In this document: positions 1 through 64,000 of the stretch, piece after piece
Layout: the number at the start of each line of letters is the position of its first letter
Position numbering within the stretch: the first letter of the stretch is position 1
Assembly: GCA_965219575.1 (NCBI GenBank)
Contig: OZ244779.1
Span: 268,769-332,768 of the forward strand
DNA from: Candidatus Oxydemutatoraceae bacterium
GTDB lineage: Bacteria > Pseudomonadota > Gammaproteobacteria > Poriferisulfidales > Oxydemutatoraceae
Direction: 5' to 3'
Length of the DNA stretch: 64,000 bases
The notes under the pieces: model-generated
Told to the model about the DNA's origin: nothing
Seen by the model: only the letters and a program-made list of their open reading frames with translations
Databases searched by the model: none
Position numbers and translations under genes: made by a program

Positions 1-21
1 TGCAGAAATAATGGCAGGTAG

Positions 22-333
22 TCAGATAGCCACCTCTAAACTATCCGATTGTCCTTGGTTATCAAACCAACTCAGTTTGACTACTTTGGATTCTTCCCCT
101 CCCTTGAACTTGAAGGAGATAAACGGATTCTGAGAGACACCGGTTCCCCAGTAGGCGGTGAAGACTTTTTTACCCTCGTATTCGCCGATCACCGTTTGTA
201 TGAAGTTTGCCGGGATCGTCTCGCCGGTCTCTTCGTCAACTCTACGCCCGGTCTCCATAGGATGCTTGATCAGTGCTTTAACGATTACTTCGTCATCGTT
301 TTTGCTAATCCGCATTTTGATCGTTTTTTCCAT
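22..333 (-). CDS. soxZ: Thiosulfate oxidation carrier complex protein SoxZ
   Basis: HPMETGRR and S.NP...F motifs, 103 aa, directly downstream of soxY. Confidence 0.95.
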   Translation of the reverse strand: MEKTIKMRISKNDDEVIVKALIKHPMETGRRVDEETGETIPANFIQTVIGEYEGKKVFTAYWGTGVSQNPFISFKFKGGEESKVVKLSWFDNQGQSDSLEVAI

Positions 334-348
334 TATTCACTCCCGAGG

Positions 349-792
349 CTAACCACAACCGCCGGCGGTGACCTTGACTTCTTGGCTTGCACTATAATAT
401 CGGTCGTCGGCTTTGACGAGTGCAACTACATTAGAAGTCTCACGCACTTTTATGTTCGCGGCAACAAAAGGCTCACTCTCTCCCATCATTAGAAATTGAG
501 AAGTCAACGGCACGGGATTTTTATCGACTAAAATACTAATCCATTCTACATTGTCCATCTTAGCCTCCACTTCAACTCTGACTTGAGCTCCGTTTTCGGC
601 AATTTTGGGTGCTACCAAAGTGATGTCTCCGTCCTGTGGATCGCCTTGTGAAATAGCGGCGATTGCCTGCGCAAAGTCGGTCTTCCCAAATGCATCTTGC
701 GGCCACTCGGCGAATGCCAACGACGGTGCCACCAAAGAGGCAATGCCGGCGGCGATGCTTTTTTCAATAAATTCTCTACGACGATTGTCCAT
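349..792 (-). CDS. soxY: Thiosulfate oxidation carrier protein SoxY
   Basis: Tat signal RRREFI, AP.IAENG motif, C-terminal VKVTAGGCG swinging arm. Confidence 0.95.
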   Translation of the reverse strand: MDNRRREFIEKSIAAGIASLVAPSLAFAEWPQDAFGKTDFAQAIAAISQGDPQDGDITLVAPKIAENGAQVRVEVEAKMDNVEWISILVDKNPVPLTSQFLMMGESEPFVAANIKVRETSNVVALVKADDRYYSASQEVKVTAGGCG

Positions 793-852
793 ATATTGCT
801 ACCTCTCATCTGATAAACTAGGCAATTATAACATACTTAGATAGGGCTTGAT

Positions 853-966
853 TTGCGAACCACCACTGCTTTTTGCTTATTGATGATATTACTGCTCGGT
901 GCTTGCGGGCAATCGGGACCGCTGTACCTGCCGCCCGAAGAAATGCAACAAAAAGAAACGCAATGA
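853..966 (+). CDS. lptM: Small lipoprotein LptM/YifL (not in ORF track)
   Basis: Manual translation from TTG 853: MRTTTAFCLLMILLLGACGQSGPLYLPPEEMQQKETQ. Lipobox LGAC followed by GQ.GPLYLP; stop overlaps the lysA ATG, the usual position for this gene. Confidence 0.85.
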   Translation: MRTTTAFCLLMILLLGACGQSGPLYLPPEEMQQKETQ

Positions 967-2234
967 AAGATTATACGCATACGGCACCGTCCTTACATTC
1001 GGTGCACCGACAACTATATTGCGAGGATGTTCCTCTTGAAAAAATAGCCTATGAATGTGGCACACCCGTTTATGTTTATTCCAAAGCTGCGATTGAAAAA
1101 AACTTGCATACTTTGGCCGACGCATTCAAAGGGCAACAATACCAAATCCATTATGCGGTCAAGGCGTGTTCCAATATCGCAATACTCAATTTATTAGCAC
1201 GGCTCGGTAGCGGTTTTGATATCGTCTCGGGCGGCGAACTCGAACGGGTGCGCCGAGGCGGCGGCGATACCGGAAAAACCGTATTCTCGGGCGTGGGCAA
1301 ACAACAATGGGAAATAGAAGCTGCCCTACGCGCCGGTGTTTTTTGTATCAATGTAGAATCGGAATCGGAACTGCTACTGATAGAAAAAGTTGCCGGTATG
1401 CTTGACATGAAAGCTCCGGTCGCAATACGCATCAACCCCGATGTAGATGCCGAAACACATCCTTATATTGCGACCGGCTTACACCATAATAAATTCGGCG
1501 TCGACCCGCAACAAGCGATAGCACTTTATCAAAAAATACACCGCAGTCCTTTGTTGCAGGAATGTGGCATCGCATGCCATATCGGTTCACAAATTATGTC
1601 CCCCGAACCTTATGCCGTCGCGCTACAGCAGCTTGTTGAAACGGCAGACCGACTTTGCGAGAACGGTCTACAAGTTACCCACATTGATATAGGGGGCGGC
1701 TTCGGTATTCGTTATAAGGACGAAACACCACCAGACGCTTCGGACTATGCAAACATAATTAAAAATATCATCGCCGATCGTCCCTATCGTTTATTGATAG
1801 AACCGGGGCGCTTCGTCGTCGGCAACGCCGGCGTGTTGCTTACCCGAGTGGTACATATCAAACAAACACACCAAAAGCACTTTGCGGTAGTCGACGCAGC
1901 AATGAACGATCTGTTGCGCCCTTCGTTATATCAGGCGTGGCACGACATCGTGCCGGTTACAGCGCACAAGGCCGACCTTAAAGACTACGACATCGTAGGA
2001 CCGGTATGCGAAAGTGCGGATGCTTTGGGCTATCAACGTCGGCTAATTCTGCGCCCAAACGATTTACTCGCCGTACTATCGACCGGTGCCTACGGCTTTA
2101 GTATGTCCAGCAATTACAATACCAGACCCAAGCCGATGGAGGTATTGGTGAATGGTGATACCTTTGATATTATCCGATGTCGCGAGAGCCTTCAGGATTT
2201 AATAGAAACCGAATGTCTACCGCCTCCAGAGTAA
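963..2234 (+). CDS. lysA: Diaminopimelate decarboxylase
   Basis: YAVKA (PLP lysine), HIGSQI, EPGR, GPVCES and MSSNYN motifs; start moved to ATG 963. Confidence 0.96.
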   Translation: MKDYTHTAPSLHSVHRQLYCEDVPLEKIAYECGTPVYVYSKAAIEKNLHTLADAFKGQQYQIHYAVKACSNIAILNLLARLGSGFDIVSGGELERVRRGGGDTGKTVFSGVGKQQWEIEAALRAGVFCINVESESELLLIEKVAGMLDMKAPVAIRINPDVDAETHPYIATGLHHNKFGVDPQQAIALYQKIHRSPLLQECGIACHIGSQIMSPEPYAVALQQLVETADRLCENGLQVTHIDIGGGFGIRYKDETPPDASDYANIIKNIIADRPYRLLIEPGRFVVGNAGVLLTRVVHIKQTHQKHFAVVDAAMNDLLRPSLYQAWHDIVPVTAHKADLKDYDIVGPVCESADALGYQRRLILRPNDLLAVLSTGAYGFSMSSNYNTRPKPMEVLVNGDTFDIIRCRESLQDLIETECLPPPE

Positions 2235-2256
2235 CCTAAAGTAAAATAGTTGACAG

Positions 2257-3204
2257 ATGCGACTCTTTAACAATATTAATCTTATGAGACATCGGCAGCG
2301 TTTATGGTTCAAGCGCAAGATTCGTGCTTTTAGAGATATAGAAATTTCTAGACTGCTTGTGAAAGCCACATGTCGTTCCATTGCTTATGGTAAAAGAATA
2401 GAACTAGGAAATTCTTCTAAAGATCTACGAATAATGTTGCAAATAGTAGGTTTTCCTAGGTCCGGCTCTTCATTACTTGGTTATTTGCTAACAGCACATC
2501 CTAATATGATTGTTGCCGACGAAGCACTGCACCCTAAACCAAATGTGCAGATGTACTCTAATTTAGACAAAATATTTAATCAAATCTTAAGGCATGATTA
2601 TGATATACAACTTAGAGCGCGCGTATGGTCAAAATTAAAAAAAATTTTTCACGATGCTATTAGTACAAAACATAGAGAAGAAAACTATATTCTTATCCAC
2701 AATCAATATCAAGGTCGTTTCAAGCAATTGAAAGTTATAGGAAATAAAGATTACTATTTAAATGTACCGATTCTTCTGAGTAATGATACATTAAAACTCC
2801 TCAAAAAGAGCACTAAGGAAAATAACATTGCATTGAAGTGGATTTTTCCAGTTCGAAATCCTTATGATATGTACTCAACCATGCTTAGATATCCTCATCC
2901 TAGAAATGAATTAATTGAAATTTGTTTGAAAAATAAAGAGTTTCTTGAACAAATTGACTCCCAAGATATATTTATAGCAAGGCATGAAGATATGGTTGCA
3001 AATCCTCGTTCACAATTAGCTAAAATTTGTGATTTTTTACAAGTACCTGCCCCCTCCGATTATCTAGATGACTGCGCCTCGGTTGTTAATAAAGAACCTC
3101 ATAAGAGTCGCTTTCAGCATAATTGGACAAAAAAAGAAAAACAGACCATAGCATCGCTCATTGAAAAATATGGTTTTTTCTCGGGATACGATTGGCACAC
3201 TTGA
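2257..3204 (+). CDS. Sulfotransferase family protein
   Basis: PAPS-binding GFPRSGSSLL, VRNPYD and HEDMV.NP motifs; visibly AT-rich relative to neighbours. Confidence 0.8.
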   Translation: MRLFNNINLMRHRQRLWFKRKIRAFRDIEISRLLVKATCRSIAYGKRIELGNSSKDLRIMLQIVGFPRSGSSLLGYLLTAHPNMIVADEALHPKPNVQMYSNLDKIFNQILRHDYDIQLRARVWSKLKKIFHDAISTKHREENYILIHNQYQGRFKQLKVIGNKDYYLNVPILLSNDTLKLLKKSTKENNIALKWIFPVRNPYDMYSTMLRYPHPRNELIEICLKNKEFLEQIDSQDIFIARHEDMVANPRSQLAKICDFLQVPAPSDYLDDCASVVNKEPHKSRFQHNWTKKEKQTIASLIEKYGFFSGYDWHT

Positions 3205-3224
3205 GAAATCCGGCATAGACCTCT

Positions 3225-3881
3225 ATGAAAAGAATACCCGAAGCCGAATTGATGGACGGCGAGGAGCAAGCACGAGCTTATGCAAACGCGGATTTCAATC
3301 AGCCGCATAGTTTAGTGATGGAACATTTTACGCGTTGCATGCCCGATTTGCCCGAAACCGGTGCATGGATTGATTTGGGGTGTGGCGACGGTGAAATTAC
3401 CGTACGCTTGGCAAAGCTTTGTCCTAAAGCCTGCATAGACGCAGTAGACGGTTCCGCTGCCATGTTGCGCTATGCGAAAAAACGTTTTGAACGCGAGCGT
3501 GTTGATCGACAAATACGTTTAATCAAAGCAACCCTTCCCGAAATTCGCTTAGACAAGAATAGTTATGACGGGATTTTATCAACCAGCTTTCTGCATCATC
3601 TACATAACCCACAAGTGCTGTGGGATTGCGTGAAAATGCTTGCCAAAGATAACGCCCGTATTTTCATTGCCGACTTATGTCGACCTCAAAGCGAACAACA
3701 TGTAGACCAACTTGTAGAACGATATGCCGCAACGGAACCGCCGATATTGCAAAGAGATTTTCGCAATTCGCTCTGCGCAGCGTTTACTCCCGACGAAATC
3801 AAAGACCAGCTAAAGGATGCCGAAATTACACACCTGCATATAGAAACCATCAGCGATCGTCATCTCATCGTTCACGGCTAG
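3225..3881 (+). CDS. Class I SAM-dependent methyltransferase
   Basis: DLGCGDG motif I, VDGSAAM, LHH. Confidence 0.85.
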   Translation: MKRIPEAELMDGEEQARAYANADFNQPHSLVMEHFTRCMPDLPETGAWIDLGCGDGEITVRLAKLCPKACIDAVDGSAAMLRYAKKRFERERVDRQIRLIKATLPEIRLDKNSYDGILSTSFLHHLHNPQVLWDCVKMLAKDNARIFIADLCRPQSEQHVDQLVERYAATEPPILQRDFRNSLCAAFTPDEIKDQLKDAEITHLHIETISDRHLIVHG

Positions 3882-4533
3882 ACTGCCCCAAAGACAACAC
3901 AGACCAGTTGTTTTGCTTTGCGTGCTTCATTAGCATCGCATCACCGTTGACCACGACAGGACGATCAACCCACGACAAAAGCGGTATATCGTTAAAAGAG
4001 TCGCTATAGAACCAACTTTTTTGATAGTCCGGTTTGTTTTTGTTTAACCATTTTTCCAAACAGGTGATTTTTCCTTTCCCAAAGCAAGGCACGCCCGATA
4101 TGTCTCCGGTGAAACATCCTTCGCTTAACTCGGGCTCCGTAGCAATCATTGTTTGTATGCCGAACATCTTGCCTATGGGTTCGGTGATAAACGAATTGGT
4201 AGAGGTGATAATCGCCGTAAAATCGCCTTTGTCTCGATGTAGTCGGACAAGATCTATCGCTTCGGTTGTAACCATCGGTTCTATTTTTTCCGCTAAAAAT
4301 TGTTCGCGCCATTCCAACAGTTGCGGCATCGTATTTTGCGCAAGCGGTTGCAACACAAATTTAATATACTCGGTTATATCGAGTTTCCCGCGTTGATATG
4401 CTTCAAAAAATTCGTGATTACACTTTTTATAATCCGCATCTACCGCGCCGATTTCGCATAGAAATTGCCCCCAACTGAAATCGCTGTCGCCGTCTAAAAG
4501 CGTATGGTCTAAATCGAATAATACCAAGTCCAT
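3865..4533 (-). CDS. HAD-IB family hydrolase (possible histidinol-phosphatase)
   Basis: FDLDHTLL and YSDSFNDIPLL motifs; divergent from rppH. Confidence 0.85.
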   Translation of the reverse strand: MDLVLFDLDHTLLDGDSDFSWGQFLCEIGAVDADYKKCNHEFFEAYQRGKLDITEYIKFVLQPLAQNTMPQLLEWREQFLAEKIEPMVTTEAIDLVRLHRDKGDFTAIITSTNSFITEPIGKMFGIQTMIATEPELSEGCFTGDISGVPCFGKGKITCLEKWLNKNKPDYQKSWFYSDSFNDIPLLSWVDRPVVVNGDAMLMKHAKQNNWSVLSLGQSSRER

Positions 4534-4603
4534 AATGATGATAAAGTATCTATATAATGCCCAATCGTATTATTATATGTAATCCGCAGATTGAGATAGA
4601 TCG

Positions 4604-5050
4604 ATGTTAGACGAAAATGGATATAGGCCGGGCGTAGGGATGATTATCCGCCACCGCAACGGCAAAATACTGTGGTGTAAACGCAAGGAGATCGATGCAT
4701 GGCAATTTCCTCAGGGCGGGATAGAAGCGGACGAAACACCCGAGATGGCGATGTGGCGAGAACTGCACGAGGAGACGGGTCTGCTTGCCCGGCATGTGCG
4801 CTTGGTTCGGACGACCAATCAATGGTTTCATTATGAATTTCCCGAAACATTAAAGATGAATTATAAAGGACAGAAACAGATTTGGTTCTTGTTGGAATTA
4901 TCGACCGACGATAGCCGTATCAACTTAACGGGAGTAAATGAATTCGAGCAGTGGTGCTGGGTGGATTGGTGGCATCCACTTCAAGAGATCGTGGCTTTTA
5001 AGCGAGAAACCTATAAAAAAGTGTTGGCGTATTTCGCTGCTCACGAATGA
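4604..5050 (+). CDS. rppH: RNA pyrophosphohydrolase
   Basis: GYRPGVG, WQFPQGG..Nudix box RELHEETGL, GQKQIWFLL. Confidence 0.93.
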   Translation: MLDENGYRPGVGMIIRHRNGKILWCKRKEIDAWQFPQGGIEADETPEMAMWRELHEETGLLARHVRLVRTTNQWFHYEFPETLKMNYKGQKQIWFLLELSTDDSRINLTGVNEFEQWCWVDWWHPLQEIVAFKRETYKKVLAYFAAHE

Positions 5051-5068
5051 GATATCTATGCCTATGGT

Positions 5069-5494
5069 TTAAGCCGGTTTGAATACCGCAAGCCATATGA
5101 TGGCAACCAATGCAACAAAGGTGACCTCGTTAAACCACCGATACCATACATGACTGTGCTTATTTCTACCTTGCTTGAACGATTGTAGCAACATCCCGCA
5201 CCAAACATGGTACGCCAATAAAAGCAAAACAAAAGCGAGCTTCAAATGTAACCACCATTGCGTTTGATACGCAGCCCATCCCTCTATCAGCATAGCAAAT
5301 CCGAAAATCACCGTGAGTATCGCACTGGGGGTCATAATGCCCCAGAATAACTTGCGCTCCATAACCGTCAAACATTTAATCGTAGCATCCTCGGTAGCCA
5401 TCGCATGATAGACGAAAAGGCGCGGCAAATAAAACAAGCCGGCAAACCATGCGACCATAAATATCAAATGGAGTGCTTTGTACCAAATAAACAT
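5069..5494 (-). CDS. hemJ: Protoporphyrinogen oxidase HemJ
   Basis: WFAGLFYLPRLFVYH, MERKL and RWFNE motifs. Confidence 0.93.
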   Translation of the reverse strand: MFIWYKALHLIFMVAWFAGLFYLPRLFVYHAMATEDATIKCLTVMERKLFWGIMTPSAILTVIFGFAMLIEGWAAYQTQWWLHLKLAFVLLLLAYHVWCGMLLQSFKQGRNKHSHVWYRWFNEVTFVALVAIIWLAVFKPA

Positions 5495-5801
5495 GTAAAT
5501 ATATTATCATCTCGGTCGGCTAAGACGAATAACGGTGTACGATGCCATGATATATTGGACAAATAGCGGCACAAGGAAGCACGTTGTTGTGCCGATTTTT
5601 ATAAGCCAAACCGGGGGCGATCTTTTGAAGTGATAACGCACCACTACGCTCAATATACCTACACACCCGTCGGTGAATAAAAGCCGTTTTCGGTTAAAAT
5701 ATGCTAAATCAGCCGAGCTTTGCAGGCACTTTTGCCGACTAAAGCTATTCATAACGGTAAGCTATATCAAAGATAACGGATAAAGATAGGACAAATTCAT
5801 C

Positions 5802-6914
5802 GTGGCAGACCTTCGACCAAAGAGAAAAAAATATCTATTATTTTCTATGTCCTCGAGAAACACCGGGATGGACAATGTGTTCACAATGTTGGAGCGTGTT
5901 TTTAGAGAGGCTCGGCATTTAGGTAGGATTCCCGCGGTCGGGAAATTCACTATAGGTCCGACTCATAACCTGGGTAAGGTTAAGTCCGATTTCTGCTTTG
6001 AAGATTACCTCGATCTATCGAACAGTATCACTTACAAGTTTGAAGAGGGATATCATAAAGCCGTTTCATCTCATTTGGATTGGGTCAAAGAGGAAGATTT
6101 AGATTTGAAGTCTTGTTTTTTTGATACGATGTATTTTCTTTCCGACGATGAAATCGTCGGCGAAGAAATGAATAACCATTATGATGTACTGATCAGAAGA
6201 GACCCGTCGTTTAAGTACGCTCGAACACATACACGGTATGAAGTCGACGATATCTCTATCGGTTTTCGGTATTCGGAGCGGGTCGACACATTGACCGATA
6301 AAGTACTGGATGTTTTGGGAACATCTCGGACGCATGCAACGGCGGCACAGCACTATTTTTCAAGTCGTTTCAATAGTGCCGATTGGTGTGATAGCACAAT
6401 GGCAGATGTGCTCGAACCGAACACAAATTATTATGCGTGTATGCATGTGCGTATGTCCGACCGAGAGTCTCAATGGCCTGTATTCGAGTTTAGTTCATCA
6501 AAAGAACACATTAAATCGGTGCTTGAACATTCAATTAGCAAAGGCTCGCAACTTTACATCATGTCCGACATACATCAACCCGACTTTTTTGATTTTTTGA
6601 AATCCGACTATCGTGTCTACCGCTACCACGACTTTCCCGATTTGAAACGGCTGGTCTCGGAGGAATCCGGTGGCAAAATAGACAATGTGATGCTTTATCT
6701 AGCCGAGAAAAACATTATGAAACATGCCACGGTTAAGATTTTACCACCGCATAAAGGACCGATGGTTTATCATCTAAATACGGTTTACGATCTCACTCTC
6801 TTAAAGAACCCGCCTCGCAAGAGGCTTCGTCCTACGGAGTTCCAAAAATTTTGGCGCGACGGTATGGAAAAATTAAGCCCTAAGCGGCTGTTTAACCGCA
6901 CCTTTATCGGATAA
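5802..6914 (+). CDS. Fucosyltransferase-like (GT-B) protein, paralog 1
   Basis: YYACMHVRMSD resembles the HxRxxD motif, LYIMSD resembles the xxTD/SD motif of GDP-fucose transferases; homologous to the next two ORFs. Confidence 0.55.
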   Translation: MADLRPKRKKYLLFSMSSRNTGMDNVFTMLERVFREARHLGRIPAVGKFTIGPTHNLGKVKSDFCFEDYLDLSNSITYKFEEGYHKAVSSHLDWVKEEDLDLKSCFFDTMYFLSDDEIVGEEMNNHYDVLIRRDPSFKYARTHTRYEVDDISIGFRYSERVDTLTDKVLDVLGTSRTHATAAQHYFSSRFNSADWCDSTMADVLEPNTNYYACMHVRMSDRESQWPVFEFSSSKEHIKSVLEHSISKGSQLYIMSDIHQPDFFDFLKSDYRVYRYHDFPDLKRLVSEESGGKIDNVMLYLAEKNIMKHATVKILPPHKGPMVYHLNTVYDLTLLKNPPRKRLRPTEFQKFWRDGMEKLSPKRLFNRTFIG

Positions 6915-6930
6915 AGATTTACCACCGAAT

Positions 6931-8091
6931 ATGGCAAAAAAATATCTTTTGTTTTCCATGTCTCAACGGACAACAGGCATGGATAACGTATTTAGAATGT
7001 TGAATCTTGTTTTCAAGGAAGCCCAACATCTGAACAGAATTCCTGTTGTCGGAAAATTTACTCTGAACCCGAGTCATAACCTAAATAAGCATCGCTGCGA
7101 CTTATGCTTTGAAGATTACCTCGACTTGTCGAACAGCGAGACTTGCCGACTTGAAAGAGGATATCATAGACCCGTTGCATCTTACCTCAATTGGGTTAAA
7201 GAAGAAGATTTAGATTTGAAGTCTTGTTTTTTTGATAAGGTATATTTTCTTTCCGACGATGAAATCGTTAGCGAAGAAATGAATCTGCGCTACGATGTGT
7301 TAATTCGCAGAGACCCGACATTTAAGTACGTCGGCACTTGCAAAGCGTATAGATACGGCAAGCACTTGATAGACTTTAGGTACTCCGAGAAGCTGGACAA
7401 ACTGACCGATGAAGTATTAGATGTTCTGGGAACATCTCGGGCACATGCAATGGCGGCGCAGCACTATTTTTTAAGTCGTTTCAATAGTGCCGATTGGTGT
7501 GATAGCACAATGGCAGATGTGCTCGAACCGAACACAAATTATTATGCGTGTATGCATGTGCGTATGTCCGACCGAGAGTCTCAATGGCCTGTATTCGAGT
7601 TTAGTTCATCAAAAGAACACATTAAATCGGTGCTTGAACATTCAATTAGCAAAGGCTCGCAACTTTACATCATGTCCGACATACATCAACCCGACTTTTT
7701 TGATTTTTTGAAATCCGACTATCGTGTCTACCGCTACCATGATTTTCCCGATTTGAAGCGGCTGGTCTCGGAGGAATCCGGTTGCAAAATAGACAATGTG
7801 ATGCTCTATTTAGTCGAAAAAAACATTATGAAACATGCCACGATTAAGATTTTACCACCGCATAAAGGACCGATGATCTATCATCTCAATACGGTTTACG
7901 ATCTCACTATCTTAAAAAAACTTCCAATAAGATTAGGGATGCGGACCTTGAAGCGCATGGTTCGCGATCTTATTTTCTCAAAAGAACCGCTAAGCAAGAA
8001 ACTAAGGCTTAGAACACTTCAGAAATTCCGTACAGGCTGTATAAAAAAATTAAAATTCAGGCAGCCGTCGAATAGCATTGTCGGCAAATAA
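6931..8091 (+). CDS. Fucosyltransferase-like (GT-B) protein, paralog 2
   Basis: Same motifs; about 267 nt identical to paralog 1. Confidence 0.55.
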   Translation: MAKKYLLFSMSQRTTGMDNVFRMLNLVFKEAQHLNRIPVVGKFTLNPSHNLNKHRCDLCFEDYLDLSNSETCRLERGYHRPVASYLNWVKEEDLDLKSCFFDKVYFLSDDEIVSEEMNLRYDVLIRRDPTFKYVGTCKAYRYGKHLIDFRYSEKLDKLTDEVLDVLGTSRAHAMAAQHYFLSRFNSADWCDSTMADVLEPNTNYYACMHVRMSDRESQWPVFEFSSSKEHIKSVLEHSISKGSQLYIMSDIHQPDFFDFLKSDYRVYRYHDFPDLKRLVSEESGCKIDNVMLYLVEKNIMKHATIKILPPHKGPMIYHLNTVYDLTILKKLPIRLGMRTLKRMVRDLIFSKEPLSKKLRLRTLQKFRTGCIKKLKFRQPSNSIVGK

Positions 8092-8107
8092 AAGTTTACT
8101 TAAAAAC

Positions 8108-10318
8108 ATGACAAAAAAGTACTTTTTGTTTTCGATGACCGAGCGTAAAACCGGTGTGGATAATGTGTTTAGAATGTTGAACCTTATTTTTAAGGAAGCT
8201 CGACATTTGAATAGAATTCCCGTAATCGGAAAATTCGGTATGAGCCAAAGGCATAACTTAGGTAATAGAAGAGCCAACTTTTGTTTCGAAGATTACCTCG
8301 ATTTATCAAACGGTATCACCGTCGAGCGTAAGCAAGGATGTCATAGACCGACTGCATCTCGTCTGGATTGGATTAGGGAAGAAGAGCTGGATTTAGCCGG
8401 TTATTCATCCGGCAAAGTATATAACCTTGCCGACGATGAAATCGTCGGCGAAGAAATGAACCAACGCTACGATGTATTGATTCGTAGGGACCCGACATTT
8501 AAGTATGTCGACACTTGTAAAGAATATAGATACGGCAACTACTTAATAGACTTTCCGTGTTCGGAGAAAGTAAATAAACTCAGCGACGAGGTACTAGGTG
8601 CTTTGGGTATATCTCGCCGAGATGCGATGGCAGCACAACATTATTTTCTAAATAAAGTAAATAGTAGCGAATGGAATGTGCAGCATGACTGCATTCCTCT
8701 GAATAAAGTTTATTACGCGTGTATGCATGTACGCGCATCGACTCAAGATAGAGATCACGCCCAACCCATATTTCCGTCTACGGCGACCAAGGGGCAAATA
8801 GAATCGGTGCTTAAATATGCCGTCAAAAAAAGGGCGCAGCTTTATATCATGTCCGATATACATCGGCCCGACTTCTTTGATTTTCTAAAATCCGACTATC
8901 GTGTCTACCGCTATTACGACTTTCCCGACTTAAGAAAACTTGTTTCGGGTGAGGGGGGTAGAAAAATAGATAATGTGATGCTCTACTTGGTTGAAAAAAA
9001 CATCATGAAGCATGCTACGGTTAAAATTTTGCCACCCCACAAAGGCCCGATGATTTATAACCTCAATACGGTCTACGATTTCACTTTCTCGAAGAAGCCA
9101 CTGTCCAATGAGCCAATCGATAAAAAATTGCCGAAGAAACTGTCACCCGAGAGATCACTCGCTACGGATTCATTAAACGAACCGTCGCTCAAAAGCCTTT
9201 TCACCGGAAAATTGCAGGGGATTCGGCGTACTGCACGGAAAAAAATAAGTTTTATGCAGGCGGCAATATCGTCATTGAATAAAAATTTACAAGCGAATAA
9301 ATATCTCTTATTTTCTATGGCCGAGCGTAAAACGGGTGTCGATAATGTGTTTAGAATGTTGAATCTTGTTTTTAAGGAGGCCCGACACCTCGATAGAATT
9401 CCCGTCATCGGAGAATTTACTATGAGTCCGACCCATAATTTAGGTAATCTCAGGGCCGATTTGCGTTTTGAAGATTACCTTGATTTATCAAACGGCATCA
9501 CCGTTAAATTTGAACAAGGATGTCATAAATCTAGTACACTTCATCAAGGTTGGATTAAAGAAAAGGAACTGAATTTAGCCGACTATTCGCCCGACAAAAT
9601 ATATGACCTTGCCGCCGATGAAATCGTCGGCGAAGAGATGAACCAACGCTACGATGTGTTGGTTCGTAGAGATCCGACATTTGATTATGTTAACGCCTGC
9701 AAAAAGTATAAACATAGCGACTACTTCATAGACTTTCCGTATTCGGAAAAAGTGAAGAGACTCGTAGACGAGACGCTGAATATCCTAGGCATATCTCGTA
9801 AGGATGCAATGACGGCACAACGTTATTTTCTAAATAGAACACACGACGAGGTAAGCGACGAGCAGTACGGCGGCATTTCTTTGAACAGAGTTTATTATGC
9901 GTGTATGCATGTGCGTGCATCGATTAAAGATAGAGATTACGAGCAACCGATATTCCCGTTTACGGCAGCAAAGAAGCAAATTAAATCGGTGCTGGAACAG
10001 TCGCTTAGCAAAGGCTCTCGGCTCTATATTATGTCCGATATACACAGACCCAAGTTTTTTGATTTTCTAAAATCCGATTACCGAGTATACCGCTATTATG
10101 ACTTTGCCAATTTAAGAGGACTTGTTTCAGGTGAGAATCACGAAAAAATAGACAATGTGATGCTCTATTTGGTGGAAAAAAACATCATGAAATATGCGGC
10201 GGTCAAAATTTTACCACCCCACAAAGGGCCGATGATCTATCATCTCAACACGGCTTACGATCTTTCGATCTTAAAAGAACCCCCGACAACGAGAGAAAGA
10301 CAGGATTTCGAATCGTGA
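8108..10318 (+). CDS. Fucosyltransferase-like protein with two tandem copies of the domain, paralog 3
   Basis: KYxLFSM...YYACMHVR...LYIMSD...PPHKGPM unit occurs twice; likely start ATG 8108. Confidence 0.55.
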   Translation: MTKKYFLFSMTERKTGVDNVFRMLNLIFKEARHLNRIPVIGKFGMSQRHNLGNRRANFCFEDYLDLSNGITVERKQGCHRPTASRLDWIREEELDLAGYSSGKVYNLADDEIVGEEMNQRYDVLIRRDPTFKYVDTCKEYRYGNYLIDFPCSEKVNKLSDEVLGALGISRRDAMAAQHYFLNKVNSSEWNVQHDCIPLNKVYYACMHVRASTQDRDHAQPIFPSTATKGQIESVLKYAVKKRAQLYIMSDIHRPDFFDFLKSDYRVYRYYDFPDLRKLVSGEGGRKIDNVMLYLVEKNIMKHATVKILPPHKGPMIYNLNTVYDFTFSKKPLSNEPIDKKLPKKLSPERSLATDSLNEPSLKSLFTGKLQGIRRTARKKISFMQAAISSLNKNLQANKYLLFSMAERKTGVDNVFRMLNLVFKEARHLDRIPVIGEFTMSPTHNLGNLRADLRFEDYLDLSNGITVKFEQGCHKSSTLHQGWIKEKELNLADYSPDKIYDLAADEIVGEEMNQRYDVLVRRDPTFDYVNACKKYKHSDYFIDFPYSEKVKRLVDETLNILGISRKDAMTAQRYFLNRTHDEVSDEQYGGISLNRVYYACMHVRASIKDRDYEQPIFPFTAAKKQIKSVLEQSLSKGSRLYIMSDIHRPKFFDFLKSDYRVYRYYDFANLRGLVSGENHEKIDNVMLYLVEKNIMKYAAVKILPPHKGPMIYHLNTAYDLSILKEPPTTRERQDFES

Positions 10319-11241
10319 TAGATCGCATTACTTTTGCATATAGAATACTTGTTATGTCGAAAGCAAACATCAATTTCCCGATTATTAATTACGGCTTGAT
10401 AGCAAGCGTCGTCTTGCTGTTTAGCCCCCTTTGCATGGGTGCGAATATCGGTGAAGACCCCGTGTATCTTGAAGCGATAGAAAAACTTAATAATAGCGAT
10501 TGGGAAGAAGCGCACCGTTTATTCAAAAGATTACAGGAAAACTATCCCGACGAACCGGCGATACTGAACAATCTTGCGGTTATTGCGGTTCACCAAGACC
10601 AACCCGAACTTGCAATCGAGCTTCTGGAGTATGCCATTTTAAGTCACCCGACGCTCTCCGTCAGCTATAAAAACCTACAATCGCTATACAACTATCGAGC
10701 CGCACAAGAATATAAAAAAGCATTATCTTTGGATTCATTAAAAGTGACTACGCCCGAACTAAGGATCATAGACACGCCGCAGCCTACCGATGACGACGAC
10801 ACCGAAGAGGTGAGTGCGGCCAAACTGGTGCTGGCGGAAAAAGCCATAGAAAAACCTCTGGTCGAGGAAGCGCGCCCGCAACCTTCCGACACCGATATAG
10901 ATCAAATTAAAGCAAACCTAAAACAGTGGGCGGATGCCTGGAGCCGCCAAGACCTAAACGCCTATTTTGACAGCTATATCGAGGATTATCGCCCGCGCTC
11001 GGGAACCGCACATCTGCGCTGGCGCAAACTGCGAGAGACTCGCATCGTCAATCCTCAATTCATCAATATCCGAATATCGGACCTTTCCGCCGACAAACGA
11101 GACGATAACAATGCCACAGTCACGTTCAAGCAACATTACCAATCTAATTTGTTGAAAAGTACCGTCATCAAGAGACTGGAATTCTATAAAACCGAAACCG
11201 GCTGGAAGATTAAATCCGAAAGCGTTGTCAAACAGTCGTAG
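10315..11241 (+). CDS. Secreted TPR protein with C-terminal NTF2-like (Csd6 C-terminal type) domain
   Basis: Hydrophobic N-terminus, TPR-like ILNNLAVI, then W..AWS..D...YF..Y...F.Q.Y.S...WKI..E. Confidence 0.75.
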   Translation: MIDRITFAYRILVMSKANINFPIINYGLIASVVLLFSPLCMGANIGEDPVYLEAIEKLNNSDWEEAHRLFKRLQENYPDEPAILNNLAVIAVHQDQPELAIELLEYAILSHPTLSVSYKNLQSLYNYRAAQEYKKALSLDSLKVTTPELRIIDTPQPTDDDDTEEVSAAKLVLAEKAIEKPLVEEARPQPSDTDIDQIKANLKQWADAWSRQDLNAYFDSYIEDYRPRSGTAHLRWRKLRETRIVNPQFINIRISDLSADKRDDNNATVTFKQHYQSNLLKSTVIKRLEFYKTETGWKIKSESVVKQS

Positions 11242-11250
11242 TATCTAAAA

Positions 11251-12420
11251 ATGAGCAGAACAATTTTTTTATCGATAGGGTGTTTTTTATTTTCGGTGGC
11301 ACTTGCCGATAGCGGGACGATAGAAAAAGAAACCGCCGAAATTAACCTAGAGAGGGCTTTTACCGCAATCTCTACGGGAGAGGTGCAAAAAGCGAAATCT
11401 ATCTTGCTCGATACCCTTGAACACCATCCGAACTTTCATCTTGCCAGAATGGTCTACGCGGATCTAATCGCTGCCCAAGCACAACATTCCCCTTTGTTGA
11501 TCGACCCCGATGCACGGAACAGAGCGCGTATCTCCGGCTTGGCGGAGGAAGCCGCTGCGCGGCTGGTATATAAGCCCCCGAAATCGAACGAACTACCTAT
11601 CAATATCGTTCGGTTGTCGCAAAATCAACACCATGCATTATTGTTCGACGCCGAGTATTCGCGTTTGTATGTATTCGAAAACCACCGAGGGACACCGCAT
11701 TTAATTGCCGACTATTACGCATCCGCCGGCAAAGACGGCATGAATAAAGAGAACGAAGGAGACAATCGCACACCCAATGGCGTATACGAAATTACCCAAA
11801 CTTTAGACGACAATCAATTGCCGGAACTCTATGGAATCGGAGCCTATGTACTCAATTATCCCAACCGATGGGATCGAACACTAAACCGTAGTGGTTCCGG
11901 TATATGGCTACACGGAGTTCCTCGTATCACCTACAGCCGTCCCCCCGAGACCAGCCGCGGTTGCATCGTTAGTAGCAACTCGGTCATGCAATGGCTAAAG
12001 CGTCGCATCGACCCGGCTAAAACATCGGTGGTGTTGGCGAACCGAGTGGACTGGCTGGATACGGTGTCGTGGCAAGCACACCGAGAGCAACTATTATCGA
12101 TAATAGCGCAATGGCAGAGCGATTGGCAAAGTTTGGATGTAGAACGATACTTAGCGCATTATTCCGAGGAATACCGAGATGTGAAACTTAATTATCGACA
12201 AATGTTGAATCAATCCCGACGCAACGCCAAAAAGAAAACTTTCGTCGAGGTGGCAATCAAAGAGATAGATGTATTCCGCTATTCAACGAAACCGGAACGT
12301 TATATCGTACATTTTGACCAAGACTATAAAAGCAATAACTACAATATCGCTTATCGCAAACAACAAATGTGGCAGCGCGAGAACGGCGAGTGGAAAATTA
12401 TTTTTGAGGGACGGGTATAA
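11251..12420 (+). CDS. L,D-transpeptidase (YkuD) family protein with NTF2-like C-terminal domain
   Basis: EGDNRTPNG.Y, GIWLHG...SRGC catalytic motif, C-terminal WKIIFE. Confidence 0.88.
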   Translation: MSRTIFLSIGCFLFSVALADSGTIEKETAEINLERAFTAISTGEVQKAKSILLDTLEHHPNFHLARMVYADLIAAQAQHSPLLIDPDARNRARISGLAEEAAARLVYKPPKSNELPINIVRLSQNQHHALLFDAEYSRLYVFENHRGTPHLIADYYASAGKDGMNKENEGDNRTPNGVYEITQTLDDNQLPELYGIGAYVLNYPNRWDRTLNRSGSGIWLHGVPRITYSRPPETSRGCIVSSNSVMQWLKRRIDPAKTSVVLANRVDWLDTVSWQAHREQLLSIIAQWQSDWQSLDVERYLAHYSEEYRDVKLNYRQMLNQSRRNAKKKTFVEVAIKEIDVFRYSTKPERYIVHFDQDYKSNNYNIAYRKQQMWQRENGEWKIIFEGRV

Positions 12421-12432
12421 ACGATCGAATGC

Positions 12433-13287
12433 TTATTCGGATTGCGGCACGTTATAGCGAAGCCAGCGCACCAAATCGACCCACATCGTACGCAGATCAT
12501 TATCGCTGGGCATATAACGAGACGATTTCAATTCTATCGTCAGCACCGGTATCGCCAAGTCCTCGCCGGCATAACGGCCTAGAGAGCCGGGAAAGGTTCT
12601 TAGATCGTAAAACTTCAAAGGGCCTAGAAAGGCCGGAGACTTCACCGATGTAGGGCCGTCGTAGTCGACCAAGCCGTAGGGTGCATGTAGCGAGACGATT
12701 ACATCGGGTTGAAAATTCTCAATTTCGTTTTCAAGCCAACGACTCTCGTTTTCACTGCGCGCAAATTGTCCGGGATAGCGGCGTGGATCGCTACCGGTCT
12801 GCTGCATCCAATAAGACAATGCGTTACTCTCCCAATCGGAACTCGCCAAATTTCTATTTAGATCTACTCCGTTGCCATTGGTGCGTGTAGCCGGGCTTTG
12901 CAACAAACCGTCTAGGTTGATTGCCGGCGCGAAATGCCAGTGGAATAACCCCGAATGATGACGGTCCAATATCGCCATCCACTTAAAAGAGACGCTGAAC
13001 GAAGCATACTCGTCGCCGTGAATACCACCGATAAACAAAACCCGAGCCAGCGGTTGTCTACTCGCCAGCGGTGGATATTCTTTATATAGAATTGCGCGCC
13101 CTTGCGCAGTATAAGCACCGCTTCCGACGAGTTGCAAATCCAGACATTCTTGCACACTAACCGAAGACAATTTATTGCCGAGCAAACGACACACCTGATG
13201 CACCTCGGTGTGATCTTCTGCATAAGCGAAAAATCTCGGAAGCAAAATCAACATTAAAATTAATAATCGCATAACTATAGCAAACAT
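12433..13287 (-). CDS. mpaA: M14 zinc carboxypeptidase, murein peptide amidase A-like
   Basis: GGIHGDE, RTNGNGVDLNRN, SLH and TIEL motifs; signal peptide. Confidence 0.8.
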   Translation of the reverse strand: MFAIVMRLLILMLILLPRFFAYAEDHTEVHQVCRLLGNKLSSVSVQECLDLQLVGSGAYTAQGRAILYKEYPPLASRQPLARVLFIGGIHGDEYASFSVSFKWMAILDRHHSGLFHWHFAPAINLDGLLQSPATRTNGNGVDLNRNLASSDWESNALSYWMQQTGSDPRRYPGQFARSENESRWLENEIENFQPDVIVSLHAPYGLVDYDGPTSVKSPAFLGPLKFYDLRTFPGSLGRYAGEDLAIPVLTIELKSSRYMPSDNDLRTMWVDLVRWLRYNVPQSE

Positions 13288-13330
13288 TTTGTGAGAATTA
13301 TATACCGTTGTCCGCCTACGGCAACCTACC

Positions 13331-13388
13331 GTAGAATCGCCGATTGAGCCGGTAGGTCAATCGGCGTGACATTATGCAGGACCTCAAC
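13331..13388. repeat. Short fragment of the intergenic hairpin-repeat family
   Basis: GCCGATTGA-gccggtagg-TCAATCGGC hairpin also found in the larger repeats. Confidence 0.7.
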
Positions 13389-13422
13389 CGTTGGATAATG
13401 CAATATCCGAAAATCAATCCTT

Positions 13423-15060
13423 CTATCTACGCGCGCGCATCCCGGGCATCCTACGAGCCAGCTTGGTATCGATTGATTTTGAATAGCGCGTGGTGATGGT
13501 ATTCAACGAGGAGATGTATTTACCGAAGGCCGGCAAATAATCTCGCAGTTTGGCAAAGTCCGAACGTCTTATAAACATAAGGTGGCTCTCTTCGAGTGCG
13601 ATAAGACGCCCGGTGGTCAATATATCTTTTTCTATGGTGCGTTCACCGAAGTGGTCACCCGGCAAAATTTCCCTTTTGAACATTTTGCCGTCCTCTTCCA
13701 CTACTTCTAGTTGCAGACGACCTCTGACTACGGTGTATAGGCCGCGCAGTATTTGATTTTTTCCGGCTACGACATCGCCGGCCTTGAAACGCATGAAACA
13801 AGTACTGGAAGGCAGATGTTGTTGTACATGGACGATATTGCGAGGGATGAAGTAGTCGAACAACCAGTTGAGCGCAATGCGAATCCGTGAAACGGCACTG
13901 GGGAACATTGCCAAATAGATGGCCCGCCACAATGCCCAAGCGATAAAGCCTGAGATACGAAGGCCTTTGATCTCGGCAACTCCTCTATAATCACCGATGG
14001 AGGCAAGCGAGCCGCGAGGTTTATAGGAAAAGCCGGTGAGTGGGAGGTTGTGTATCTCTGCGACGATATTCGATGCCAAAAGGCGCGCCTGACGCACTGC
14101 AAACTGCGCAGTGGGCGGGCAAGGGTTAAATTCGTCAACCGCATTCGGGACCAGCGCAACATCGCCTAATGCCCAGATGTTGGAACAGCCGACTATACGC
14201 AATTTGTCGTCTACCAATAATCTGCCGCGTTCGGTCGGAAAATCTAAGTTCTGCACCATTTTCGGCAGCGAATTTCCGACCGTGGAGACGACGGTTCTAC
14301 AGCCGATGATCTGGCCGTTATCGAGTTCTACCGCATCGGCGGTCATTCCGGTAAGCATTGTGTTGGTGACAATCTCAATACCTCTGGCTTCAAGTTTGCG
14401 CTTAACATATTCCGAAAGTTTTACACCCATCTCAGGCAGAATTCTATCGCCGCTATGCACGAGTACCATCCGTATCCAAGCTTTGCTTATGTGCGGATAG
14501 AAGCGTAAGGTGCGATGTATCATCTCCTGTAGCTCGCCGATTGTTTCGATACCGGAAAAGCCGCCTCCACCGACTACGAAACATAGATTTTTCGTAATAG
14601 CCTCTTCGTCTTTATCGCTGTCGGATTCTTCCAAACATTCGATAATATGGTTTCTAAGCGAATACGCATCGGACAGATTCTTCATTGTCAGCGCGTGTTC
14701 GGTGAAACCAGGCAACTTAGACAACTCGGGCTTTAAGCCGGTGGCAATAACCAAGTGATCGAACGGTATTTCAATCAGCTTGGAATTGGTGCCTTGGGCA
14801 ACATAGACACACCGTTTGCCTTTATCTATATCTATCACCTCTGCCGAACGTACATCTATATCCTTGAGCATCAATCGAATCGGTGTCACCGCATCCTGTA
14901 TGTTGATGACCCCCGATGCAACCTCCGGCAATAACGGCTGGAAAACAAAATAATTTTCCCTATTGATAATCTCTATTTGGTGGTTTTTCCCTAGAATTTT
15001 ATGCAGGTATTTAGCCGTGTATGCCCCACCGAAACCTGCCCCGATAATAACAATACGCAT
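13423..15060 (-). CDS. ndh: Type II NADH dehydrogenase-like FAD oxidoreductase with C-terminal cNMP-binding-like domain
   Basis: GAGFGG, FQPLLPEVA, GGGFSGIE, WALGD and PPTAQFA motifs; C-terminal F..GD.V...G.Y.V..G...PGDHFGE. Confidence 0.85.
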   Translation of the reverse strand: MRIVIIGAGFGGAYTAKYLHKILGKNHQIEIINRENYFVFQPLLPEVASGVINIQDAVTPIRLMLKDIDVRSAEVIDIDKGKRCVYVAQGTNSKLIEIPFDHLVIATGLKPELSKLPGFTEHALTMKNLSDAYSLRNHIIECLEESDSDKDEEAITKNLCFVVGGGGFSGIETIGELQEMIHRTLRFYPHISKAWIRMVLVHSGDRILPEMGVKLSEYVKRKLEARGIEIVTNTMLTGMTADAVELDNGQIIGCRTVVSTVGNSLPKMVQNLDFPTERGRLLVDDKLRIVGCSNIWALGDVALVPNAVDEFNPCPPTAQFAVRQARLLASNIVAEIHNLPLTGFSYKPRGSLASIGDYRGVAEIKGLRISGFIAWALWRAIYLAMFPSAVSRIRIALNWLFDYFIPRNIVHVQQHLPSSTCFMRFKAGDVVAGKNQILRGLYTVVRGRLQLEVVEEDGKMFKREILPGDHFGERTIEKDILTTGRLIALEESHLMFIRRSDFAKLRDYLPAFGKYISSLNTITTRYSKSIDTKLARRMPGMRARR

Positions 15061-15257
15061 GTTACCGTCCGCTGATTGTTTTAGGCATAGATCGACGACC
15101 AGTGGTTTTTGAGGCCACGTACATGTTTTTTTCTGTATAATGCACCACGAATTCCCTCCGAATAAAAATTAAGGCTTGCCTATAGGCTATCATTTCGTTT
15201 ATGATAGCCTATTACTTTGAAAGAAGGAAGTAGATAAACGCGATTAAATGATAAAAA

Positions 15258-15686
15258 ATGAAAACATACAGTGCAAAAGCTAACGAAGTCGAACACGATT
15301 GGTTCGTAGTCGATGCGACCGATCAACCACTCGGCAGACTGGCATCCGAGATTGCACGGCGTTTACGCGGCAAACATAAGCCGCAATTTACACCGCATAT
15401 AGATGTCGGAGATCACATCATCGTTATCAATGCCGAAAAAGTTGCAGTGTCGGGTAATAAAATGCGCGACAAAATGTATTATCGTCATAGTGGCTATATC
15501 GGTTCTCTAAAATCACAATCTCTGCAAAAGCTGTTGGAAGCGCATCCCGAGCGAGTGATAGAAAAAGCGATTAAGGGCATGCTGCCGAGAAATTCTTTGG
15601 GACGTGCAATGTTCGGCAAACTTCGAGTGTACACCGGAAGTACGCACCGACACGACGCACAACAGCCGCAAACACTGAGGATTTAA
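15258..15686 (+). CDS. rplM: 50S ribosomal protein L13
   Basis: [22 protein letters not shown]. Confidence 0.98.
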
Positions 15687-15688
15687 CG

Positions 15689-16177
15689 ATGGCTAAAGTA
15701 GCTAAAACGGAAACCAATACAAAAGCGACGGAAACGAAAACAAAGACGGAAACGTCGAAAACAGAAACGAAAGCAAAAAAAGAAATAAGCAAGCGTTATT
15801 ACGGCACCGGACGGCGTAAAGCATCGGTCGCCCGAGTTTATGTGACAACCGCAGGTTCCGGCAAAATGCGAGTCAACCGACGCCATGTGAACGATTACTT
15901 TAGCCGTGAGACGACTCGTATGTTAATCGATCAACCGTTGCAAGCCGTGGGAGGCAAAAAGAAATTTGATTTTCAAATCACCGTCAAAGGCGGCGGTATT
16001 AGCGGGCAAGCGGGCGCAATACAACTAGGAATCGCTCGTGCGTTGGTTCAGCACGATGAAAATTTCAGAACACTTCTGCGCAACAAAGGTTTTTTGACCC
16101 GCGACGCACGCATCGTCGAGCGTAAGAAGGTCGGCTTGCGCAAGGCACGCAAGGATGTACAATACTCCAAACGTTAA
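15689..16177 (+). CDS. rpsI: 30S ribosomal protein S9 with T/K/E-rich N-terminal extension
   Basis: [29 protein letters not shown]...YSKR. Confidence 0.98.
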
Positions 16178-16184
16178 TTGAACC

Positions 16185-16568
16185 ATGTATGCGATTATTC
16201 AAACCGGTGGCAAACAGTATAAGGTCTCTAAAGGAGACAATATACAGGTTGAATTATTGCCCGCCGCCGTCGACGACACGGTGCGCTTCGACAAAGTGTT
16301 GATGCTAAACGACGAGGATCGTGTGGAAATAGGGACACCCTATCTGGAAAACACGCAGGTCTTGGGCAAAGTCGTGCGCTCGGGAAAAAAAGATAAAATT
16401 AAAGTGGTCAAGTTTAAAAGGCGCAAACGCTATACGCGCATCGCAGGACACCGACAGTCGTTTAGCCGGATAGAAATTACCGATATTCAAAAAACACCGG
16501 AACAGGCTAAGGACGAAATAAAAAGCACCGAGTTCGAAAAAACACCGGGAGAAGACAATGGCACATAA
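16185..16568 (+). CDS. rplU: 50S ribosomal protein L21
   Basis: [17 protein letters not shown]. Confidence 0.97.
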
Positions 16569-16815
16569 AAAAGCAGGTGGTAGCACCCGAAACGGGCGCG
16601 ACTCACAATCCAAACGCTTGGGTGTCAAGCGATTCGGCGGTGAAGTTGTCAAAGCCGGCAACATATTGATACGCCAACGCGGCACCCGATTTCATGCCGG
16701 CACCAATGTGGGATGCGGTAAAGACCACACGCTCTACGCACTCTCCGACGGACGAGTGATATTCGAGCGCAAGGGGGCCCTCAAAAAAAGCTATATCAGC
16801 ATCTCCCCTACTTAA
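16558..16815 (+). CDS. rpmA: 50S ribosomal protein L27
   Basis: [16 protein letters not shown]. Confidence 0.98.
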
Positions 16816-16876
16816 GCAATCTTATCATGCAACATGATGCGACCGTTTGTCGCGCCGTGTACTATACTATCTTAAA

Positions 16877-17908
16877 ATGAAATTTGTGGACGAGGCCGCT
16901 ATTACGGTACAAGCGGGAAAAGGCGGCGACGGCTGTGTTAGCTTTCGCCGAGAACGATGCTTGCCACACGGCGGTCCGGACGGTGGCGACGGTGGCGACG
17001 GTGGTTCGGTGTATCTGGTCGGTGACGAAGGACTGAACACGCTTGCCGATTTAAGACATCGGCCGCTATTCAAAGCAACCGACGGCATCGGAGGGCAAGG
17101 TTCCAACCGTTGCGGCAGGCAGGGTGACGATTTGCTGGTACGGGTGCCGACCGGCACCGCAGTGTATCATCGTCAAACCGGTGAACTCATCGGCGATGTT
17201 TTGGAACACCGAAAAAAATTACTCGTTGCCGACGGCGGCAGGCACGGTTTGGGAAACACGCGTTTCAAATCGTCCACCAACCGCACCCCGAGACAATTCA
17301 CCCACGGTGAAGCCGGCGAATGTCGCGAGCTTTATTTGGAATTGAAGCTACTCGCCGATGTCGGATTACTCGGTTTGCCGAATGCCGGCAAATCCACATT
17401 GCTCGGCGCAATCAGTTCGGCGCGTCCGCGGATTGCCGACTATCCTTTCACCACATTATATCCTGCCTTGGGTGTGGTTCGCGCATCCGAATACCGAAGT
17501 TTTGTGGTTGCCGATATTCCCGGGCTTATAGAAGGTGCCTCCGAAGGAGTGGGTCTGGGCATACAATTTCTAAGACATCTACAAAGAACAAAGTTGTTAT
17601 TACACCTACTCGATATCGGCACGATGGAATCGACGGTGACAGCAGCGCATAATATACATTGCATAGAAAAAGAATTATCTTGTTTCGATGCAGAATTAGC
17701 TACTAAAGAACGATGGCTGGTCTGCACCAAAACCGATAACATGGCGGACGACAGAGTAGTAGACTTTCGCGAGCAATTAATGCGAGACATTCACCTCGAA
17801 CAACCGTGCTTTGCAATTTCTGCGATAAGCGGGAAAGGACTTCCCGAATTGATCAATGCCGTCTGCAACCGTTTGGAACAGATGAATCATGAGCAAACAG
17901 AAAGTTAA
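16877..17908 (+). CDS. obgE: GTPase ObgE/CgtA
   Basis: MKFVDEA, glycine-rich Obg fold, GLPNAGKST, DYPFTT, DIPG. Confidence 0.97.
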   Translation: MKFVDEAAITVQAGKGGDGCVSFRRERCLPHGGPDGGDGGDGGSVYLVGDEGLNTLADLRHRPLFKATDGIGGQGSNRCGRQGDDLLVRVPTGTAVYHRQTGELIGDVLEHRKKLLVADGGRHGLGNTRFKSSTNRTPRQFTHGEAGECRELYLELKLLADVGLLGLPNAGKSTLLGAISSARPRIADYPFTTLYPALGVVRASEYRSFVVADIPGLIEGASEGVGLGIQFLRHLQRTKLLLHLLDIGTMESTVTAAHNIHCIEKELSCFDAELATKERWLVCTKTDNMADDRVVDFREQLMRDIHLEQPCFAISAISGKGLPELINAVCNRLEQMNHEQTES

Positions 17909-19016
17909 AAATAAACGCTGGATTATCAAAATTGGTAGTTCTTTGGTCACCAAAAGCGGACGCGGATTAAACCTTGCCGCAATCCGAACATGGGCGGCAC
18001 AAATTAAAACTTTGCGTGCTCGAGGTTATCACCTTGCCGTAGTATCTTCCGGTTCTATTGCCGAGGGTATCTACCGTTTAGGTTGGGACGAGCGACCGGA
18101 TAGGCTACATCATTTGCAGGCAGCGGCGGCGGTCGGACAAATCGGATTGATGCAAGCCTATCATTCTATATTTGAAAAACACGGCATAGGCAGCGCACAG
18201 ATATTATTGACGCACGAAGATTTAAGCCAACGGCGACGTTATAACAATGCACGCGCAACTTTACTATCTCTGTTTGAAATCGGCATCGTGCCGATCATCA
18301 ACGAAAACGATACCGTTGCAACCGAAGAGATACAACTGGGCGACAACGACACGCTCGCCGCGCAAGTTGCCAATTTGGTCGATGCCGATGTGTTGCTGAT
18401 TCTGACCGATCAAGCCGGTTTGTACGATAAAGACCCCGCTACGAATAAGGACGCAGCCGTCATCAAACACAAAAACGCTTATGATTCCGAACTCGATGCT
18501 ATCGCCGGTCCTAGCGCAAGCGGTTTGGGGCGCGGCGGCATGATCACCAAAGTCAAAGCAGCGCGTACTGCGGCGTGGTCGGGAACTTCGACGATCATCG
18601 TTCACGGCATGAACGATGACATTATCATGCGCATTGCCGACGGAGAAAAATCGGGCACCTATTTAGAAGGCACACACCAGCCTATCGCCCTTCGTAAGCG
18701 ATGGATCGTCAATCTCAAAGCACGAGGAACCTTGGTAATCGACAGCGGGGCGGTTGCGGCACTGTGCCAACGGCAAAAAAGCCTATTACCCATTGGTGTG
18801 ATAGATGTAGAAGGCGACTTTGGTCGCGGCGATATGGTGTTATGCAAAGATACCGACGGGGCTATCGTCGCCTATGGGCTGTCAAACTACACTGCGCAAG
18901 AAGCACGCAACACCGCCGGCAAAAATAGTCGACATATCGCGCAAATCATCGGAAGCGACTGCAAACCCGAAATAATACACCGCGACAACCTCACTCTGGA
19001 AGGCACCCTAGAGTAA
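17889..19016 (+). CDS. proB: Glutamate 5-kinase
   Basis: KIGSS, NENDTV, GDNDTL, GGM.TK, C-terminal PUA domain. Confidence 0.96.
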   Translation: MSKQKVKNKRWIIKIGSSLVTKSGRGLNLAAIRTWAAQIKTLRARGYHLAVVSSGSIAEGIYRLGWDERPDRLHHLQAAAAVGQIGLMQAYHSIFEKHGIGSAQILLTHEDLSQRRRYNNARATLLSLFEIGIVPIINENDTVATEEIQLGDNDTLAAQVANLVDADVLLILTDQAGLYDKDPATNKDAAVIKHKNAYDSELDAIAGPSASGLGRGGMITKVKAARTAAWSGTSTIIVHGMNDDIIMRIADGEKSGTYLEGTHQPIALRKRWIVNLKARGTLVIDSGAVAALCQRQKSLLPIGVIDVEGDFGRGDMVLCKDTDGAIVAYGLSNYTAQEARNTAGKNSRHIAQIIGSDCKPEIIHRDNLTLEGTLE

Positions 19017-19047
19017 AGCGAATAATTAATAGGGGGTGGGCTGTTGA

Positions 19048-19308
19048 TTACGAATTACGCAGGAGATTATTCAAACGGCTCTTGTGGCGAGCTGCCTTGT
19101 TTTTATGGATTAAGTGCTTATTGACACTGGAGTCGATAATCGGCACCGCCTTTTTGTAGGCTTCTTCGGCAAGTGCCTTATCTTCTGCATTGACAGCCTT
19201 GATTACATTTTTGATTGCGGTTCTAAGACGCGACCGAAGTGCAACATTATGCTCTCTATGTCGCTCCGCTTGACGCACTCGCTTACGCGCCGATAAACTA
19301 TTTGCCAT
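19048..19308 (-). CDS. rpsT: 30S ribosomal protein S20
   Basis: [22 protein letters not shown]. Confidence 0.97.
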
Positions 19309-19337
19309 ATAACTATCTCCGTTGTTTGTGATAAGCG

Positions 19338-19366
19338 ATTATAAGGCGAGCAGAGGAATTTGTCAA
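19338..19366 (-). promoter_or_regulatory. Consensus sigma70 promoter of rpsT
   Basis: Minus strand reads TTGACA-17 nt-TATAAT, a perfect match. Confidence 0.85.
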
Positions 19367-19430
19367 AAGTTCTGCGACCGATGTAAGCGCAAGGTAATAA
19401 ATCGTTATGATAGATACTATTGTGAAAAAT

Positions 19431-19457
19431 AAAAAAGCCGGGGATGTAATCCCCGGC
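19431..19457 (-). terminator. Rho-independent terminator
   Basis: GCCGGGGAT/ATCCCCGGC stem followed by a U-run on the minus strand. Confidence 0.75.
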
Positions 19458-19535
19458 AAAAGGGTCGTGGTAATCATTACCACTTTCTAAGGAGGGTTTG
19501 ACTTCCTGTCGCCGAGTTCAGGGGGGTCTCAGCAA
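19431..19535 (-). ncRNA. Candidate small RNA
   Basis: GC-rich island in an AT-rich spacer, with a GTGGTAAT/ATTACCAC hairpin, a CCCTCCTT motif and its own terminator. Confidence 0.4.
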
Positions 19536-19806
19536 TTAATTTAGTTTAATCTAAATAGCCTTTTCTCATGCAAAAAAAAACTGTCGACCAAACTAAAGCT
19601 AACGTTAAAAGTTCCATTGGGTTGACTCCTATATTAAATACACTACTAATCTATTTCTGTATATAAGTATATCATAATATACTTATATAGCAACATTAAT
19701 TCAAGGGTTTTTACAAAATATTTTTCATTTTTTTGATCTAAAGCAATTTATAACGAGAAATACAGGGCTTCGGGGCAAAATTCGGTTCAACTTTAAGCCG
19801 TATTTG

Positions 19807-21507
19807 CTAATTTCCTCTGGGTTCTATGGGTTTGGTTGTGTTGGATATCACCTGCGCGCCTAATTTCTCTTGCAGTGCTTGCACATTGGGATCCTCCTGA
19901 ATAGACACCTCGGCGTTGTGCTGCCTTTGCCGATTTATTTTTTCATCTTCGGAAATCGGTGTTGCATCGGGTGTGGCGTATTTGAATGTTAATTCTATAT
20001 TGTTGCCGTTGAGTTGTTTAAGTTTATTCAATATCTTCGCTTTAATATTTTCGGTGCATAAATCTTTAATGCCCGGAGGAACTTTTATGGTGGCTTGATT
20101 ATCGGACTCGATGACTATTGACGAGTTAAGACATATTGCGCGAGCTGCACCCATAAGCCCCGCTGCTTCTACATAGTGTCGCCAGTCGTCTATGCTTTTG
20201 CAAGCCAAGAGATTCTTTTGCCCTACCGATGTGTCATGAGTAGCCGAGGAGTCATTCGAGGCTTGTGTGTTTTTGTTTGTATGAGATACTTCGGCAACGG
20301 CATCGGTCGGAGGTTCGGATTCGGGTGTAGCAGATTTTTCAGTGTGCGCACCTACTCTAGGTGTAGAGACGCTTGCATTTGTTCGGGTTTGTTCGGGCGC
20401 AGGTCGAGAGATTGCTTCTGAATGAAACGGGACAAAACATACCATCTTTAGCATAGTCATCTCGAATGCAGCTTTATAATCGGAGACCACTGCCATATCG
20501 CGTTTGGCAGCCAATGCAAACTGATAGTAGAGTTGCGTATCCTCCGGCTTGAGCGCGGTTGCCAGCGTAGCAACATCCGCCGCGTCAAATTGCGGCGGCA
20601 GTTCGGCTTGGGGTAATGCTTGTCGCAATGCGACTTGATGCAATAAAGCAATCAACTCTCTGATCACATCGTTAAAGTCCACACCCGCTCTATAAATCTT
20701 TTCGCTCGTATCCAGCACGCCGGCTATATCCTGATCGGCAACGCATTTGAGTAGGCTTGCAACCTGCGCTCTCGATGCGGTACCCAACATCGTCTTTACT
20801 TCCTTATCTTTGAGCGCACCGTTTCCGTAAGAGATCGCTTGATCCAATAAGCTGAGTGCGTCTCGCACACTACCATCGGCGGCAACGGCGATTTCATTCA
20901 GTGCATTTTCTTCAAACGCAATCTCTTCTTTGTCGAGCATTCTGGCAAGATAATCTCCGATGGCGGTATAAGGCAGGCGCAATAAATTGAATTGTAAACA
21001 GCGCGATAAAATGGTCACCGGTATCTTTTGCGGGTGCGTGGTTGCAAAGAAAAATTTTATATGCTCGGGTGGCTCTTCCAAAGTTTTTAATAGCGCGTTG
21101 AAGCTACTGATAGATAGCATATGCACCTCGTCTATTAGATAGATTTTATAAGTGCCGACATTCGGTGCATAGGGAACATTGTCCAGTAGTTCGCGCATGT
21201 TTTCCACACCGGTACGCGACGCTGCATCGACTTCGATCAAATCCACATAGCGACCTGCGTCGGTTTGTTCGCACGCGGCACATCGATTACACGGGGTCGC
21301 ACCGACACCCGTCTCGCAGTTAAAACATTTAGCGAGTATTCTGGCTAAAGTCGTTTTGCCTACGCCGCGGGTGCCACTGAACAAATAGGCGTGATGTAGC
21401 CGACCGAGAGATAAAGCATTTTGTAATGCTTGAACGACATGCTGTTGCCCCACAACCTCCTCGAAAGTACGCGGTCGCCATTTGCGCGCAAGAACCTGAT
21501 AACTCAT
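19807..21507 (-). CDS. dnaX: DNA polymerase III subunit gamma/tau
   Basis: YQVLARKWRP, GTRGVGKTT, IDEVHML, LKTLEEPP. Confidence 0.97.
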   Translation of the reverse strand: MSYQVLARKWRPRTFEEVVGQQHVVQALQNALSLGRLHHAYLFSGTRGVGKTTLARILAKCFNCETGVGATPCNRCAACEQTDAGRYVDLIEVDAASRTGVENMRELLDNVPYAPNVGTYKIYLIDEVHMLSISSFNALLKTLEEPPEHIKFFFATTHPQKIPVTILSRCLQFNLLRLPYTAIGDYLARMLDKEEIAFEENALNEIAVAADGSVRDALSLLDQAISYGNGALKDKEVKTMLGTASRAQVASLLKCVADQDIAGVLDTSEKIYRAGVDFNDVIRELIALLHQVALRQALPQAELPPQFDAADVATLATALKPEDTQLYYQFALAAKRDMAVVSDYKAAFEMTMLKMVCFVPFHSEAISRPAPEQTRTNASVSTPRVGAHTEKSATPESEPPTDAVAEVSHTNKNTQASNDSSATHDTSVGQKNLLACKSIDDWRHYVEAAGLMGAARAICLNSSIVIESDNQATIKVPPGIKDLCTENIKAKILNKLKQLNGNNIELTFKYATPDATPISEDEKINRQRQHNAEVSIQEDPNVQALQEKLGAQVISNTTKPIEPRGN

Positions 21508-21528
21508 TTATTTGATTATAATAAAAAA

Positions 21529-21626
21529 GCCTCCCGCGACCGCCGATCTTCGGCACCCAGTTCCATTGCTACCGTTGCTTCCTTCCGAACCTGGCGGGGT
21601 TCACAACAAACTGCCGCGAAGGAGCC
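21529..21626 (-). ncRNA. ffs: Signal recognition particle 4.5S RNA
   Basis: Minus strand GTGAACCCCGCCAGG.TCGGAAGGAAGCAACGGTAG core with pairing ends; upstream of dnaX. Confidence 0.92.
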
Positions 21627-21710
21627 GTCGCGAAAGACCGGCATATTATAGCGTATCCAGACCCACTGTGTCATAAATATTGCCTTCCTTTGGCGGGGTG
21701 GTTCTCCTAT

Positions 21711-22080
21711 GGGGCTGTTGAAAAAGTATCCACGAACTATGGGAACGGTACATTCCCCTCCTGTGGAGGGGTGGCCTATGCATTTTGCAATGCATGCGTT
21801 TAGCAGTCATGCTGAGGTTCTGAACAAAGTCACGCCGATTGACCTACTGGTTCAATCGGCGGTTCTATTTAGCCTGACGGGGTGGTTGCTGCGTATCAGC
21901 ACAGTTTATACATTCATCCAATTTATGGAAACCAAAACCAAATGGCGCAAGCGGTTGGGTTCGTGCAAACATGACGCGTGTTCGGGCGGACATGCCAGTC
22001 CGCCCCTACGACTCGGTGGTTTGCATAAATTCATGGCGCAAGCGGCTACGGTTGTGCAACGATACTTTTTCAACAGCCCC
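21711..22080. mobile_element. MITE (GGGGCTGTTGAAAAAG TIR family)
   Basis: TIRs at both ends; 5-bp duplication CCTAT at 21706-21710 and 22081-22085. Confidence 0.85.
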
Positions 22081-22081
22081 C

Positions 22082-23092
22082 CTATACATCGCGAGCGGAG
22101 TTCCTAAGATAATCAAACGAAGCCGTCACACAAGGCGGCGTGAGAATTCTAAGTTTAATACTGCCCTGCCGATGTAAATGCCACGGAATGGCATCTATAA
22201 GCATCCTGTCTTTGGAATTGACCACACCCCTCCATTTATCGGCTGCCGCCGAAGTCAATAGATAAGCCATAGCCGATGTCGGTTGCTCGGCGGGGACTGC
22301 CGTATCGTAGTCCCCGAATAGCGTTTTCTGGCTGGGTCTAAGGGGCAATCCTCCTATTCGACAAGCTGCGTAAATACGCACATTTTCCTCTTTATTTCTG
22401 TAAATTATGTGGTGATCGGGATTATAGAGTTTTAACAGGCACTTATAAGCATTAATGGAATATTTGAATAACCTGTTGGCTGTTGTTGAGCTACTCAGCA
22501 GCATTAACAGCCACCATTGAAATTTGGTAATAGCAGTCCAGTCTAACCGGTTGTGAGATGCCGGCATAGGTGGCATCATTCGTCTGAACCATCGGGTTCT
22601 TCTCAATTTTGGGAATAGCGAGCAGTCTATCTCGGGAGTTTCCGTGATGTCTTTTTGGATATCGGGGTTCGTCGCCGGTATATACCTGATCGTTTTAGAA
22701 TGGCTGGACAACATGAGTATGTCCCAAGAGGTTTTTAGGGCGGCGTGTAGTATTCCGGGAAAATCGGATGCGATACGAACATCGTCTTCCAATATACAGG
22801 CGGCAGAGTCATTATGCCTCGCCATTAAGTGATAGGCTTTAACATGGCTTAAGGCACATGCAAGGTGGTCATAAAAATAATGGGTGTTTCTCTGCTCAAT
22901 AAGGATTTTATCAATGCCCAATAGCTCGGCAACTTCGGCTCGGTATTGCGGAGATTTCAAATCGTGTTTGTCTATCGCATCTACGAATTGATAATCCAAG
23001 TTCAATGTATCGAGTTGTCTTTTTATATGTAGTCTGCGCTCAGGCGTGCGTTTGAGGCTTATCACATAGATAGGACACGGATTCACTTTCAT
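22082..23092 (-). CDS. Glycosyltransferase family 25 protein
   Basis: IYVISLKR..ERR, FVDAID, ACALSH, ILEDD. Confidence 0.88.
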   Translation of the reverse strand: MKVNPCPIYVISLKRTPERRLHIKRQLDTLNLDYQFVDAIDKHDLKSPQYRAEVAELLGIDKILIEQRNTHYFYDHLACALSHVKAYHLMARHNDSAACILEDDVRIASDFPGILHAALKTSWDILMLSSHSKTIRYIPATNPDIQKDITETPEIDCSLFPKLRRTRWFRRMMPPMPASHNRLDWTAITKFQWWLLMLLSSSTTANRLFKYSINAYKCLLKLYNPDHHIIYRNKEENVRIYAACRIGGLPLRPSQKTLFGDYDTAVPAEQPTSAMAYLLTSAAADKWRGVVNSKDRMLIDAIPWHLHRQGSIKLRILTPPCVTASFDYLRNSARDV

Positions 23093-23176
23093 ACTCGGAC
23101 AGGTTCGGACGGTCGGGTTTATGCTCCAACATTGTTTTGCTTTTATGTGCGCTTTCTATACAATGAATATCGTTCA

Positions 23177-23953
23177 ATGAAAACCGATAAACATCCCGAA
23201 ATCCTCATTATATCAGGCTTTGACCCGTCCGGCAGTGCCGGATTGATTGCCGACATCGAAGCCGTACACGCCCTCGGCTGTCGTAGCCGTGCAGTCATTA
23301 CCTGTCAAACGCTACAAAACGAAGAAAATGCGACAGCTTGCGTAGCAAGCGATGCAACCGAGTTCAAAGCCCAGTTGCGCTCCGTGATGGATGGACATGC
23401 TTTCTCGGCAATCAAGATAGGCTTAACACCCTCACCCGAAATAATAGAAATAATCACCGAAGTGCTACCCGGCTTAAATTGTCCGATCGTGATTGACCCG
23501 ATTATCGCCGCCGGTGGTGGCTATGTGTTTTGCAACTCTAAAACTATAGAGTGCCTTTGTCGCAAATTAATTCCCCTATGCGATCTTGCGACACCCAATG
23601 TACAAGAACTCAAACAACTTGCAGGGACATCCGACTCCGAGCAGGCTTCGACATTACTGCTTGAACAGGGATGCCGGGCGGTTTTAGTCACTAGCGAATA
23701 TCAAAAGGGAAATCGCTTATACCATCGCCTCTATAGACCGAACCATCCACCTGAAGTATATACTGCCGACAGATTGCCCCATCGCTATCGCGGTAGCGGT
23801 TGCATACTCGCCAGCGCAATAACCGCCTACCTAGCACACCGAAGCGAATTGGTAGCGGCTATTCAACAGGGACAAGAATTTACCTATCACTGTTTGACGG
23901 CTGCAACTCCCGCAGGGCAAGGTATTGCTATTCCGCAACGTTTTAAGCGATGA
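23177..23953 (+). CDS. thiD: Hydroxymethylpyrimidine/phosphomethylpyrimidine kinase
   Basis: GFDPSGSAGLIADI, TPN..E, GSGC.LAS; upstream of thiE. Confidence 0.88.
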   Translation: MKTDKHPEILIISGFDPSGSAGLIADIEAVHALGCRSRAVITCQTLQNEENATACVASDATEFKAQLRSVMDGHAFSAIKIGLTPSPEIIEIITEVLPGLNCPIVIDPIIAAGGGYVFCNSKTIECLCRKLIPLCDLATPNVQELKQLAGTSDSEQASTLLLEQGCRAVLVTSEYQKGNRLYHRLYRPNHPPEVYTADRLPHRYRGSGCILASAITAYLAHRSELVAAIQQGQEFTYHCLTAATPAGQGIAIPQRFKR

Positions 23954-24591
23954 ACTTAAAGGGTTTATATCTGATTGCCGATACCGCGCAGTTGATAGAA
24001 AAAAATATGGACACCGGTATCGCCTCGCTGATAGAAGCAGGCGTGTCAATGATTCAATTTCGCAACAAAACACACCGCGTTGATAAACACACAAAACACC
24101 GGCTTGCCCGAACAATACAAGCACAATGCCGAAGCTACGACATTCCCTTTATCGTCAACGACGATATCTCGTTGGCAATGGCAATGGATGCGGACGGCGT
24201 GCATCTGGGAAAAAACGATATGGCTGTGCAGGAGGCAAGACAGCGATTGGGTTCTAATAAGTATATCGGTGTGTCGTGTTATGCTTCTGCATCGCGTGCT
24301 TTACAAGCGCAACAAAACGGTGCCGACTATGTCGCTTTCGGTGCAGTTTTTAATTCCATCACCAAACCTCAAGCCGAGCGTTTGGCTTCGTCCACCGAAG
24401 AGTCTCTATGTGTATTAGAAAAACTAAGTAAAGGAATCAATATACCGATATGCGCAATCGGCGGCATCACGCCGGACAACGCAAAACAAGTGCTCGGCTG
24501 CGGTGTGCAGATCATCGCAGTGGCTTCGGGGATATTAAAAGCAGTTAATTCCCGTCAGGCGGTAGAACATTATCGCCGCGCATGGTTTTAG
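23950..24591 (+). CDS. thiE: Thiamine phosphate synthase
   Basis: Q.R.K, NDD, DGVHLG, GADYVAFG, AIGGI. Confidence 0.93.
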   Translation: MNLKGLYLIADTAQLIEKNMDTGIASLIEAGVSMIQFRNKTHRVDKHTKHRLARTIQAQCRSYDIPFIVNDDISLAMAMDADGVHLGKNDMAVQEARQRLGSNKYIGVSCYASASRALQAQQNGADYVAFGAVFNSITKPQAERLASSTEESLCVLEKLSKGINIPICAIGGITPDNAKQVLGCGVQIIAVASGILKAVNSRQAVEHYRRAWF

Positions 24592-24595
24592 CCTA

Positions 24596-24911
24596 GGGCT
24601 GTTGAAAAAGTATCGTCAGCATGCAACCGTAACCGCTTGCGCCCCTCAATTACGCAAACCACCTGTAGGGGCGGACTGGCATGTCCGCCCTTAAGTGCCG
24701 TTCTGCACAGCCGTAACCGCTTGCGCCGTATGGTTTTTCCATAAATCGGATGAATGAATGTATAAATCGTGCAGATGCAACGCGTTACGGGCAGAACAAA
24801 GCCGCCGATTGAGCCAGTAGGTCAATCGGCGTGACTTTGTTTAGAACCTCAACATGACTGCTAAACGCACGCATTGCAAAATGCATAGGCCACCCCTCCA
24901 GAGGAGGGGAA
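24596..24911. repeat. Composite repeat starting with an unpaired left MITE TIR
   Basis: GGGCTGTTGAAAAAGTA, GTAG-type REP hairpin, GCCGATTGA hairpin and CCCCTCC/GGAGGGG hairpin. Confidence 0.8.
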
Positions 24912-24992
24912 CTGTCCACTCCTACACATGTCGGTCATATACAGGTTATAATGTGCAAATTGGTTTATAAACATAATAATCTATTTTTTAGG

Positions 24993-26132
24993 ATGTACGA
25001 TTTATATAAAACTCCGAAACTAATAGGGCAAGTTCTCCTTGTTGTTTTTCTACTTGCGGTCTTAGGCTCACAAATTGTGTCGGCACAGACGACCTTGCCA
25101 GATTGCACTAAGTCCTTAATAAACTTGCCCGAGTATGCAGAGGATGACGATGATGTGCCTCAAAATATGGATATTGACAAAGACGACGACGGCTTGATAG
25201 AAATCTGTGATTTAGAGGGGCTGTTTGAGATTCGCAATAACCTAACAGGTCAAGGAACTATAGCACAAGGTTGTCCTGCAGAGGGTTGCGAAGGTTTTGA
25301 ACTAACAAGGGATTTGGACTTCACCGCTGACGATAGCTATCGCACGACAGCCACCAAAGTAATGTACACAGTTGACAAGTACGACGATCCCGACGATACC
25401 GGCTGGGAACCGATAAGAACTTTTCCCAATTTTTTCAACGCAGAATTTGAAGGCAACGGACACACGATATCTAATCTTATGATCAACAGAAGTACGAATG
25501 ACATAGGCTTGTTTGGTATTACGGCCTCTTCTTCTAATATTGCTAATATTGGTTTACTGGATGTACGCATCGTAGGAGGGGATGATGTAGGTGGTTTAGT
25601 CGGCGATAATACCGGTTCTATCATGAATAGCTATGCGACGGGTTCTGTTTCGGGAAATAATCAGATAGGCGGTCTAGTCGGTCGGAGTGGTTCTGTGAAT
25701 AGTTCCATCACCAACAGCTATGCGAGGGGTTCTGTTTCAGGAACTAGTGATGTAGGCGGTTTGGTCGGTACGGATAATGGCGGTTCCATCATGAACAGCT
25801 ATGCGGCGAACTCTGTTTTAGGAGTTTCTCTTTTCGGCAATTTGGTTGGTGTCCTTAACGGTTCCATCAAAAACAGCTATGCGACAGGTACTCACAACTT
25901 AGTTGGTTCTTCAGGTCTTTCACACACCATCACAAACAGTTTTACGAGAACCGTAACACAACTGTCAAAACCGACAATGCCGGGGACAACGGCAACCGAG
26001 ATTTATTACAACTGGGATCCCGCCGTGTGGAATTTCGGCACTCCAAGTGATCTTCCGACACTCATAAACGCGCAGTTAATAGAAGGTATCCGAATCCGCA
26101 CCAAAGTATTTTTAGAAGGTCCCCTTCAATAA
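24993..26132 (+). CDS. Secreted GLUG-repeat adhesin-like protein with KVFLEGPLQ tail, copy 1
   Basis: Signal peptide (VSA-Q), DIDKDDDGLIEI, FEGNGHTISNL.I, repeated VGGLVG...I.NSYA.G.V. Confidence 0.75.
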   Translation: MYDLYKTPKLIGQVLLVVFLLAVLGSQIVSAQTTLPDCTKSLINLPEYAEDDDDVPQNMDIDKDDDGLIEICDLEGLFEIRNNLTGQGTIAQGCPAEGCEGFELTRDLDFTADDSYRTTATKVMYTVDKYDDPDDTGWEPIRTFPNFFNAEFEGNGHTISNLMINRSTNDIGLFGITASSSNIANIGLLDVRIVGGDDVGGLVGDNTGSIMNSYATGSVSGNNQIGGLVGRSGSVNSSITNSYARGSVSGTSDVGGLVGTDNGGSIMNSYAANSVLGVSLFGNLVGVLNGSIKNSYATGTHNLVGSSGLSHTITNSFTRTVTQLSKPTMPGTTATEIYYNWDPAVWNFGTPSDLPTLINAQLIEGIRIRTKVFLEGPLQ

Positions 26133-26160
26133 CATATCCCCCAATATTTATGGCAGACAA

Positions 26161-26206
26161 TTCCCCTCCTTCGGAGGGGTGGCAGGCGCAGCCTGACGGG
26201 GTGGTT
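26161..26206. repeat. Minimal CCCCTCC/GGAGGGG double-hairpin repeat (empty form)
   Basis: TTCCCCTCCTTCGGAGGGGTGGCAGGCGCAGCCTGACGGGGTGGTT; same core recurs at 30622, 45905 and 60306 in reverse orientation. Confidence 0.75.
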
Positions 26207-26306
26207 GTGTCGTATCTGTACCGGTTAATTCCACTTCTACACATGTCGGTCATATACAGGTTATAATGTGCAAATTAGTTTATAAACATAATAATCTATT
26301 TTCGGT

Positions 26307-27191
26307 ATGTACGATTTATATAAAACTCCGAGATTAATAGGGCAAGTTCTCCTTGTTGTTTTTCTACTTGCGGTCTTAGGTTCACAAATTGTGTCGGCAC
26401 AGACGACCTTGCCAGATTGCACTAAGTCCTTAATAAACTTGCCCGAGTATGCAAAGGATGACGATGATGTGCCTCAAAATATGGATATTGACAAAGACGA
26501 CGACGGCTTGATAGAAATCTGTGATTTAGAGGGGCTGTTTGAGATTCGCAATAACCTAACAGGTCGAGGAACAATGGAACAAGGTTGTCCTACAGAGGGT
26601 TGCGAAGGTTTTGAACTAACAAGGGATTTGGACTTCACTGATGACGATAGCTATCGCACGACAGCCACCAAAGTAATCTACACGACCAATTTCGACGATG
26701 AGGCCGACCTCGGCTGGGAACCGATAGGAGATTTTGACGATCCTTTCAACGCAGAATTTGAAGGCAACGGACACACGATATCTTATCTTATGATTAACAG
26801 AAGACGCGAGAGTGAAATAGGCTTGTTTGGGGGTACGGACACGCAGGCTAAGATTGCTAATATTGGTTTGCTGGAGGTAGACATCAGAGGAAATAATGCG
26901 GTCGGTGGTTTGGTCGGCGATAATGCTGCTTCCATCACGCAGAGTTATGCGGCGGGTTCTAATACTTTAGTCGGTTTGGCTCATCCTTCAGCCACAATCT
27001 CAAACAGTTCAACTAAAACCATAGTAGAACTGAAAACACCGACATCGGCGGAACTCGGGATATACAGCGGCTGGGACCCAGCAGTATGGGATTTCGGCAC
27101 TTCGGACGAACTCCCGACACTCATAAACCTACAAGGCATGGAAGGTATTCGAATCCGAACCAAAGTATTTTTAGAAGGTCCCCTCCAATAA
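26307..27191 (+). CDS. Secreted GLUG-repeat protein with KVFLEGPLQ tail, copy 2 (one repeat)
   Basis: Near-identical N-terminal ~110 aa to copies 1 and 3, same tail. Confidence 0.75.
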   Translation: MYDLYKTPRLIGQVLLVVFLLAVLGSQIVSAQTTLPDCTKSLINLPEYAKDDDDVPQNMDIDKDDDGLIEICDLEGLFEIRNNLTGRGTMEQGCPTEGCEGFELTRDLDFTDDDSYRTTATKVIYTTNFDDEADLGWEPIGDFDDPFNAEFEGNGHTISYLMINRRRESEIGLFGGTDTQAKIANIGLLEVDIRGNNAVGGLVGDNAASITQSYAAGSNTLVGLAHPSATISNSSTKTIVELKTPTSAELGIYSGWDPAVWDFGTSDELPTLINLQGMEGIRIRTKVFLEGPLQ

Positions 27192-27218
27192 CATATCCCC
27201 AATATTTATGGCAGACAA

Positions 27219-27742
27219 TTCCCCTCCTTTGGAGGTGTGGCCCATGCATTTTGCAATGCATGCGTTTAGCAGTCATACTGAGGTTCTGAACAAAGTCACG
27301 CCGATTGACTTTTGACATTCGTGTTATTTCTAATAGCCATAAATAGTTAAATCTCGTATAACGTAACGTTCCTTGTGCTACTGCAACAAGGAACGGTTAT
27401 TTGGTTCAATCGGCGGTTCTATTCAGCCTGACGAGGTGGTTGTGTCGTGGGGCTGTTGAAAAAGTACTTCATACAATGTAGGGGCGGACTTCATTAAATT
27501 GCCGATTGACCTACTGGCTCAATCGGCGGCTCTGTTCTGCCCGTAACGCGTACGTCTGCACGATTTATACATTCATTCACTTGATTTATGGAAACCAAAA
27601 CCAAATGGCGCAAGCGGTTACGGTTATTCTGGACGGTACTTAAGGGCAGACACACAGGTCTGCCCCTACGGCTTGGTGGTTATTATAAATTCATGGCGCA
27701 AACGGTTACGGTTGCACGCTGACGGTACTTTTCAACAGCCCC
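27219..27742. mobile_element. Nested repeat plus MITE (MITE at 27449-27742)
   Basis: MITE flanked by GTCGT duplication; the paralogous spacer near 26205 shows the empty site. Confidence 0.88.
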
Positions 27743-27841
27743 GTCGTATCCGTACCGGTTAATTCCACTCCTACACATATCGGTCATATACAAGTTATAA
27801 TGTGCAAATTGGTTTATAAACATAATAATCTATTTTTCAGT

Positions 27842-29119
27842 ATGTACGATTTATATAAAACTCCGATATTAATAGGGCAAGTTCTCCTTGTCGTTTTTCT
27901 ACTTGCGGTGTTAGGCTCACAAATTGTGTCGGCACAGACGACCTTGCCAGATTGCACTAAGTCCTTAATAAACTTGCCCGAGTATGCAGAGGATGACGAT
28001 GATGTGCCTCAAAATATGGATATTGACAAAGACGACGACGGCTTGATAGAAATCTGTGATTTAGAGGGGCTGTTTGAGATTCGCAATAACCTAACAGGTC
28101 AAGGAACTATAGCACAAGGTTGTCCTGCAGAGGGTTGCGAAGGTTTTGAACTAACAAGGGATTTGGACTTCACCGCTGACGATAGCTATCGCACGACAGC
28201 CAGCAAAGTAATCTACACGACCAATTTCGACGATGAGGCCGACCTCGGCTGGGAACCCATAGGGACTTTTGACAATCCTTTCGACGCAACATTTGAAGGC
28301 AACAGGTACACGATATCTCATCTTATGGTCAACAGAAGCACGAATGACATAGGTTTATTTGGTCTTGCGTCGGTGGTGGCTAGCATTACTAGTATTGGTT
28401 TGCTGGATGTACGCATCGTGGGAAATATGGATGTAGGTGGTTTAGTCGGTTCCAATTTCGGTTCCATAACAAACAGCTATGCGACGGGCTCTGTTTCAGG
28501 AAATGATGATGTAGGCGGTTTAGTCGGTACAAATGCAGGTTCTATCACGAATAGCTATGCGACGGGCTCTGTTTCAGGAACTAATAGTGATGTAGGTGGT
28601 TTAGTGGGTGTGCATTCGGGTTCCATAATGCAGAGTTATGCGGCGAGTACTGTCACAGGAGTGATGCTGCGAGTAGGCGGTTTAGTCGGTTGGAATAGTG
28701 CTATCAATAGTTCCATCGAGGACAGCTATGCGACGGGGAATGTTTCAGGAAATAGTGATGTAGGCGGTTTAGTCGGTCTGGATAATGGCGGTTCCATCAC
28801 GAATAGTTATGCGACGGGTTCTGTTTCAGGAAATAGTGATGTAGGCGGTTTGGTCGGTGCCTATTTCGGTTCCATAACAAACAGCTATGCGACAGGTATT
28901 ATGGCTTTTACTGGTAATAATGGAGGCAAACTCCTTGGCAAAAGCGGATTTAAAACTCTGACAGAACTGGAAACACCGACAGCGGCAACCGGGATATATA
29001 GCGACTGGGATCCCAAAGTGTGGGATTTCGGCAGTGCAACCGATCTCCCGACACTCAGAGACCCGCCGGAGGGTATCCGAATCCGCACCAAAGTATTTTT
29101 AGAAGGTCCCCTCCAATAA
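27842..29119 (+). CDS. Secreted GLUG-repeat protein with KVFLEGPLQ tail, copy 3 (most repeats)
   Basis: Six VGGLVG units, same N-terminus and tail. Confidence 0.75.
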   Translation: MYDLYKTPILIGQVLLVVFLLAVLGSQIVSAQTTLPDCTKSLINLPEYAEDDDDVPQNMDIDKDDDGLIEICDLEGLFEIRNNLTGQGTIAQGCPAEGCEGFELTRDLDFTADDSYRTTASKVIYTTNFDDEADLGWEPIGTFDNPFDATFEGNRYTISHLMVNRSTNDIGLFGLASVVASITSIGLLDVRIVGNMDVGGLVGSNFGSITNSYATGSVSGNDDVGGLVGTNAGSITNSYATGSVSGTNSDVGGLVGVHSGSIMQSYAASTVTGVMLRVGGLVGWNSAINSSIEDSYATGNVSGNSDVGGLVGLDNGGSITNSYATGSVSGNSDVGGLVGAYFGSITNSYATGIMAFTGNNGGKLLGKSGFKTLTELETPTAATGIYSDWDPKVWDFGSATDLPTLRDPPEGIRIRTKVFLEGPLQ

Positions 29120-29121
29120 AA

Positions 29122-29379
29122 CCGCCGATTGCGCCGTGAATTTATAATAACCACCAAGCCGTAGGGCAGTATAAAGCCGCCGATTGAGCCGGTAGGTCAA
29201 TCGGCAACTCTGATGTCTGCCCTTAAGTACCGTTCTGCACGACATCAACCGCTTGCGCCAACAAATAATGGTTTCCATAATATTAATGGGTGAACGCGTT
29301 AATCGTGCAAACATGATACGTTTCGGGCGGACATGCAAGTCCGCCCCTACAACTTTATGGAATACTTTTTCAACAGCCC
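29122..29379. repeat. MITE half with unpaired right TIR
   Basis: Reverse complement of about 50975-51228; ends TACTTTTTCAACAGCCC. Confidence 0.8.
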
Positions 29380-29486
29380 TACATTGCTATTTTGGGCTTA
29401 CAAAACACAAGTTTTTATTGTTTTATCGGTTGATTTGTGTTAGTTTAGTTTTTGCAGCCAATACACTACATTAATGGAGGTATGAA

Positions 29487-29708
29487 ATGGGTATAAATAT
29501 AGATAGTGCGGTAGGAGCCATCTCCTCTCAAGTAAACAAGGAAGAGAGCAAAATTGCCGACATGTCCAAGAACATGGATCCCTCGAATGTAAAAGATGTC
29601 ATGGAACTACAGATGGAATATAGTAAGTACTCTATGGAGGAGGAAACAGTGGCAGCTTTGGTATCTTCAATCAAAAAAATGATCGATAACATAACCCAGC
29701 GCATGTAG
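29487..29708 (+). CDS. sctF: T3SS needle subunit (SctF/YscF-like)
   Basis: 73 aa helical protein, DPSN turn, LQ..YSKYS and C-terminal IK.MID.I.Q pattern; GGAGG RBS; first gene of the T3SS run. Confidence 0.7.
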   Translation: MGINIDSAVGAISSQVNKEESKIADMSKNMDPSNVKDVMELQMEYSKYSMEEETVAALVSSIKKMIDNITQRM

Positions 29709-29726
29709 CGTGGGCTCATTAAAATA

Positions 29727-30125
29727 ATGACTTTTGAATTTGACAGCGAAACGTTGGTTCATGCCACGCAATTAGGTTTTATTGCGTGTAGGTGGCCGGC
29801 CCTCAAAGAGCATACTTTAGCCATTTTTAACGGGGCTTCGATTGCTCGTCCCGAAAGTCCGATAGGCCTTATAGGCAAGACTATGGTCTACTTGAATTGC
29901 GACAACGACCCCGAGGGTGCGGTTAATTTTCTCAGAAAAAATAATGTCTCGGGCAGTTCGGGCGCACCGGTTTGCCGTGCTTTTCTGGGCTTATGCTTAT
30001 ATCTTGCAAAACGGAGAGCGGAGAGCGAACAAGTTCTGAAGGAAATGATGGAGTCGGATGATAGCAATGATCCCGATGCGGCGGATTTAGCCAACACACT
30101 GCTGGAAGAACTCGGAGCGAAATAA
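29727..30125 (+). CDS. TPR-like T3SS accessory protein (needle co-chaperone or HrpB1-like)
   Basis: Helical 132 aa between needle and rod genes; assignment mainly by position. Confidence 0.45.
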   Translation: MTFEFDSETLVHATQLGFIACRWPALKEHTLAIFNGASIARPESPIGLIGKTMVYLNCDNDPEGAVNFLRKNNVSGSSGAPVCRAFLGLCLYLAKRRAESEQVLKEMMESDDSNDPDAADLANTLLEELGAK

Positions 30126-30126
30126 A

Positions 30127-30531
30127 ATGGCTATAGAATTCGGCGGTGCCTCTATACAGCAAAGTATTATCGAGAAGCTTCAGGATCAGCTTGCCCGTCA
30201 AGTAGACACTAAAAAAGAAGCAAAACCCGAAGATATAGAAAAATTTAAGGCGCAAATGGGTAATAACGAAGCGGATGCCGTGAAGGACAATCCAATGCAA
30301 GAACACAATGTGTCGGCCGCCGAGGCGAACAAGCCTTCGTTTATTGAAAGTGGACAATCACCGCTCATGCCAAATCATCAGACTCTGCAGGCAACTCCCG
30401 ACGCTACCGAAAAAGTCGGCGATTCGTTTCAGTCTCCCGGCGATCAGATTCTCAAAACCATGGTGGAGACGAGAAAAACCGTCACAGAAGTAGACAGCAT
30501 TACCTCAACGGAAACCGCGAGAAACTATTAA
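30127..30531 (+). CDS. T3SS inner-rod (SctI-like) protein, possibly C-terminally truncated
   Basis: D...F...M and SPGD.IL motifs, immediately before sctJ. Confidence 0.5.
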   Translation: MAIEFGGASIQQSIIEKLQDQLARQVDTKKEAKPEDIEKFKAQMGNNEADAVKDNPMQEHNVSAAEANKPSFIESGQSPLMPNHQTLQATPDATEKVGDSFQSPGDQILKTMVETRKTVTEVDSITSTETARNY

Positions 30532-30611
30532 GCTATTCGGCTTTTACAAGAATGCGAAAACGGTGCAATGTATACCGAAGCATGTAGAAAGCGTAAACAC
30601 AGGGGCTAATG

Positions 30612-30890
30612 CAGATACGACACCACCCCGTCAGGCTACGCCTGCCACCCCTCCACAGGAGGGGAATGTACCGATACTATACTCGTGCAGAATACGCTGC
30701 GACCACCCCGTCAGGCTTCGCCTGCCACCCCTCCACAGGAGGGGAATGTACCGATACTACACTCGTGCAGAATACGACACCACCACCCCGTCAGGCTTCG
30801 CCTGCCACCCTAAGGGCGGACATACAAGTCCGCCCCTACAAGGAGGGGAATGTACCGTTCCGACGGTTCATAGATACTTTTTCAACAGCC
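30612..30890. repeat. 80-bp tandem repeat (about 2.4 units) of the hairpin module plus an unpaired TIR
   Basis: ACCACCCCGTCAGGC starts at 30622, 30702 and 30782. Confidence 0.85.
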
Positions 30891-30937
30891 TCACGGCTTG
30901 CGGCGACGACGGTCGGGCATCGGACTGGGCAACCCTT

Positions 30938-31798
30938 ATGATTAATGTTGATGCAATTAAACACAGGTTTATAAACCTGAATTCCATCTTCAGATTGCTA
31001 TTCGTGGCGTTATTGTTGCTATTACTCGGTGGTTGCAAGGTAGAGCTTTATACGGGTTTGCCCGAACAAGAAGGCAACGAGATGTTGGCACTTCTACTTA
31101 CGCACGGCATAGAAAGCGAGAAACAGCCGGGCAAAGACAACATGATTAGTCTGTTTATAGAAGAGAGTCAAACTGCGAAAGCCGTTGAAATACTCACCAG
31201 AAATGGCTACCCCAAAACCAGATTTTCGACGATCAACGATATTTTTAGCAACGACGGCTTGGTGTCTACGCCTTTTGAAGAACGCACCCGATATATCTAC
31301 GGCTTGTCGCAAGAAGTTTCCATGACTTTATCGAAGATAGACGGTGTATTGGTAGCCCGTGTTCATGTTGTGCTACCTCCCGAGCAGACATCGAACCTAG
31401 GCAACAAAAAAGAGACTTTTCCAGCTTCGGCATCGGTTTTTATCAAATACAATTCGGATTACGACTTAAATTCGTATATCCCGCAGATGAAATCTATCGT
31501 TGCCAATGCCATAGAAGGGCTCTCATACGACCAAGTGAGTGTGTCTCTCTTTCCGGCAAAGAGCGAAGGCAGGGCCGATTTTTATCCGATTGAGTATAGT
31601 TCGGTTTTAGGCTTGAAAGTAAGCCCCGATTCAATCGGGCATTTATATACCCTGTTAGCCGTGTTGATCATCTTAATTTTTGCGGTTTTCTCGGGTAATA
31701 TCTATCTCTATATGGATAGAAAGAACAAAGTGAGCAAGGCGGAGGAGGTCGTCAAGGAAGCCGGATTAATCGCCGATAAGCAAGAGAGCACCACATGA
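30938..31798 (+). CDS. sctJ: T3SS inner-membrane ring lipoprotein SctJ
   Basis: Lipobox LGGC-KVELYTGL.E.EGNEM, IDGVLVARVHVV, SASVFIK; real start likely ATG 30938 because the longer ORF runs through repeat DNA. Confidence 0.93.
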   Translation: MINVDAIKHRFINLNSIFRLLFVALLLLLLGGCKVELYTGLPEQEGNEMLALLLTHGIESEKQPGKDNMISLFIEESQTAKAVEILTRNGYPKTRFSTINDIFSNDGLVSTPFEERTRYIYGLSQEVSMTLSKIDGVLVARVHVVLPPEQTSNLGNKKETFPASASVFIKYNSDYDLNSYIPQMKSIVANAIEGLSYDQVSVSLFPAKSEGRADFYPIEYSSVLGLKVSPDSIGHLYTLLAVLIILIFAVFSGNIYLYMDRKNKVSKAEEVVKEAGLIADKQESTT

Positions 31799-32439
31799 CC
31801 GACGCTGTTGCCATGCCGAGCGACACCTTGCGCCGTGTGATTGATTTTAATTTCTTCCCTTCGCTGGAAATGGACAACAGTTGGTGGGAGGCGGATTGGT
31901 TGCCCATTCCTTTGTTCGACAGGATTAGAAGCGTCAAAGCGGCGCACCGCAAATTGTCCGATTTTATTTTGGCGCGCTATCAGATAAAGAACGAAAATTA
32001 TTTTAACTTCGAGAGCTACGAGCGGCAAGCAGCTTTGTTGTGTAGTGCCGAATTGAAGGCTCTACTCTACAAAATGGGGCTGATTATAGAATCGGGCACG
32101 ATAGCGGGCGCAATCGAAAAAGAGGCACAGCAAGTAGTTAAAAAATCTTTGGGAGAAGCCGACTATTTATACGCATTAAAAAATAACATCGCTATGAGTA
32201 GCCGACACACCGAAAATAACGGCTCTTTCTCGGCACAAAAAATAAGCGACATCAAGGATTTCAAAAGCTATGTATATCAAAGCGGATTGCGTTGTCTACT
32301 CGGTTTGCTAAACGATATGCCGCAAGGATTTATTCAACGGATACTGTTCAAGCTCCCGAAAGCGTGGAGTGCGACTTCCTTTGAGAACAAAGCCGATTAT
32401 CGAATAATCAAAAACTACTTGCCGCAGCTATTAAATTAA
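31795..32439 (+). CDS. sctK: T3SS sorting platform protein SctK
   Basis: FNF.P...D.SW and R.LFKLP motifs; between sctJ and sctL. Confidence 0.75.
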   Translation: MTDAVAMPSDTLRRVIDFNFFPSLEMDNSWWEADWLPIPLFDRIRSVKAAHRKLSDFILARYQIKNENYFNFESYERQAALLCSAELKALLYKMGLIIESGTIAGAIEKEAQQVVKKSLGEADYLYALKNNIAMSSRHTENNGSFSAQKISDIKDFKSYVYQSGLRCLLGLLNDMPQGFIQRILFKLPKAWSATSFENKADYRIIKNYLPQLLN

Positions 32440-32445
32440 AAAGGC

Positions 32446-33081
32446 ATGAGCAGTTTTACCTTGGTTAAAAATAAAAACATCCGGATTCAATCTCACAGCC
32501 GAGTATTGAAAGCCGAGGACTATACGGTGGTTTTGCACGCCGCTCGGCTTGTCGAACAAGCGGAACAGGAAGCACAAAAAATAGTTGCCGATGCGCAAAC
32601 CGCTTACGAGAGCGAAAAAGCACGCGGTTATCGAGACGGTTCCGAAGAAGGACGGGCCAAGCAAGCGGAAAAAATGATGACCGCAATGATAGAATCGGTG
32701 CATTATTTTTCCGAAGTGGAAAATAAACTGGTCGATATCGTGATGTCGTCGACCAAAAAAATTTTAGACGGCTTCGACAACATAGAACTCACCAAAGGCA
32801 TAGTCAAGCAAGCACTCGATAAAGTCCGCAACGAGAGCAAGATTACCTTGCGGGTCTATCCCGAGCACGCCGACGAAATTAGAACGGAACTTAAAGAGAT
32901 TACCGCAAATTATACCAACATCGGCTTTATAGATGTGGTGGCGGACAGTCATATTCCCGAAAATGCCTGCAAAGTGGAAACTGAGATGGGGTCGGTCGAA
33001 ACCAGCGTGGATTTGCAACTGCGCGCCTTGCGCACCGCGTTAGCCAATAATTTTGACTCTCGGGCGACCGCGCTCGAATGA
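32446..33081 (+). CDS. sctL: T3SS stator SctL
   Basis: A..IV..AQ.AYE.EK.RGY..G, ETEMGSVETS...QL. Confidence 0.9.
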   Translation: MSSFTLVKNKNIRIQSHSRVLKAEDYTVVLHAARLVEQAEQEAQKIVADAQTAYESEKARGYRDGSEEGRAKQAEKMMTAMIESVHYFSEVENKLVDIVMSSTKKILDGFDNIELTKGIVKQALDKVRNESKITLRVYPEHADEIRTELKEITANYTNIGFIDVVADSHIPENACKVETEMGSVETSVDLQLRALRTALANNFDSRATALE

Positions 33082-33111
33082 TAGCCGACTCTGAAACCGT
33101 CCGATTGAATC

Positions 33112-33543
33112 ATGGTTAAACTCGATTTATTACTGAAAGAATTTGCCTATCAACATCATCTGGACGAACCGACTCCGGATGAAAAAAGTATCTACCACTT
33201 AACCATAGACGATATGGAGATTGCATGTTTTGAGAAGTTGAGTAAGGGTTATTTTTGCTCGACGCTGACGACTTTACCGGCACAAAATAGCACGATACCG
33301 ACCGTCTTGAAAGATGTGATGAACCACTCCCTGGCAAGAATTAAGTCTCAAACATGCGGTTTGGGATTAGACGAGGATAATAACCTGATTTTGTTTGAAC
33401 GTTTTGATATGGATACGATGAATCTATACGATTTTTCGGAGCGACTCGAGAAGTTCGTGAATGCTTTAGAAGAGTATCATCGCTTTACGACTGCCACGCC
33501 CACCGACCATCCTGCTGCCCCTAAGATGATTATCACACCTTGA
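33112..33543 (+). CDS. CesT/SycN-type class I T3SS chaperone
   Basis: Small acidic protein, Y.L.ID, LE.FVN.LE.Y C-terminal helix; T3SS context. Confidence 0.65.
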   Translation: MVKLDLLLKEFAYQHHLDEPTPDEKSIYHLTIDDMEIACFEKLSKGYFCSTLTTLPAQNSTIPTVLKDVMNHSLARIKSQTCGLGLDEDNNLILFERFDMDTMNLYDFSERLEKFVNALEEYHRFTTATPTDHPAAPKMIITP

Positions 33544-33557
33544 CGGCGATCCGTATG

Positions 33558-33828
33558 GGGGCTGTTGAAAAAGTATCCACGAACCGCAGGGGCGGGCGGA
33601 CGTACAAGTCCGCCCTACTATGTCCGCCCGAAACCGTATCATGTTTGCACAATTAACGCGTTTACCCATGAATATTATGGAAACTATAATTAGGTGGCGC
33701 AAGCGGTTAAGGTTGTGCAGAACGGTACTTAAGGGCAGACATGCTAGTCTGCCCCTACGGGTGGTTATCGTTAATTTAGTGGCGCAAGCGGTTGCGGTCG
33801 TGCGAAGTGGTACTTTTTCAACAGTCCC
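33558..33828. mobile_element. MITE (same TIR family) inside the T3SS operon
   Basis: GGGGCTGTTGAAAAAGTA...TACTTTTTCAACAGTCCC. Confidence 0.8.
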
Positions 33829-33851
33829 ATGCAGCGGTAGCCTTTAGTTTG

Positions 33852-36236
33852 ATGAAGACACTGCGCGTAAAAGTATTGTGGGGGTTGGGCTTTCCGGTAA
33901 TTTTATTCGTAATAGTATTATTGATTGCCAACTTTTTTTATGTCGACCATCAAATGAGAGAACTGACTTATTCGTATGTCAACGGCATGGCTCTCGAGGT
34001 CGATAACAAACTCAACATGCAGGTAAGCGAAGTAGAGGAAATGACCAGAGTTATTGCCGCCTATCTGAAACAGAATGACGATATAGACAAAGCACGTGTT
34101 CAAGGATTACTGGACAATTTATTGGATGCCGAAGAACAATACGATATTTTTACCGTTCGCAGACCTTTGGTGATAGAGGGTCATATAAAGGGTAACAACC
34201 GGTCGAATATTCGGCAACGAACCGTGAATAGTGCCGATGAAGCGCGCTACCAAAATTATTTTGAACTCGCCCGCCAACGCGATGCATGGAGTCGGTTGAC
34301 ACTCGAGGACGGCAACTGGAAAACCAGCTATATCGCTCCTTTTAAGACTACAGCCGACCATACCGACGGGATCGTAGCCGTCGATGTTTTGTTGTCCGAT
34401 TTAGTCTCCGAACTCCTCGACGCACGCATATCCGAAGATGCGGCGATATTATTTTCCGTCAAATTAGGCAGCGGTGTGACCGAGACACTGATATTAGATG
34501 ACGAGATACACGGTAAAATTAGGCAACTGAACAGCGGTCTATCCGATATGACAGATAACGCCGACGCAATGTTACCGAGTTTTAGCGCGCCGATGAAGGC
34601 GCATCAAATAGAAGACCCTTTAGATGGTCACGGACAAGTATTTATTGCCCAACTACCGGCCAGTTTTAGCCCCAATTTACAACTCATCGTGTTGCTACCT
34701 AAAGAAACGGTATTTTTGTATCTTTATCGTGCAAAACTTATAGAGTCGGTATCGGTGTTAATAGCTTTCTTGGGTTTATTACTGTTGATATCTCTGGTTG
34801 CAAAGTCCTTATCGAAGCCGATTTCCGCGCTCAGCCAAAGAGTAGAGGGGTTGGCGGCGGGTAATTTGAGTATCAAATTCCCGGCAACCGATTCGTGCAG
34901 AGAACTCAGTAGCTTATCGACAAACCTGAATCGAACGGTCGGACGCTTGAAAAGCTATTTTTCCGACCTCAAACGAGTTACCGCACAAAACGAGAGGATC
35001 AATAGCGAAATCAATATCTCCCACGATGTACAAATGTCGCTTTTACCGCAGCGTAGCGATTGGGGAGAAATCACCGATACCGATATATACGGGTGTACCT
35101 TGCCCGCCAAAGAGGTCGGCGGCGATTTCTACTACTTTTTCAAGATAGATCAACATCGCACGGCATTGGTTATCGGAGATGTGTCGGGTAAAGGGATGCC
35201 GGCGGCGATCATGATGGCGGTGTGTCTCAGCCTGTTCAAAGCGCAAAGTGCCAACATTCCGCAACCCGATGTATGCCTGCAAAAAATCAACCACTTTTTA
35301 ATGCAAGAGCATGCCGGTCAAGGTGCTTTCGTAACCTTGTTTTATGCGATTCTCGACACTTCCAGCGGCGAGTTGATCTATGCCAATGCAGGACATAACC
35401 CGCCGTTGATAGCGAGAAAAACCGGTTCCATAGAGTTTTTGGATCAAAAACACGGTGTTGCATTGGCGGTTGTGGAAAACCCGCGTTATGAAATTTATAA
35501 GACACAGCTAGGTTATGGTGATATGTTGTTGCTCTATACCGACGGCATCACCGAAGCGCACGATATGGACGAAGAAGAATTCGGAGAACAAAGGCTCACC
35601 GAATGTATCGCGTACTGCAACGAAATCAACGCTGCACAACCGGCGAGACATTGTGTGCAACATATTATCAAGCGTGTGGCTCAATTCATGCGCGGCTGCG
35701 TACAGTTCGACGATATGACCCTATTATGTGCGGTGAGACAAGATGCGCGCAACAATTTGCCGAGTACCGACTCCGAGTCGGCAAGCGATGACCCGATAAC
35801 AGGTATCGTCGAATTACGCAATCTGCAATTTAAGCATCATTTGAGTATTCGTTACGACATCAAAGAAATTAGTAAAATTGTTGATTTGATCGACTCTTTC
35901 TGCACCGATTACCATATTGATAGCGAGGTCGCTTCCGACCTGTGCGTTGTGGTGGATGAGTTTATATCAAACATTATCCGCCATAACGAAACGGACAAGA
36001 ATACCGGGTCGATTAAAACACAGCTGGCTAAAAGAGACGGTGTTTTGCTTTTGGTGTTGGAATATCAAGGGAAATCGTTTGATCCGTTGCAACCGCCTAC
36101 GCTCGATATACACGAAGATTGGCGCAAACGACGTCCGGGCGGGTTGGGGATCCACATCGCTCGACAGTTGATCGATTACAGTGCTTATATGCACAGTGCC
36201 GGAAAAAATGTTCTGGTAATAGAAAAAAAGTTGTAA
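33852..36236 (+). CDS. Membrane sensor-HAMP-PP2C (SpoIIE/RsbU) phosphatase fused to an RsbW-like HATPase_c anti-sigma kinase domain
   Basis: Two TM segments, HAMP, VGGDFY, GDVSGKG, NAGHNPP, YTDGITE, DDMT; C-terminal E..SNII.H...FDP...RPGGLGI. Confidence 0.88.
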   Translation: MKTLRVKVLWGLGFPVILFVIVLLIANFFYVDHQMRELTYSYVNGMALEVDNKLNMQVSEVEEMTRVIAAYLKQNDDIDKARVQGLLDNLLDAEEQYDIFTVRRPLVIEGHIKGNNRSNIRQRTVNSADEARYQNYFELARQRDAWSRLTLEDGNWKTSYIAPFKTTADHTDGIVAVDVLLSDLVSELLDARISEDAAILFSVKLGSGVTETLILDDEIHGKIRQLNSGLSDMTDNADAMLPSFSAPMKAHQIEDPLDGHGQVFIAQLPASFSPNLQLIVLLPKETVFLYLYRAKLIESVSVLIAFLGLLLLISLVAKSLSKPISALSQRVEGLAAGNLSIKFPATDSCRELSSLSTNLNRTVGRLKSYFSDLKRVTAQNERINSEINISHDVQMSLLPQRSDWGEITDTDIYGCTLPAKEVGGDFYYFFKIDQHRTALVIGDVSGKGMPAAIMMAVCLSLFKAQSANIPQPDVCLQKINHFLMQEHAGQGAFVTLFYAILDTSSGELIYANAGHNPPLIARKTGSIEFLDQKHGVALAVVENPRYEIYKTQLGYGDMLLLYTDGITEAHDMDEEEFGEQRLTECIAYCNEINAAQPARHCVQHIIKRVAQFMRGCVQFDDMTLLCAVRQDARNNLPSTDSESASDDPITGIVELRNLQFKHHLSIRYDIKEISKIVDLIDSFCTDYHIDSEVASDLCVVVDEFISNIIRHNETDKNTGSIKTQLAKRDGVLLLVLEYQGKSFDPLQPPTLDIHEDWRKRRPGGLGIHIARQLIDYSAYMHSAGKNVLVIEKKL

Positions 36237-36260
36237 AATTGTTAAGGATACGGAGGGGAT

Positions 36261-37586
36261 ATGAACACCAGTTTTAACTATATTACCGAAGCACTCGAAG
36301 ACACGATCGATCGTGCCGAGTTGCTCGAAGTCTGCGGCTTCGTCTTGGAAGTCACCGGCACCTTGATTCGTGCCGTCGTGCCGGGGGTCAAAATAGGCGA
36401 ACTTTGCATTTTGCGCAACCCCGGCGAAAAAGGTTCTTTGATGGCCGAGGTTGTCGGTTTTGAAGACCGCCGTGTTTTGCTGACACCGATGGGCGAGATG
36501 CTCGGTATTTCCAACAGCACACAGGTTTTACCGACCGGGCATTCGCACAGAGTGCCGGTCGGTCCGCAGATTTTAGGGAGAGTATTAAACGGCTTGGGAC
36601 ACCCTTTCGACGACGGTCCCGCTTTGGAAACCAATACTTTTTATCCGGTCTACGCCGATCCGCCGGAACCGATGAAAAGAAAAATTATCGATAAACCGTT
36701 GCCTATGGGGTTGAAGGTCTTGGACGGTTTGTTGACCTGCGGCGAAGGACAAAGAATGGGTATCTTCGCAGCTGCCGGCGGCGGCAAAAGCACATTACTA
36801 TCGATGCTCGTTAGAAGTGCCGATGCCGATGTAACCGTACTGGCTCTGATAGGCGAGCGCGGACGAGAAGTGCGCGAGTTTATAGAACGAGACATCGGCA
36901 CCGAAAATCTAAAACATTCGGTAATCGTCGTGGCAACCTCGGATCGTCCTTCTATGGAACGCGTCAAAGCGGCTTATGTCGCAACTGCGGTTGCCGAATA
37001 TTTTAGGGATCAAGGTAAGCGGGTGTTACTGTTGATGGATTCGGTGACACGATTCGCCCGCGCCCAACGCGAGATCGGGCTGGCTGCCGGCGAACCGCCG
37101 ACACGGCGCGGTTTTCCGCCGTCGGTTTTTGCGACTTTGCCGCAGCTGATGGAACGCGCCGGACAGTCCGACAAAGGTTCGATTACGGCACTTTACACGG
37201 TGCTCGTCGAAGGCGACGATATGACCGAACCCGTTGCCGACGAGACTCGCTCCATACTCGACGGACATATCATATTATCGCGTCAGCTGGCGAGCGCAAA
37301 TCATTACCCGGCAGTTGATGTATTGGCAAGCGTTAGCCGCGTGATGAGTGCGATCGTAGAAAAGGAACATGTAGACTTGGCGGGGCGGATGCGCGAGCTG
37401 CTTGCTAAATATAAAGAGGTGGAATTGCTGATCAAAATAGGCGAATACAAAGAGGGCAGCGACGAAGTGGCAGACGAAGCGGTAGCTAAAATAGAGGCTA
37501 TCAACGAATTTTTGAAGCAGGGAGTCGACGAAGTGTTCTCAACCGAAGAGGTTTTGGATTCAATGCAAGCGGTGATGGAGGATTGA
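36261..37586 (+). CDS. sctN: T3SS ATPase SctN
   Basis: [39 protein letters not shown]. Confidence 0.95.
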
Positions 37587-38062
37587 AGCAAATGATGATA
37601 TCGTTGGACGAGTTGCTGGATGTTAAGCGATTACGAGAAGATGAGGCGATCAAAGCAATGAAAGAGAAGCAATTACAGCTCGAGCAATGTCAAAAAATAT
37701 TAGCCGTCAAAATCACCGAACACGACGACTATGTGGCATGGCGTAAAGAGAAAGAAAAAGGCTTATACGAAGAAGTTTTAGAAAAAGAAGTTCACGCACA
37801 TAATCTCAACACGATGCGAGACCAAATTAGATTTTTCAAAGAACAACAACAACAACTTAAAGAAGAGATAGAAAAAGCACAGGCCGCAGTGACCGAGGCG
37901 ACCGAGCATCTGGCGGAAGCTAGACAAATGCGTATGGAAGCCTACAAAACGGTTAAGAAATACGAAGAATACAGAGATATTATGCAAGCCATCGAAAATC
38001 GTGAAACCGAAAGGCGCGAAGAACTTGAAGCCGAAGAATTCACCGTTCGCCCGGCAAACTAA
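37583..38062 (+). CDS. sctO: T3SS stalk protein SctO
   Basis: Coiled coil, L..VK.LRE..A, C-terminal E..EE.E.EEF; follows sctN. Confidence 0.8.
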
Positions 38063-38064
38063 CA

Positions 38065-38823
38065 ATGATTAAAAAAATTTCCGACGGAAAAAGAGCGCAA
38101 GAGCAGAGTGTCGAGTCTCATAAACTCGATGCACGCACCGTGTCAAAGGCAGCTGCCGAACAGTTTTCGTCTTTGGTGAATAAAAAACCTACCGCATCAA
38201 AGGAAATTTCCAAATCGCCGAAGCTCAAAAAGTCCGTAGATAAGGTAAAGGCTAAATTGGCAGAAAAAATGGGGGAGGCTAAAACCACCGCTCGCCGAAC
38301 ACCGATAAGCAAAAACGATTCGTCTGCCGATAAGCAAAAGTCGAACGACCAGGAGGCTTTGCCACAAAGCCTGGATGCATTCGATATCGCCGCAATGGCT
38401 GCCCGAAGTAATACCCAGACTCAAAGTGCGCCCCCGGTTGCCGAAACTACACCGGCACCCTCTGCAGACTTGAGTAAGATTGTCAATGAAATTGCCGACC
38501 GCATACTGGTCTCTTCCCCCGCCGACAACCCCACCGGTGCGCAAGAGATCCGCATCCACTTAAAAGAATCGGTATTGTCCGACACCGAAGTCCGTATTTA
38601 TCGCCACGCCGGTAGCCTGCAAGTTGAATTCCTGAGCGGATCTAAAGATAGCCAAATGTTTATAGCGCAAAAACAACCGGACATACAAAAGATATTAGGC
38701 GAACGGTTGGCAAACGAAACCGTCAATGTGTCGGTGCAAGATAGCCAACAAACGCGTGGCGGACAAGGAGAGGGACGCTCCCGCCAGCAATATATCGACC
38801 CCGACGCAGACAACCAACCGTAG
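38065..38823 (+). CDS. sctP: T3SS needle-length ruler SctP (FliK/YscP-like)
   Basis: Low-complexity N-terminus, I.DRILVS, EIRI.L...VL..TEV.I...G.L.VEF, GRSRQ. Confidence 0.8.
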   Translation: MIKKISDGKRAQEQSVESHKLDARTVSKAAAEQFSSLVNKKPTASKEISKSPKLKKSVDKVKAKLAEKMGEAKTTARRTPISKNDSSADKQKSNDQEALPQSLDAFDIAAMAARSNTQTQSAPPVAETTPAPSADLSKIVNEIADRILVSSPADNPTGAQEIRIHLKESVLSDTEVRIYRHAGSLQVEFLSGSKDSQMFIAQKQPDIQKILGERLANETVNVSVQDSQQTRGGQGEGRSRQQYIDPDADNQP

Positions 38824-39525
38824 AACCGCCGATTGAACCGGTACAGTGCCGGCGCATTCCCCTCCTTGTAGGGGTGGCACAAGTCAATTCCCCTCCTGTG
38901 GAGGGGTGGCCTACGCATTTTGCAATGCATGCGTTTAGCAGTCATGTTGAGGTTCTGAACAAAGTCACGCCGATTGAACCAGTAGGTCAATCGGCGGTTC
39001 TATTCAGCTTGACGGGGTGGTCGCTAAGAGGGGCTGTTGAAAAAGTGTGGGCATTGCTCAAACCCAACCGCTGTGCGCCGTGAATATTTGCAAACCACCC
39101 GTAGGGGCGGACTTGTATGTCCGCCCTAAAGTGCCGCTCTGCACAGCCGTAACCGCTTGCGCCGTATGGTTTTGGTTTCCATAAATCGGGTGAATGAATG
39201 TATAAATCGTGCCAACCAGCACGTTACGGGCGGACATACAAGTCCGCCCCTACCACTCTATGGAATACTTTTTCAACAGTCCCTAAGAGTCTGCACCAGC
39301 TAATTCCCCTCCTCTGGAGGGATGGCCTACGCATTTTGCAATGCATGCGTTTAGCAGTCATGTTGAGGTTCTGAACAAAGTCACGCCGATTGACTTTTGA
39401 CATTCGTGTTATTTCTAATAGCCATAAATAGTTAAATCTCGTATAACGTAACGTTCCTTGTGCTACTGCAACAAGGAACGGTTATTTGGTTCAATCGGCG
39501 GTTCTATTCAGCTTGACGGGGTGGT
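38824..39525. mobile_element. Composite repeat block containing a MITE (39030-39283)
   Basis: TAAGA duplication flanks the MITE; two expanded CCCCTCC modules, the second with the 92-bp nested insert. Confidence 0.85.
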
Positions 39526-39697
39526 CCCAACCACCTGCACCGCATCATAGCGGTTGCCACAAATCAAAAATGTGCCAATCTCGCCCGAGTAGAGTATAAT
39601 TAATACCTGCAAACGAATGAGATATGAATTTTTCATTTTTCTAGTCATTGAAACCCACAACAGCATTTTTGATAATTGAAGGAAAGAGAAATTAATT

Positions 39698-40300
39698 ATG
39701 AGATATACACTATGCTTAATTTTTTTGAGCTTTTTGGTGAGTAGCATGGCCGGCGCGCAAAGCGATGCCGAACACGGCAAATCAAAATCCATGACTTGCG
39801 CCGCTTGCCACGGTCCCGACGGCAACAGCGTTAACCCGCAGTGGCCTAAAATCGCCGGTCAGTCGGCACAATATATCACCAAGCAGTTGGAACATTTCAA
39901 AAAGAACGAGCGTGTCAACCCGCTAATGAACCCGCAGGCAGCGGCACTATCCGATGACGATATTAAGCACTTGGCAGCCTATTATGAATCGATCACTCGC
40001 AGTCCCGGTGCTGCCGACGAGAAATTGGCCGAAGCGGGTGAGAAACTATACCGCGGCGGTAATGCCGAAAGCGGTATTCCCGCCTGCATCTCGTGCCACG
40101 GCCCCAACGGCAAAGGCAATCCGGCAGCAGGTTTTCCCAACATTTCGTATCAACACGCAACATATTTGACTGAACGCCTCAAGAAATACCGTAGTGGTGC
40201 CGACACCTACAGTGGCTCGGAAATTATGAACGGTATTTCCGCTAAATTGACCGACGAAGAAATAGAAGCGGTCTCGTCGTATATGCAAGGACTGCATTAA
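39698..40300 (+). CDS. Dihaem cytochrome c4
   Basis: CAACHG and CISCHG haem motifs, signal peptide. Confidence 0.92.
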   Translation: MRYTLCLIFLSFLVSSMAGAQSDAEHGKSKSMTCAACHGPDGNSVNPQWPKIAGQSAQYITKQLEHFKKNERVNPLMNPQAAALSDDDIKHLAAYYESITRSPGAADEKLAEAGEKLYRGGNAESGIPACISCHGPNGKGNPAAGFPNISYQHATYLTERLKKYRSGADTYSGSEIMNGISAKLTDEEIEAVSSYMQGLH

Positions 40301-40302
40301 AG

Positions 40303-40971
40303 ATGTTCTCGCCACGCAATCCAATGACTCGTACTATGAGAACCCTATACGCATCGGGCATTGCCCTGATTTTTGTATTGTTGAGCCAGGCAGCATTTGC
40401 CGAAGAGTTTGTCGAAGGGAGCGACTATGATGTTATTTCTCCGCGTATGGAAACTACCGTCGGCGAAGACAAAATTGAAGTAATAGAATTCTTTTGGTAC
40501 GGTTGCCCGCATTGCTACACCATAGAACCGTATATCAAAAACTGGGAGATGCCGGCGGATGTGGAGCTGGTGCGCATCCCGGCGACATTCAGCGAACCAT
40601 GGATCATCCACGCCAAAGTCTATTACACCCTGGAAAGTCTAGACCGTCTTGATCTGCACGAGGTGTTTTTTAATGCGATACACGGCAGGCAGCAACGGCG
40701 CGACTTGGTGCGCGAAGATAAAATAGCCGAGTTCTTCGCCTCGTTTAGTTCCGGTATCCCCGAGGACAAATTTAGCAAAGCCTATAATTCCTTCATCGTT
40801 AATACCAAAACCCAAAAAGCCGATCGCTTGGTCCGCGAATACGCCATCAAGAGCGTACCGACTTTTATCGTCAACGGTCGCTACCTGAGCTCGCCGAGCA
40901 TGGTCGGCAGTTCCGAGCGTCTGATCGGTGCTTTGGATTATCTGACAAACCTAGAACGGGATAAATCTTAG
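40303..40971 (+). CDS. dsbA: Thiol:disulfide interchange protein DsbA
   Basis: EFFWYGCPHC, VPTFIVNG. Confidence 0.92.
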   Translation: MFSPRNPMTRTMRTLYASGIALIFVLLSQAAFAEEFVEGSDYDVISPRMETTVGEDKIEVIEFFWYGCPHCYTIEPYIKNWEMPADVELVRIPATFSEPWIIHAKVYYTLESLDRLDLHEVFFNAIHGRQQRRDLVREDKIAEFFASFSSGIPEDKFSKAYNSFIVNTKTQKADRLVREYAIKSVPTFIVNGRYLSSPSMVGSSERLIGALDYLTNLERDKS

Positions 40972-41007
40972 GCTGTGTGCCGAGGCACCCTATTCAATTC
41001 ACCCCTT

Positions 41008-41240
41008 AATTCCCCTCCTTGTAGGGGCGGACTCGTATGTCCGCCCTTAGGGTGGCCTATGCATTTTGCAATGCATGCGTTTAGCAGTCATGTTAAGGTT
41101 CTGAACAAAGTCACGCCGATTGAACCAGTAGGTCAATCGGCGGTTCTATTCAGCCTGACGGGGTGGTTATTATAAATTAAATGGCGCAAAGCGATTGGGT
41201 GCGTGCAAGTAATAATAAAGAGCAAACACACAAGTCCGCC
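41008..41240. repeat. Composite hairpin repeat (no TIRs)
   Basis: GTAGGGGCGGAC REP-like hairpin inside a CCCCTCC module, plus the GCCGATTGA hairpin. Confidence 0.78.
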
Positions 41241-41352
41241 TTTACATTGCGTTTTACATTGTGGTTCTGCACAATGTCACGCCGATCGGCGTCCGCCGAA
41301 TTGGATTCTGTCGTGCTGATATAATAGCCGATAACATGTTATATTTTTTACG

Positions 41353-42312
41353 ATGAAATACTTACAACGCAATCTAATCTATGCCGGTTTGTGCTTACTG
41401 CTCATCTGCTCGGCGAATATGGCTTCCGCACAAGCACCTGGGGTTAGCGTGTCAAGTAGTCAAACAGTGGTTAGTCGTACTATAGATTTCACCGTGAACT
41501 TAAGCCGTCAACTTGGCGAAGATGAAGCTGTAGCAGTTAATATTCGGCTTCGCGATATTGTTCAAAGTGAAGTCGAGAGTATAAATCCTTTGGGAAAGGA
41601 TAGTACCAACCTATGTAGGCTTGTAGGTGGCGGATTTCGGTTTAGACGAGAGAACACTGACCCTCCTGTTAGACGAGAGAACACTGACCCTCCTGAATAC
41701 AGTTTGTGCATGGATGAAGGTGAACAAAATGTGACCATACGATTAGTATTAAAGGATACTTTTGATACGAGCAGAGCTATAGCAATTTCTCTATTTGGAG
41801 GATCCTATGCTACTCCTGGCAGTATTGGTAACATTTTTGTCAGCTCAACCTTAAATATTTTGCCACCATTGGAGGTTAGCCTAGAAAGAGGGACAACCAC
41901 TCAAACTTCAATGGGTCTCCGAATAGATTTCAAAGTCAACTTAAGCCGTGAACTTACAGGTAGTGAGGTACTACAATGTACCATTGATTTTAACAATATT
42001 GATGACGATGAAATTGATAGTATAACGCTTGTGCCTCCTCATCCGTCGTCTACTAATTTGGGTGCTGGTAGTTCGGATCCCCCCAGACGCGACTTGAGAA
42101 CGCGCGCCGGTGCACAAGACACAACTATACGATTACAGCTAAAAAGTCCTCCTTTTGATGAGACAAAAATTATATCAATTTCTTTGAGCGGTTGTCTTGG
42201 TAGTAATATCGCCGAGGGTGTCGAAGAAGATCTTCAAAACTCTATTTTATATTATCCCGACACGGTTATTTTGATCCGTAGCAAGGTTTTTTTGGAGGGT
42301 CCGCTCCAATAA
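41353..42312 (+). CDS. Secreted protein with two beta-rich (possibly Calx-beta/Ig-like) repeats and KVFLEGPLQ tail
   Basis: Signal peptide (ASA-Q), IDF.VNLSR.L twice, ends IRSKVFLEGPLQ. Confidence 0.7.
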   Translation: MKYLQRNLIYAGLCLLLICSANMASAQAPGVSVSSSQTVVSRTIDFTVNLSRQLGEDEAVAVNIRLRDIVQSEVESINPLGKDSTNLCRLVGGGFRFRRENTDPPVRRENTDPPEYSLCMDEGEQNVTIRLVLKDTFDTSRAIAISLFGGSYATPGSIGNIFVSSTLNILPPLEVSLERGTTTQTSMGLRIDFKVNLSRELTGSEVLQCTIDFNNIDDDEIDSITLVPPHPSSTNLGAGSSDPPRRDLRTRAGAQDTTIRLQLKSPPFDETKIISISLSGCLGSNIAEGVEEDLQNSILYYPDTVILIRSKVFLEGPLQ

Positions 42313-42356
42313 CTATTCGTATCCTGTGGAAGGGAATTAACTAGTGCAGAACCTCT

Positions 42357-42813
42357 CGGGCTGTTGAAAAAGTATCGTCACGGCGTAATCGTAACCGCTT
42401 GCGCTGTGAATATTTGCAAACCACCCGTAGGGGCGGACTAGCATGTCCGCCCGTAACGCGTTGTTCCTACACGATTTATACATTCATCCATCCAATTTAT
42501 GGAAACCAAAACCAAATGGCGCAAGTGATTGGATTCGTACGATGCCGCACTTTTTCAACAGTCCCCCTCTGCGACCACCCCGTCAGGCTGACTAGAACCG
42601 CCGATTGAACCAGTAGGTCAATCGGCGTGACTTTGTACAGATGCGATGGGGCTGTTGAAAAAGTATCCACGAACCGTAGGGGCGGACTAACATGTCCGCC
42701 CGTAACGCGTTGGCCGGCACGATTTATACATTCATCCATTCAATTTATGGAAACCAAAACCATACGGCGCAAGCGGTTGGGTTTGAGCGATGCCCGCGCT
42801 TTTTCAACAGTCT
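42357..42813. mobile_element. Two adjacent MITEs (42357-42565 and 42647-42813)
   Basis: TIR pairs; the first is flanked by a CCTCT duplication. Confidence 0.83.
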
Positions 42814-42858
42814 CCCGTAACGTATCGGCTAGCGCATACATTACAATAGGTAGGTAGA

Positions 42859-43998
42859 ATGAAAATTTATTTAGTCGGCGGTGCGGTGCGCGATGTTTTA
42901 TTAAACCAAAAAGTATCCGAAAAAGACTGGGTCGTTGTCGGTGCCACACCCAAAGAGATGCTAAAACGCGGCTTCAAGCAAGTCGGGAAACACTTCCCGG
43001 TATTCCTACACCCTATAACAAACGAAGAGTATGCTCTCGCTCGTACCGAGCGTAAAACCAGCCACGGTTATCACGGATTTAAGTTTGACACTTCACCGAA
43101 TGTAACCATAGAGGAAGACCTTAAGCGCCGCGATCTAAGCATTAACGCGATCGCACAAGATGAACGCGGCGAATTGATCGACCCGTGGGGTGGACAGCGA
43201 GATATAAAAGCGCGTTTGATCAAGCATGTGTCGCGTGCTTTCGTCGAAGACCCGGTCAGAATATTGCGCGTTGCGCGTTTTACCGCACGTTTTGAATCGC
43301 TGGGGTTCAACATCGCACCCGAAACGCTAAATCTGATGCAACAAATGATCGCAAACGGCGAGGTCGATTACCTGGTTGCCGAGCGCGTCTGGCAAGAAAC
43401 GGCTAAGGCTTTTGCAGCCGGGCGGCCGTCTATTTACTTAAAAACATTGTCGGATGTCGGCGCGTTGGCTCGTATCGCTCCGGAATTAGACAACTTGCTT
43501 CATCACCTTGCCGGTATCACCGGCAAAGATAATATCCCTATGGATGTCTCTTTGTTTGCGGCAATAGATCGAGCACCGAAACAGCCGCCCGAAATTGTAT
43601 TGGCAATATTGTCTTTTTACGCACACCGCAACGGGGTTTCTATCGACACTTTGAGCGAGCGGTGGAAATTGTCTAGTCGTTGCAGAAAAATGATCCGCTC
43701 GGCAGAACGGTTTGACACATCGTTGAAATCTGCAACCGATTTGTCGAGCGAAGAACTGTTGGATTTTATAACACAGGTGGATGCACATAGGGACCGCGAA
43801 CAATTTGACGACTTATTGACTGCGTATACGCTGTCCAACTACGAAGGCATCGACATTGACCCCCAAATAAATCGTCTTAACCGCGCGTTAGATGCACTCG
43901 CTGCCGTTAAATTTGACTCCAGCCTTCAGGACTTACCGGGCGAACAAGCAAAGGCTCGGGTACGAGAGCGACGGCTTCAAGCCCTCAATTCGTTATAA
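42859..43998 (+). CDS. cca: CCA tRNA nucleotidyltransferase
   Basis: [37 protein letters not shown]. Confidence 0.95.
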
Positions 43999-44779
43999 AT
44001 AACAACAATATGATACCGAGTAAAATACGATAAATGACGAAAGGCAACAACCCTATTTTTTCGACGAAGCGGATGAACAATTTTATCGTTAGCAAGGCAA
44101 ATACTGCGGAAATAATAAACCCTACAACCATCGGGTACCACAACGCCGCATTGAGCTGCGAACCGTTCCATAGCTCCCAGATATTCAGTGCACTGGCAGC
44201 GGCGATCACCGGTATTGCCAATAAAAACGAAAAATTCAACGATTGCCGGCGCGATAAACCCAGCAAGAGTGCCGCGGCAATCGTAATACCGGCTCTGGAG
44301 GTGCCGGGAATTAACGCAAGCGTTTGGGCTAAACCGATGATGAACGCCTGCCTGAGGCTTATCGTTTGTGCCGCGGTCGTGTTTCTACGCAAATCCGCAA
44401 ACCACAACACAAACGCAAAAATAATCGTTGCCGTAGCGATCACCTCGGTGCTACGCAACTCAGTTGCCACTACATCCTTTAACAATGCACCGGCGATAAA
44501 AACCGGCAACGATGCGACGATTAATAACACCCCTATATTTCGATCAGCCGAGAGTGCCGACTCCGATGGATGGTTCAGTATCATATTGCCAAGTTCTCTG
44601 CGAAAATGGAACAGCACCGCCGCCAAGGTGCCACTATGCACGGCAATATCAAAGGCAAGAAAACCTTCACCCCAGCCGAAAAGTTGTGATGTTAGTATAA
44701 GATGTGCCGAACTCGAAACCGGCAGGAATTCGGTAACTCCCTGTATTAAGGCGAGAATACTTGCTTGAAAAAAATCCAT
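43985..44779 (-). CDS. uppP: Undecaprenyl-diphosphate phosphatase
   Basis: [23 protein letters not shown]. Confidence 0.95.
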
Positions 44780-44835
44780 TACTAACTTCTATATAATATA
44801 TCGGAACAACCTATCATAGCAGGAGTCATAATTTA

Positions 44836-45576
44836 GTGAAAAATGAACAACCCGTAGTACTAATCACCGGTGCTGCCAAACGCGTTGGCGCACAAATTGC
44901 ACAAACACTGCACCACGCCGGGATGCGAGTGATATTGCATTATCGGCATTCCGCTGCCGATGCGCAGGCACTCGTCGGCAGTCTCAATGCAAAACATCCC
45001 GACTCGGCTTGTTGCTTTGCTGCCGATTTATCCGAACTGCGAGCGATAGAGGAACTGGCACAATCGGCACGACATCGTTGGGGATACTTGGATGCACTTA
45101 TTAATAATGCTTCGGCTTTTTATCCTACCGAACTTGCGACCTTGAATCCGGCGCATTGGGAGGAACTGATTAATATCAATATGAAAGCACCGCTATTTTT
45201 GAGCTGTGCGCTTGCCGACACGCTCGCGGCGCGACGCGGATGCATTGTCAACATCGGCGACATACACGCAATTCGCCCACTTAAGAAACACACCGTTTAC
45301 TCGGCGAGCAAAGCCGGGCTGGCAATGATTACACAATCGCTAGCCAAGGAGCTTGCGCCGCAGGTGCGATGCAATGCGGTTTATCCGGGCGCAATTCTAT
45401 GGCCCGAAAACGACTACGACGATGAGAGAAAACAAGAGGTTTTGGAGCGCACGATGCTCAAACGCGCCGGATGTCCCGAAGACATTGCCTCGGCTGTGCT
45501 ATTTTTGGTGCGAGATGCGGGCTACATCACCGGTCAAACAATTATTGTCGACGGCGGGCGCACTTTGCACAACTGA
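44836..45576 (+). CDS. folM: Pteridine/dihydromonapterin reductase (SDR)
   Basis: TGAAKRVG, NNAS, YSASK; next to folK and folB. Confidence 0.8.
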   Translation: MKNEQPVVLITGAAKRVGAQIAQTLHHAGMRVILHYRHSAADAQALVGSLNAKHPDSACCFAADLSELRAIEELAQSARHRWGYLDALINNASAFYPTELATLNPAHWEELININMKAPLFLSCALADTLAARRGCIVNIGDIHAIRPLKKHTVYSASKAGLAMITQSLAKELAPQVRCNAVYPGAILWPENDYDDERKQEVLERTMLKRAGCPEDIASAVLFLVRDAGYITGQTIIVDGGRTLHN

Positions 45577-45649
45577 ACCGCCACTTGCTCCAGTTGGGCA
45601 AGTGGCGTAACTTGGATAGATAAATGTATAAACATAGTACAGATACGAC

Positions 45650-45990
45650 GGGGCTGTTGAAAAAGTGCGGCATCGTACGAATCCAATCACTTGCGCCATT
45701 TGGTTTTGGTTTCCATAAATCAAATGGATGAATGTATTGATTGTACAGATGCAACGCGTTTCGGGCAGAATAGAGCCGCCGATTGAGCCAGTAGGTCAAT
45801 CGGCAATTTTGATGTCCGCCCCTACGGGTGGTTTGCAAATATTCACAGCGCAAGCGGTTGCAGTTGTGCAAAAACAGTAATTTTTCAACAGCCCCACGAC
45901 ACAACCACCCCGTCAGGCTTCGCCTGCCACCCCTCCGAAGGAGGGGAATGTACCGTCCCTCAAGTTCGTGGATACTTTTTCAACAGTCCC
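45650..45990. mobile_element. MITE (45650-45895) plus hairpin module and unpaired TIR
   Basis: ACGAC duplication at 45645-45649 and 45896-45900. Confidence 0.85.
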
Positions 45991-46024
45991 CGCTACAACC
46001 ACCCCGGCAGGTCGGACGGCGGTG

Positions 46025-46516
46025 CTATACCTCCCACACAAACGGGATGCGTGTTATCGGTTGCGGACTATCAAGGTGCTTCCATAATTCCGAGAAGCAT
46101 TTGCCTATCACCGGGTGCACCAAATCGCCGGCAATCTCTGCCATCGGTTTGAGTGTATGACTGTATTTGCTTAGATCGTTGTGCGGTAAATAAACCGCAT
46201 CGGTGTCGACGATCAAGTCGCCGTAAAGCAGTTGGTCTAAATCGAGTTCCCTCGAGACAAATTGGTTATTGCCACGTTTTCTACCGTGCTTTTTTTCTAT
46301 TTCAAAAAAAACACGGTTGATGCTGCTCGGGGTCAGCGTAGTTTCCAAACAAACGACTATATTATAAAAATCTTCTCCCTCGAAACCGACGGCGGCGGAT
46401 TGATACACCGACGACTTTACGACATTTCTAAATATCTGTTGCAGTGTGCTAAAGCACGAGCGAAGATTGTGCTCTTTGTCGATGTTCGTGCCGATGCCGG
46501 CGAATACTCTAGGCAT
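46025..46516 (-). CDS. folK: 2-amino-4-hydroxy-6-hydroxymethyldihydropteridine diphosphokinase
   Basis: GIGTNI, SSVY.S, R.LDLD.LLY. Confidence 0.9.
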   Translation of the reverse strand: MPRVFAGIGTNIDKEHNLRSCFSTLQQIFRNVVKSSVYQSAAVGFEGEDFYNIVVCLETTLTPSSINRVFFEIEKKHGRKRGNNQFVSRELDLDQLLYGDLIVDTDAVYLPHNDLSKYSHTLKPMAEIAGDLVHPVIGKCFSELWKHLDSPQPITRIPFVWEV

Positions 46517-46523
46517 TGAAAAG

Positions 46524-46877
46524 TTACTGAGTGCCTCGTTCTATTAAAATGCCGACACCTTCGGCACCCCGAATGGCACCGGCCTTGTTGAGGCACAAGC
46601 GCAGCCATCTAATATCAAATGTCTGCATCAATGCTTCGGCAAGATCATGGCTCAAGGTTTCTATCAGTCGATACTCGGATGTAGAGACAAAGTGTTGTAT
46701 GTATTTTGCAATATTTTTATAGTCCAGCGCATCTTCTATACGGTCGCGACCGGCCGCCTTAGCGATATCGGTTGTTAGTTCCAAGTCGATGCACAGGCTT
46801 TGGCGAATCTGTCGTTCCCATGCAAACACACCGATTGTTGCTTCCACCTTGAGTCCGGTTAAAAATATTTTATCCAC
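46524..46877 (-). CDS. folB: Dihydroneopterin aldolase
   Basis: IGVFAWER...Q, LDY, LIE, K.GA. Confidence 0.93.
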   Translation of the reverse strand: MDKIFLTGLKVEATIGVFAWERQIRQSLCIDLELTTDIAKAAGRDRIEDALDYKNIAKYIQHFVSTSEYRLIETLSHDLAEALMQTFDIRWLRLCLNKAGAIRGAEGVGILIERGTQ

Positions 46878-47991
46878 TTTCGGAGGTCTGCTTTTTTTCT
46901 TCTGGTTTGGGGGGGTTATTCAACAAAGAAAGGTCATAAACTTCGTTTAAGTGGTACATCATAGACCCCTTGTTCGGTGGGACAATCTTTACCGTCGCAT
47001 ATCTCATAATATTCTTTTCAACCAAATAAAGCATCACATTATCGATAACCGACTCCTGCTCACCGGAAACCAACCGCTTTAATTCCGGGAAGTCATAATA
47101 GCGATACACTCGGTAATCCTTTTTCAAGAAATCAAAGTGTTGCGGGTTGCGTATATCGGATGTGATATAGAGCCTGGAGCCTTTGCTGATAGCATAGCCG
47201 AGTAGCGTTTTTATCTGTTTCGGAGAGAACGCAAACTGAAGCATGGGCATTTCCTTCGGGCGCACACCCCGCTTACTTCCAACCTGCATGCAGGCATAAT
47301 ACGCTTCTCTTAAACTGATGCTACTTCCGCGTGCCTTAGTTTTTTCGTCAAAGCAAGATCTCATCGTGCCGACTTTATCCAAAAAATAATACTGCCCGGC
47401 GAGCGCATTTTCTCTGGTTGTGCCCATCGCTTCCAACACGATATCGGTAAACGCATTTACTTTTTGTGAATACGGAAGGTCTAGTAAAAATTCTGCTTTC
47501 TTATTCTGGGCGTATTTCTTGACATACTGGAATGGCGGGTCTCTTCTGATTATCACATCATAGCTTTGGTTCATCTCAGCGGAAACAACCTCGTCGCAAA
47601 CCGAACATATTTTGTTTGCCGTGTAATCATCTAAATTGAATTCTTCCTCCTTAAGCCACTTCTGACTATCCTTAACAATCGTGTCTACTTTATCGATTGA
47701 TCGAATTGTGATGCTCGACAAGTCTAGATAATCTTCAAAATCAAAATCATGTTTTTTGAAATAAAAGTTGTGCTCGGGGTGGATTGCAAATCTGCCGATT
47801 ATCGGTGTTCTGCCCAAGTCGAAGGCTTCTAGAAGAACCGTGTTAAGGATCTTAAACACTTGGTCTATATTAGGTTTGCTTTCCGTCATCGAGAAGACGA
47901 GATACTTGTCGTCTCTAGTGCTTTGCTCCACCATTGTTTTATTCAAATAATTTTTGATTTTATCCTTGATTGATGCCAGACATAGTGGCAT
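46870..47991 (-). CDS. Fucosyltransferase-like paralog 4 with altered HxR motif
   Basis: KYLVFSM, FEDYLDLS, IDNVMLYLVEKNIM shared with paralogs 1-3; YYACMQVG instead of YYACMHVR. Confidence 0.55.
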   Translation of the reverse strand: MPLCLASIKDKIKNYLNKTMVEQSTRDDKYLVFSMTESKPNIDQVFKILNTVLLEAFDLGRTPIIGRFAIHPEHNFYFKKHDFDFEDYLDLSSITIRSIDKVDTIVKDSQKWLKEEEFNLDDYTANKICSVCDEVVSAEMNQSYDVIIRRDPPFQYVKKYAQNKKAEFLLDLPYSQKVNAFTDIVLEAMGTTRENALAGQYYFLDKVGTMRSCFDEKTKARGSSISLREAYYACMQVGSKRGVRPKEMPMLQFAFSPKQIKTLLGYAISKGSRLYITSDIRNPQHFDFLKKDYRVYRYYDFPELKRLVSGEQESVIDNVMLYLVEKNIMRYATVKIVPPNKGSMMYHLNEVYDLSLLNNPPKPEEKKQTSESG

Positions 47992-48358
47992 GCGCCTGCC
48001 GTGCCATGTAATTGTTGGTGTTTTTTCTGTGTCGCCGGGTATAAATGGTATCTGATTGTTCTATGGGTTTGCATTGATATAATTTAACATTTCTTTGTCA
48101 AGTTATCTATATAATTCCTTTGGGATTTATGTCTTTTTTTCATTAAAGTAAAATGGCACCGCCGATTGAGCCGGCAGGTCGAACAAGCTAAGGCTTATTC
48201 TTATAAGTGCACGGTGACGGTCTTATTTCCGATAAATTTTGTTTGTAATTTGAGTAGTTTACAACATAACTAAAAATATTATAACTTTAGGGTTAAGCTA
48301 TGCTAATATAACTTTCTTAAAAATTATAAGATTAAAACCAAGTATAAGGATCTATTTT

Positions 48359-49642
48359 ATGGAACTCTGGCAAGCCTGTATTAAAGAACTAGAACACTTT
48401 CTTTCGCAAGAAGATATCAATAGATGGATACGGCCGCTAGTCGTAGAGACAACAAACAACCGAATAAAACTCACCGCTCCGAATAAATTGTTGTGCGAAA
48501 AGGTAAGATCCCCCTTTTATCTAGAGCTTATCCGTCAAGCCGTTTCTACTGCTGCAAAAAACCAAAACAGCTCGCCTCCCGAAGTTTGCTTAGAATACAA
48601 AGAAAGAGCTAGGAATCAGTTAGTTAGCTACATTAATAAGGATCAAGTTTTTGCCAATTTTATAGAAGGAAAATCAAATCGGCTGGCACGCGCTGCCGCA
48701 GAGCAGGTTGCCGCCCAACCGGGCATCTCGTATAATCCGTTTCTAATCTACAGTGGTGTCGGACTGGGTAAAACACATTTACTTCACGCAATAGGAAACA
48801 CGATTAGTCAGAATTTTCCGGAAAAGCGTGTTCGCTATTTGCACTCCGAAGAATTTGTCTTGGATATGGTTGACGCAATACGCTCCGGGAACATGAATAA
48901 GTTTACTCGCTATTACCGAGGCCTCGATGTACTGTTAATCGACGATGTTCAGTTTTTTGCCGGCAAAGAACAAAGCCAAGAGGAATTTTTCCATACTTTC
49001 AACCATTTATTTGGTAGCCAAAGCCAAATTGTGATGACTTGCGATCGCTACCCGAAAGAAATAGACCGGCTGGAAGACCGTCTCAAATCACGCTTTAGTT
49101 CCGGCTTAACCCAAATAATAGACCTTCCAGAACTTGAAACCCGTGCAGCGATTATCTTGAGCAAATCCAAACTTTATGGGCTCAAGTTGTCCGAGGAGGT
49201 TGCATTCTTTATTGCACAGCAGATACGATCCAACATCCGAGAACTAGAGGGTGCTCTGATAAGTATAAAAATGACCGTTAATGTTACTAAAAAACCTATA
49301 ACAGTGTCTTATCTGGAGGAAATTTTAGAAGACAAGTTTGCTGCCAACAAGCGTCAACTGACGATAGAGAACATTCAAAAGGCAACATCGGAATACTATA
49401 ATATACCACAAAGTGATCTATTGTCGGATCGCCGCTCTCGCTCCATCGTTAGACCTAGACAATTAGCGATGCTACTGTCAAAAGAGTTAACAAACCATAG
49501 TTTCCCCGAAATTGGAAAAGCGTTCGGAAGACGAGACCATACAACGGTGATTCATGCCTGCAAAGCAATTAAAAAACTAAAAGAGAGCAATCAAGAAATA
49601 GAGCAAGCCTACAAAGCGGTGTTAAGAATTTTGAACTATTGA
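48359..49642 (+). CDS. dnaA: Chromosomal replication initiator DnaA
   Basis: YNP.LIYSGVGLGKTHL, IDDVQF, NIRELEGAL, RDHTTVIH. Confidence 0.97.
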   Translation: MELWQACIKELEHFLSQEDINRWIRPLVVETTNNRIKLTAPNKLLCEKVRSPFYLELIRQAVSTAAKNQNSSPPEVCLEYKERARNQLVSYINKDQVFANFIEGKSNRLARAAAEQVAAQPGISYNPFLIYSGVGLGKTHLLHAIGNTISQNFPEKRVRYLHSEEFVLDMVDAIRSGNMNKFTRYYRGLDVLLIDDVQFFAGKEQSQEEFFHTFNHLFGSQSQIVMTCDRYPKEIDRLEDRLKSRFSSGLTQIIDLPELETRAAIILSKSKLYGLKLSEEVAFFIAQQIRSNIRELEGALISIKMTVNVTKKPITVSYLEEILEDKFAANKRQLTIENIQKATSEYYNIPQSDLLSDRRSRSIVRPRQLAMLLSKELTNHSFPEIGKAFGRRDHTTVIHACKAIKKLKESNQEIEQAYKAVLRILNY

Positions 49643-49771
49643 ACAAAATAAACAATAAACTGTGAACATTTTGGGGATATTTTCATACAAATTTATCAAA
49701 CCACAAATAAATAAGTAATAATTAACAAGATAGCTTTGAAAAAAAGGGAACAAGTACAACAGATTTTGCAG

Positions 49772-49780
49772 TTATCCACA
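49772..49780 (+). promoter_or_regulatory. DnaA box in the AT-rich dnaA-dnaN spacer
   Basis: TTATCCACA, perfect consensus. Confidence 0.7.
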
Positions 49781-49833
49781 AAAACGACGATGACCTACAA
49801 CTACAAATAGATTAATTAATTAATATTAGTGCT

Positions 49834-50943
49834 ATGAGGATAACTTTACAAAACAAACATCTTTTATCTATACTTTCTTCTGTTAGAGGGGTTGTTCCCT
49901 CTAGGCCGATTTTCCCGACACAGAGCATGGTTCTAATCTCTCCCTCGGATAAAGGGTGCTTTTTTTTTACGCAAGGACCCGAGGCGCAGATACGATGCTT
50001 TTCTGAACAGCTTTCAGTTGAGAAGCCCGAGAAAAAGCTCCTTTCTGTTTCAAAAATATTTGAAATATCTAGGAACTTTCCCGAGGATAGCATCGTTTCT
50101 ATGCTTTTTAAGGATAATTCTGTTTCGGTTTCGTGTGAGGGCGGAAAATATCAGCTAAAAGGCCTGCCTGCCGAGGAATTCCCGCTTATGGATCCACCCG
50201 ATGAAAAAGATGTTATTAAAATAGCGGAGCGAGACTTGAAATATCTATTGGAAAAAACCGACTTTTGTATGGCATCCCAAGATCCAAGGCATTACTTAAA
50301 CGGGTTGTTTTTTTCTTTGGATGAAGGGAAGTTGTGCGCCGTTGCAACCGATAGTCACAGACTTGCTTTGAGTAATCTGGAGGTATCTAGTCAAGGTGAT
50401 AGCGAAGGAATTCTACCGAGAGAGATTGTTTCGGAGATTAAAAGGCTTTTATCGGATACCAAAGATGTTGCCGAAGTCAGTATTAGCTCGCAAAAAATCG
50501 TTGTATCTCTTAAAGACATCCAAATTTCCGCAAAAGGGCTAAACGGGCAATTCCCCGATTATAAAAAGGTAATACCTAAAGAATTTTTGGTGGAAATCGT
50601 TCTGGATCGCCAAGAGTTTTTAAGCACGCTAAAACGCGCTTCTGCATTATCGGTATCTTCATCACTGGATGATGGTGCGCATTTAAGCTTAGCTTTTTCA
50701 AAGGAAGAATTATTGGTTAAAAGTAGCAATCCGGACGGTGAAGAAGCCAACGTAAAACAAAACATCGAATATACAGGAGATGATTTTGAAATTAGTTTCA
50801 ACTCCCGATATTTGCAGGATGTTATGAAAGTACTGGATACGGAGAAAATTCGCCTACAGATGCGAGATGCAAGTAGTGGAACAAAAATCATCGGCGAAGG
50901 GTCGAGTTCGGAAGAATATATCGTGATGCCCCTTCGTCTATAG
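49834..50943 (+). CDS. dnaN: DNA polymerase III beta clamp
   Basis: R.YLNG, ATDSHRLA, G.FPDY..VIP, FN..YL.D, VMPLRL. Confidence 0.95.
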   Translation: MRITLQNKHLLSILSSVRGVVPSRPIFPTQSMVLISPSDKGCFFFTQGPEAQIRCFSEQLSVEKPEKKLLSVSKIFEISRNFPEDSIVSMLFKDNSVSVSCEGGKYQLKGLPAEEFPLMDPPDEKDVIKIAERDLKYLLEKTDFCMASQDPRHYLNGLFFSLDEGKLCAVATDSHRLALSNLEVSSQGDSEGILPREIVSEIKRLLSDTKDVAEVSISSQKIVVSLKDIQISAKGLNGQFPDYKKVIPKEFLVEIVLDRQEFLSTLKRASALSVSSSLDDGAHLSLAFSKEELLVKSSNPDGEEANVKQNIEYTGDDFEISFNSRYLQDVMKVLDTEKIRLQMRDASSGTKIIGEGSSSEEYIVMPLRL

Positions 50944-50974
50944 ACTAAACAGGGAACAAACAAAGCCTAAATAT

Positions 50975-51269
50975 GGGACTGTTGAAAAAGTATTCCATAA
51001 AAGTTGTAGGGGCGGACTAGCATGTCCGCCCGAAACGTATCATGTTTGCACGATTAACGCGTTCACCCATTAATATTATGAAAACCATTATTTGTTGGCG
51101 CAAGCGGTTGGTGTTGTGCAGAACGATACTTAAGGGCAGACATCAGAGTTGCCGATTGACCTACCGGCTCAATCGGCGGCTTTATACTGCCCCTACGGCT
51201 TGGTGGTTATTATAAATTCACGGCGCAAGCGGTTACGGTTGAACGCTGACGATACTTTTTCAACAGCCC
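50975..51269. mobile_element. MITE (same TIR family)
   Basis: GGGACTGTTGAAAAAGTA...TACTTTTTCAACAGCCC, flanked by ATAT. Confidence 0.85.
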
Positions 51270-51278
51270 ATATACCAT

Positions 51279-51294
51279 TGTTTCCCGTGAAACA
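51279..51294. promoter_or_regulatory. parS site
   Basis: TGTTTCCCGTGAAACA, one mismatch to TGTTTCACGTGAAACA. Confidence 0.8.
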
Positions 51295-51333
51295 ATCAGC
51301 CCAAGCACGAAGTAAACCACCACAATACAACGT

Positions 51334-51349
51334 TGTTTCATGTGAAACA
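51334..51349. promoter_or_regulatory. parS site inside an 18-bp-arm palindrome (51323-51360)
   Basis: TGTTTCATGTGAAACA, one mismatch to consensus. Confidence 0.82.
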
Positions 51350-51381
51350 ACGTTGTATTGAGAATAAATTTCGGTCAGGCA

Positions 51382-52488
51382 ATGAATGTAGAGATAACAG
51401 CGTGGCTTACTGTCAGTCAGGCACCCGGGATAGGTGTCATAAAATTTCATAGACTTCTCGATCAAATTGGTTGCCCCGAAGACATCCTCAAAGCAAAAAC
51501 ATACGAATTAGAAAAAGCCGGTCTCGATGAAAAAACAATTCATTTCTTGAGAAATCCGCCCCCCGATGAAATAGACCCTAATCTTAAGTGGATGGAAACA
51601 CCAAGCCACACAATACGTACATTCCATTGTCGGCAATATCCCGAAGGAATTAAAGAACTAAAGGATGCCCCCCCGCTACTATACATTAAAGGAAATGAAG
51701 ACTTATTGAAAGAGCCTCAAATTGCCGTTGTCGGTTCTCGCCAACCGACACCGGGCGGACAGGCTAATGCCAAAGAGTTCTCGCAAGATATCGCAAAAGC
51801 AGGTATCTTGATTAACAGTGGAATGGCTCTCGGTATTGATACCATTGCCCATCAGACAGCTTTAACCTGTGGAAGTACGACGGTTGCGGTAATCGCCACC
51901 GGACCCGATAAAATTTATCCGGCGAAAAACAAGCAACTAGCCGAGCGTATTGCCGAGCAAGGCGTATTGGTATCCGAATTTCCTGTCGGAACGACACCTG
52001 TTCGTGCCAATTTCCCTCGCCGCAACCGCCTGATTAGCGCGTTATCGTTAGGCGTTGTCGTTATAGAAGCCGGTGTGCAGAGCGGTGCACTCATTACCGC
52101 AAGGTTGGCAGCGGAGCAAGGCAAGGATGTTTTTGCGGTGCCGGGTTCTATCCAAAATCCCAAAGCGCAAGGTTGCCACCGGTTGATTCAGCAAGGTGCC
52201 AAGTTAGTACAAAAAACCGAAGACATACTATTGGAATTACAACCTCAACTGGAACGGCATCTGCGAAAACGAGAAGTGGGTAAAACCTCAAGTAGCAATA
52301 ACGGTGGCGCAGCGATAAGCTATCACCACAGAGAGATATTGGAGGCCATGGGCTATGAGCCTATCGATGTAGATACACTTGCTCTACGATGCAATCTCTC
52401 GGCACAGGCTGTTTCCGTTGCACTACTCACGCTGGAGATAGAAAATTATGTCGGGGAAAATAACGGGATTTACACAAGGATAAGATAA
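51382..52488 (+). CDS. dprA: DNA-processing protein DprA
   Basis: AVVGSR, SGMALGID..AH, FPRRNRLIS, SGALITA, VFAVPGSI. Confidence 0.95.
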   Translation: MNVEITAWLTVSQAPGIGVIKFHRLLDQIGCPEDILKAKTYELEKAGLDEKTIHFLRNPPPDEIDPNLKWMETPSHTIRTFHCRQYPEGIKELKDAPPLLYIKGNEDLLKEPQIAVVGSRQPTPGGQANAKEFSQDIAKAGILINSGMALGIDTIAHQTALTCGSTTVAVIATGPDKIYPAKNKQLAERIAEQGVLVSEFPVGTTPVRANFPRRNRLISALSLGVVVIEAGVQSGALITARLAAEQGKDVFAVPGSIQNPKAQGCHRLIQQGAKLVQKTEDILLELQPQLERHLRKREVGKTSSSNNGGAAISYHHREILEAMGYEPIDVDTLALRCNLSAQAVSVALLTLEIENYVGENNGIYTRIR

Positions 52489-52689
52489 CCTAAATTTTGA
52501 CGAATATAGCGGACTTTAGCAACAAATAAATACAAATAGACGAAAAAATATAGGGTTAATTTCATCGGATCAATCTTTTGAGAACATGTCGCAACCACCT
52601 ATCTACATCATTAGCTTGAAGCAGACGCCGGAACGGAAACGGTATATACATCGCATACATCGGTAGGGCATTCTTAAAAGCGGAAAAAT

Positions 52690-53100
52690 TTAAGGTGCTA
52701 AAATACCCCCGTCATGCTTATAAGTTGATGCGTTAGAAAAATACTGGCCGCAATTAAACCCGTATACGGACTGCGAGACGGTGCGGTGTATTATTAAATA
52801 TCTGTTTCTAAAGTATCTTTGTCGGCTCAAGTTAAACGCGCTTTGAGAAGGTATCAAGGAACAAGCAGCAAGAGATGAGACATGCTTCGCCGTTGAAATA
52901 GGCGCATTACTCACCCCAGACCGAACATCGTGGTATAAAATCACACCCGAGCACTTTGCGGCAAATCCTTATATAGGTTCAATAGTGGGCGAGGATGGCC
53001 CGATTCCTATCAGCATAACCTCGTGCATAGCGTATCTGGTTAAGCGATCGGCAGCGATTAAATGGAAATGCGCAGCGATTGATCTCGCGCCGAAGGTAGG
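52690..53100 (-). pseudogene. Possible decayed comF remnant
   Basis: Broken minus-strand frames give RCAFP and PSQ...L..R fragments; comF often lies near DUF2244-coxB. Weak. Confidence 0.25.
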
Positions 53101-53339
53101 ACGCACGCCCGGATACCCGATACCCGGTTATGCGAGCAAAAACTTAGAAGTAGATCATATTCCTAGATATCTTCATTGCAAGGGAGATATCAATCTTTAT
53201 GTCCTAGTTGCCCCGTGCGTCAGGGCCGAACCGAAATACATGACATACTCCGCTCGGATGTCATAAACAAGGACCGGTTAGGGTTGTGGAAAAGCAGATT
53301 GTGTGTGTTATAATCGCCACTTAACATATAGAGAGTTAG

Positions 53340-53792
53340 GTGGCTAGATTTACTATTTATCAAAACCAATCTTTATCGAAGCGCGGTAATCAAATATTTT
53401 TCTTAACGATGCTTTGCGTTTCTTTTGCGATTGCGTTGGCTTTTGCTTGGCAAGGATTATGGATGATTATTCCTTTTGCCGGCATTGAAATGTTGGCCTT
53501 GGGACTCGGATTATATTGGTGTATGAACAAACTCTCTCGCGTTGAAACGATCACCGTATCCGATAAAGAGGTTTTACTCGATGTTCGGCAACAAAACCGC
53601 AAGCCATCAAGCCGTAGCTTTCCTAAAGCATGGACACGCGCAACTGTTCTCTCGCCGCAAACGATAACACAAAGACGACAATTATGGTTGAAAGGAAATA
53701 GGGCAAAAGTTGAAATAGGGTCATTCTTGGAGGACTGCGAAAAAGTTAAATTGGCAAGCGCAATCAACCAATCAATTCAGAACAGACCATAG
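53340..53792 (+). CDS. DUF2244 family membrane protein
   Basis: NQSLS, G.W.I.PFAG.E, VEIG.FL; precedes coxB. Confidence 0.82.
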   Translation: MARFTIYQNQSLSKRGNQIFFLTMLCVSFAIALAFAWQGLWMIIPFAGIEMLALGLGLYWCMNKLSRVETITVSDKEVLLDVRQQNRKPSSRSFPKAWTRATVLSPQTITQRRQLWLKGNRAKVEIGSFLEDCEKVKLASAINQSIQNRP

Positions 53793-53804
53793 AGAGGACC
53801 CTAA

Positions 53805-54605
53805 ATGACACAAAAAGTAATCACAATATTCCTAATCGTTTGCTGGGCATTTTTGCCGGCGAGCGTCTCGGCTGAATTACAGCCGTATAATATGACCGTC
53901 GGCGTAACCGACATCAGTTCCAAAGTCTTTGATTTGCATATGCTGATTTTTTGGATTTGTGTTGCCATCGGGGTCGTCGTATTCGGCGTGATGATCATTT
54001 CGATGATCAAGCACCGCAAGTCGGTAGGACATAAGGCAGCACAATTTCACGAGAGCACCACCGCAGAGATTATATGGACGCTGGTGCCGTTGGCGATACT
54101 CGTCGGGATGGCAATTCCGGCAACAAAAGTCCTGATAGAAATGGAGGATACTTCGGCAGCCGATTTAACGATTAAGATTACCGGTTATCAGTGGATGTGG
54201 CACTACGATTATTTGGACGAAAACTTGGCTTTCTATAGCCAACTTGCAACCCCACGCGAACAGGTTTACAACATGAAGAACAAGGGAGAAAATTATTTGC
54301 TCGAAGTGAACAACGAGCTCGTACTACCGGTGGGTAAAAAAGTACGTTTCTTGATTACTTCAAACGATGTTTTGCATGCCTGGTGGGTGCCCGACCTTGC
54401 CGTTAAGAAAGATGCCATCCCCGGTTTCATCAATGAATCTTGGGCTAAAATAGAAAAGCCCGGCGTGTATCGCGGTCAATGCGCAGAGTTGTGCGGGCGC
54501 GATCATGCGTTTATGCCGATTGTCGTGCGAGCGGTAGACGAAGATCAATACCGACAATGGATACAGGAACAGACTGCTGTGCCGCAACAGACCGCACAGC
54601 GATAA
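53805..54605 (+). CDS. coxB: Cytochrome c oxidase subunit II
   Basis: GYQW.W.Y, DVLHAW, CAELCGRDHAFM CuA motif. Confidence 0.96.
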   Translation: MTQKVITIFLIVCWAFLPASVSAELQPYNMTVGVTDISSKVFDLHMLIFWICVAIGVVVFGVMIISMIKHRKSVGHKAAQFHESTTAEIIWTLVPLAILVGMAIPATKVLIEMEDTSAADLTIKITGYQWMWHYDYLDENLAFYSQLATPREQVYNMKNKGENYLLEVNNELVLPVGKKVRFLITSNDVLHAWWVPDLAVKKDAIPGFINESWAKIEKPGVYRGQCAELCGRDHAFMPIVVRAVDEDQYRQWIQEQTAVPQQTAQR

Positions 54606-54636
54606 GCCAACTACAGTAAAACAGGAGTTTATAGAT

Positions 54637-56211
54637 ATGAGTACACTAACAGCCGACGCCCACCACCACGCCGAACCCGACTCGGGCATCAAACGCTGGC
54701 TTTTTACGACAAACCACAAAGACATCGGTACTTTGTATTTGTGGTTTGCGATGATTATGTTCTTCATCGGCGGCGCAATGGCAATGATTATACGCGCCGA
54801 GTTATTCGAACCGGGCTTGCAGGTCGTAGACCCACAATTTTTTAATTCTATGACTACGATGCACGCACTGGTTATGATTTTCGGTGTCGTGATGCCGGCG
54901 TTCACCGGTCTGGCGAACTGGTTGATTCCAATGATGATCGGCGGCACTGATATGGCACTGCCGAGATTGAACAACTGGAGCTTTTGGATTTTGCCGTTTG
55001 CGTTTTCGATGTTGCTCGCCACCCTATTCGTGCCGGGAGGCGCACCGGCCGGCGGCTGGACGCTCTATCCGCCGCTCACCTTGCAAACCGGAACGGCACT
55101 GCCTTTAGTCATCTTTGCGATACACCTTATGGGGATGTCTTCGATTATGGGTGCAATCAATGTAATCGCAACGATTTTGAATATGCGCGCGCCGGGCATG
55201 ACGCTGATGAAAATGCCGTTGTTCGTGTGGACCTGGATGATTACCGCGTATTTATTGATTGCGGTGATGCCGGTTTTGGCTGGTGGGGTTACCATGTTGC
55301 TGACCGATAAATTCTTCGGCACCAGCTTCTTTAATGCTGCCGGCGGTGGCGACCCGGTAATGTTTCAGCATATATTCTGGTTTTTCGGACACCCCGAAGT
55401 TTATATTTTGATTTTACCGTCGTTCGGTGTTATTTCGAGTATCCTGCCGACTTTTGCCAGAAAGCCTCTGTTCGGTTATAGTTCAATGGTTTATGCAACG
55501 GCATCGATCGCATTTCTGTCGTTTATTGTTTGGGCGCATCACATGTTCACCGTCGGGATGCCGCTCGCCGGACAACTATTCTTTATGCTGTCTACGATGC
55601 TTATCGCAATACCGACCGGAGTAAAAATTTTCAATTGGATGGCAACCATGTGGCGCGGTGCGATGACGTTCGAGACACCGATGCTGTTTGCGATAGGCTT
55701 CATCGTGATGTTCACGATCGGAGGATTCTCGGGATTGATGCTGGCAATAACGCCTGCCGATTATCAATATCACGACACCTATTTCGTCGTTGCACATTTC
55801 CATTATGTGTTGGTTCCCGGGTCGATCTTTGCGATTATGGCGGCGGTTTATTACTGGTTGCCGAAATGGACCGGACACATGTATAACGAGACACTCGGCA
55901 AGTGGCATTTTTGGTTGTCGACGATCTCTGTCAACTTGACATTTTTCCCGATGCACTTCGTCGGTCTTGCCGGCATGCCGCGTCGTATACCCGATTATAA
56001 CTTGCAATTTGCCGATTATAATATGCTTGCAAGCATCGGCGCATTCGGCTTTGGTTTGGCGCAGATACTGTTCCTATATATTGTGATTGCAACGATACGC
56101 GCCGGTAAGAAAGCAACGAACGAGGTTTGGGAAGGTGCCGAAGGACTCGAATGGACGCTGGCATCGCCGCCGCCGTACCACTCGTTTACCACCCCACCCG
56201 TTGTTAAATAG
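54637..56211 (+). CDS. coxA: Cytochrome c oxidase subunit I
   Basis: TNHKDIG, WFFGHPEVY, WAHHMF, VAHFHY. Confidence 0.98.
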   Translation: MSTLTADAHHHAEPDSGIKRWLFTTNHKDIGTLYLWFAMIMFFIGGAMAMIIRAELFEPGLQVVDPQFFNSMTTMHALVMIFGVVMPAFTGLANWLIPMMIGGTDMALPRLNNWSFWILPFAFSMLLATLFVPGGAPAGGWTLYPPLTLQTGTALPLVIFAIHLMGMSSIMGAINVIATILNMRAPGMTLMKMPLFVWTWMITAYLLIAVMPVLAGGVTMLLTDKFFGTSFFNAAGGGDPVMFQHIFWFFGHPEVYILILPSFGVISSILPTFARKPLFGYSSMVYATASIAFLSFIVWAHHMFTVGMPLAGQLFFMLSTMLIAIPTGVKIFNWMATMWRGAMTFETPMLFAIGFIVMFTIGGFSGLMLAITPADYQYHDTYFVVAHFHYVLVPGSIFAIMAAVYYWLPKWTGHMYNETLGKWHFWLSTISVNLTFFPMHFVGLAGMPRRIPDYNLQFADYNMLASIGAFGFGLAQILFLYIVIATIRAGKKATNEVWEGAEGLEWTLASPPPYHSFTTPPVVK

Positions 56212-56219
56212 TTTTGCCG

Positions 56220-56318
56220 GTGTCCAAGAGAGCGAATGCCAAGCTGACTGCGATTACCTTTGCATTGATAGCGGTGGCCATTTATATCGGTTTTTATTTC
56301 ATAGTGGCATCTCGATAG
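56220..56318 (+). CDS. Small single-TM protein, probable oxidase assembly factor (not in ORF track)
   Basis: Manual translation from GTG: MSKRANAKLTAITFALIAVAIYIGFYFIVASR; stop abuts the ctaG ATG. Confidence 0.65.
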   Translation: MSKRANAKLTAITFALIAVAIYIGFYFIVASR

Positions 56319-56882
56319 ATGAAGCAGAAGACTAAAAATAACATTGTCGGCTGGAAGCTCGCACTGGTTGCCGTTGCGATGTTCGGTTTCGGTTATCTGA
56401 TGGTGCCGCTATACGATGTTTTTTGTGAGTTGACCGGGCTGAACGGAAAGGTTGGACGCACCGAGCTGGCAGAAATAAAACCGATGACAGTCGATGCCTC
56501 GCGTGAGGTCACGATTGAGTTTGTTGCCAATAGAAATCAATCGATGAATTGGCACTTCGAACCGAATGTTAGCAAGCTCGTGGCGCACCCGGGCAAAGCC
56601 TATAGCACCCACTACAAGGTTAAAAACTTGAGCGGAATCGACATGATCGGACAAGCTGTGCCGAGCATTTCACCGGTTGCGGCAGCATCGTATTTTAAGA
56701 AAATAGAATGTTTTTGTTTTGATAAGCAGACACTGCGTGCCGGTGAGACGCGCGATATGGAAGTGCGTTTTGTAATCGCACCTGATCTGCCCAAAAACTT
56801 GGCAACGATTTCACTCTCTTATACATTTTTTGATGTAAGTGAGCAGGCGGCGCGCCCCAAGGACCCCGAGACAGACACTTAA
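56319..56882 (+). CDS. ctaG: Cytochrome c oxidase assembly protein CtaG/Cox11
   Basis: VPLYDVFC..TG.NG, YF.KIECFCF. Confidence 0.94.
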   Translation: MKQKTKNNIVGWKLALVAVAMFGFGYLMVPLYDVFCELTGLNGKVGRTELAEIKPMTVDASREVTIEFVANRNQSMNWHFEPNVSKLVAHPGKAYSTHYKVKNLSGIDMIGQAVPSISPVAAASYFKKIECFCFDKQTLRAGETRDMEVRFVIAPDLPKNLATISLSYTFFDVSEQAARPKDPETDT

Positions 56883-56903
56883 GCAGAGAATAGGGAGACA
56901 CTT

Positions 56904-57773
56904 ATGAGCACACAAACAGCGTATTATGTTCCACACGGTAGCCACTGGCCGATTGTCGGGTCGATTGCTTTGGCAAGTCTTTTTATCGGCGTATCGGCAT
57001 TTCTCAACGAAAGTGATATCGGGTTGCCGCTGATGGGGTTGGGGACGGCAATGCTCTTGATCATGCTGTTCGGTTGGTTCGGCACGGTGGTAAAAGAAAG
57101 CGAATCGGGCACCTATAACGATCAGGTAGACCTCTCGTTTCGCTGGGGAATGATGTGGTTTATCTTCTCCGAGGTGATGTTTTTCGCGGCTTTTTTCGGT
57201 GCCTTGTTCTATGCGCGGATGTTCTCGTTGCCGTGGTTGGGTGGTGAGGCGACCGGAGCTGCGACCAACTTTTATCTATGGCCGGCGTTTGAAGCACTAT
57301 GGCCTATGGCAGCGAACGGACCGGCGAGTATCGGCGGTGGGTTTCAGACTATAGGGGCATGGGGAATTCCGGCATTGAACACGCTGATCTTGCTAACCAG
57401 CGGTGCGACGGTTACCTGGGCGCATCACGGCTTAAAAACAAACAACCGCAGAGTCCTGATTTGGGGTTTATTTTTGACCGTTGCGTTGGGCTTCATTTTT
57501 GTCGGCTTTCAGGCATACGAATATTTACATGCGTATAACGATTTGAACCTAACCCTCAAATCGGGCATTTATGGTTCTACTTTCTTTATGCTGACCGGCT
57601 TTCACGGTTTGCATGTTACCTTGGGTGCGATCATCTTGTTGGTCATATTGATGCGCAGTATTTCCGGACATTTCACATCGCAAAAGCATTTCGCTTTTGA
57701 GGCTGCCGCATGGTATTGGCACTTCGTCGATGTGGTTTGGCTGGGTCTATTTGTTTTTGTTTATTGGGTTTAG
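56904..57773 (+). CDS. coxC: Cytochrome c oxidase subunit III
   Basis: FIFSEVMFF, TGFHGLHV, WYWHFVDVVW. Confidence 0.96.
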   Translation: MSTQTAYYVPHGSHWPIVGSIALASLFIGVSAFLNESDIGLPLMGLGTAMLLIMLFGWFGTVVKESESGTYNDQVDLSFRWGMMWFIFSEVMFFAAFFGALFYARMFSLPWLGGEATGAATNFYLWPAFEALWPMAANGPASIGGGFQTIGAWGIPALNTLILLTSGATVTWAHHGLKTNNRRVLIWGLFLTVALGFIFVGFQAYEYLHAYNDLNLTLKSGIYGSTFFMLTGFHGLHVTLGAIILLVILMRSISGHFTSQKHFAFEAAAWYWHFVDVVWLGLFVFVYWV

Positions 57774-57838
57774 CGACAAAACGGCAAAAGTTCGCTTTTG
57801 TTTTTACTATACTACTGGTTTTTCATAAATTTTGAAGT

Positions 57839-58297
57839 TCATTTTTCTTTTGCGATATCTAAAAAAACATCCCAGTTTTCTCTATAAGAATCAAGAAGGC
57901 TAACTGATTTTGTTTCACCCCAATCAGAGATATCGTGTACGGGAATAATATAGCAGTCGCCATTATCGCTATCTACGCCAACCAATATATCACAATCATC
58001 AATGGTGTACTTATAATCTCTTTTCTCCATATCCTTATCAAATTGTTTGCCACTGCGAAATCCTCCCATGAAACTAAATGTGCCGCCCTTGCGAATGCCT
58101 TTTATCTGTATCCGCAATAGTTTCTTTTGACCACCTAAATCAACCACCGCATCATATTTAGCATTGGTAACATCCACTCGTGAACAGGGAAAACCTGCCT
58201 TAATAATACGCCCAACGCCGATTAACTCATTAGCATTGCCGTTCATAGTTCTAAATATCCCAACTTCGATCTTGGTTAAATTTTCAGCCCAATCCAT
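57839..58297 (-). CDS. PD-(D/E)XK endonuclease, putative restriction enzyme
   Basis: G...E, YD.VVD and RIQIK motifs; overlaps the end of the methyltransferase gene. Confidence 0.7.
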   Translation of the reverse strand: MDWAENLTKIEVGIFRTMNGNANELIGVGRIIKAGFPCSRVDVTNAKYDAVVDLGGQKKLLRIQIKGIRKGGTFSFMGGFRSGKQFDKDMEKRDYKYTIDDCDILVGVDSDNGDCYIIPVHDISDWGETKSVSLLDSYRENWDVFLDIAKEK

Positions 58298-59109
58298 TGC
58301 TTAGTCCTTTTTCGCGAGAGGGCAACATATTCGGGATTGATTTCAAACCCGATATAACGCCGATCATGTTTTGCAGCGGCCACCGCCGTAGTACCACTTC
58401 CCATAAATGGGTCTAATACAACATCTCCTTTTTTAGAAGTTGTGAGTATCAACCTTTCGATCATTTCAACGGGGAATGACGCTTTATGCTCTTTGAACGG
58501 CTTGACATTCTGATTAAAAATATCACGATGAAAGTCCATTGCTTTTGCGCTTTCATAATCAAAAAAATACTTTGGGCTTTTCACAAAATGGAAAATATGC
58601 TCATAGCGAGGTAAGCGTCTGTCTTTTGAGAATGAAGGAATTGCGTTGGGCTTGTGCCAAATAATATCATTACGAAGTAACCATCCTTGCTCTTGCATCC
58701 CTATGGCCACCCGAGACGGAAGCATAAGTAGCTGTTTATATTGTAAAACCTTGCCGTCTTGCTTGCATATTTTATGTTCCTTATAGTGAGTGTCGGTGGA
58801 ACGCATATACTTACCGGTATTCCTAGAAAAGCCTTTTGTGCCAAAGTAAATGTCGCCGATATTTAGATAAAAAGAACCGGTGGGAGAGAGTGCTTGCCTT
58901 ATCAAAGGAGTAAATTTTAAGAAAGTATCTACATAATTTAAAGGGTTATCCTCTCTGCCGATAGTCTCGTTGCCGTATTCCCGACATCCGAAATAAGGTG
59001 GTGATGTAATAATTAGATCAACAGAGTTTGCATCTAGTTCTTTTAATAACTTCATTGAATCTCCGAGAGCTATTTTGTCGATGAATTTTTTATTTTTCAC
59101 TTCCGGCAA
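58276..59109 (-). CDS. Beta-class DNA methyltransferase (N4-C/N6-A)
   Basis: TSPPY before DPFMGSGTT; H.A.FP. Confidence 0.92.
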   Translation of the reverse strand: MPEVKNKKFIDKIALGDSMKLLKELDANSVDLIITSPPYFGCREYGNETIGREDNPLNYVDTFLKFTPLIRQALSPTGSFYLNIGDIYFGTKGFSRNTGKYMRSTDTHYKEHKICKQDGKVLQYKQLLMLPSRVAIGMQEQGWLLRNDIIWHKPNAIPSFSKDRRLPRYEHIFHFVKSPKYFFDYESAKAMDFHRDIFNQNVKPFKEHKASFPVEMIERLILTTSKKGDVVLDPFMGSGTTAVAAAKHDRRYIGFEINPEYVALSRKRTKQWIGLKI

Positions 59110-59287
59110 ATCAAATAGATTAAGATTTTTGCGACGCTTTTTTCATATTCAAAACTTCCCATGTGGGAATAATAACATATCATAAAACTCTGTGCAGAAT
59201 GGTATATAATTCATAGTGATATGCTAAAAGATCACACGAAAACATGGAAGTTAAATATATAATTCCCCAAATCAGCACATTAATACG

Positions 59288-60166
59288 ATGAGAACAGAAA
59301 CCAGAAAATTCGGTGGAGGTAGTCGTATCGGGCACGATGCCTCGGCTTTTTACAACAGCAGAAAATATCGCCAACACACACCGCCGGGAAACGGCAAACT
59401 GCCTACTAAAGAGCGGATAATTAAACGCACGGAAAGAGACAAGATTTATCATAAATCGAGCGAAAATATGAATGAGTTGCCCGATAACAGCATACACCTG
59501 ATGGTCACTTCACCTCCGTACAATGTCGGCAAGGAGTACGACGACGATTTAACGACCGACGAATATCTGGGAATGTTGCACCGGGTATGGCAAGAGGTCT
59601 ATCGCGTATTGGTTGACGGTGGCAGAGCGTGTATCAATATCGCAAATGTAGGTAGAAAACCTTATATTCCGCTGAGTGCATTCATTACTTCGAAAATGCT
59701 CAGCATTGGTTTTCTGATGCGTGGAGAGATTATCTGGGACAAGCAGTCGTCGGCCGGAACTTCGTGTGCTTGGGGTAGCTGGCAGTCGCCGTCCAACCCG
59801 GTATTGCGCGACACCCACGAGTATATACTTGTCTTTTGTAAAAACTCGTTCAAAAGACCGAAACCGCTTCAAGTTACAAAGACACCGACAATAAGCAAAG
59901 CACAATTCCTTGAATATACCAAAAGCGTTTGGCACTTCAATGCTGAAAGTGCAAGGAAAGTACGGCATCCAGCCCCCTTTCCCATAGAGCTTCCTTATCG
60001 CTTCATACAGTTATTCACATACAAAAATGATGTTGTCTTGGATCCGTTTATCGGCAGCGGCACAACGGCGATAGCTGCCAAAAAAAGCAACAGGGTTTTT
60101 ATAGGGTATGAAACGAATAAGGAATATATCAAAATTTGCAAGGACAGATTAGCCGGTGAACAATAG
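59288..60166 (+). CDS. Second beta-class DNA methyltransferase
   Basis: TSPPY, HPAPFP, DPFIGSGTT. Confidence 0.92.
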   Translation: MRTETRKFGGGSRIGHDASAFYNSRKYRQHTPPGNGKLPTKERIIKRTERDKIYHKSSENMNELPDNSIHLMVTSPPYNVGKEYDDDLTTDEYLGMLHRVWQEVYRVLVDGGRACINIANVGRKPYIPLSAFITSKMLSIGFLMRGEIIWDKQSSAGTSCAWGSWQSPSNPVLRDTHEYILVFCKNSFKRPKPLQVTKTPTISKAQFLEYTKSVWHFNAESARKVRHPAPFPIELPYRFIQLFTYKNDVVLDPFIGSGTTAIAAKKSNRVFIGYETNKEYIKICKDRLAGEQ

Positions 60167-60192
60167 ATTTTTTGAGGAGAAGGTATATCGGG

Positions 60193-60555
60193 AGAGGCGG
60201 TTGAAAAAGTATTGGCATCGCAAAAATCCAACCGCTTGCGCCATTTGGTTTTGGTTTCCATAAATTGGATGGATGAATGTATAAACATAGTACAAATACG
60301 GCACAACCACCCCGTCAGGCTACGCCTGCCACCCCTCCACAGGAGGGGAATGTACCGCCCCTAAGGTTCAATGTACCGCCCCTAAGGTTCGTGGATACTT
60401 TTTCAACAGTCCCACGAGACAACCACGCCATGGAAAGGTTTTACATTTTGTATTTATTCGAGGTTATGCACAATGTCACGCCGCTTGTGCTACTGCAACA
60501 AGTGGCGGTTCTATTTCGCCTGCCACCCCTACACAGGAGGGGAATGGTACACCCC
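60193..60555. mobile_element. MITE (about 60193-60413) plus hairpin modules
   Basis: Degenerate left TIR, right TIR TACTTTTTCAACAGTCCC, shared internal modules. Confidence 0.75.
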
Positions 60556-60642
60556 TACACAGGTCGGTTACATTGCGGTTCTATTTTTAAGCAGCTCCGG
60601 GTGACTGTTCGGGCAATGCCATGCGGTAAATTAACCGCACAC

Positions 60643-60855
60643 TCACATCGGCACAATGCCGTGGGGTTGTATCCAACCCATTCCATAGCTCAGCACCAGT
60701 AGGAAAAACACGATGATAGACAATATCACCCGCGCAGTTAAGGCATTGACGGTTTTTTTACCTCGCCCCTTGTCTTTCATCATGGAAAAGAGTGCCGCGC
60801 CTAGGCTTACGACAATTCCCACAAACAAGAATAAAAGAATTATTTTTACCCACAT
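60643..60855 (-). CDS. Twin transmembrane helix small protein (DUF2909)
   Basis: SLG.AL..M.KD, ALT.RV.LS, GWIQPH. Confidence 0.88.
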   Translation of the reverse strand: MWVKIILLFLFVGIVVSLGAALFSMMKDKGRGKKTVNALTARVILSIIVFFLLVLSYGMGWIQPHGIVPM

Positions 60856-60903
60856 GATGTATCAAACATAGCAATTACCATACTTATATTATACTATCTC
60901 ATC

Positions 60904-61632
60904 ATGAAATTAGGTCATTATCAGTTTTCTCCACCGCTTTTGGTACTTTTATCGGCTATATTTTTGTCTGCGCTTTTTGCCGGCTTGGGTCGGTGGCAGA
61001 TCGATCGCATGTATCAAAAAGAGGAGATTATTGCGCAGTATCAGCAAAGGCAAGCTGCGCCTGCAATCGATAAACTGCCTCCGGCAACCGCCGATTTGGA
61101 AGAGTGGCGTTATCGTCAGGTACAGCTCGACGGGCGACTGCTTGCCGAGCGGCAGTTTCTGTTGGACAACCAGATCTCGGGCGGACGGGTCGGCTTCAAT
61201 GTACTGACACCGATGGCGTTGGAAGACGGCAGCACAGTGTTGGTTGACCGAGGCTGGGTTGCTATGGGTGCTCGGCGTGAGGACCTGCCCGATGTGCGTC
61301 TGACTACCGACCCCGAGACGATAACCGGCACGATTTATGTGCCGTTCGGAGAACCGTTTGCGCTCGGTAGTGCGACGATCGGCGAGGTTGGTTGGCCGCG
61401 CATCGTTCAATATCTAGACTTCAAGGCACTCGGTGATTTATTGGGAACCTCGCTTTTGCCTATGGTTGTGCGTCTGTCTCCACAACAAGCGGGGGGTTAT
61501 AAAAGAGAATGGTCTCTTATTGCCATGTCGGCCGATAAGCACTTGGCTTATGCAGTGCAATGGTTCGCACTGGCAGCGGTGCCGGTGATTTTGCTGTTGG
61601 TGCTCAACATCAAACGGAACGATGAACGATAA
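60904..61632 (+). CDS. SURF1 family protein
   Basis: LG.WQ..R, LLDNQ, VLVDRGWV, H..YA.QWF. Confidence 0.92.
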   Translation: MKLGHYQFSPPLLVLLSAIFLSALFAGLGRWQIDRMYQKEEIIAQYQQRQAAPAIDKLPPATADLEEWRYRQVQLDGRLLAERQFLLDNQISGGRVGFNVLTPMALEDGSTVLVDRGWVAMGARREDLPDVRLTTDPETITGTIYVPFGEPFALGSATIGEVGWPRIVQYLDFKALGDLLGTSLLPMVVRLSPQQAGGYKREWSLIAMSADKHLAYAVQWFALAAVPVILLLVLNIKRNDER

Positions 61633-62218
61633 GCGATTATCGCGCCTGAAGTTGATCGGCATATTTTCTGCATTTGCCGGCCCCTTATTGATTGCGTCGG
61701 TGCTTTATTTCGGGCAAGGGTGGTTTGAATTCGGTTCTACCGAGCGCGGTCAGTTGTTGTCATCCGGGCAGACTCTCGATTCCGAAGATTTTAATTTAAT
61801 AAAGGATGATCAAACAAGCGATGCAAATGGCGCACCGTTGCTCGACGGTCGTTGGTTACTAGTGTTTCACGGCAGCCGAGCGTGTAATCTTTATTGTCAA
61901 GCGAGCCTATTCAAGATGCGTCAGGCGAGATTGGTGCTGGGGCGCGATGCCGCCCGCGTGCGCATCGTCTATTTGCTTGCCGATGCACAGCAACCCGATA
62001 CAGAGCTAAACCGATTATTGCTTCAATATCCGGCACTTTCGGTGTATCGGATAGAAGATACCGCAGATGTGCGCGCACAAGCACCGCAATTTCGACAAAA
62101 CCAAGTTTATATTGCAGATCCTTTCGGCAATTTGGTCATGTTTTACCTACCCGATGCTTATTCGCGAGACATCATCAAGGACTTTAAGCGTCTACTGAAA
62201 GCCTCCAAAATCGGTTAA
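61622..62218 (+). CDS. Thioredoxin-fold (SCO-like) membrane-anchored oxidase assembly protein
   Basis: N-terminal TM, C...C, RQ.R..LG....R, DP.GN..M.Y, D.KRLLK.S.IG. Confidence 0.7.
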   Translation: MNDKRLSRLKLIGIFSAFAGPLLIASVLYFGQGWFEFGSTERGQLLSSGQTLDSEDFNLIKDDQTSDANGAPLLDGRWLLVFHGSRACNLYCQASLFKMRQARLVLGRDAARVRIVYLLADAQQPDTELNRLLLQYPALSVYRIEDTADVRAQAPQFRQNQVYIADPFGNLVMFYLPDAYSRDIIKDFKRLLKASKIG

Positions 62219-63198
62219 TGAATACATCTTATTTCTTAAAGGGTGTTGGTGTCGCATTGGTGCTGACAATGCTGGTTATCGTATTGGGGGCGTATACGCG
62301 CCTCAGCGATGCCGGATTGGGTTGCCCCGATTGGCCGGGGTGCTACGGGCAGTTGCTGGGTGTGCCCGAGCAACCTGCCGAGATAGAACAAGCCGAACAG
62401 GCTTACCCCGGTTGGCGCGTCGAGGTTGATAAGGCATGGATTGAAATGGTACATCGCTACTTTGCCGGCGGGTTGGGTTTAATCATCCTAGCACTAACCG
62501 TATTCGCATTTATCAAAGCCAAGCACCGCCGAGGCTTAATGCTGTTTCTGCTCGGCTTGGTCACCTTCCAAGCACTGCTGGGCATGTGGACGGTCACTTT
62601 GTTATTGCAACCACTCGTCGTTGTTGCCCATTTACTGGGAGGCTTTACGGTGCTCTCATTATTGTGGTGGCTATACCTAGACCGATGGTTTGAACCGAAG
62701 CAGGCAACCGTTCACAACAAAGCCTTTTATAAAATTACTTTAGTCGCATTGGTTTTGTTGGTTATGCAAATCACACTCGGCGGATGGACCAGTTCCAATT
62801 ATGCGGCACTCGCCTGTATCGATTTTCCGCTATGTCAGGGTTTATGGGTACCCGATGCCGATTATCGTGGGGGATTTCAATTTTTGGTTGACGAACAAAA
62901 CTATGAATACGGTGTGTTGGATAGCCCGCAACGCACCGCAATACACTTTTCTCACCGCTTGGGCGCATTGATTGTCACGGTGTTCTTTGTGGTGTTCTTG
63001 GCAAAACTATTCGCTCAAGGCTCGGCACTCGTGCGGCGGGTTGCACTAGGCATTGCGTCCCTGCTGGTTGTTCAAATCATGCTGGGCATTTCAAATATCG
63101 TATTTTCTTTGCCGTTGGCTGTTGCGGTCTTGCATAATGCGGTCGCCGCACTATTACTTTTATCGTTATTGCTCTTATTGCGCGTGCTAAAATCATAA
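62218..63198 (+). CDS. ctaA: Haem A synthase (Cox15/CtaA)
   Basis: GLGCPDWPGC.G, EM.HR, ALAC.DFP.C. Confidence 0.92.
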   Translation: MNTSYFLKGVGVALVLTMLVIVLGAYTRLSDAGLGCPDWPGCYGQLLGVPEQPAEIEQAEQAYPGWRVEVDKAWIEMVHRYFAGGLGLIILALTVFAFIKAKHRRGLMLFLLGLVTFQALLGMWTVTLLLQPLVVVAHLLGGFTVLSLLWWLYLDRWFEPKQATVHNKAFYKITLVALVLLVMQITLGGWTSSNYAALACIDFPLCQGLWVPDADYRGGFQFLVDEQNYEYGVLDSPQRTAIHFSHRLGALIVTVFFVVFLAKLFAQGSALVRRVALGIASLLVVQIMLGISNIVFSLPLAVAVLHNAVAALLLLSLLLLLRVLKS

Positions 63199-63242
63199 AG
63201 AATTATACAGATAACTTGACAAATAAATGTTAAATTATATCA

Positions 63243-64000
63243 ATGAAAACTCATAGAATAACCAGATACTGTTTGTACCCGGCGACCTATGAAAAGCATC
63301 AGCAATTACATGGAACTGCCGGAGCATGTCGTCATGTTTGGAATCACTTTGTAGCTAAGTTAAAGGACGAATACGAGTATTGCGGCGAGAGCCGGTTTAG
63401 CTTTTTCACCATAGGCAAGCAATTTACGACATTGCGAAAGCATTGCGACAAGTGGTTGCAAGGTTATTCCGCTTATATCGTGAAATCATCATTACAACCG
63501 ATAGAAATAGCATACAAAGGATTTTTCAAAGGCAACAACGGATTGCCGAAGTTTCACGGCAAATATACGCATAGCCCGTCTTTCCCGATCAATTATCAAT
63601 CGGCAAAACTATCGGGTTGTCACTTGTATATACAGAAAGTCGGCTGGATGAAGTTTGCCGGTGGCGATAGGTATCAAGGTGAGAAGTTTGTATCGGGTCA
63701 AGTGAAGTATGAGTGCGGTCATTGGTATGCATATATTTGTTATGAAGTAGAGCTAGCGGACAAACTGCACATGCTAAAGGAAGTGGGTTTGGATAGGAAT
63801 GTGGGGCAGATAGCATTGTCGGATGGAACACTGTATCACTTACCCGACTTAAAGCGTAAGGAAGCAAGGCGTAGGCGTTATCAACGAATGGTTGCTAGAC
63901 GGGTCAAGGGGAGCAACAGACGCAAGCTAGCGAAGTATAGATTACAGAAAGCGTATCAAGCGGAGCGATTTGCGAGGGCGAATTGGTGTCATCAAACCAG
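63243..64000 (+). mobile_element. tnpB: TnpB RNA-guided nuclease (IS200/IS605 superfamily), partial, runs off the window
   Basis: Manual translation open from ATG 63243: AGACRHVWN, FF....PKF, KVGW.K, WY, GLDRNV (RuvC-I), KGSNRRK; no tnpA upstream. Confidence 0.88.

Follow-up and report, generated by a model that had tools for sequence, protein, structure and literature searches.

The KVFLEGPLQ tail shared by four secreted proteins of the window (the whole stretch of 64,000 nucleotides that was analysed) is probably the detached first β-strand of an X-module-dockerin-like domain. This tag would slot by strand complementation into a separately secreted protein, the catcher, which lacks that strand. 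The dockerin of the catcher would in turn bind a cohesin-fold head borne by a protein whose tail is of the GlyGly-CTERM type, and the assembly would thereby be held on the cell surface. We regard binding of the tag to the catcher as very likely and the whole chain from tag to surface anchor as likely; split-domain tag, catcher and cohesin anchoring together form the best explanation of the tail, and a quite probable one.

Three of the four proteins are GLUG-repeat passengers encoded on the + strand. Passenger 1 (24993..26132) has 379 aa from ATG 24993, which is immediately preceded by AGG. Passenger 2 (26307..27191, 294 aa) is a tandem paralogue with fewer repeats, and passenger 3 (27842..29119) has 425 aa from ATG 27842. 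Pfam GLUG matches were obtained at E values of 1.7e-13, 0.047 and 3.5e-30, respectively. The corresponding ORFs (24951/24993-26132, 26307-27191 and 27800/27842-29119) all end in EGIRIRTKVFLEGPLQ-stop, and the tag IRIRTKVFLEGPLQ, interpreted as the detached strand, lies at 26088..26129, 27147..27188 and 29075..29116. Passenger 4 (41353..42312, + strand, 319 aa) ends in ILIRSKVFLEGPLQ-stop, with its tag ILIRSKVFLEGPLQ at 42268..42309. It is composed of two tandem modules that are 36% identical, and the tag stands 3' of the second module only. This passenger belongs to a family of small proteins with six or seven genomic copies; the Pfam scan assigned it to no family, and all leads of an atlas search remained below 0.9, including a weak Calx-beta-like one (score 0.85). 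All four ORFs begin with a hydrophobic N-terminal stretch followed by an A|Q site, as judged by eye and with a crude script. The four ORFs with a common tail, three with GLUG repeats and an unrelated fourth, are thus as the initial annotation had described them. It had left room for passenger 4 being homologous to the GLUG proteins throughout; comparison with the 27800 ORF shows the tag alone in common (13 of 18 residues identical, next local match at E 2.0). The GLUG genes form a set of tandem paralogues (96% identity over the first 300 nt), so the four tags of the window amount to only two independent cases.

Nor is the motif confined to these four genes, the other outcome that the annotation had allowed for. 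Fifty-two ORFs of this genome, representing 20% of its DNA, are tag-terminated, and a degenerate DNA pattern for the tag plus stop gave 39 matches against 0 for the reversed control. Recurrence of the tag is far beyond chance. Cargo types include GLUG, cadherin-like, subtilase, LRR and FGE-type proteins. The tag measures 14 residues while some of the tagged secreted proteins reach ~16,000 residues; passengers attain 1.6 MDa, and no type I secretion adaptor was found over cut-off in the genome. Among the 36 ORFs of at least 1,200 aa, 24 are tag-terminated, one carries a divergent tag, three an internal tag and one is the anchor; the other 7 have N- and C-terminal residues that suggest cytoplasmic proteins. 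All eight codons vary synonymously among the 32 ORFs ending exactly in VFLEGPLQ, where all three stop codons occur. The tag is therefore conserved at the protein level, as had been proposed from the window. It has no Gly/Ser motif, transmembrane helix or basic cluster, which sets it apart from GlyGly-CTERM signals, and no terminal aromatic residue as in the BAM β-signal, since 41 of 42 seed tails end in Q; both distinctions had been drawn correctly. In CnaB-type isopeptide tag/catcher pairs, the tag contains an invariant reactive Lys or Asp/Asn. Such a pair was rejected here: K and R interchange in the tags, where Lys is often Arg, and just 54 of the 100 intact homologues have K at the equivalent site. 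The tag-catcher link is thus probably non-covalent.

Homologues of the domain were sorted into intact and stand-alone forms (186 proteins, 29 of them left unclassified). In 100 intact homologues the domain opens with the strand xLxLKVFLEGP(F/Y) (consensus I-x-L-D-L-K-V-F-L-E-G-P-F/Y), which bears out a suggestion of the initial annotation that a similar KVFLEGP strand opens a larger domain elsewhere. None of the 57 stand-alone secreted catcher homologues has a [FLMY][LM][EQ]G strand ahead of its core; past the signal peptide, their sequences start at the conserved Met that comes next. Profile-profile comparison relates the tag to the intact domain with a probability of 94.6% (E 7e-8). At the level of sequence, tag and catcher placed end to start rebuild a domain that other proteins carry in a single chain. 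In the genome under study the X-dockerin-like module is split, the only two catcher matches being both stand-alone. The one-chain module at the cargo C-terminus is seen in one relative (G005) and in family f104, not in this genome. Fused and split states both occur within a single family (f1), and a quick tree of 60 domains tentatively places the stand-alone catchers on one side of a branch with a support of 78; the fused state of G005 may be ancestral or a re-fusion.

The model of the intact homologue P0038 (pLDDT 94) has the strand at E15-21. In a fold search it came closest to X-dockerin pairs, namely 3kcp_A (Z 10.3, rmsd 3.7) and 5g5d_B (Z 9.7, rmsd 3.8), with 150 residues aligned from residue 14/15; the next match has a Z of 6.3. 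This likeness is moderate (11-15% identity, best Foldseek E 6.6e-3). An X-module directly followed by a dockerin is predicted from the model of this intact homologue, not from the fold of the catcher itself. The β-sandwich part was placed by fold search alone, as neither Pfam nor NCBIfam holds a model for it. The first catcher, P0001, alone gave no Pfam match and nothing under E 0.26 when its sequence was compared with solved structures. The C-terminal part of P0038 matches dockerins in a profile search (2vn5_B, E 2.8e-4) and forms two helices in the model; Dockerin_1 is matched in 7 of 72 domain members. The strict 12-residue calcium-loop pattern is absent from P0001 and occurs once in the second catcher, P0188. 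Over 59 catchers, it was found twice in 16, once in 25 and not at all in 18.

The initial annotation had suggested either a dedicated export or anchoring machine that reads the tail or docking on a scaffold by strand complementation, and had named no partner; the modelled complex, which passes its controls, points to the second reading. With the last 35 residues of passenger 4 (41353-42312) as partner chain, the model scores 0.87 against 0.22 for the best control. The mark used is reached by 116 of 157 solved pairs, compared with 2 of 215 mismatched ones; both figures hold only approximately, because own alignments were used. Contact agreement between runs was at least 90% and partner pLDDT at least 61, with confident contacts limited to residues 19-35 of the tag chain. 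The tag is predicted to lie between catcher strands 118-120 and 195-199, in contact with the invariant G118 and H179 and the near-invariant D198/F199. No clear compensating change appeared among the modelled interface columns of the catcher in the genus with the LGG variant. The score may reflect two halves sharing one ancestral fold, with solved X-dockerin structures at 11-15% identity, and not binding by this copy. Since the tag matches the missing strand of the catcher and is predicted to slot in, the cell likely uses the two as a natural tag-and-catcher that attaches many different proteins to its surface.

The catcher locus lies outside the window, ~1.9 Mb away, on the - strand of contig C1 of the same genome (G000). 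It comprises the genes for catcher P0001 (2246056-2246925), the putative cohesin/GlyGly-CTERM anchor P0002 (2241568-2246025) and, 3' of the latter, a rhombosortase (2240775-2241401; TIGR03902, 144 bits vs a cut-off of 84); type II secretion genes are located 5'. P0188 is encoded at 2216875-2217765 on the same strand. Immediately 3' of each of the two catcher genes lies a gene whose product has a cohesin-like head. This order, with a conserved head, is observed in six genera; in all genera read, the first gene past the catcher, or past several catchers in a row, specifies such a head. The head has no Pfam or NCBIfam model and was placed by fold search only: the top 20 of 48,161 chains matched by the P0002 head all contain cohesins (Z 11.2 to 7.7), and Foldseek relates it to cohesins at E 8.7e-5. 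Cohesin-like matches number one in the anchor and three in the genome. The P0002 tail presents a Gly-run, a hydrophobic stretch and a basic cluster (by eye and script) and matches no NCBIfam model; tails of this GlyGly-CTERM type are carried by only two proteins of this genome. Type II secretion is represented by GspE (664, cut-off 630) and GspD (448, cut-off 351). All parts would reach the periplasm via Sec; the rhombosortase would process the anchor and the type II system would export it, by analogy with Vibrio cholerae VesB (GlyGly-CTERM anchoring mechanism: PMC6219818). Each anchor might hold one catcher and one of ~50 interchangeable passengers, and two passengers that combine a cohesin-like domain with the tag may act as extenders.

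Catcher-sized matches and C-terminal tags are found together in 16 of the 19 genomes of family f1, which are kin and not independent. The 25 intact-domain matches of G005 lie within frames 687-17,496 aa long, and all 7 junctions read are intact; this genome has no C-terminal tags by two patterns and no match to the cohesin-head profile. G011 has neither catcher nor tags and one match to that profile. In G016 (85% complete, 230 contigs) tags are present and no catcher was found. Neither a catcher nor a rhombosortase match was detected in the 22 genomes of other families in the order. Family f104 possesses the domain and keeps the strand in 9 of 9 copies read, tag-like patterns being at control level. 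Genus-specific variants of the tag (LEGPLR, LEGALE, LGGMVR, LEGAVIP and LEGPYEYR) each stop a few residues past the glycine. Strict patterns miss genera g2, g5 and g6, whose tags are recovered by a Gly variant pattern and the tag profile. Four tag matches outside the family, obtained in a collection scan, were rejected as chance-looking, with in-frame stops just upstream (the G026 match left out).

Several other explanations were weighed. The catcher could bind the tag and yet act in the periplasm as an adaptor for export or a chaperone for folding, delivering passengers to type II secretion instead of anchoring them lastingly at the surface. In several genera the catcher operons have type II secretion genes as neighbours, one or two catchers face 39-217 tags in G000 and G006, and the dockerin calcium loops of P0001 are degenerate. 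However, catchers have kept their dockerin half, a cohesin-like head is encoded next to them in all genera read, and they derive from an intact terminal module of docking type, not from a chaperone, which makes such a role unlikely. It is highly improbable that the dockerin-cohesin link builds free polymers outside the cell or in the periplasm (such as a matrix or sheath) and not mainly a cell-anchored coat: a GlyGly-CTERM-type cohesin protein adjoins the catcher in most genera read and speaks for a membrane-bound base. Two observations fit polymers, namely the cohesin-like domain and tag carried together by two G000 proteins of 4,610 and 7,914 aa, and the tagged protein of G001 that directly precedes another catcher and cohesin-headed protein. 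Such units could in principle chain head to tail.

The remaining alternatives concern the tag-catcher contact itself. Another partner, for instance a minor (pseudo)pilin like PilK at the tip of a type II or type IV pilus, might read the tag by β-augmentation, the catcher resembling it by ancestry only. According to bioRxiv 10.64898/2026.09.18.752573, a 12-residue C-terminal plug of PilC binds PilK by strand augmentation, and the genome studied here encodes a type II secretin. Still, the catcher is devoid of exactly this strand, which would otherwise leave its core open; tags accompany stand-alone catchers in 16 of 19 f1 genomes and none was found in the intact-domain genome; and some tags are internal or situated just after the signal peptide. 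A pilin partner is thus very unlikely. The tails could also lack any partner in trans and be left over from truncated domains, or serve as a strand that caps the domain before it. This reading, which is already largely refuted and exceedingly improbable, draws on the 7 of 52 tagged ORFs that are shorter than 150 codons, several resembling gene fragments, and on the many passengers that are paralogues of one another, because of which some tag copies are simply inherited. Yet 11 different domain types precede the tag across the 52 ORFs, and it lies within 40 residues of only 5 of 142 GLUG-module ends, contrary to the possibility, raised in the initial annotation, of a tail belonging to the preceding domain. 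The purely synonymous variation of the 32 copies and the uniform ending of the genus-specific variants argue in the same direction.

If the split-domain tag is real, it would constitute an additional class of bacterial C-terminal sorting signal, with a fold completed in trans, no membrane helix on the cargo and no protease acting on it. The split would let any gene enter the surface coat via 14 codons instead of ~240, and it would explain how two anchor-type genes suffice for a small-genome, probably sponge-associated bacterium to display giant adhesin-like proteins by the dozen. A more extended picture is somewhat doubtful: a genome-wide tag-and-catcher sorting of ~50 passengers (up to ~200 in a relative), encoded by a fifth of the genome DNA, on one lipid-anchored cohesin base, with cohesin-plus-tag proteins chaining into branched or very long fibres and FLEG and FPEG subtypes perhaps selecting between the two catchers. 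Tag and catcher would also offer protein engineering a compact natural pair, whose genus-specific variants might be orthogonal.

A literature search, with subscription journals and supplements outside its scope, returned no paper containing KVFLEGP, and its listings showed none on a split X-dockerin tag. The closest likeness, in the X-dockerin fold and the cohesin fold of the putative anchor, is to XDoc and type II cohesin of Clostridium thermocellum CipA/ScaA (3kcp, 5g5d, 2b59, 4u3s), a pair that tethers cargo to the envelope (PMC5141474). Here, in contrast, the first strand is on the cargo and the rest is a separate secreted protein, the host is a Gram-negative gammaproteobacterium and the anchor tail is of the GlyGly-CTERM type. 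Nor is this a cellulosome, given the single cohesin-like match in the anchor and the absence of glycoside hydrolase families among 21 passengers or parts scanned. In chaperone-usher donor-strand complementation the donor is an N-terminal pilin extension and an usher is needed. As in that exchange, a strand of one chain would complete the incomplete β-sandwich of another; unlike it, the tag usually stands at the C-terminus of unrelated cargo proteins and would complete an X-module. A similar short C-terminal peptide of a large adhesin adds a β-strand to its acceptor and stabilises it in the PilC/PilY1 plug-PilK pair of the bioRxiv report. That pair, as described there, joins one adhesin to one pilin, whereas the tag is found on dozens of cargoes and its acceptor is the rest of its own ancestral domain. 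The P0002 tail and the adjacent rhombosortase recall the GlyGly-CTERM/rhombosortase/type II secretion route of VesB (PMC6219818). Unlike VesB, the ~50 passengers would be anchored indirectly, via tag, catcher and cohesin. SpyTag/SpyCatcher is an engineered, covalent pair derived from a split CnaB2. The present system resembles it in that a peptide tag and a catcher arise from one strand split off a domain, and differs from it in being natural and probably non-covalent.

The catcher and the tag are complementary parts of a domain that elsewhere occurs in one chain. The catcher P0001 (G000:2246056-2246925, minus strand), a stand-alone secreted protein, was found with short motifs of this larger domain, and a profile search gave exactly one further match in the genome (G000), the second catcher P0188. 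Homologue searches returned 45 and 2,184 proteins. A script covering 186 homologue sequences (29 left unclassified) assigned 100 to intact domains, which open with I-x-L-D-L-K-V-F-L-E-G-P-F/Y, and 57 to stand-alone proteins about 260-400 aa long; the strand is absent from all of the latter (0/57 carry it). A conserved Met behind the strand in intact copies corresponds to the start of the stand-alone proteins after the signal peptide, and the tag profile aligns with the intact-domain profile with a probability of 94.6%. Catcher look-alikes in the Atlas fall in mostly Bacteroidota clusters, some with Dockerin_1. A single origin of the stand-alone catchers is weakly supported.

The four tagged ORFs of the window and their tails agree with the initial annotation on re-reading of the sequence. 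Three are tandem GLUG paralogues (starting at 24993, 26307 and 27842); the fourth (41353-42312, plus strand) has, as proposed, an unrelated body and shares only the tail with them. Its two modules are 36% identical and the tag follows the second only. Throughout the genome, a single contig of 2.37 Mb, 52 stop-to-stop ORFs end in the motif according to a tail pattern that overlooked a few divergent tails. Together these ORFs span 485,547 bases, or 20.5% of the genome; measuring lengths from stop to stop makes this figure slightly too high. Of the 45 with at least 150 codons, 38 satisfy a crude signal-peptide rule, versus 175 of 861 other long ORFs. The domains in front of the tag belong to eleven classes, and passenger domains include GLUG, cadherin-like, Calx-beta, subtilase, LRR, FGE-sulfatase and PKD (21 passengers scanned, two in part). 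Only 5 of 142 GLUG module ends are followed by a tag at a distance of up to 40 residues, so this module does not include the tag. The 32 exact copies vary synonymously at all eight codons. The ORFs with 1,200 aa or more number 36: 24 have the tag at the C-terminus, one has a divergent tag there, three have an internal strand, one is the anchor and seven are apparently cytoplasmic. The strand is internal or just behind the signal peptide in four proteins of the genome. Six giant paralogues (G000:C1:1232366-1331804 and 1448554-1458471) carry a Pro-for-Leu subtype (FPEG or LPEG, then LL), which might prefer the second catcher.

Several other features were observed. Immediately 3' of the GLUG genes, type III secretion genes (29727-38823: SctJ, SctK, SctL, a CesT-type chaperone, SctN over cut-off, HpaP/SctP-like and a weak CdsG-like gene) are split by a membrane HAMP-SpoIIE-HATPase phosphatase gene (33792-36236). 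Three tandem paralogous genes at 5802-10318 (370, 386 and 746 aa, the third being duplicated internally) have no Pfam or NCBIfam match; a CMHVR motif suggests a glycosyltransferase-like family. Two neighbouring N6_N4_Mtase DNA methylase genes lie on opposite strands within the cytochrome oxidase cluster (58276-60166). A short palindromic repeat (CCCCTCCT..GGAGGGG; 59 exact-pattern copies, counted on one strand) occurs between many genes genome-wide (in the window, e.g. at 24893-24909), often just 3' of tagged genes. Outside the window, the start of a 1,271-aa ORF (G000:C1:1753040-1756855) may resemble that of Cas9, judging by a motif.

Catcher-sized matches and C-terminal tags occur together in 16 of the 19 genomes of the family, a count resting for G018 on a match of unread sequence, and the variants are genus-specific. 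Tag hits number 16-39 in genus g1 and 217 in G006; four g4 genomes have 4-25, and hits of the LGG type number 12, 21 and 3 in g5. Variants with longer tails occur in g2 and g6 (10 of 27 profile hits read). In G012, a single 650-aa ORF (L019:6514-8466) joins a cohesin-like head, an LGG-type strand and a catcher-type domain, possibly a re-fusion or a self-polymerising unit. The remaining genomes are G016, with tags but no catcher found (assembly 85% complete), G011, with neither part and with one cohesin-profile match, and G005. The latter has no C-terminal tags by pattern search and no cohesin-profile match; it has 25 domain matches in long frames, with all seven junctions read intact, one of them behind a GLUG module end like those of the window. 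The 22 remaining genomes of the order gave no catcher or rhombosortase match. Among 300 genomes of the class the domain is confined to this family and to a second one, f104, where it is intact. There (L140 of G322, L143 of G140) it occurs on several proteins clustered with others ending in a VPTLSQW-hydrophobic-basic tail, which we take to be IPTL-CTERM-like, suggesting that another kind of membrane anchor serves the unsplit system in this family. The exact tag-LQ-stop pattern occurs at 43 loci in 185,579 species genomes, 39 of them in Candidatus Porisulfidus or Candidatus Oxydemutatoraceae records; the other four look like chance matches. Porisulfidus is counted among known sponge symbionts in PMC12988363.

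The putative anchor P0002 (~1,470 aa) starts 33 bases after P0001 and ends in a Gly-run, a hydrophobic stretch and a basic cluster, a tail matching no family model. The next gene is a rhombosortase (over cut-off), with GspE and GspD upstream. The only other GlyGly-CTERM-type protein found in the genome (G000:C1:960306-963353; L053:8382-11354) is untagged and shows weak CLCA and choice-of-anchor X similarity. In six genera the gene behind the catcher, or behind a catcher run, encodes a conserved N-terminal domain. When its model (pLDDT 75) is compared with 48,161 chains, cohesin-containing entries take all of the first 20 places (Z 11.2-7.7), and Foldseek gives a cohesin match (E 8.7e-5). Three such domains exist in G000: one belongs to P0002, one opens a tagged 4,610-aa protein encoded behind the second catcher, and one is internal to a tagged protein of 7,914 aa. 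In G009 (C1:928238 onward) a catcher precedes a cohesin-headed protein whose open frame extends over 19,552 aa.

The model of the intact homologue P0038 has a pLDDT of 94, the strand being residues 15-21. In fold comparison it comes closest to X-module-dockerin pairs of clostridia (Z 10.3 and 9.7 over 150 residues, from the tag strand on); Foldseek ranks them alike, but with E above 0.006. The catcher with the last 35 residues of the 41353 protein scores 0.87 versus 0.22 for the best control. The pass mark is reached by 116 of 157 solved pairs versus 2 of 215 mismatched ones, proportions that hold only roughly because our own alignments were supplied to the complex model. At least 90% of contacts are shared between runs (partner pLDDT at least 61), and confident contacts are limited to residues 19-35, facing G118, V120, V154, H179, Y195-F199, V223 and M224 of the catcher. 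The complex model supports binding as a prediction; tag and catcher are halves of one ancestral fold, and the score may reflect this likeness.

The tag is predicted to insert into the catcher, whose dockerin would bind the cohesin head, the assembly being held at the cell surface by the anchor; proteins with both cohesin and tag may serve as extenders. Against this scheme count the degenerate calcium loops of P0001, the P0002 tail without a matching family model, the absence of a cohesin-profile match from G005, the match in the catcher-free G011 and the weak support for a single origin; the export of giant passengers is left unexplained. For VesB of Vibrio, a GlyGly-CTERM protein, PMC6219818 reports that rhombosortase cleaves it, that it is conjugated to a lipid and that type II secretion brings it to the surface. 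Open-access main text yielded no account of a domain split in this way. Every component has a known counterpart. The system does not qualify as a cellulosome, nor as XDoc, which is one chain whereas it is split here; as a tether it would nevertheless work like the X-dockerin/cohesin pair described in PMC5141474.
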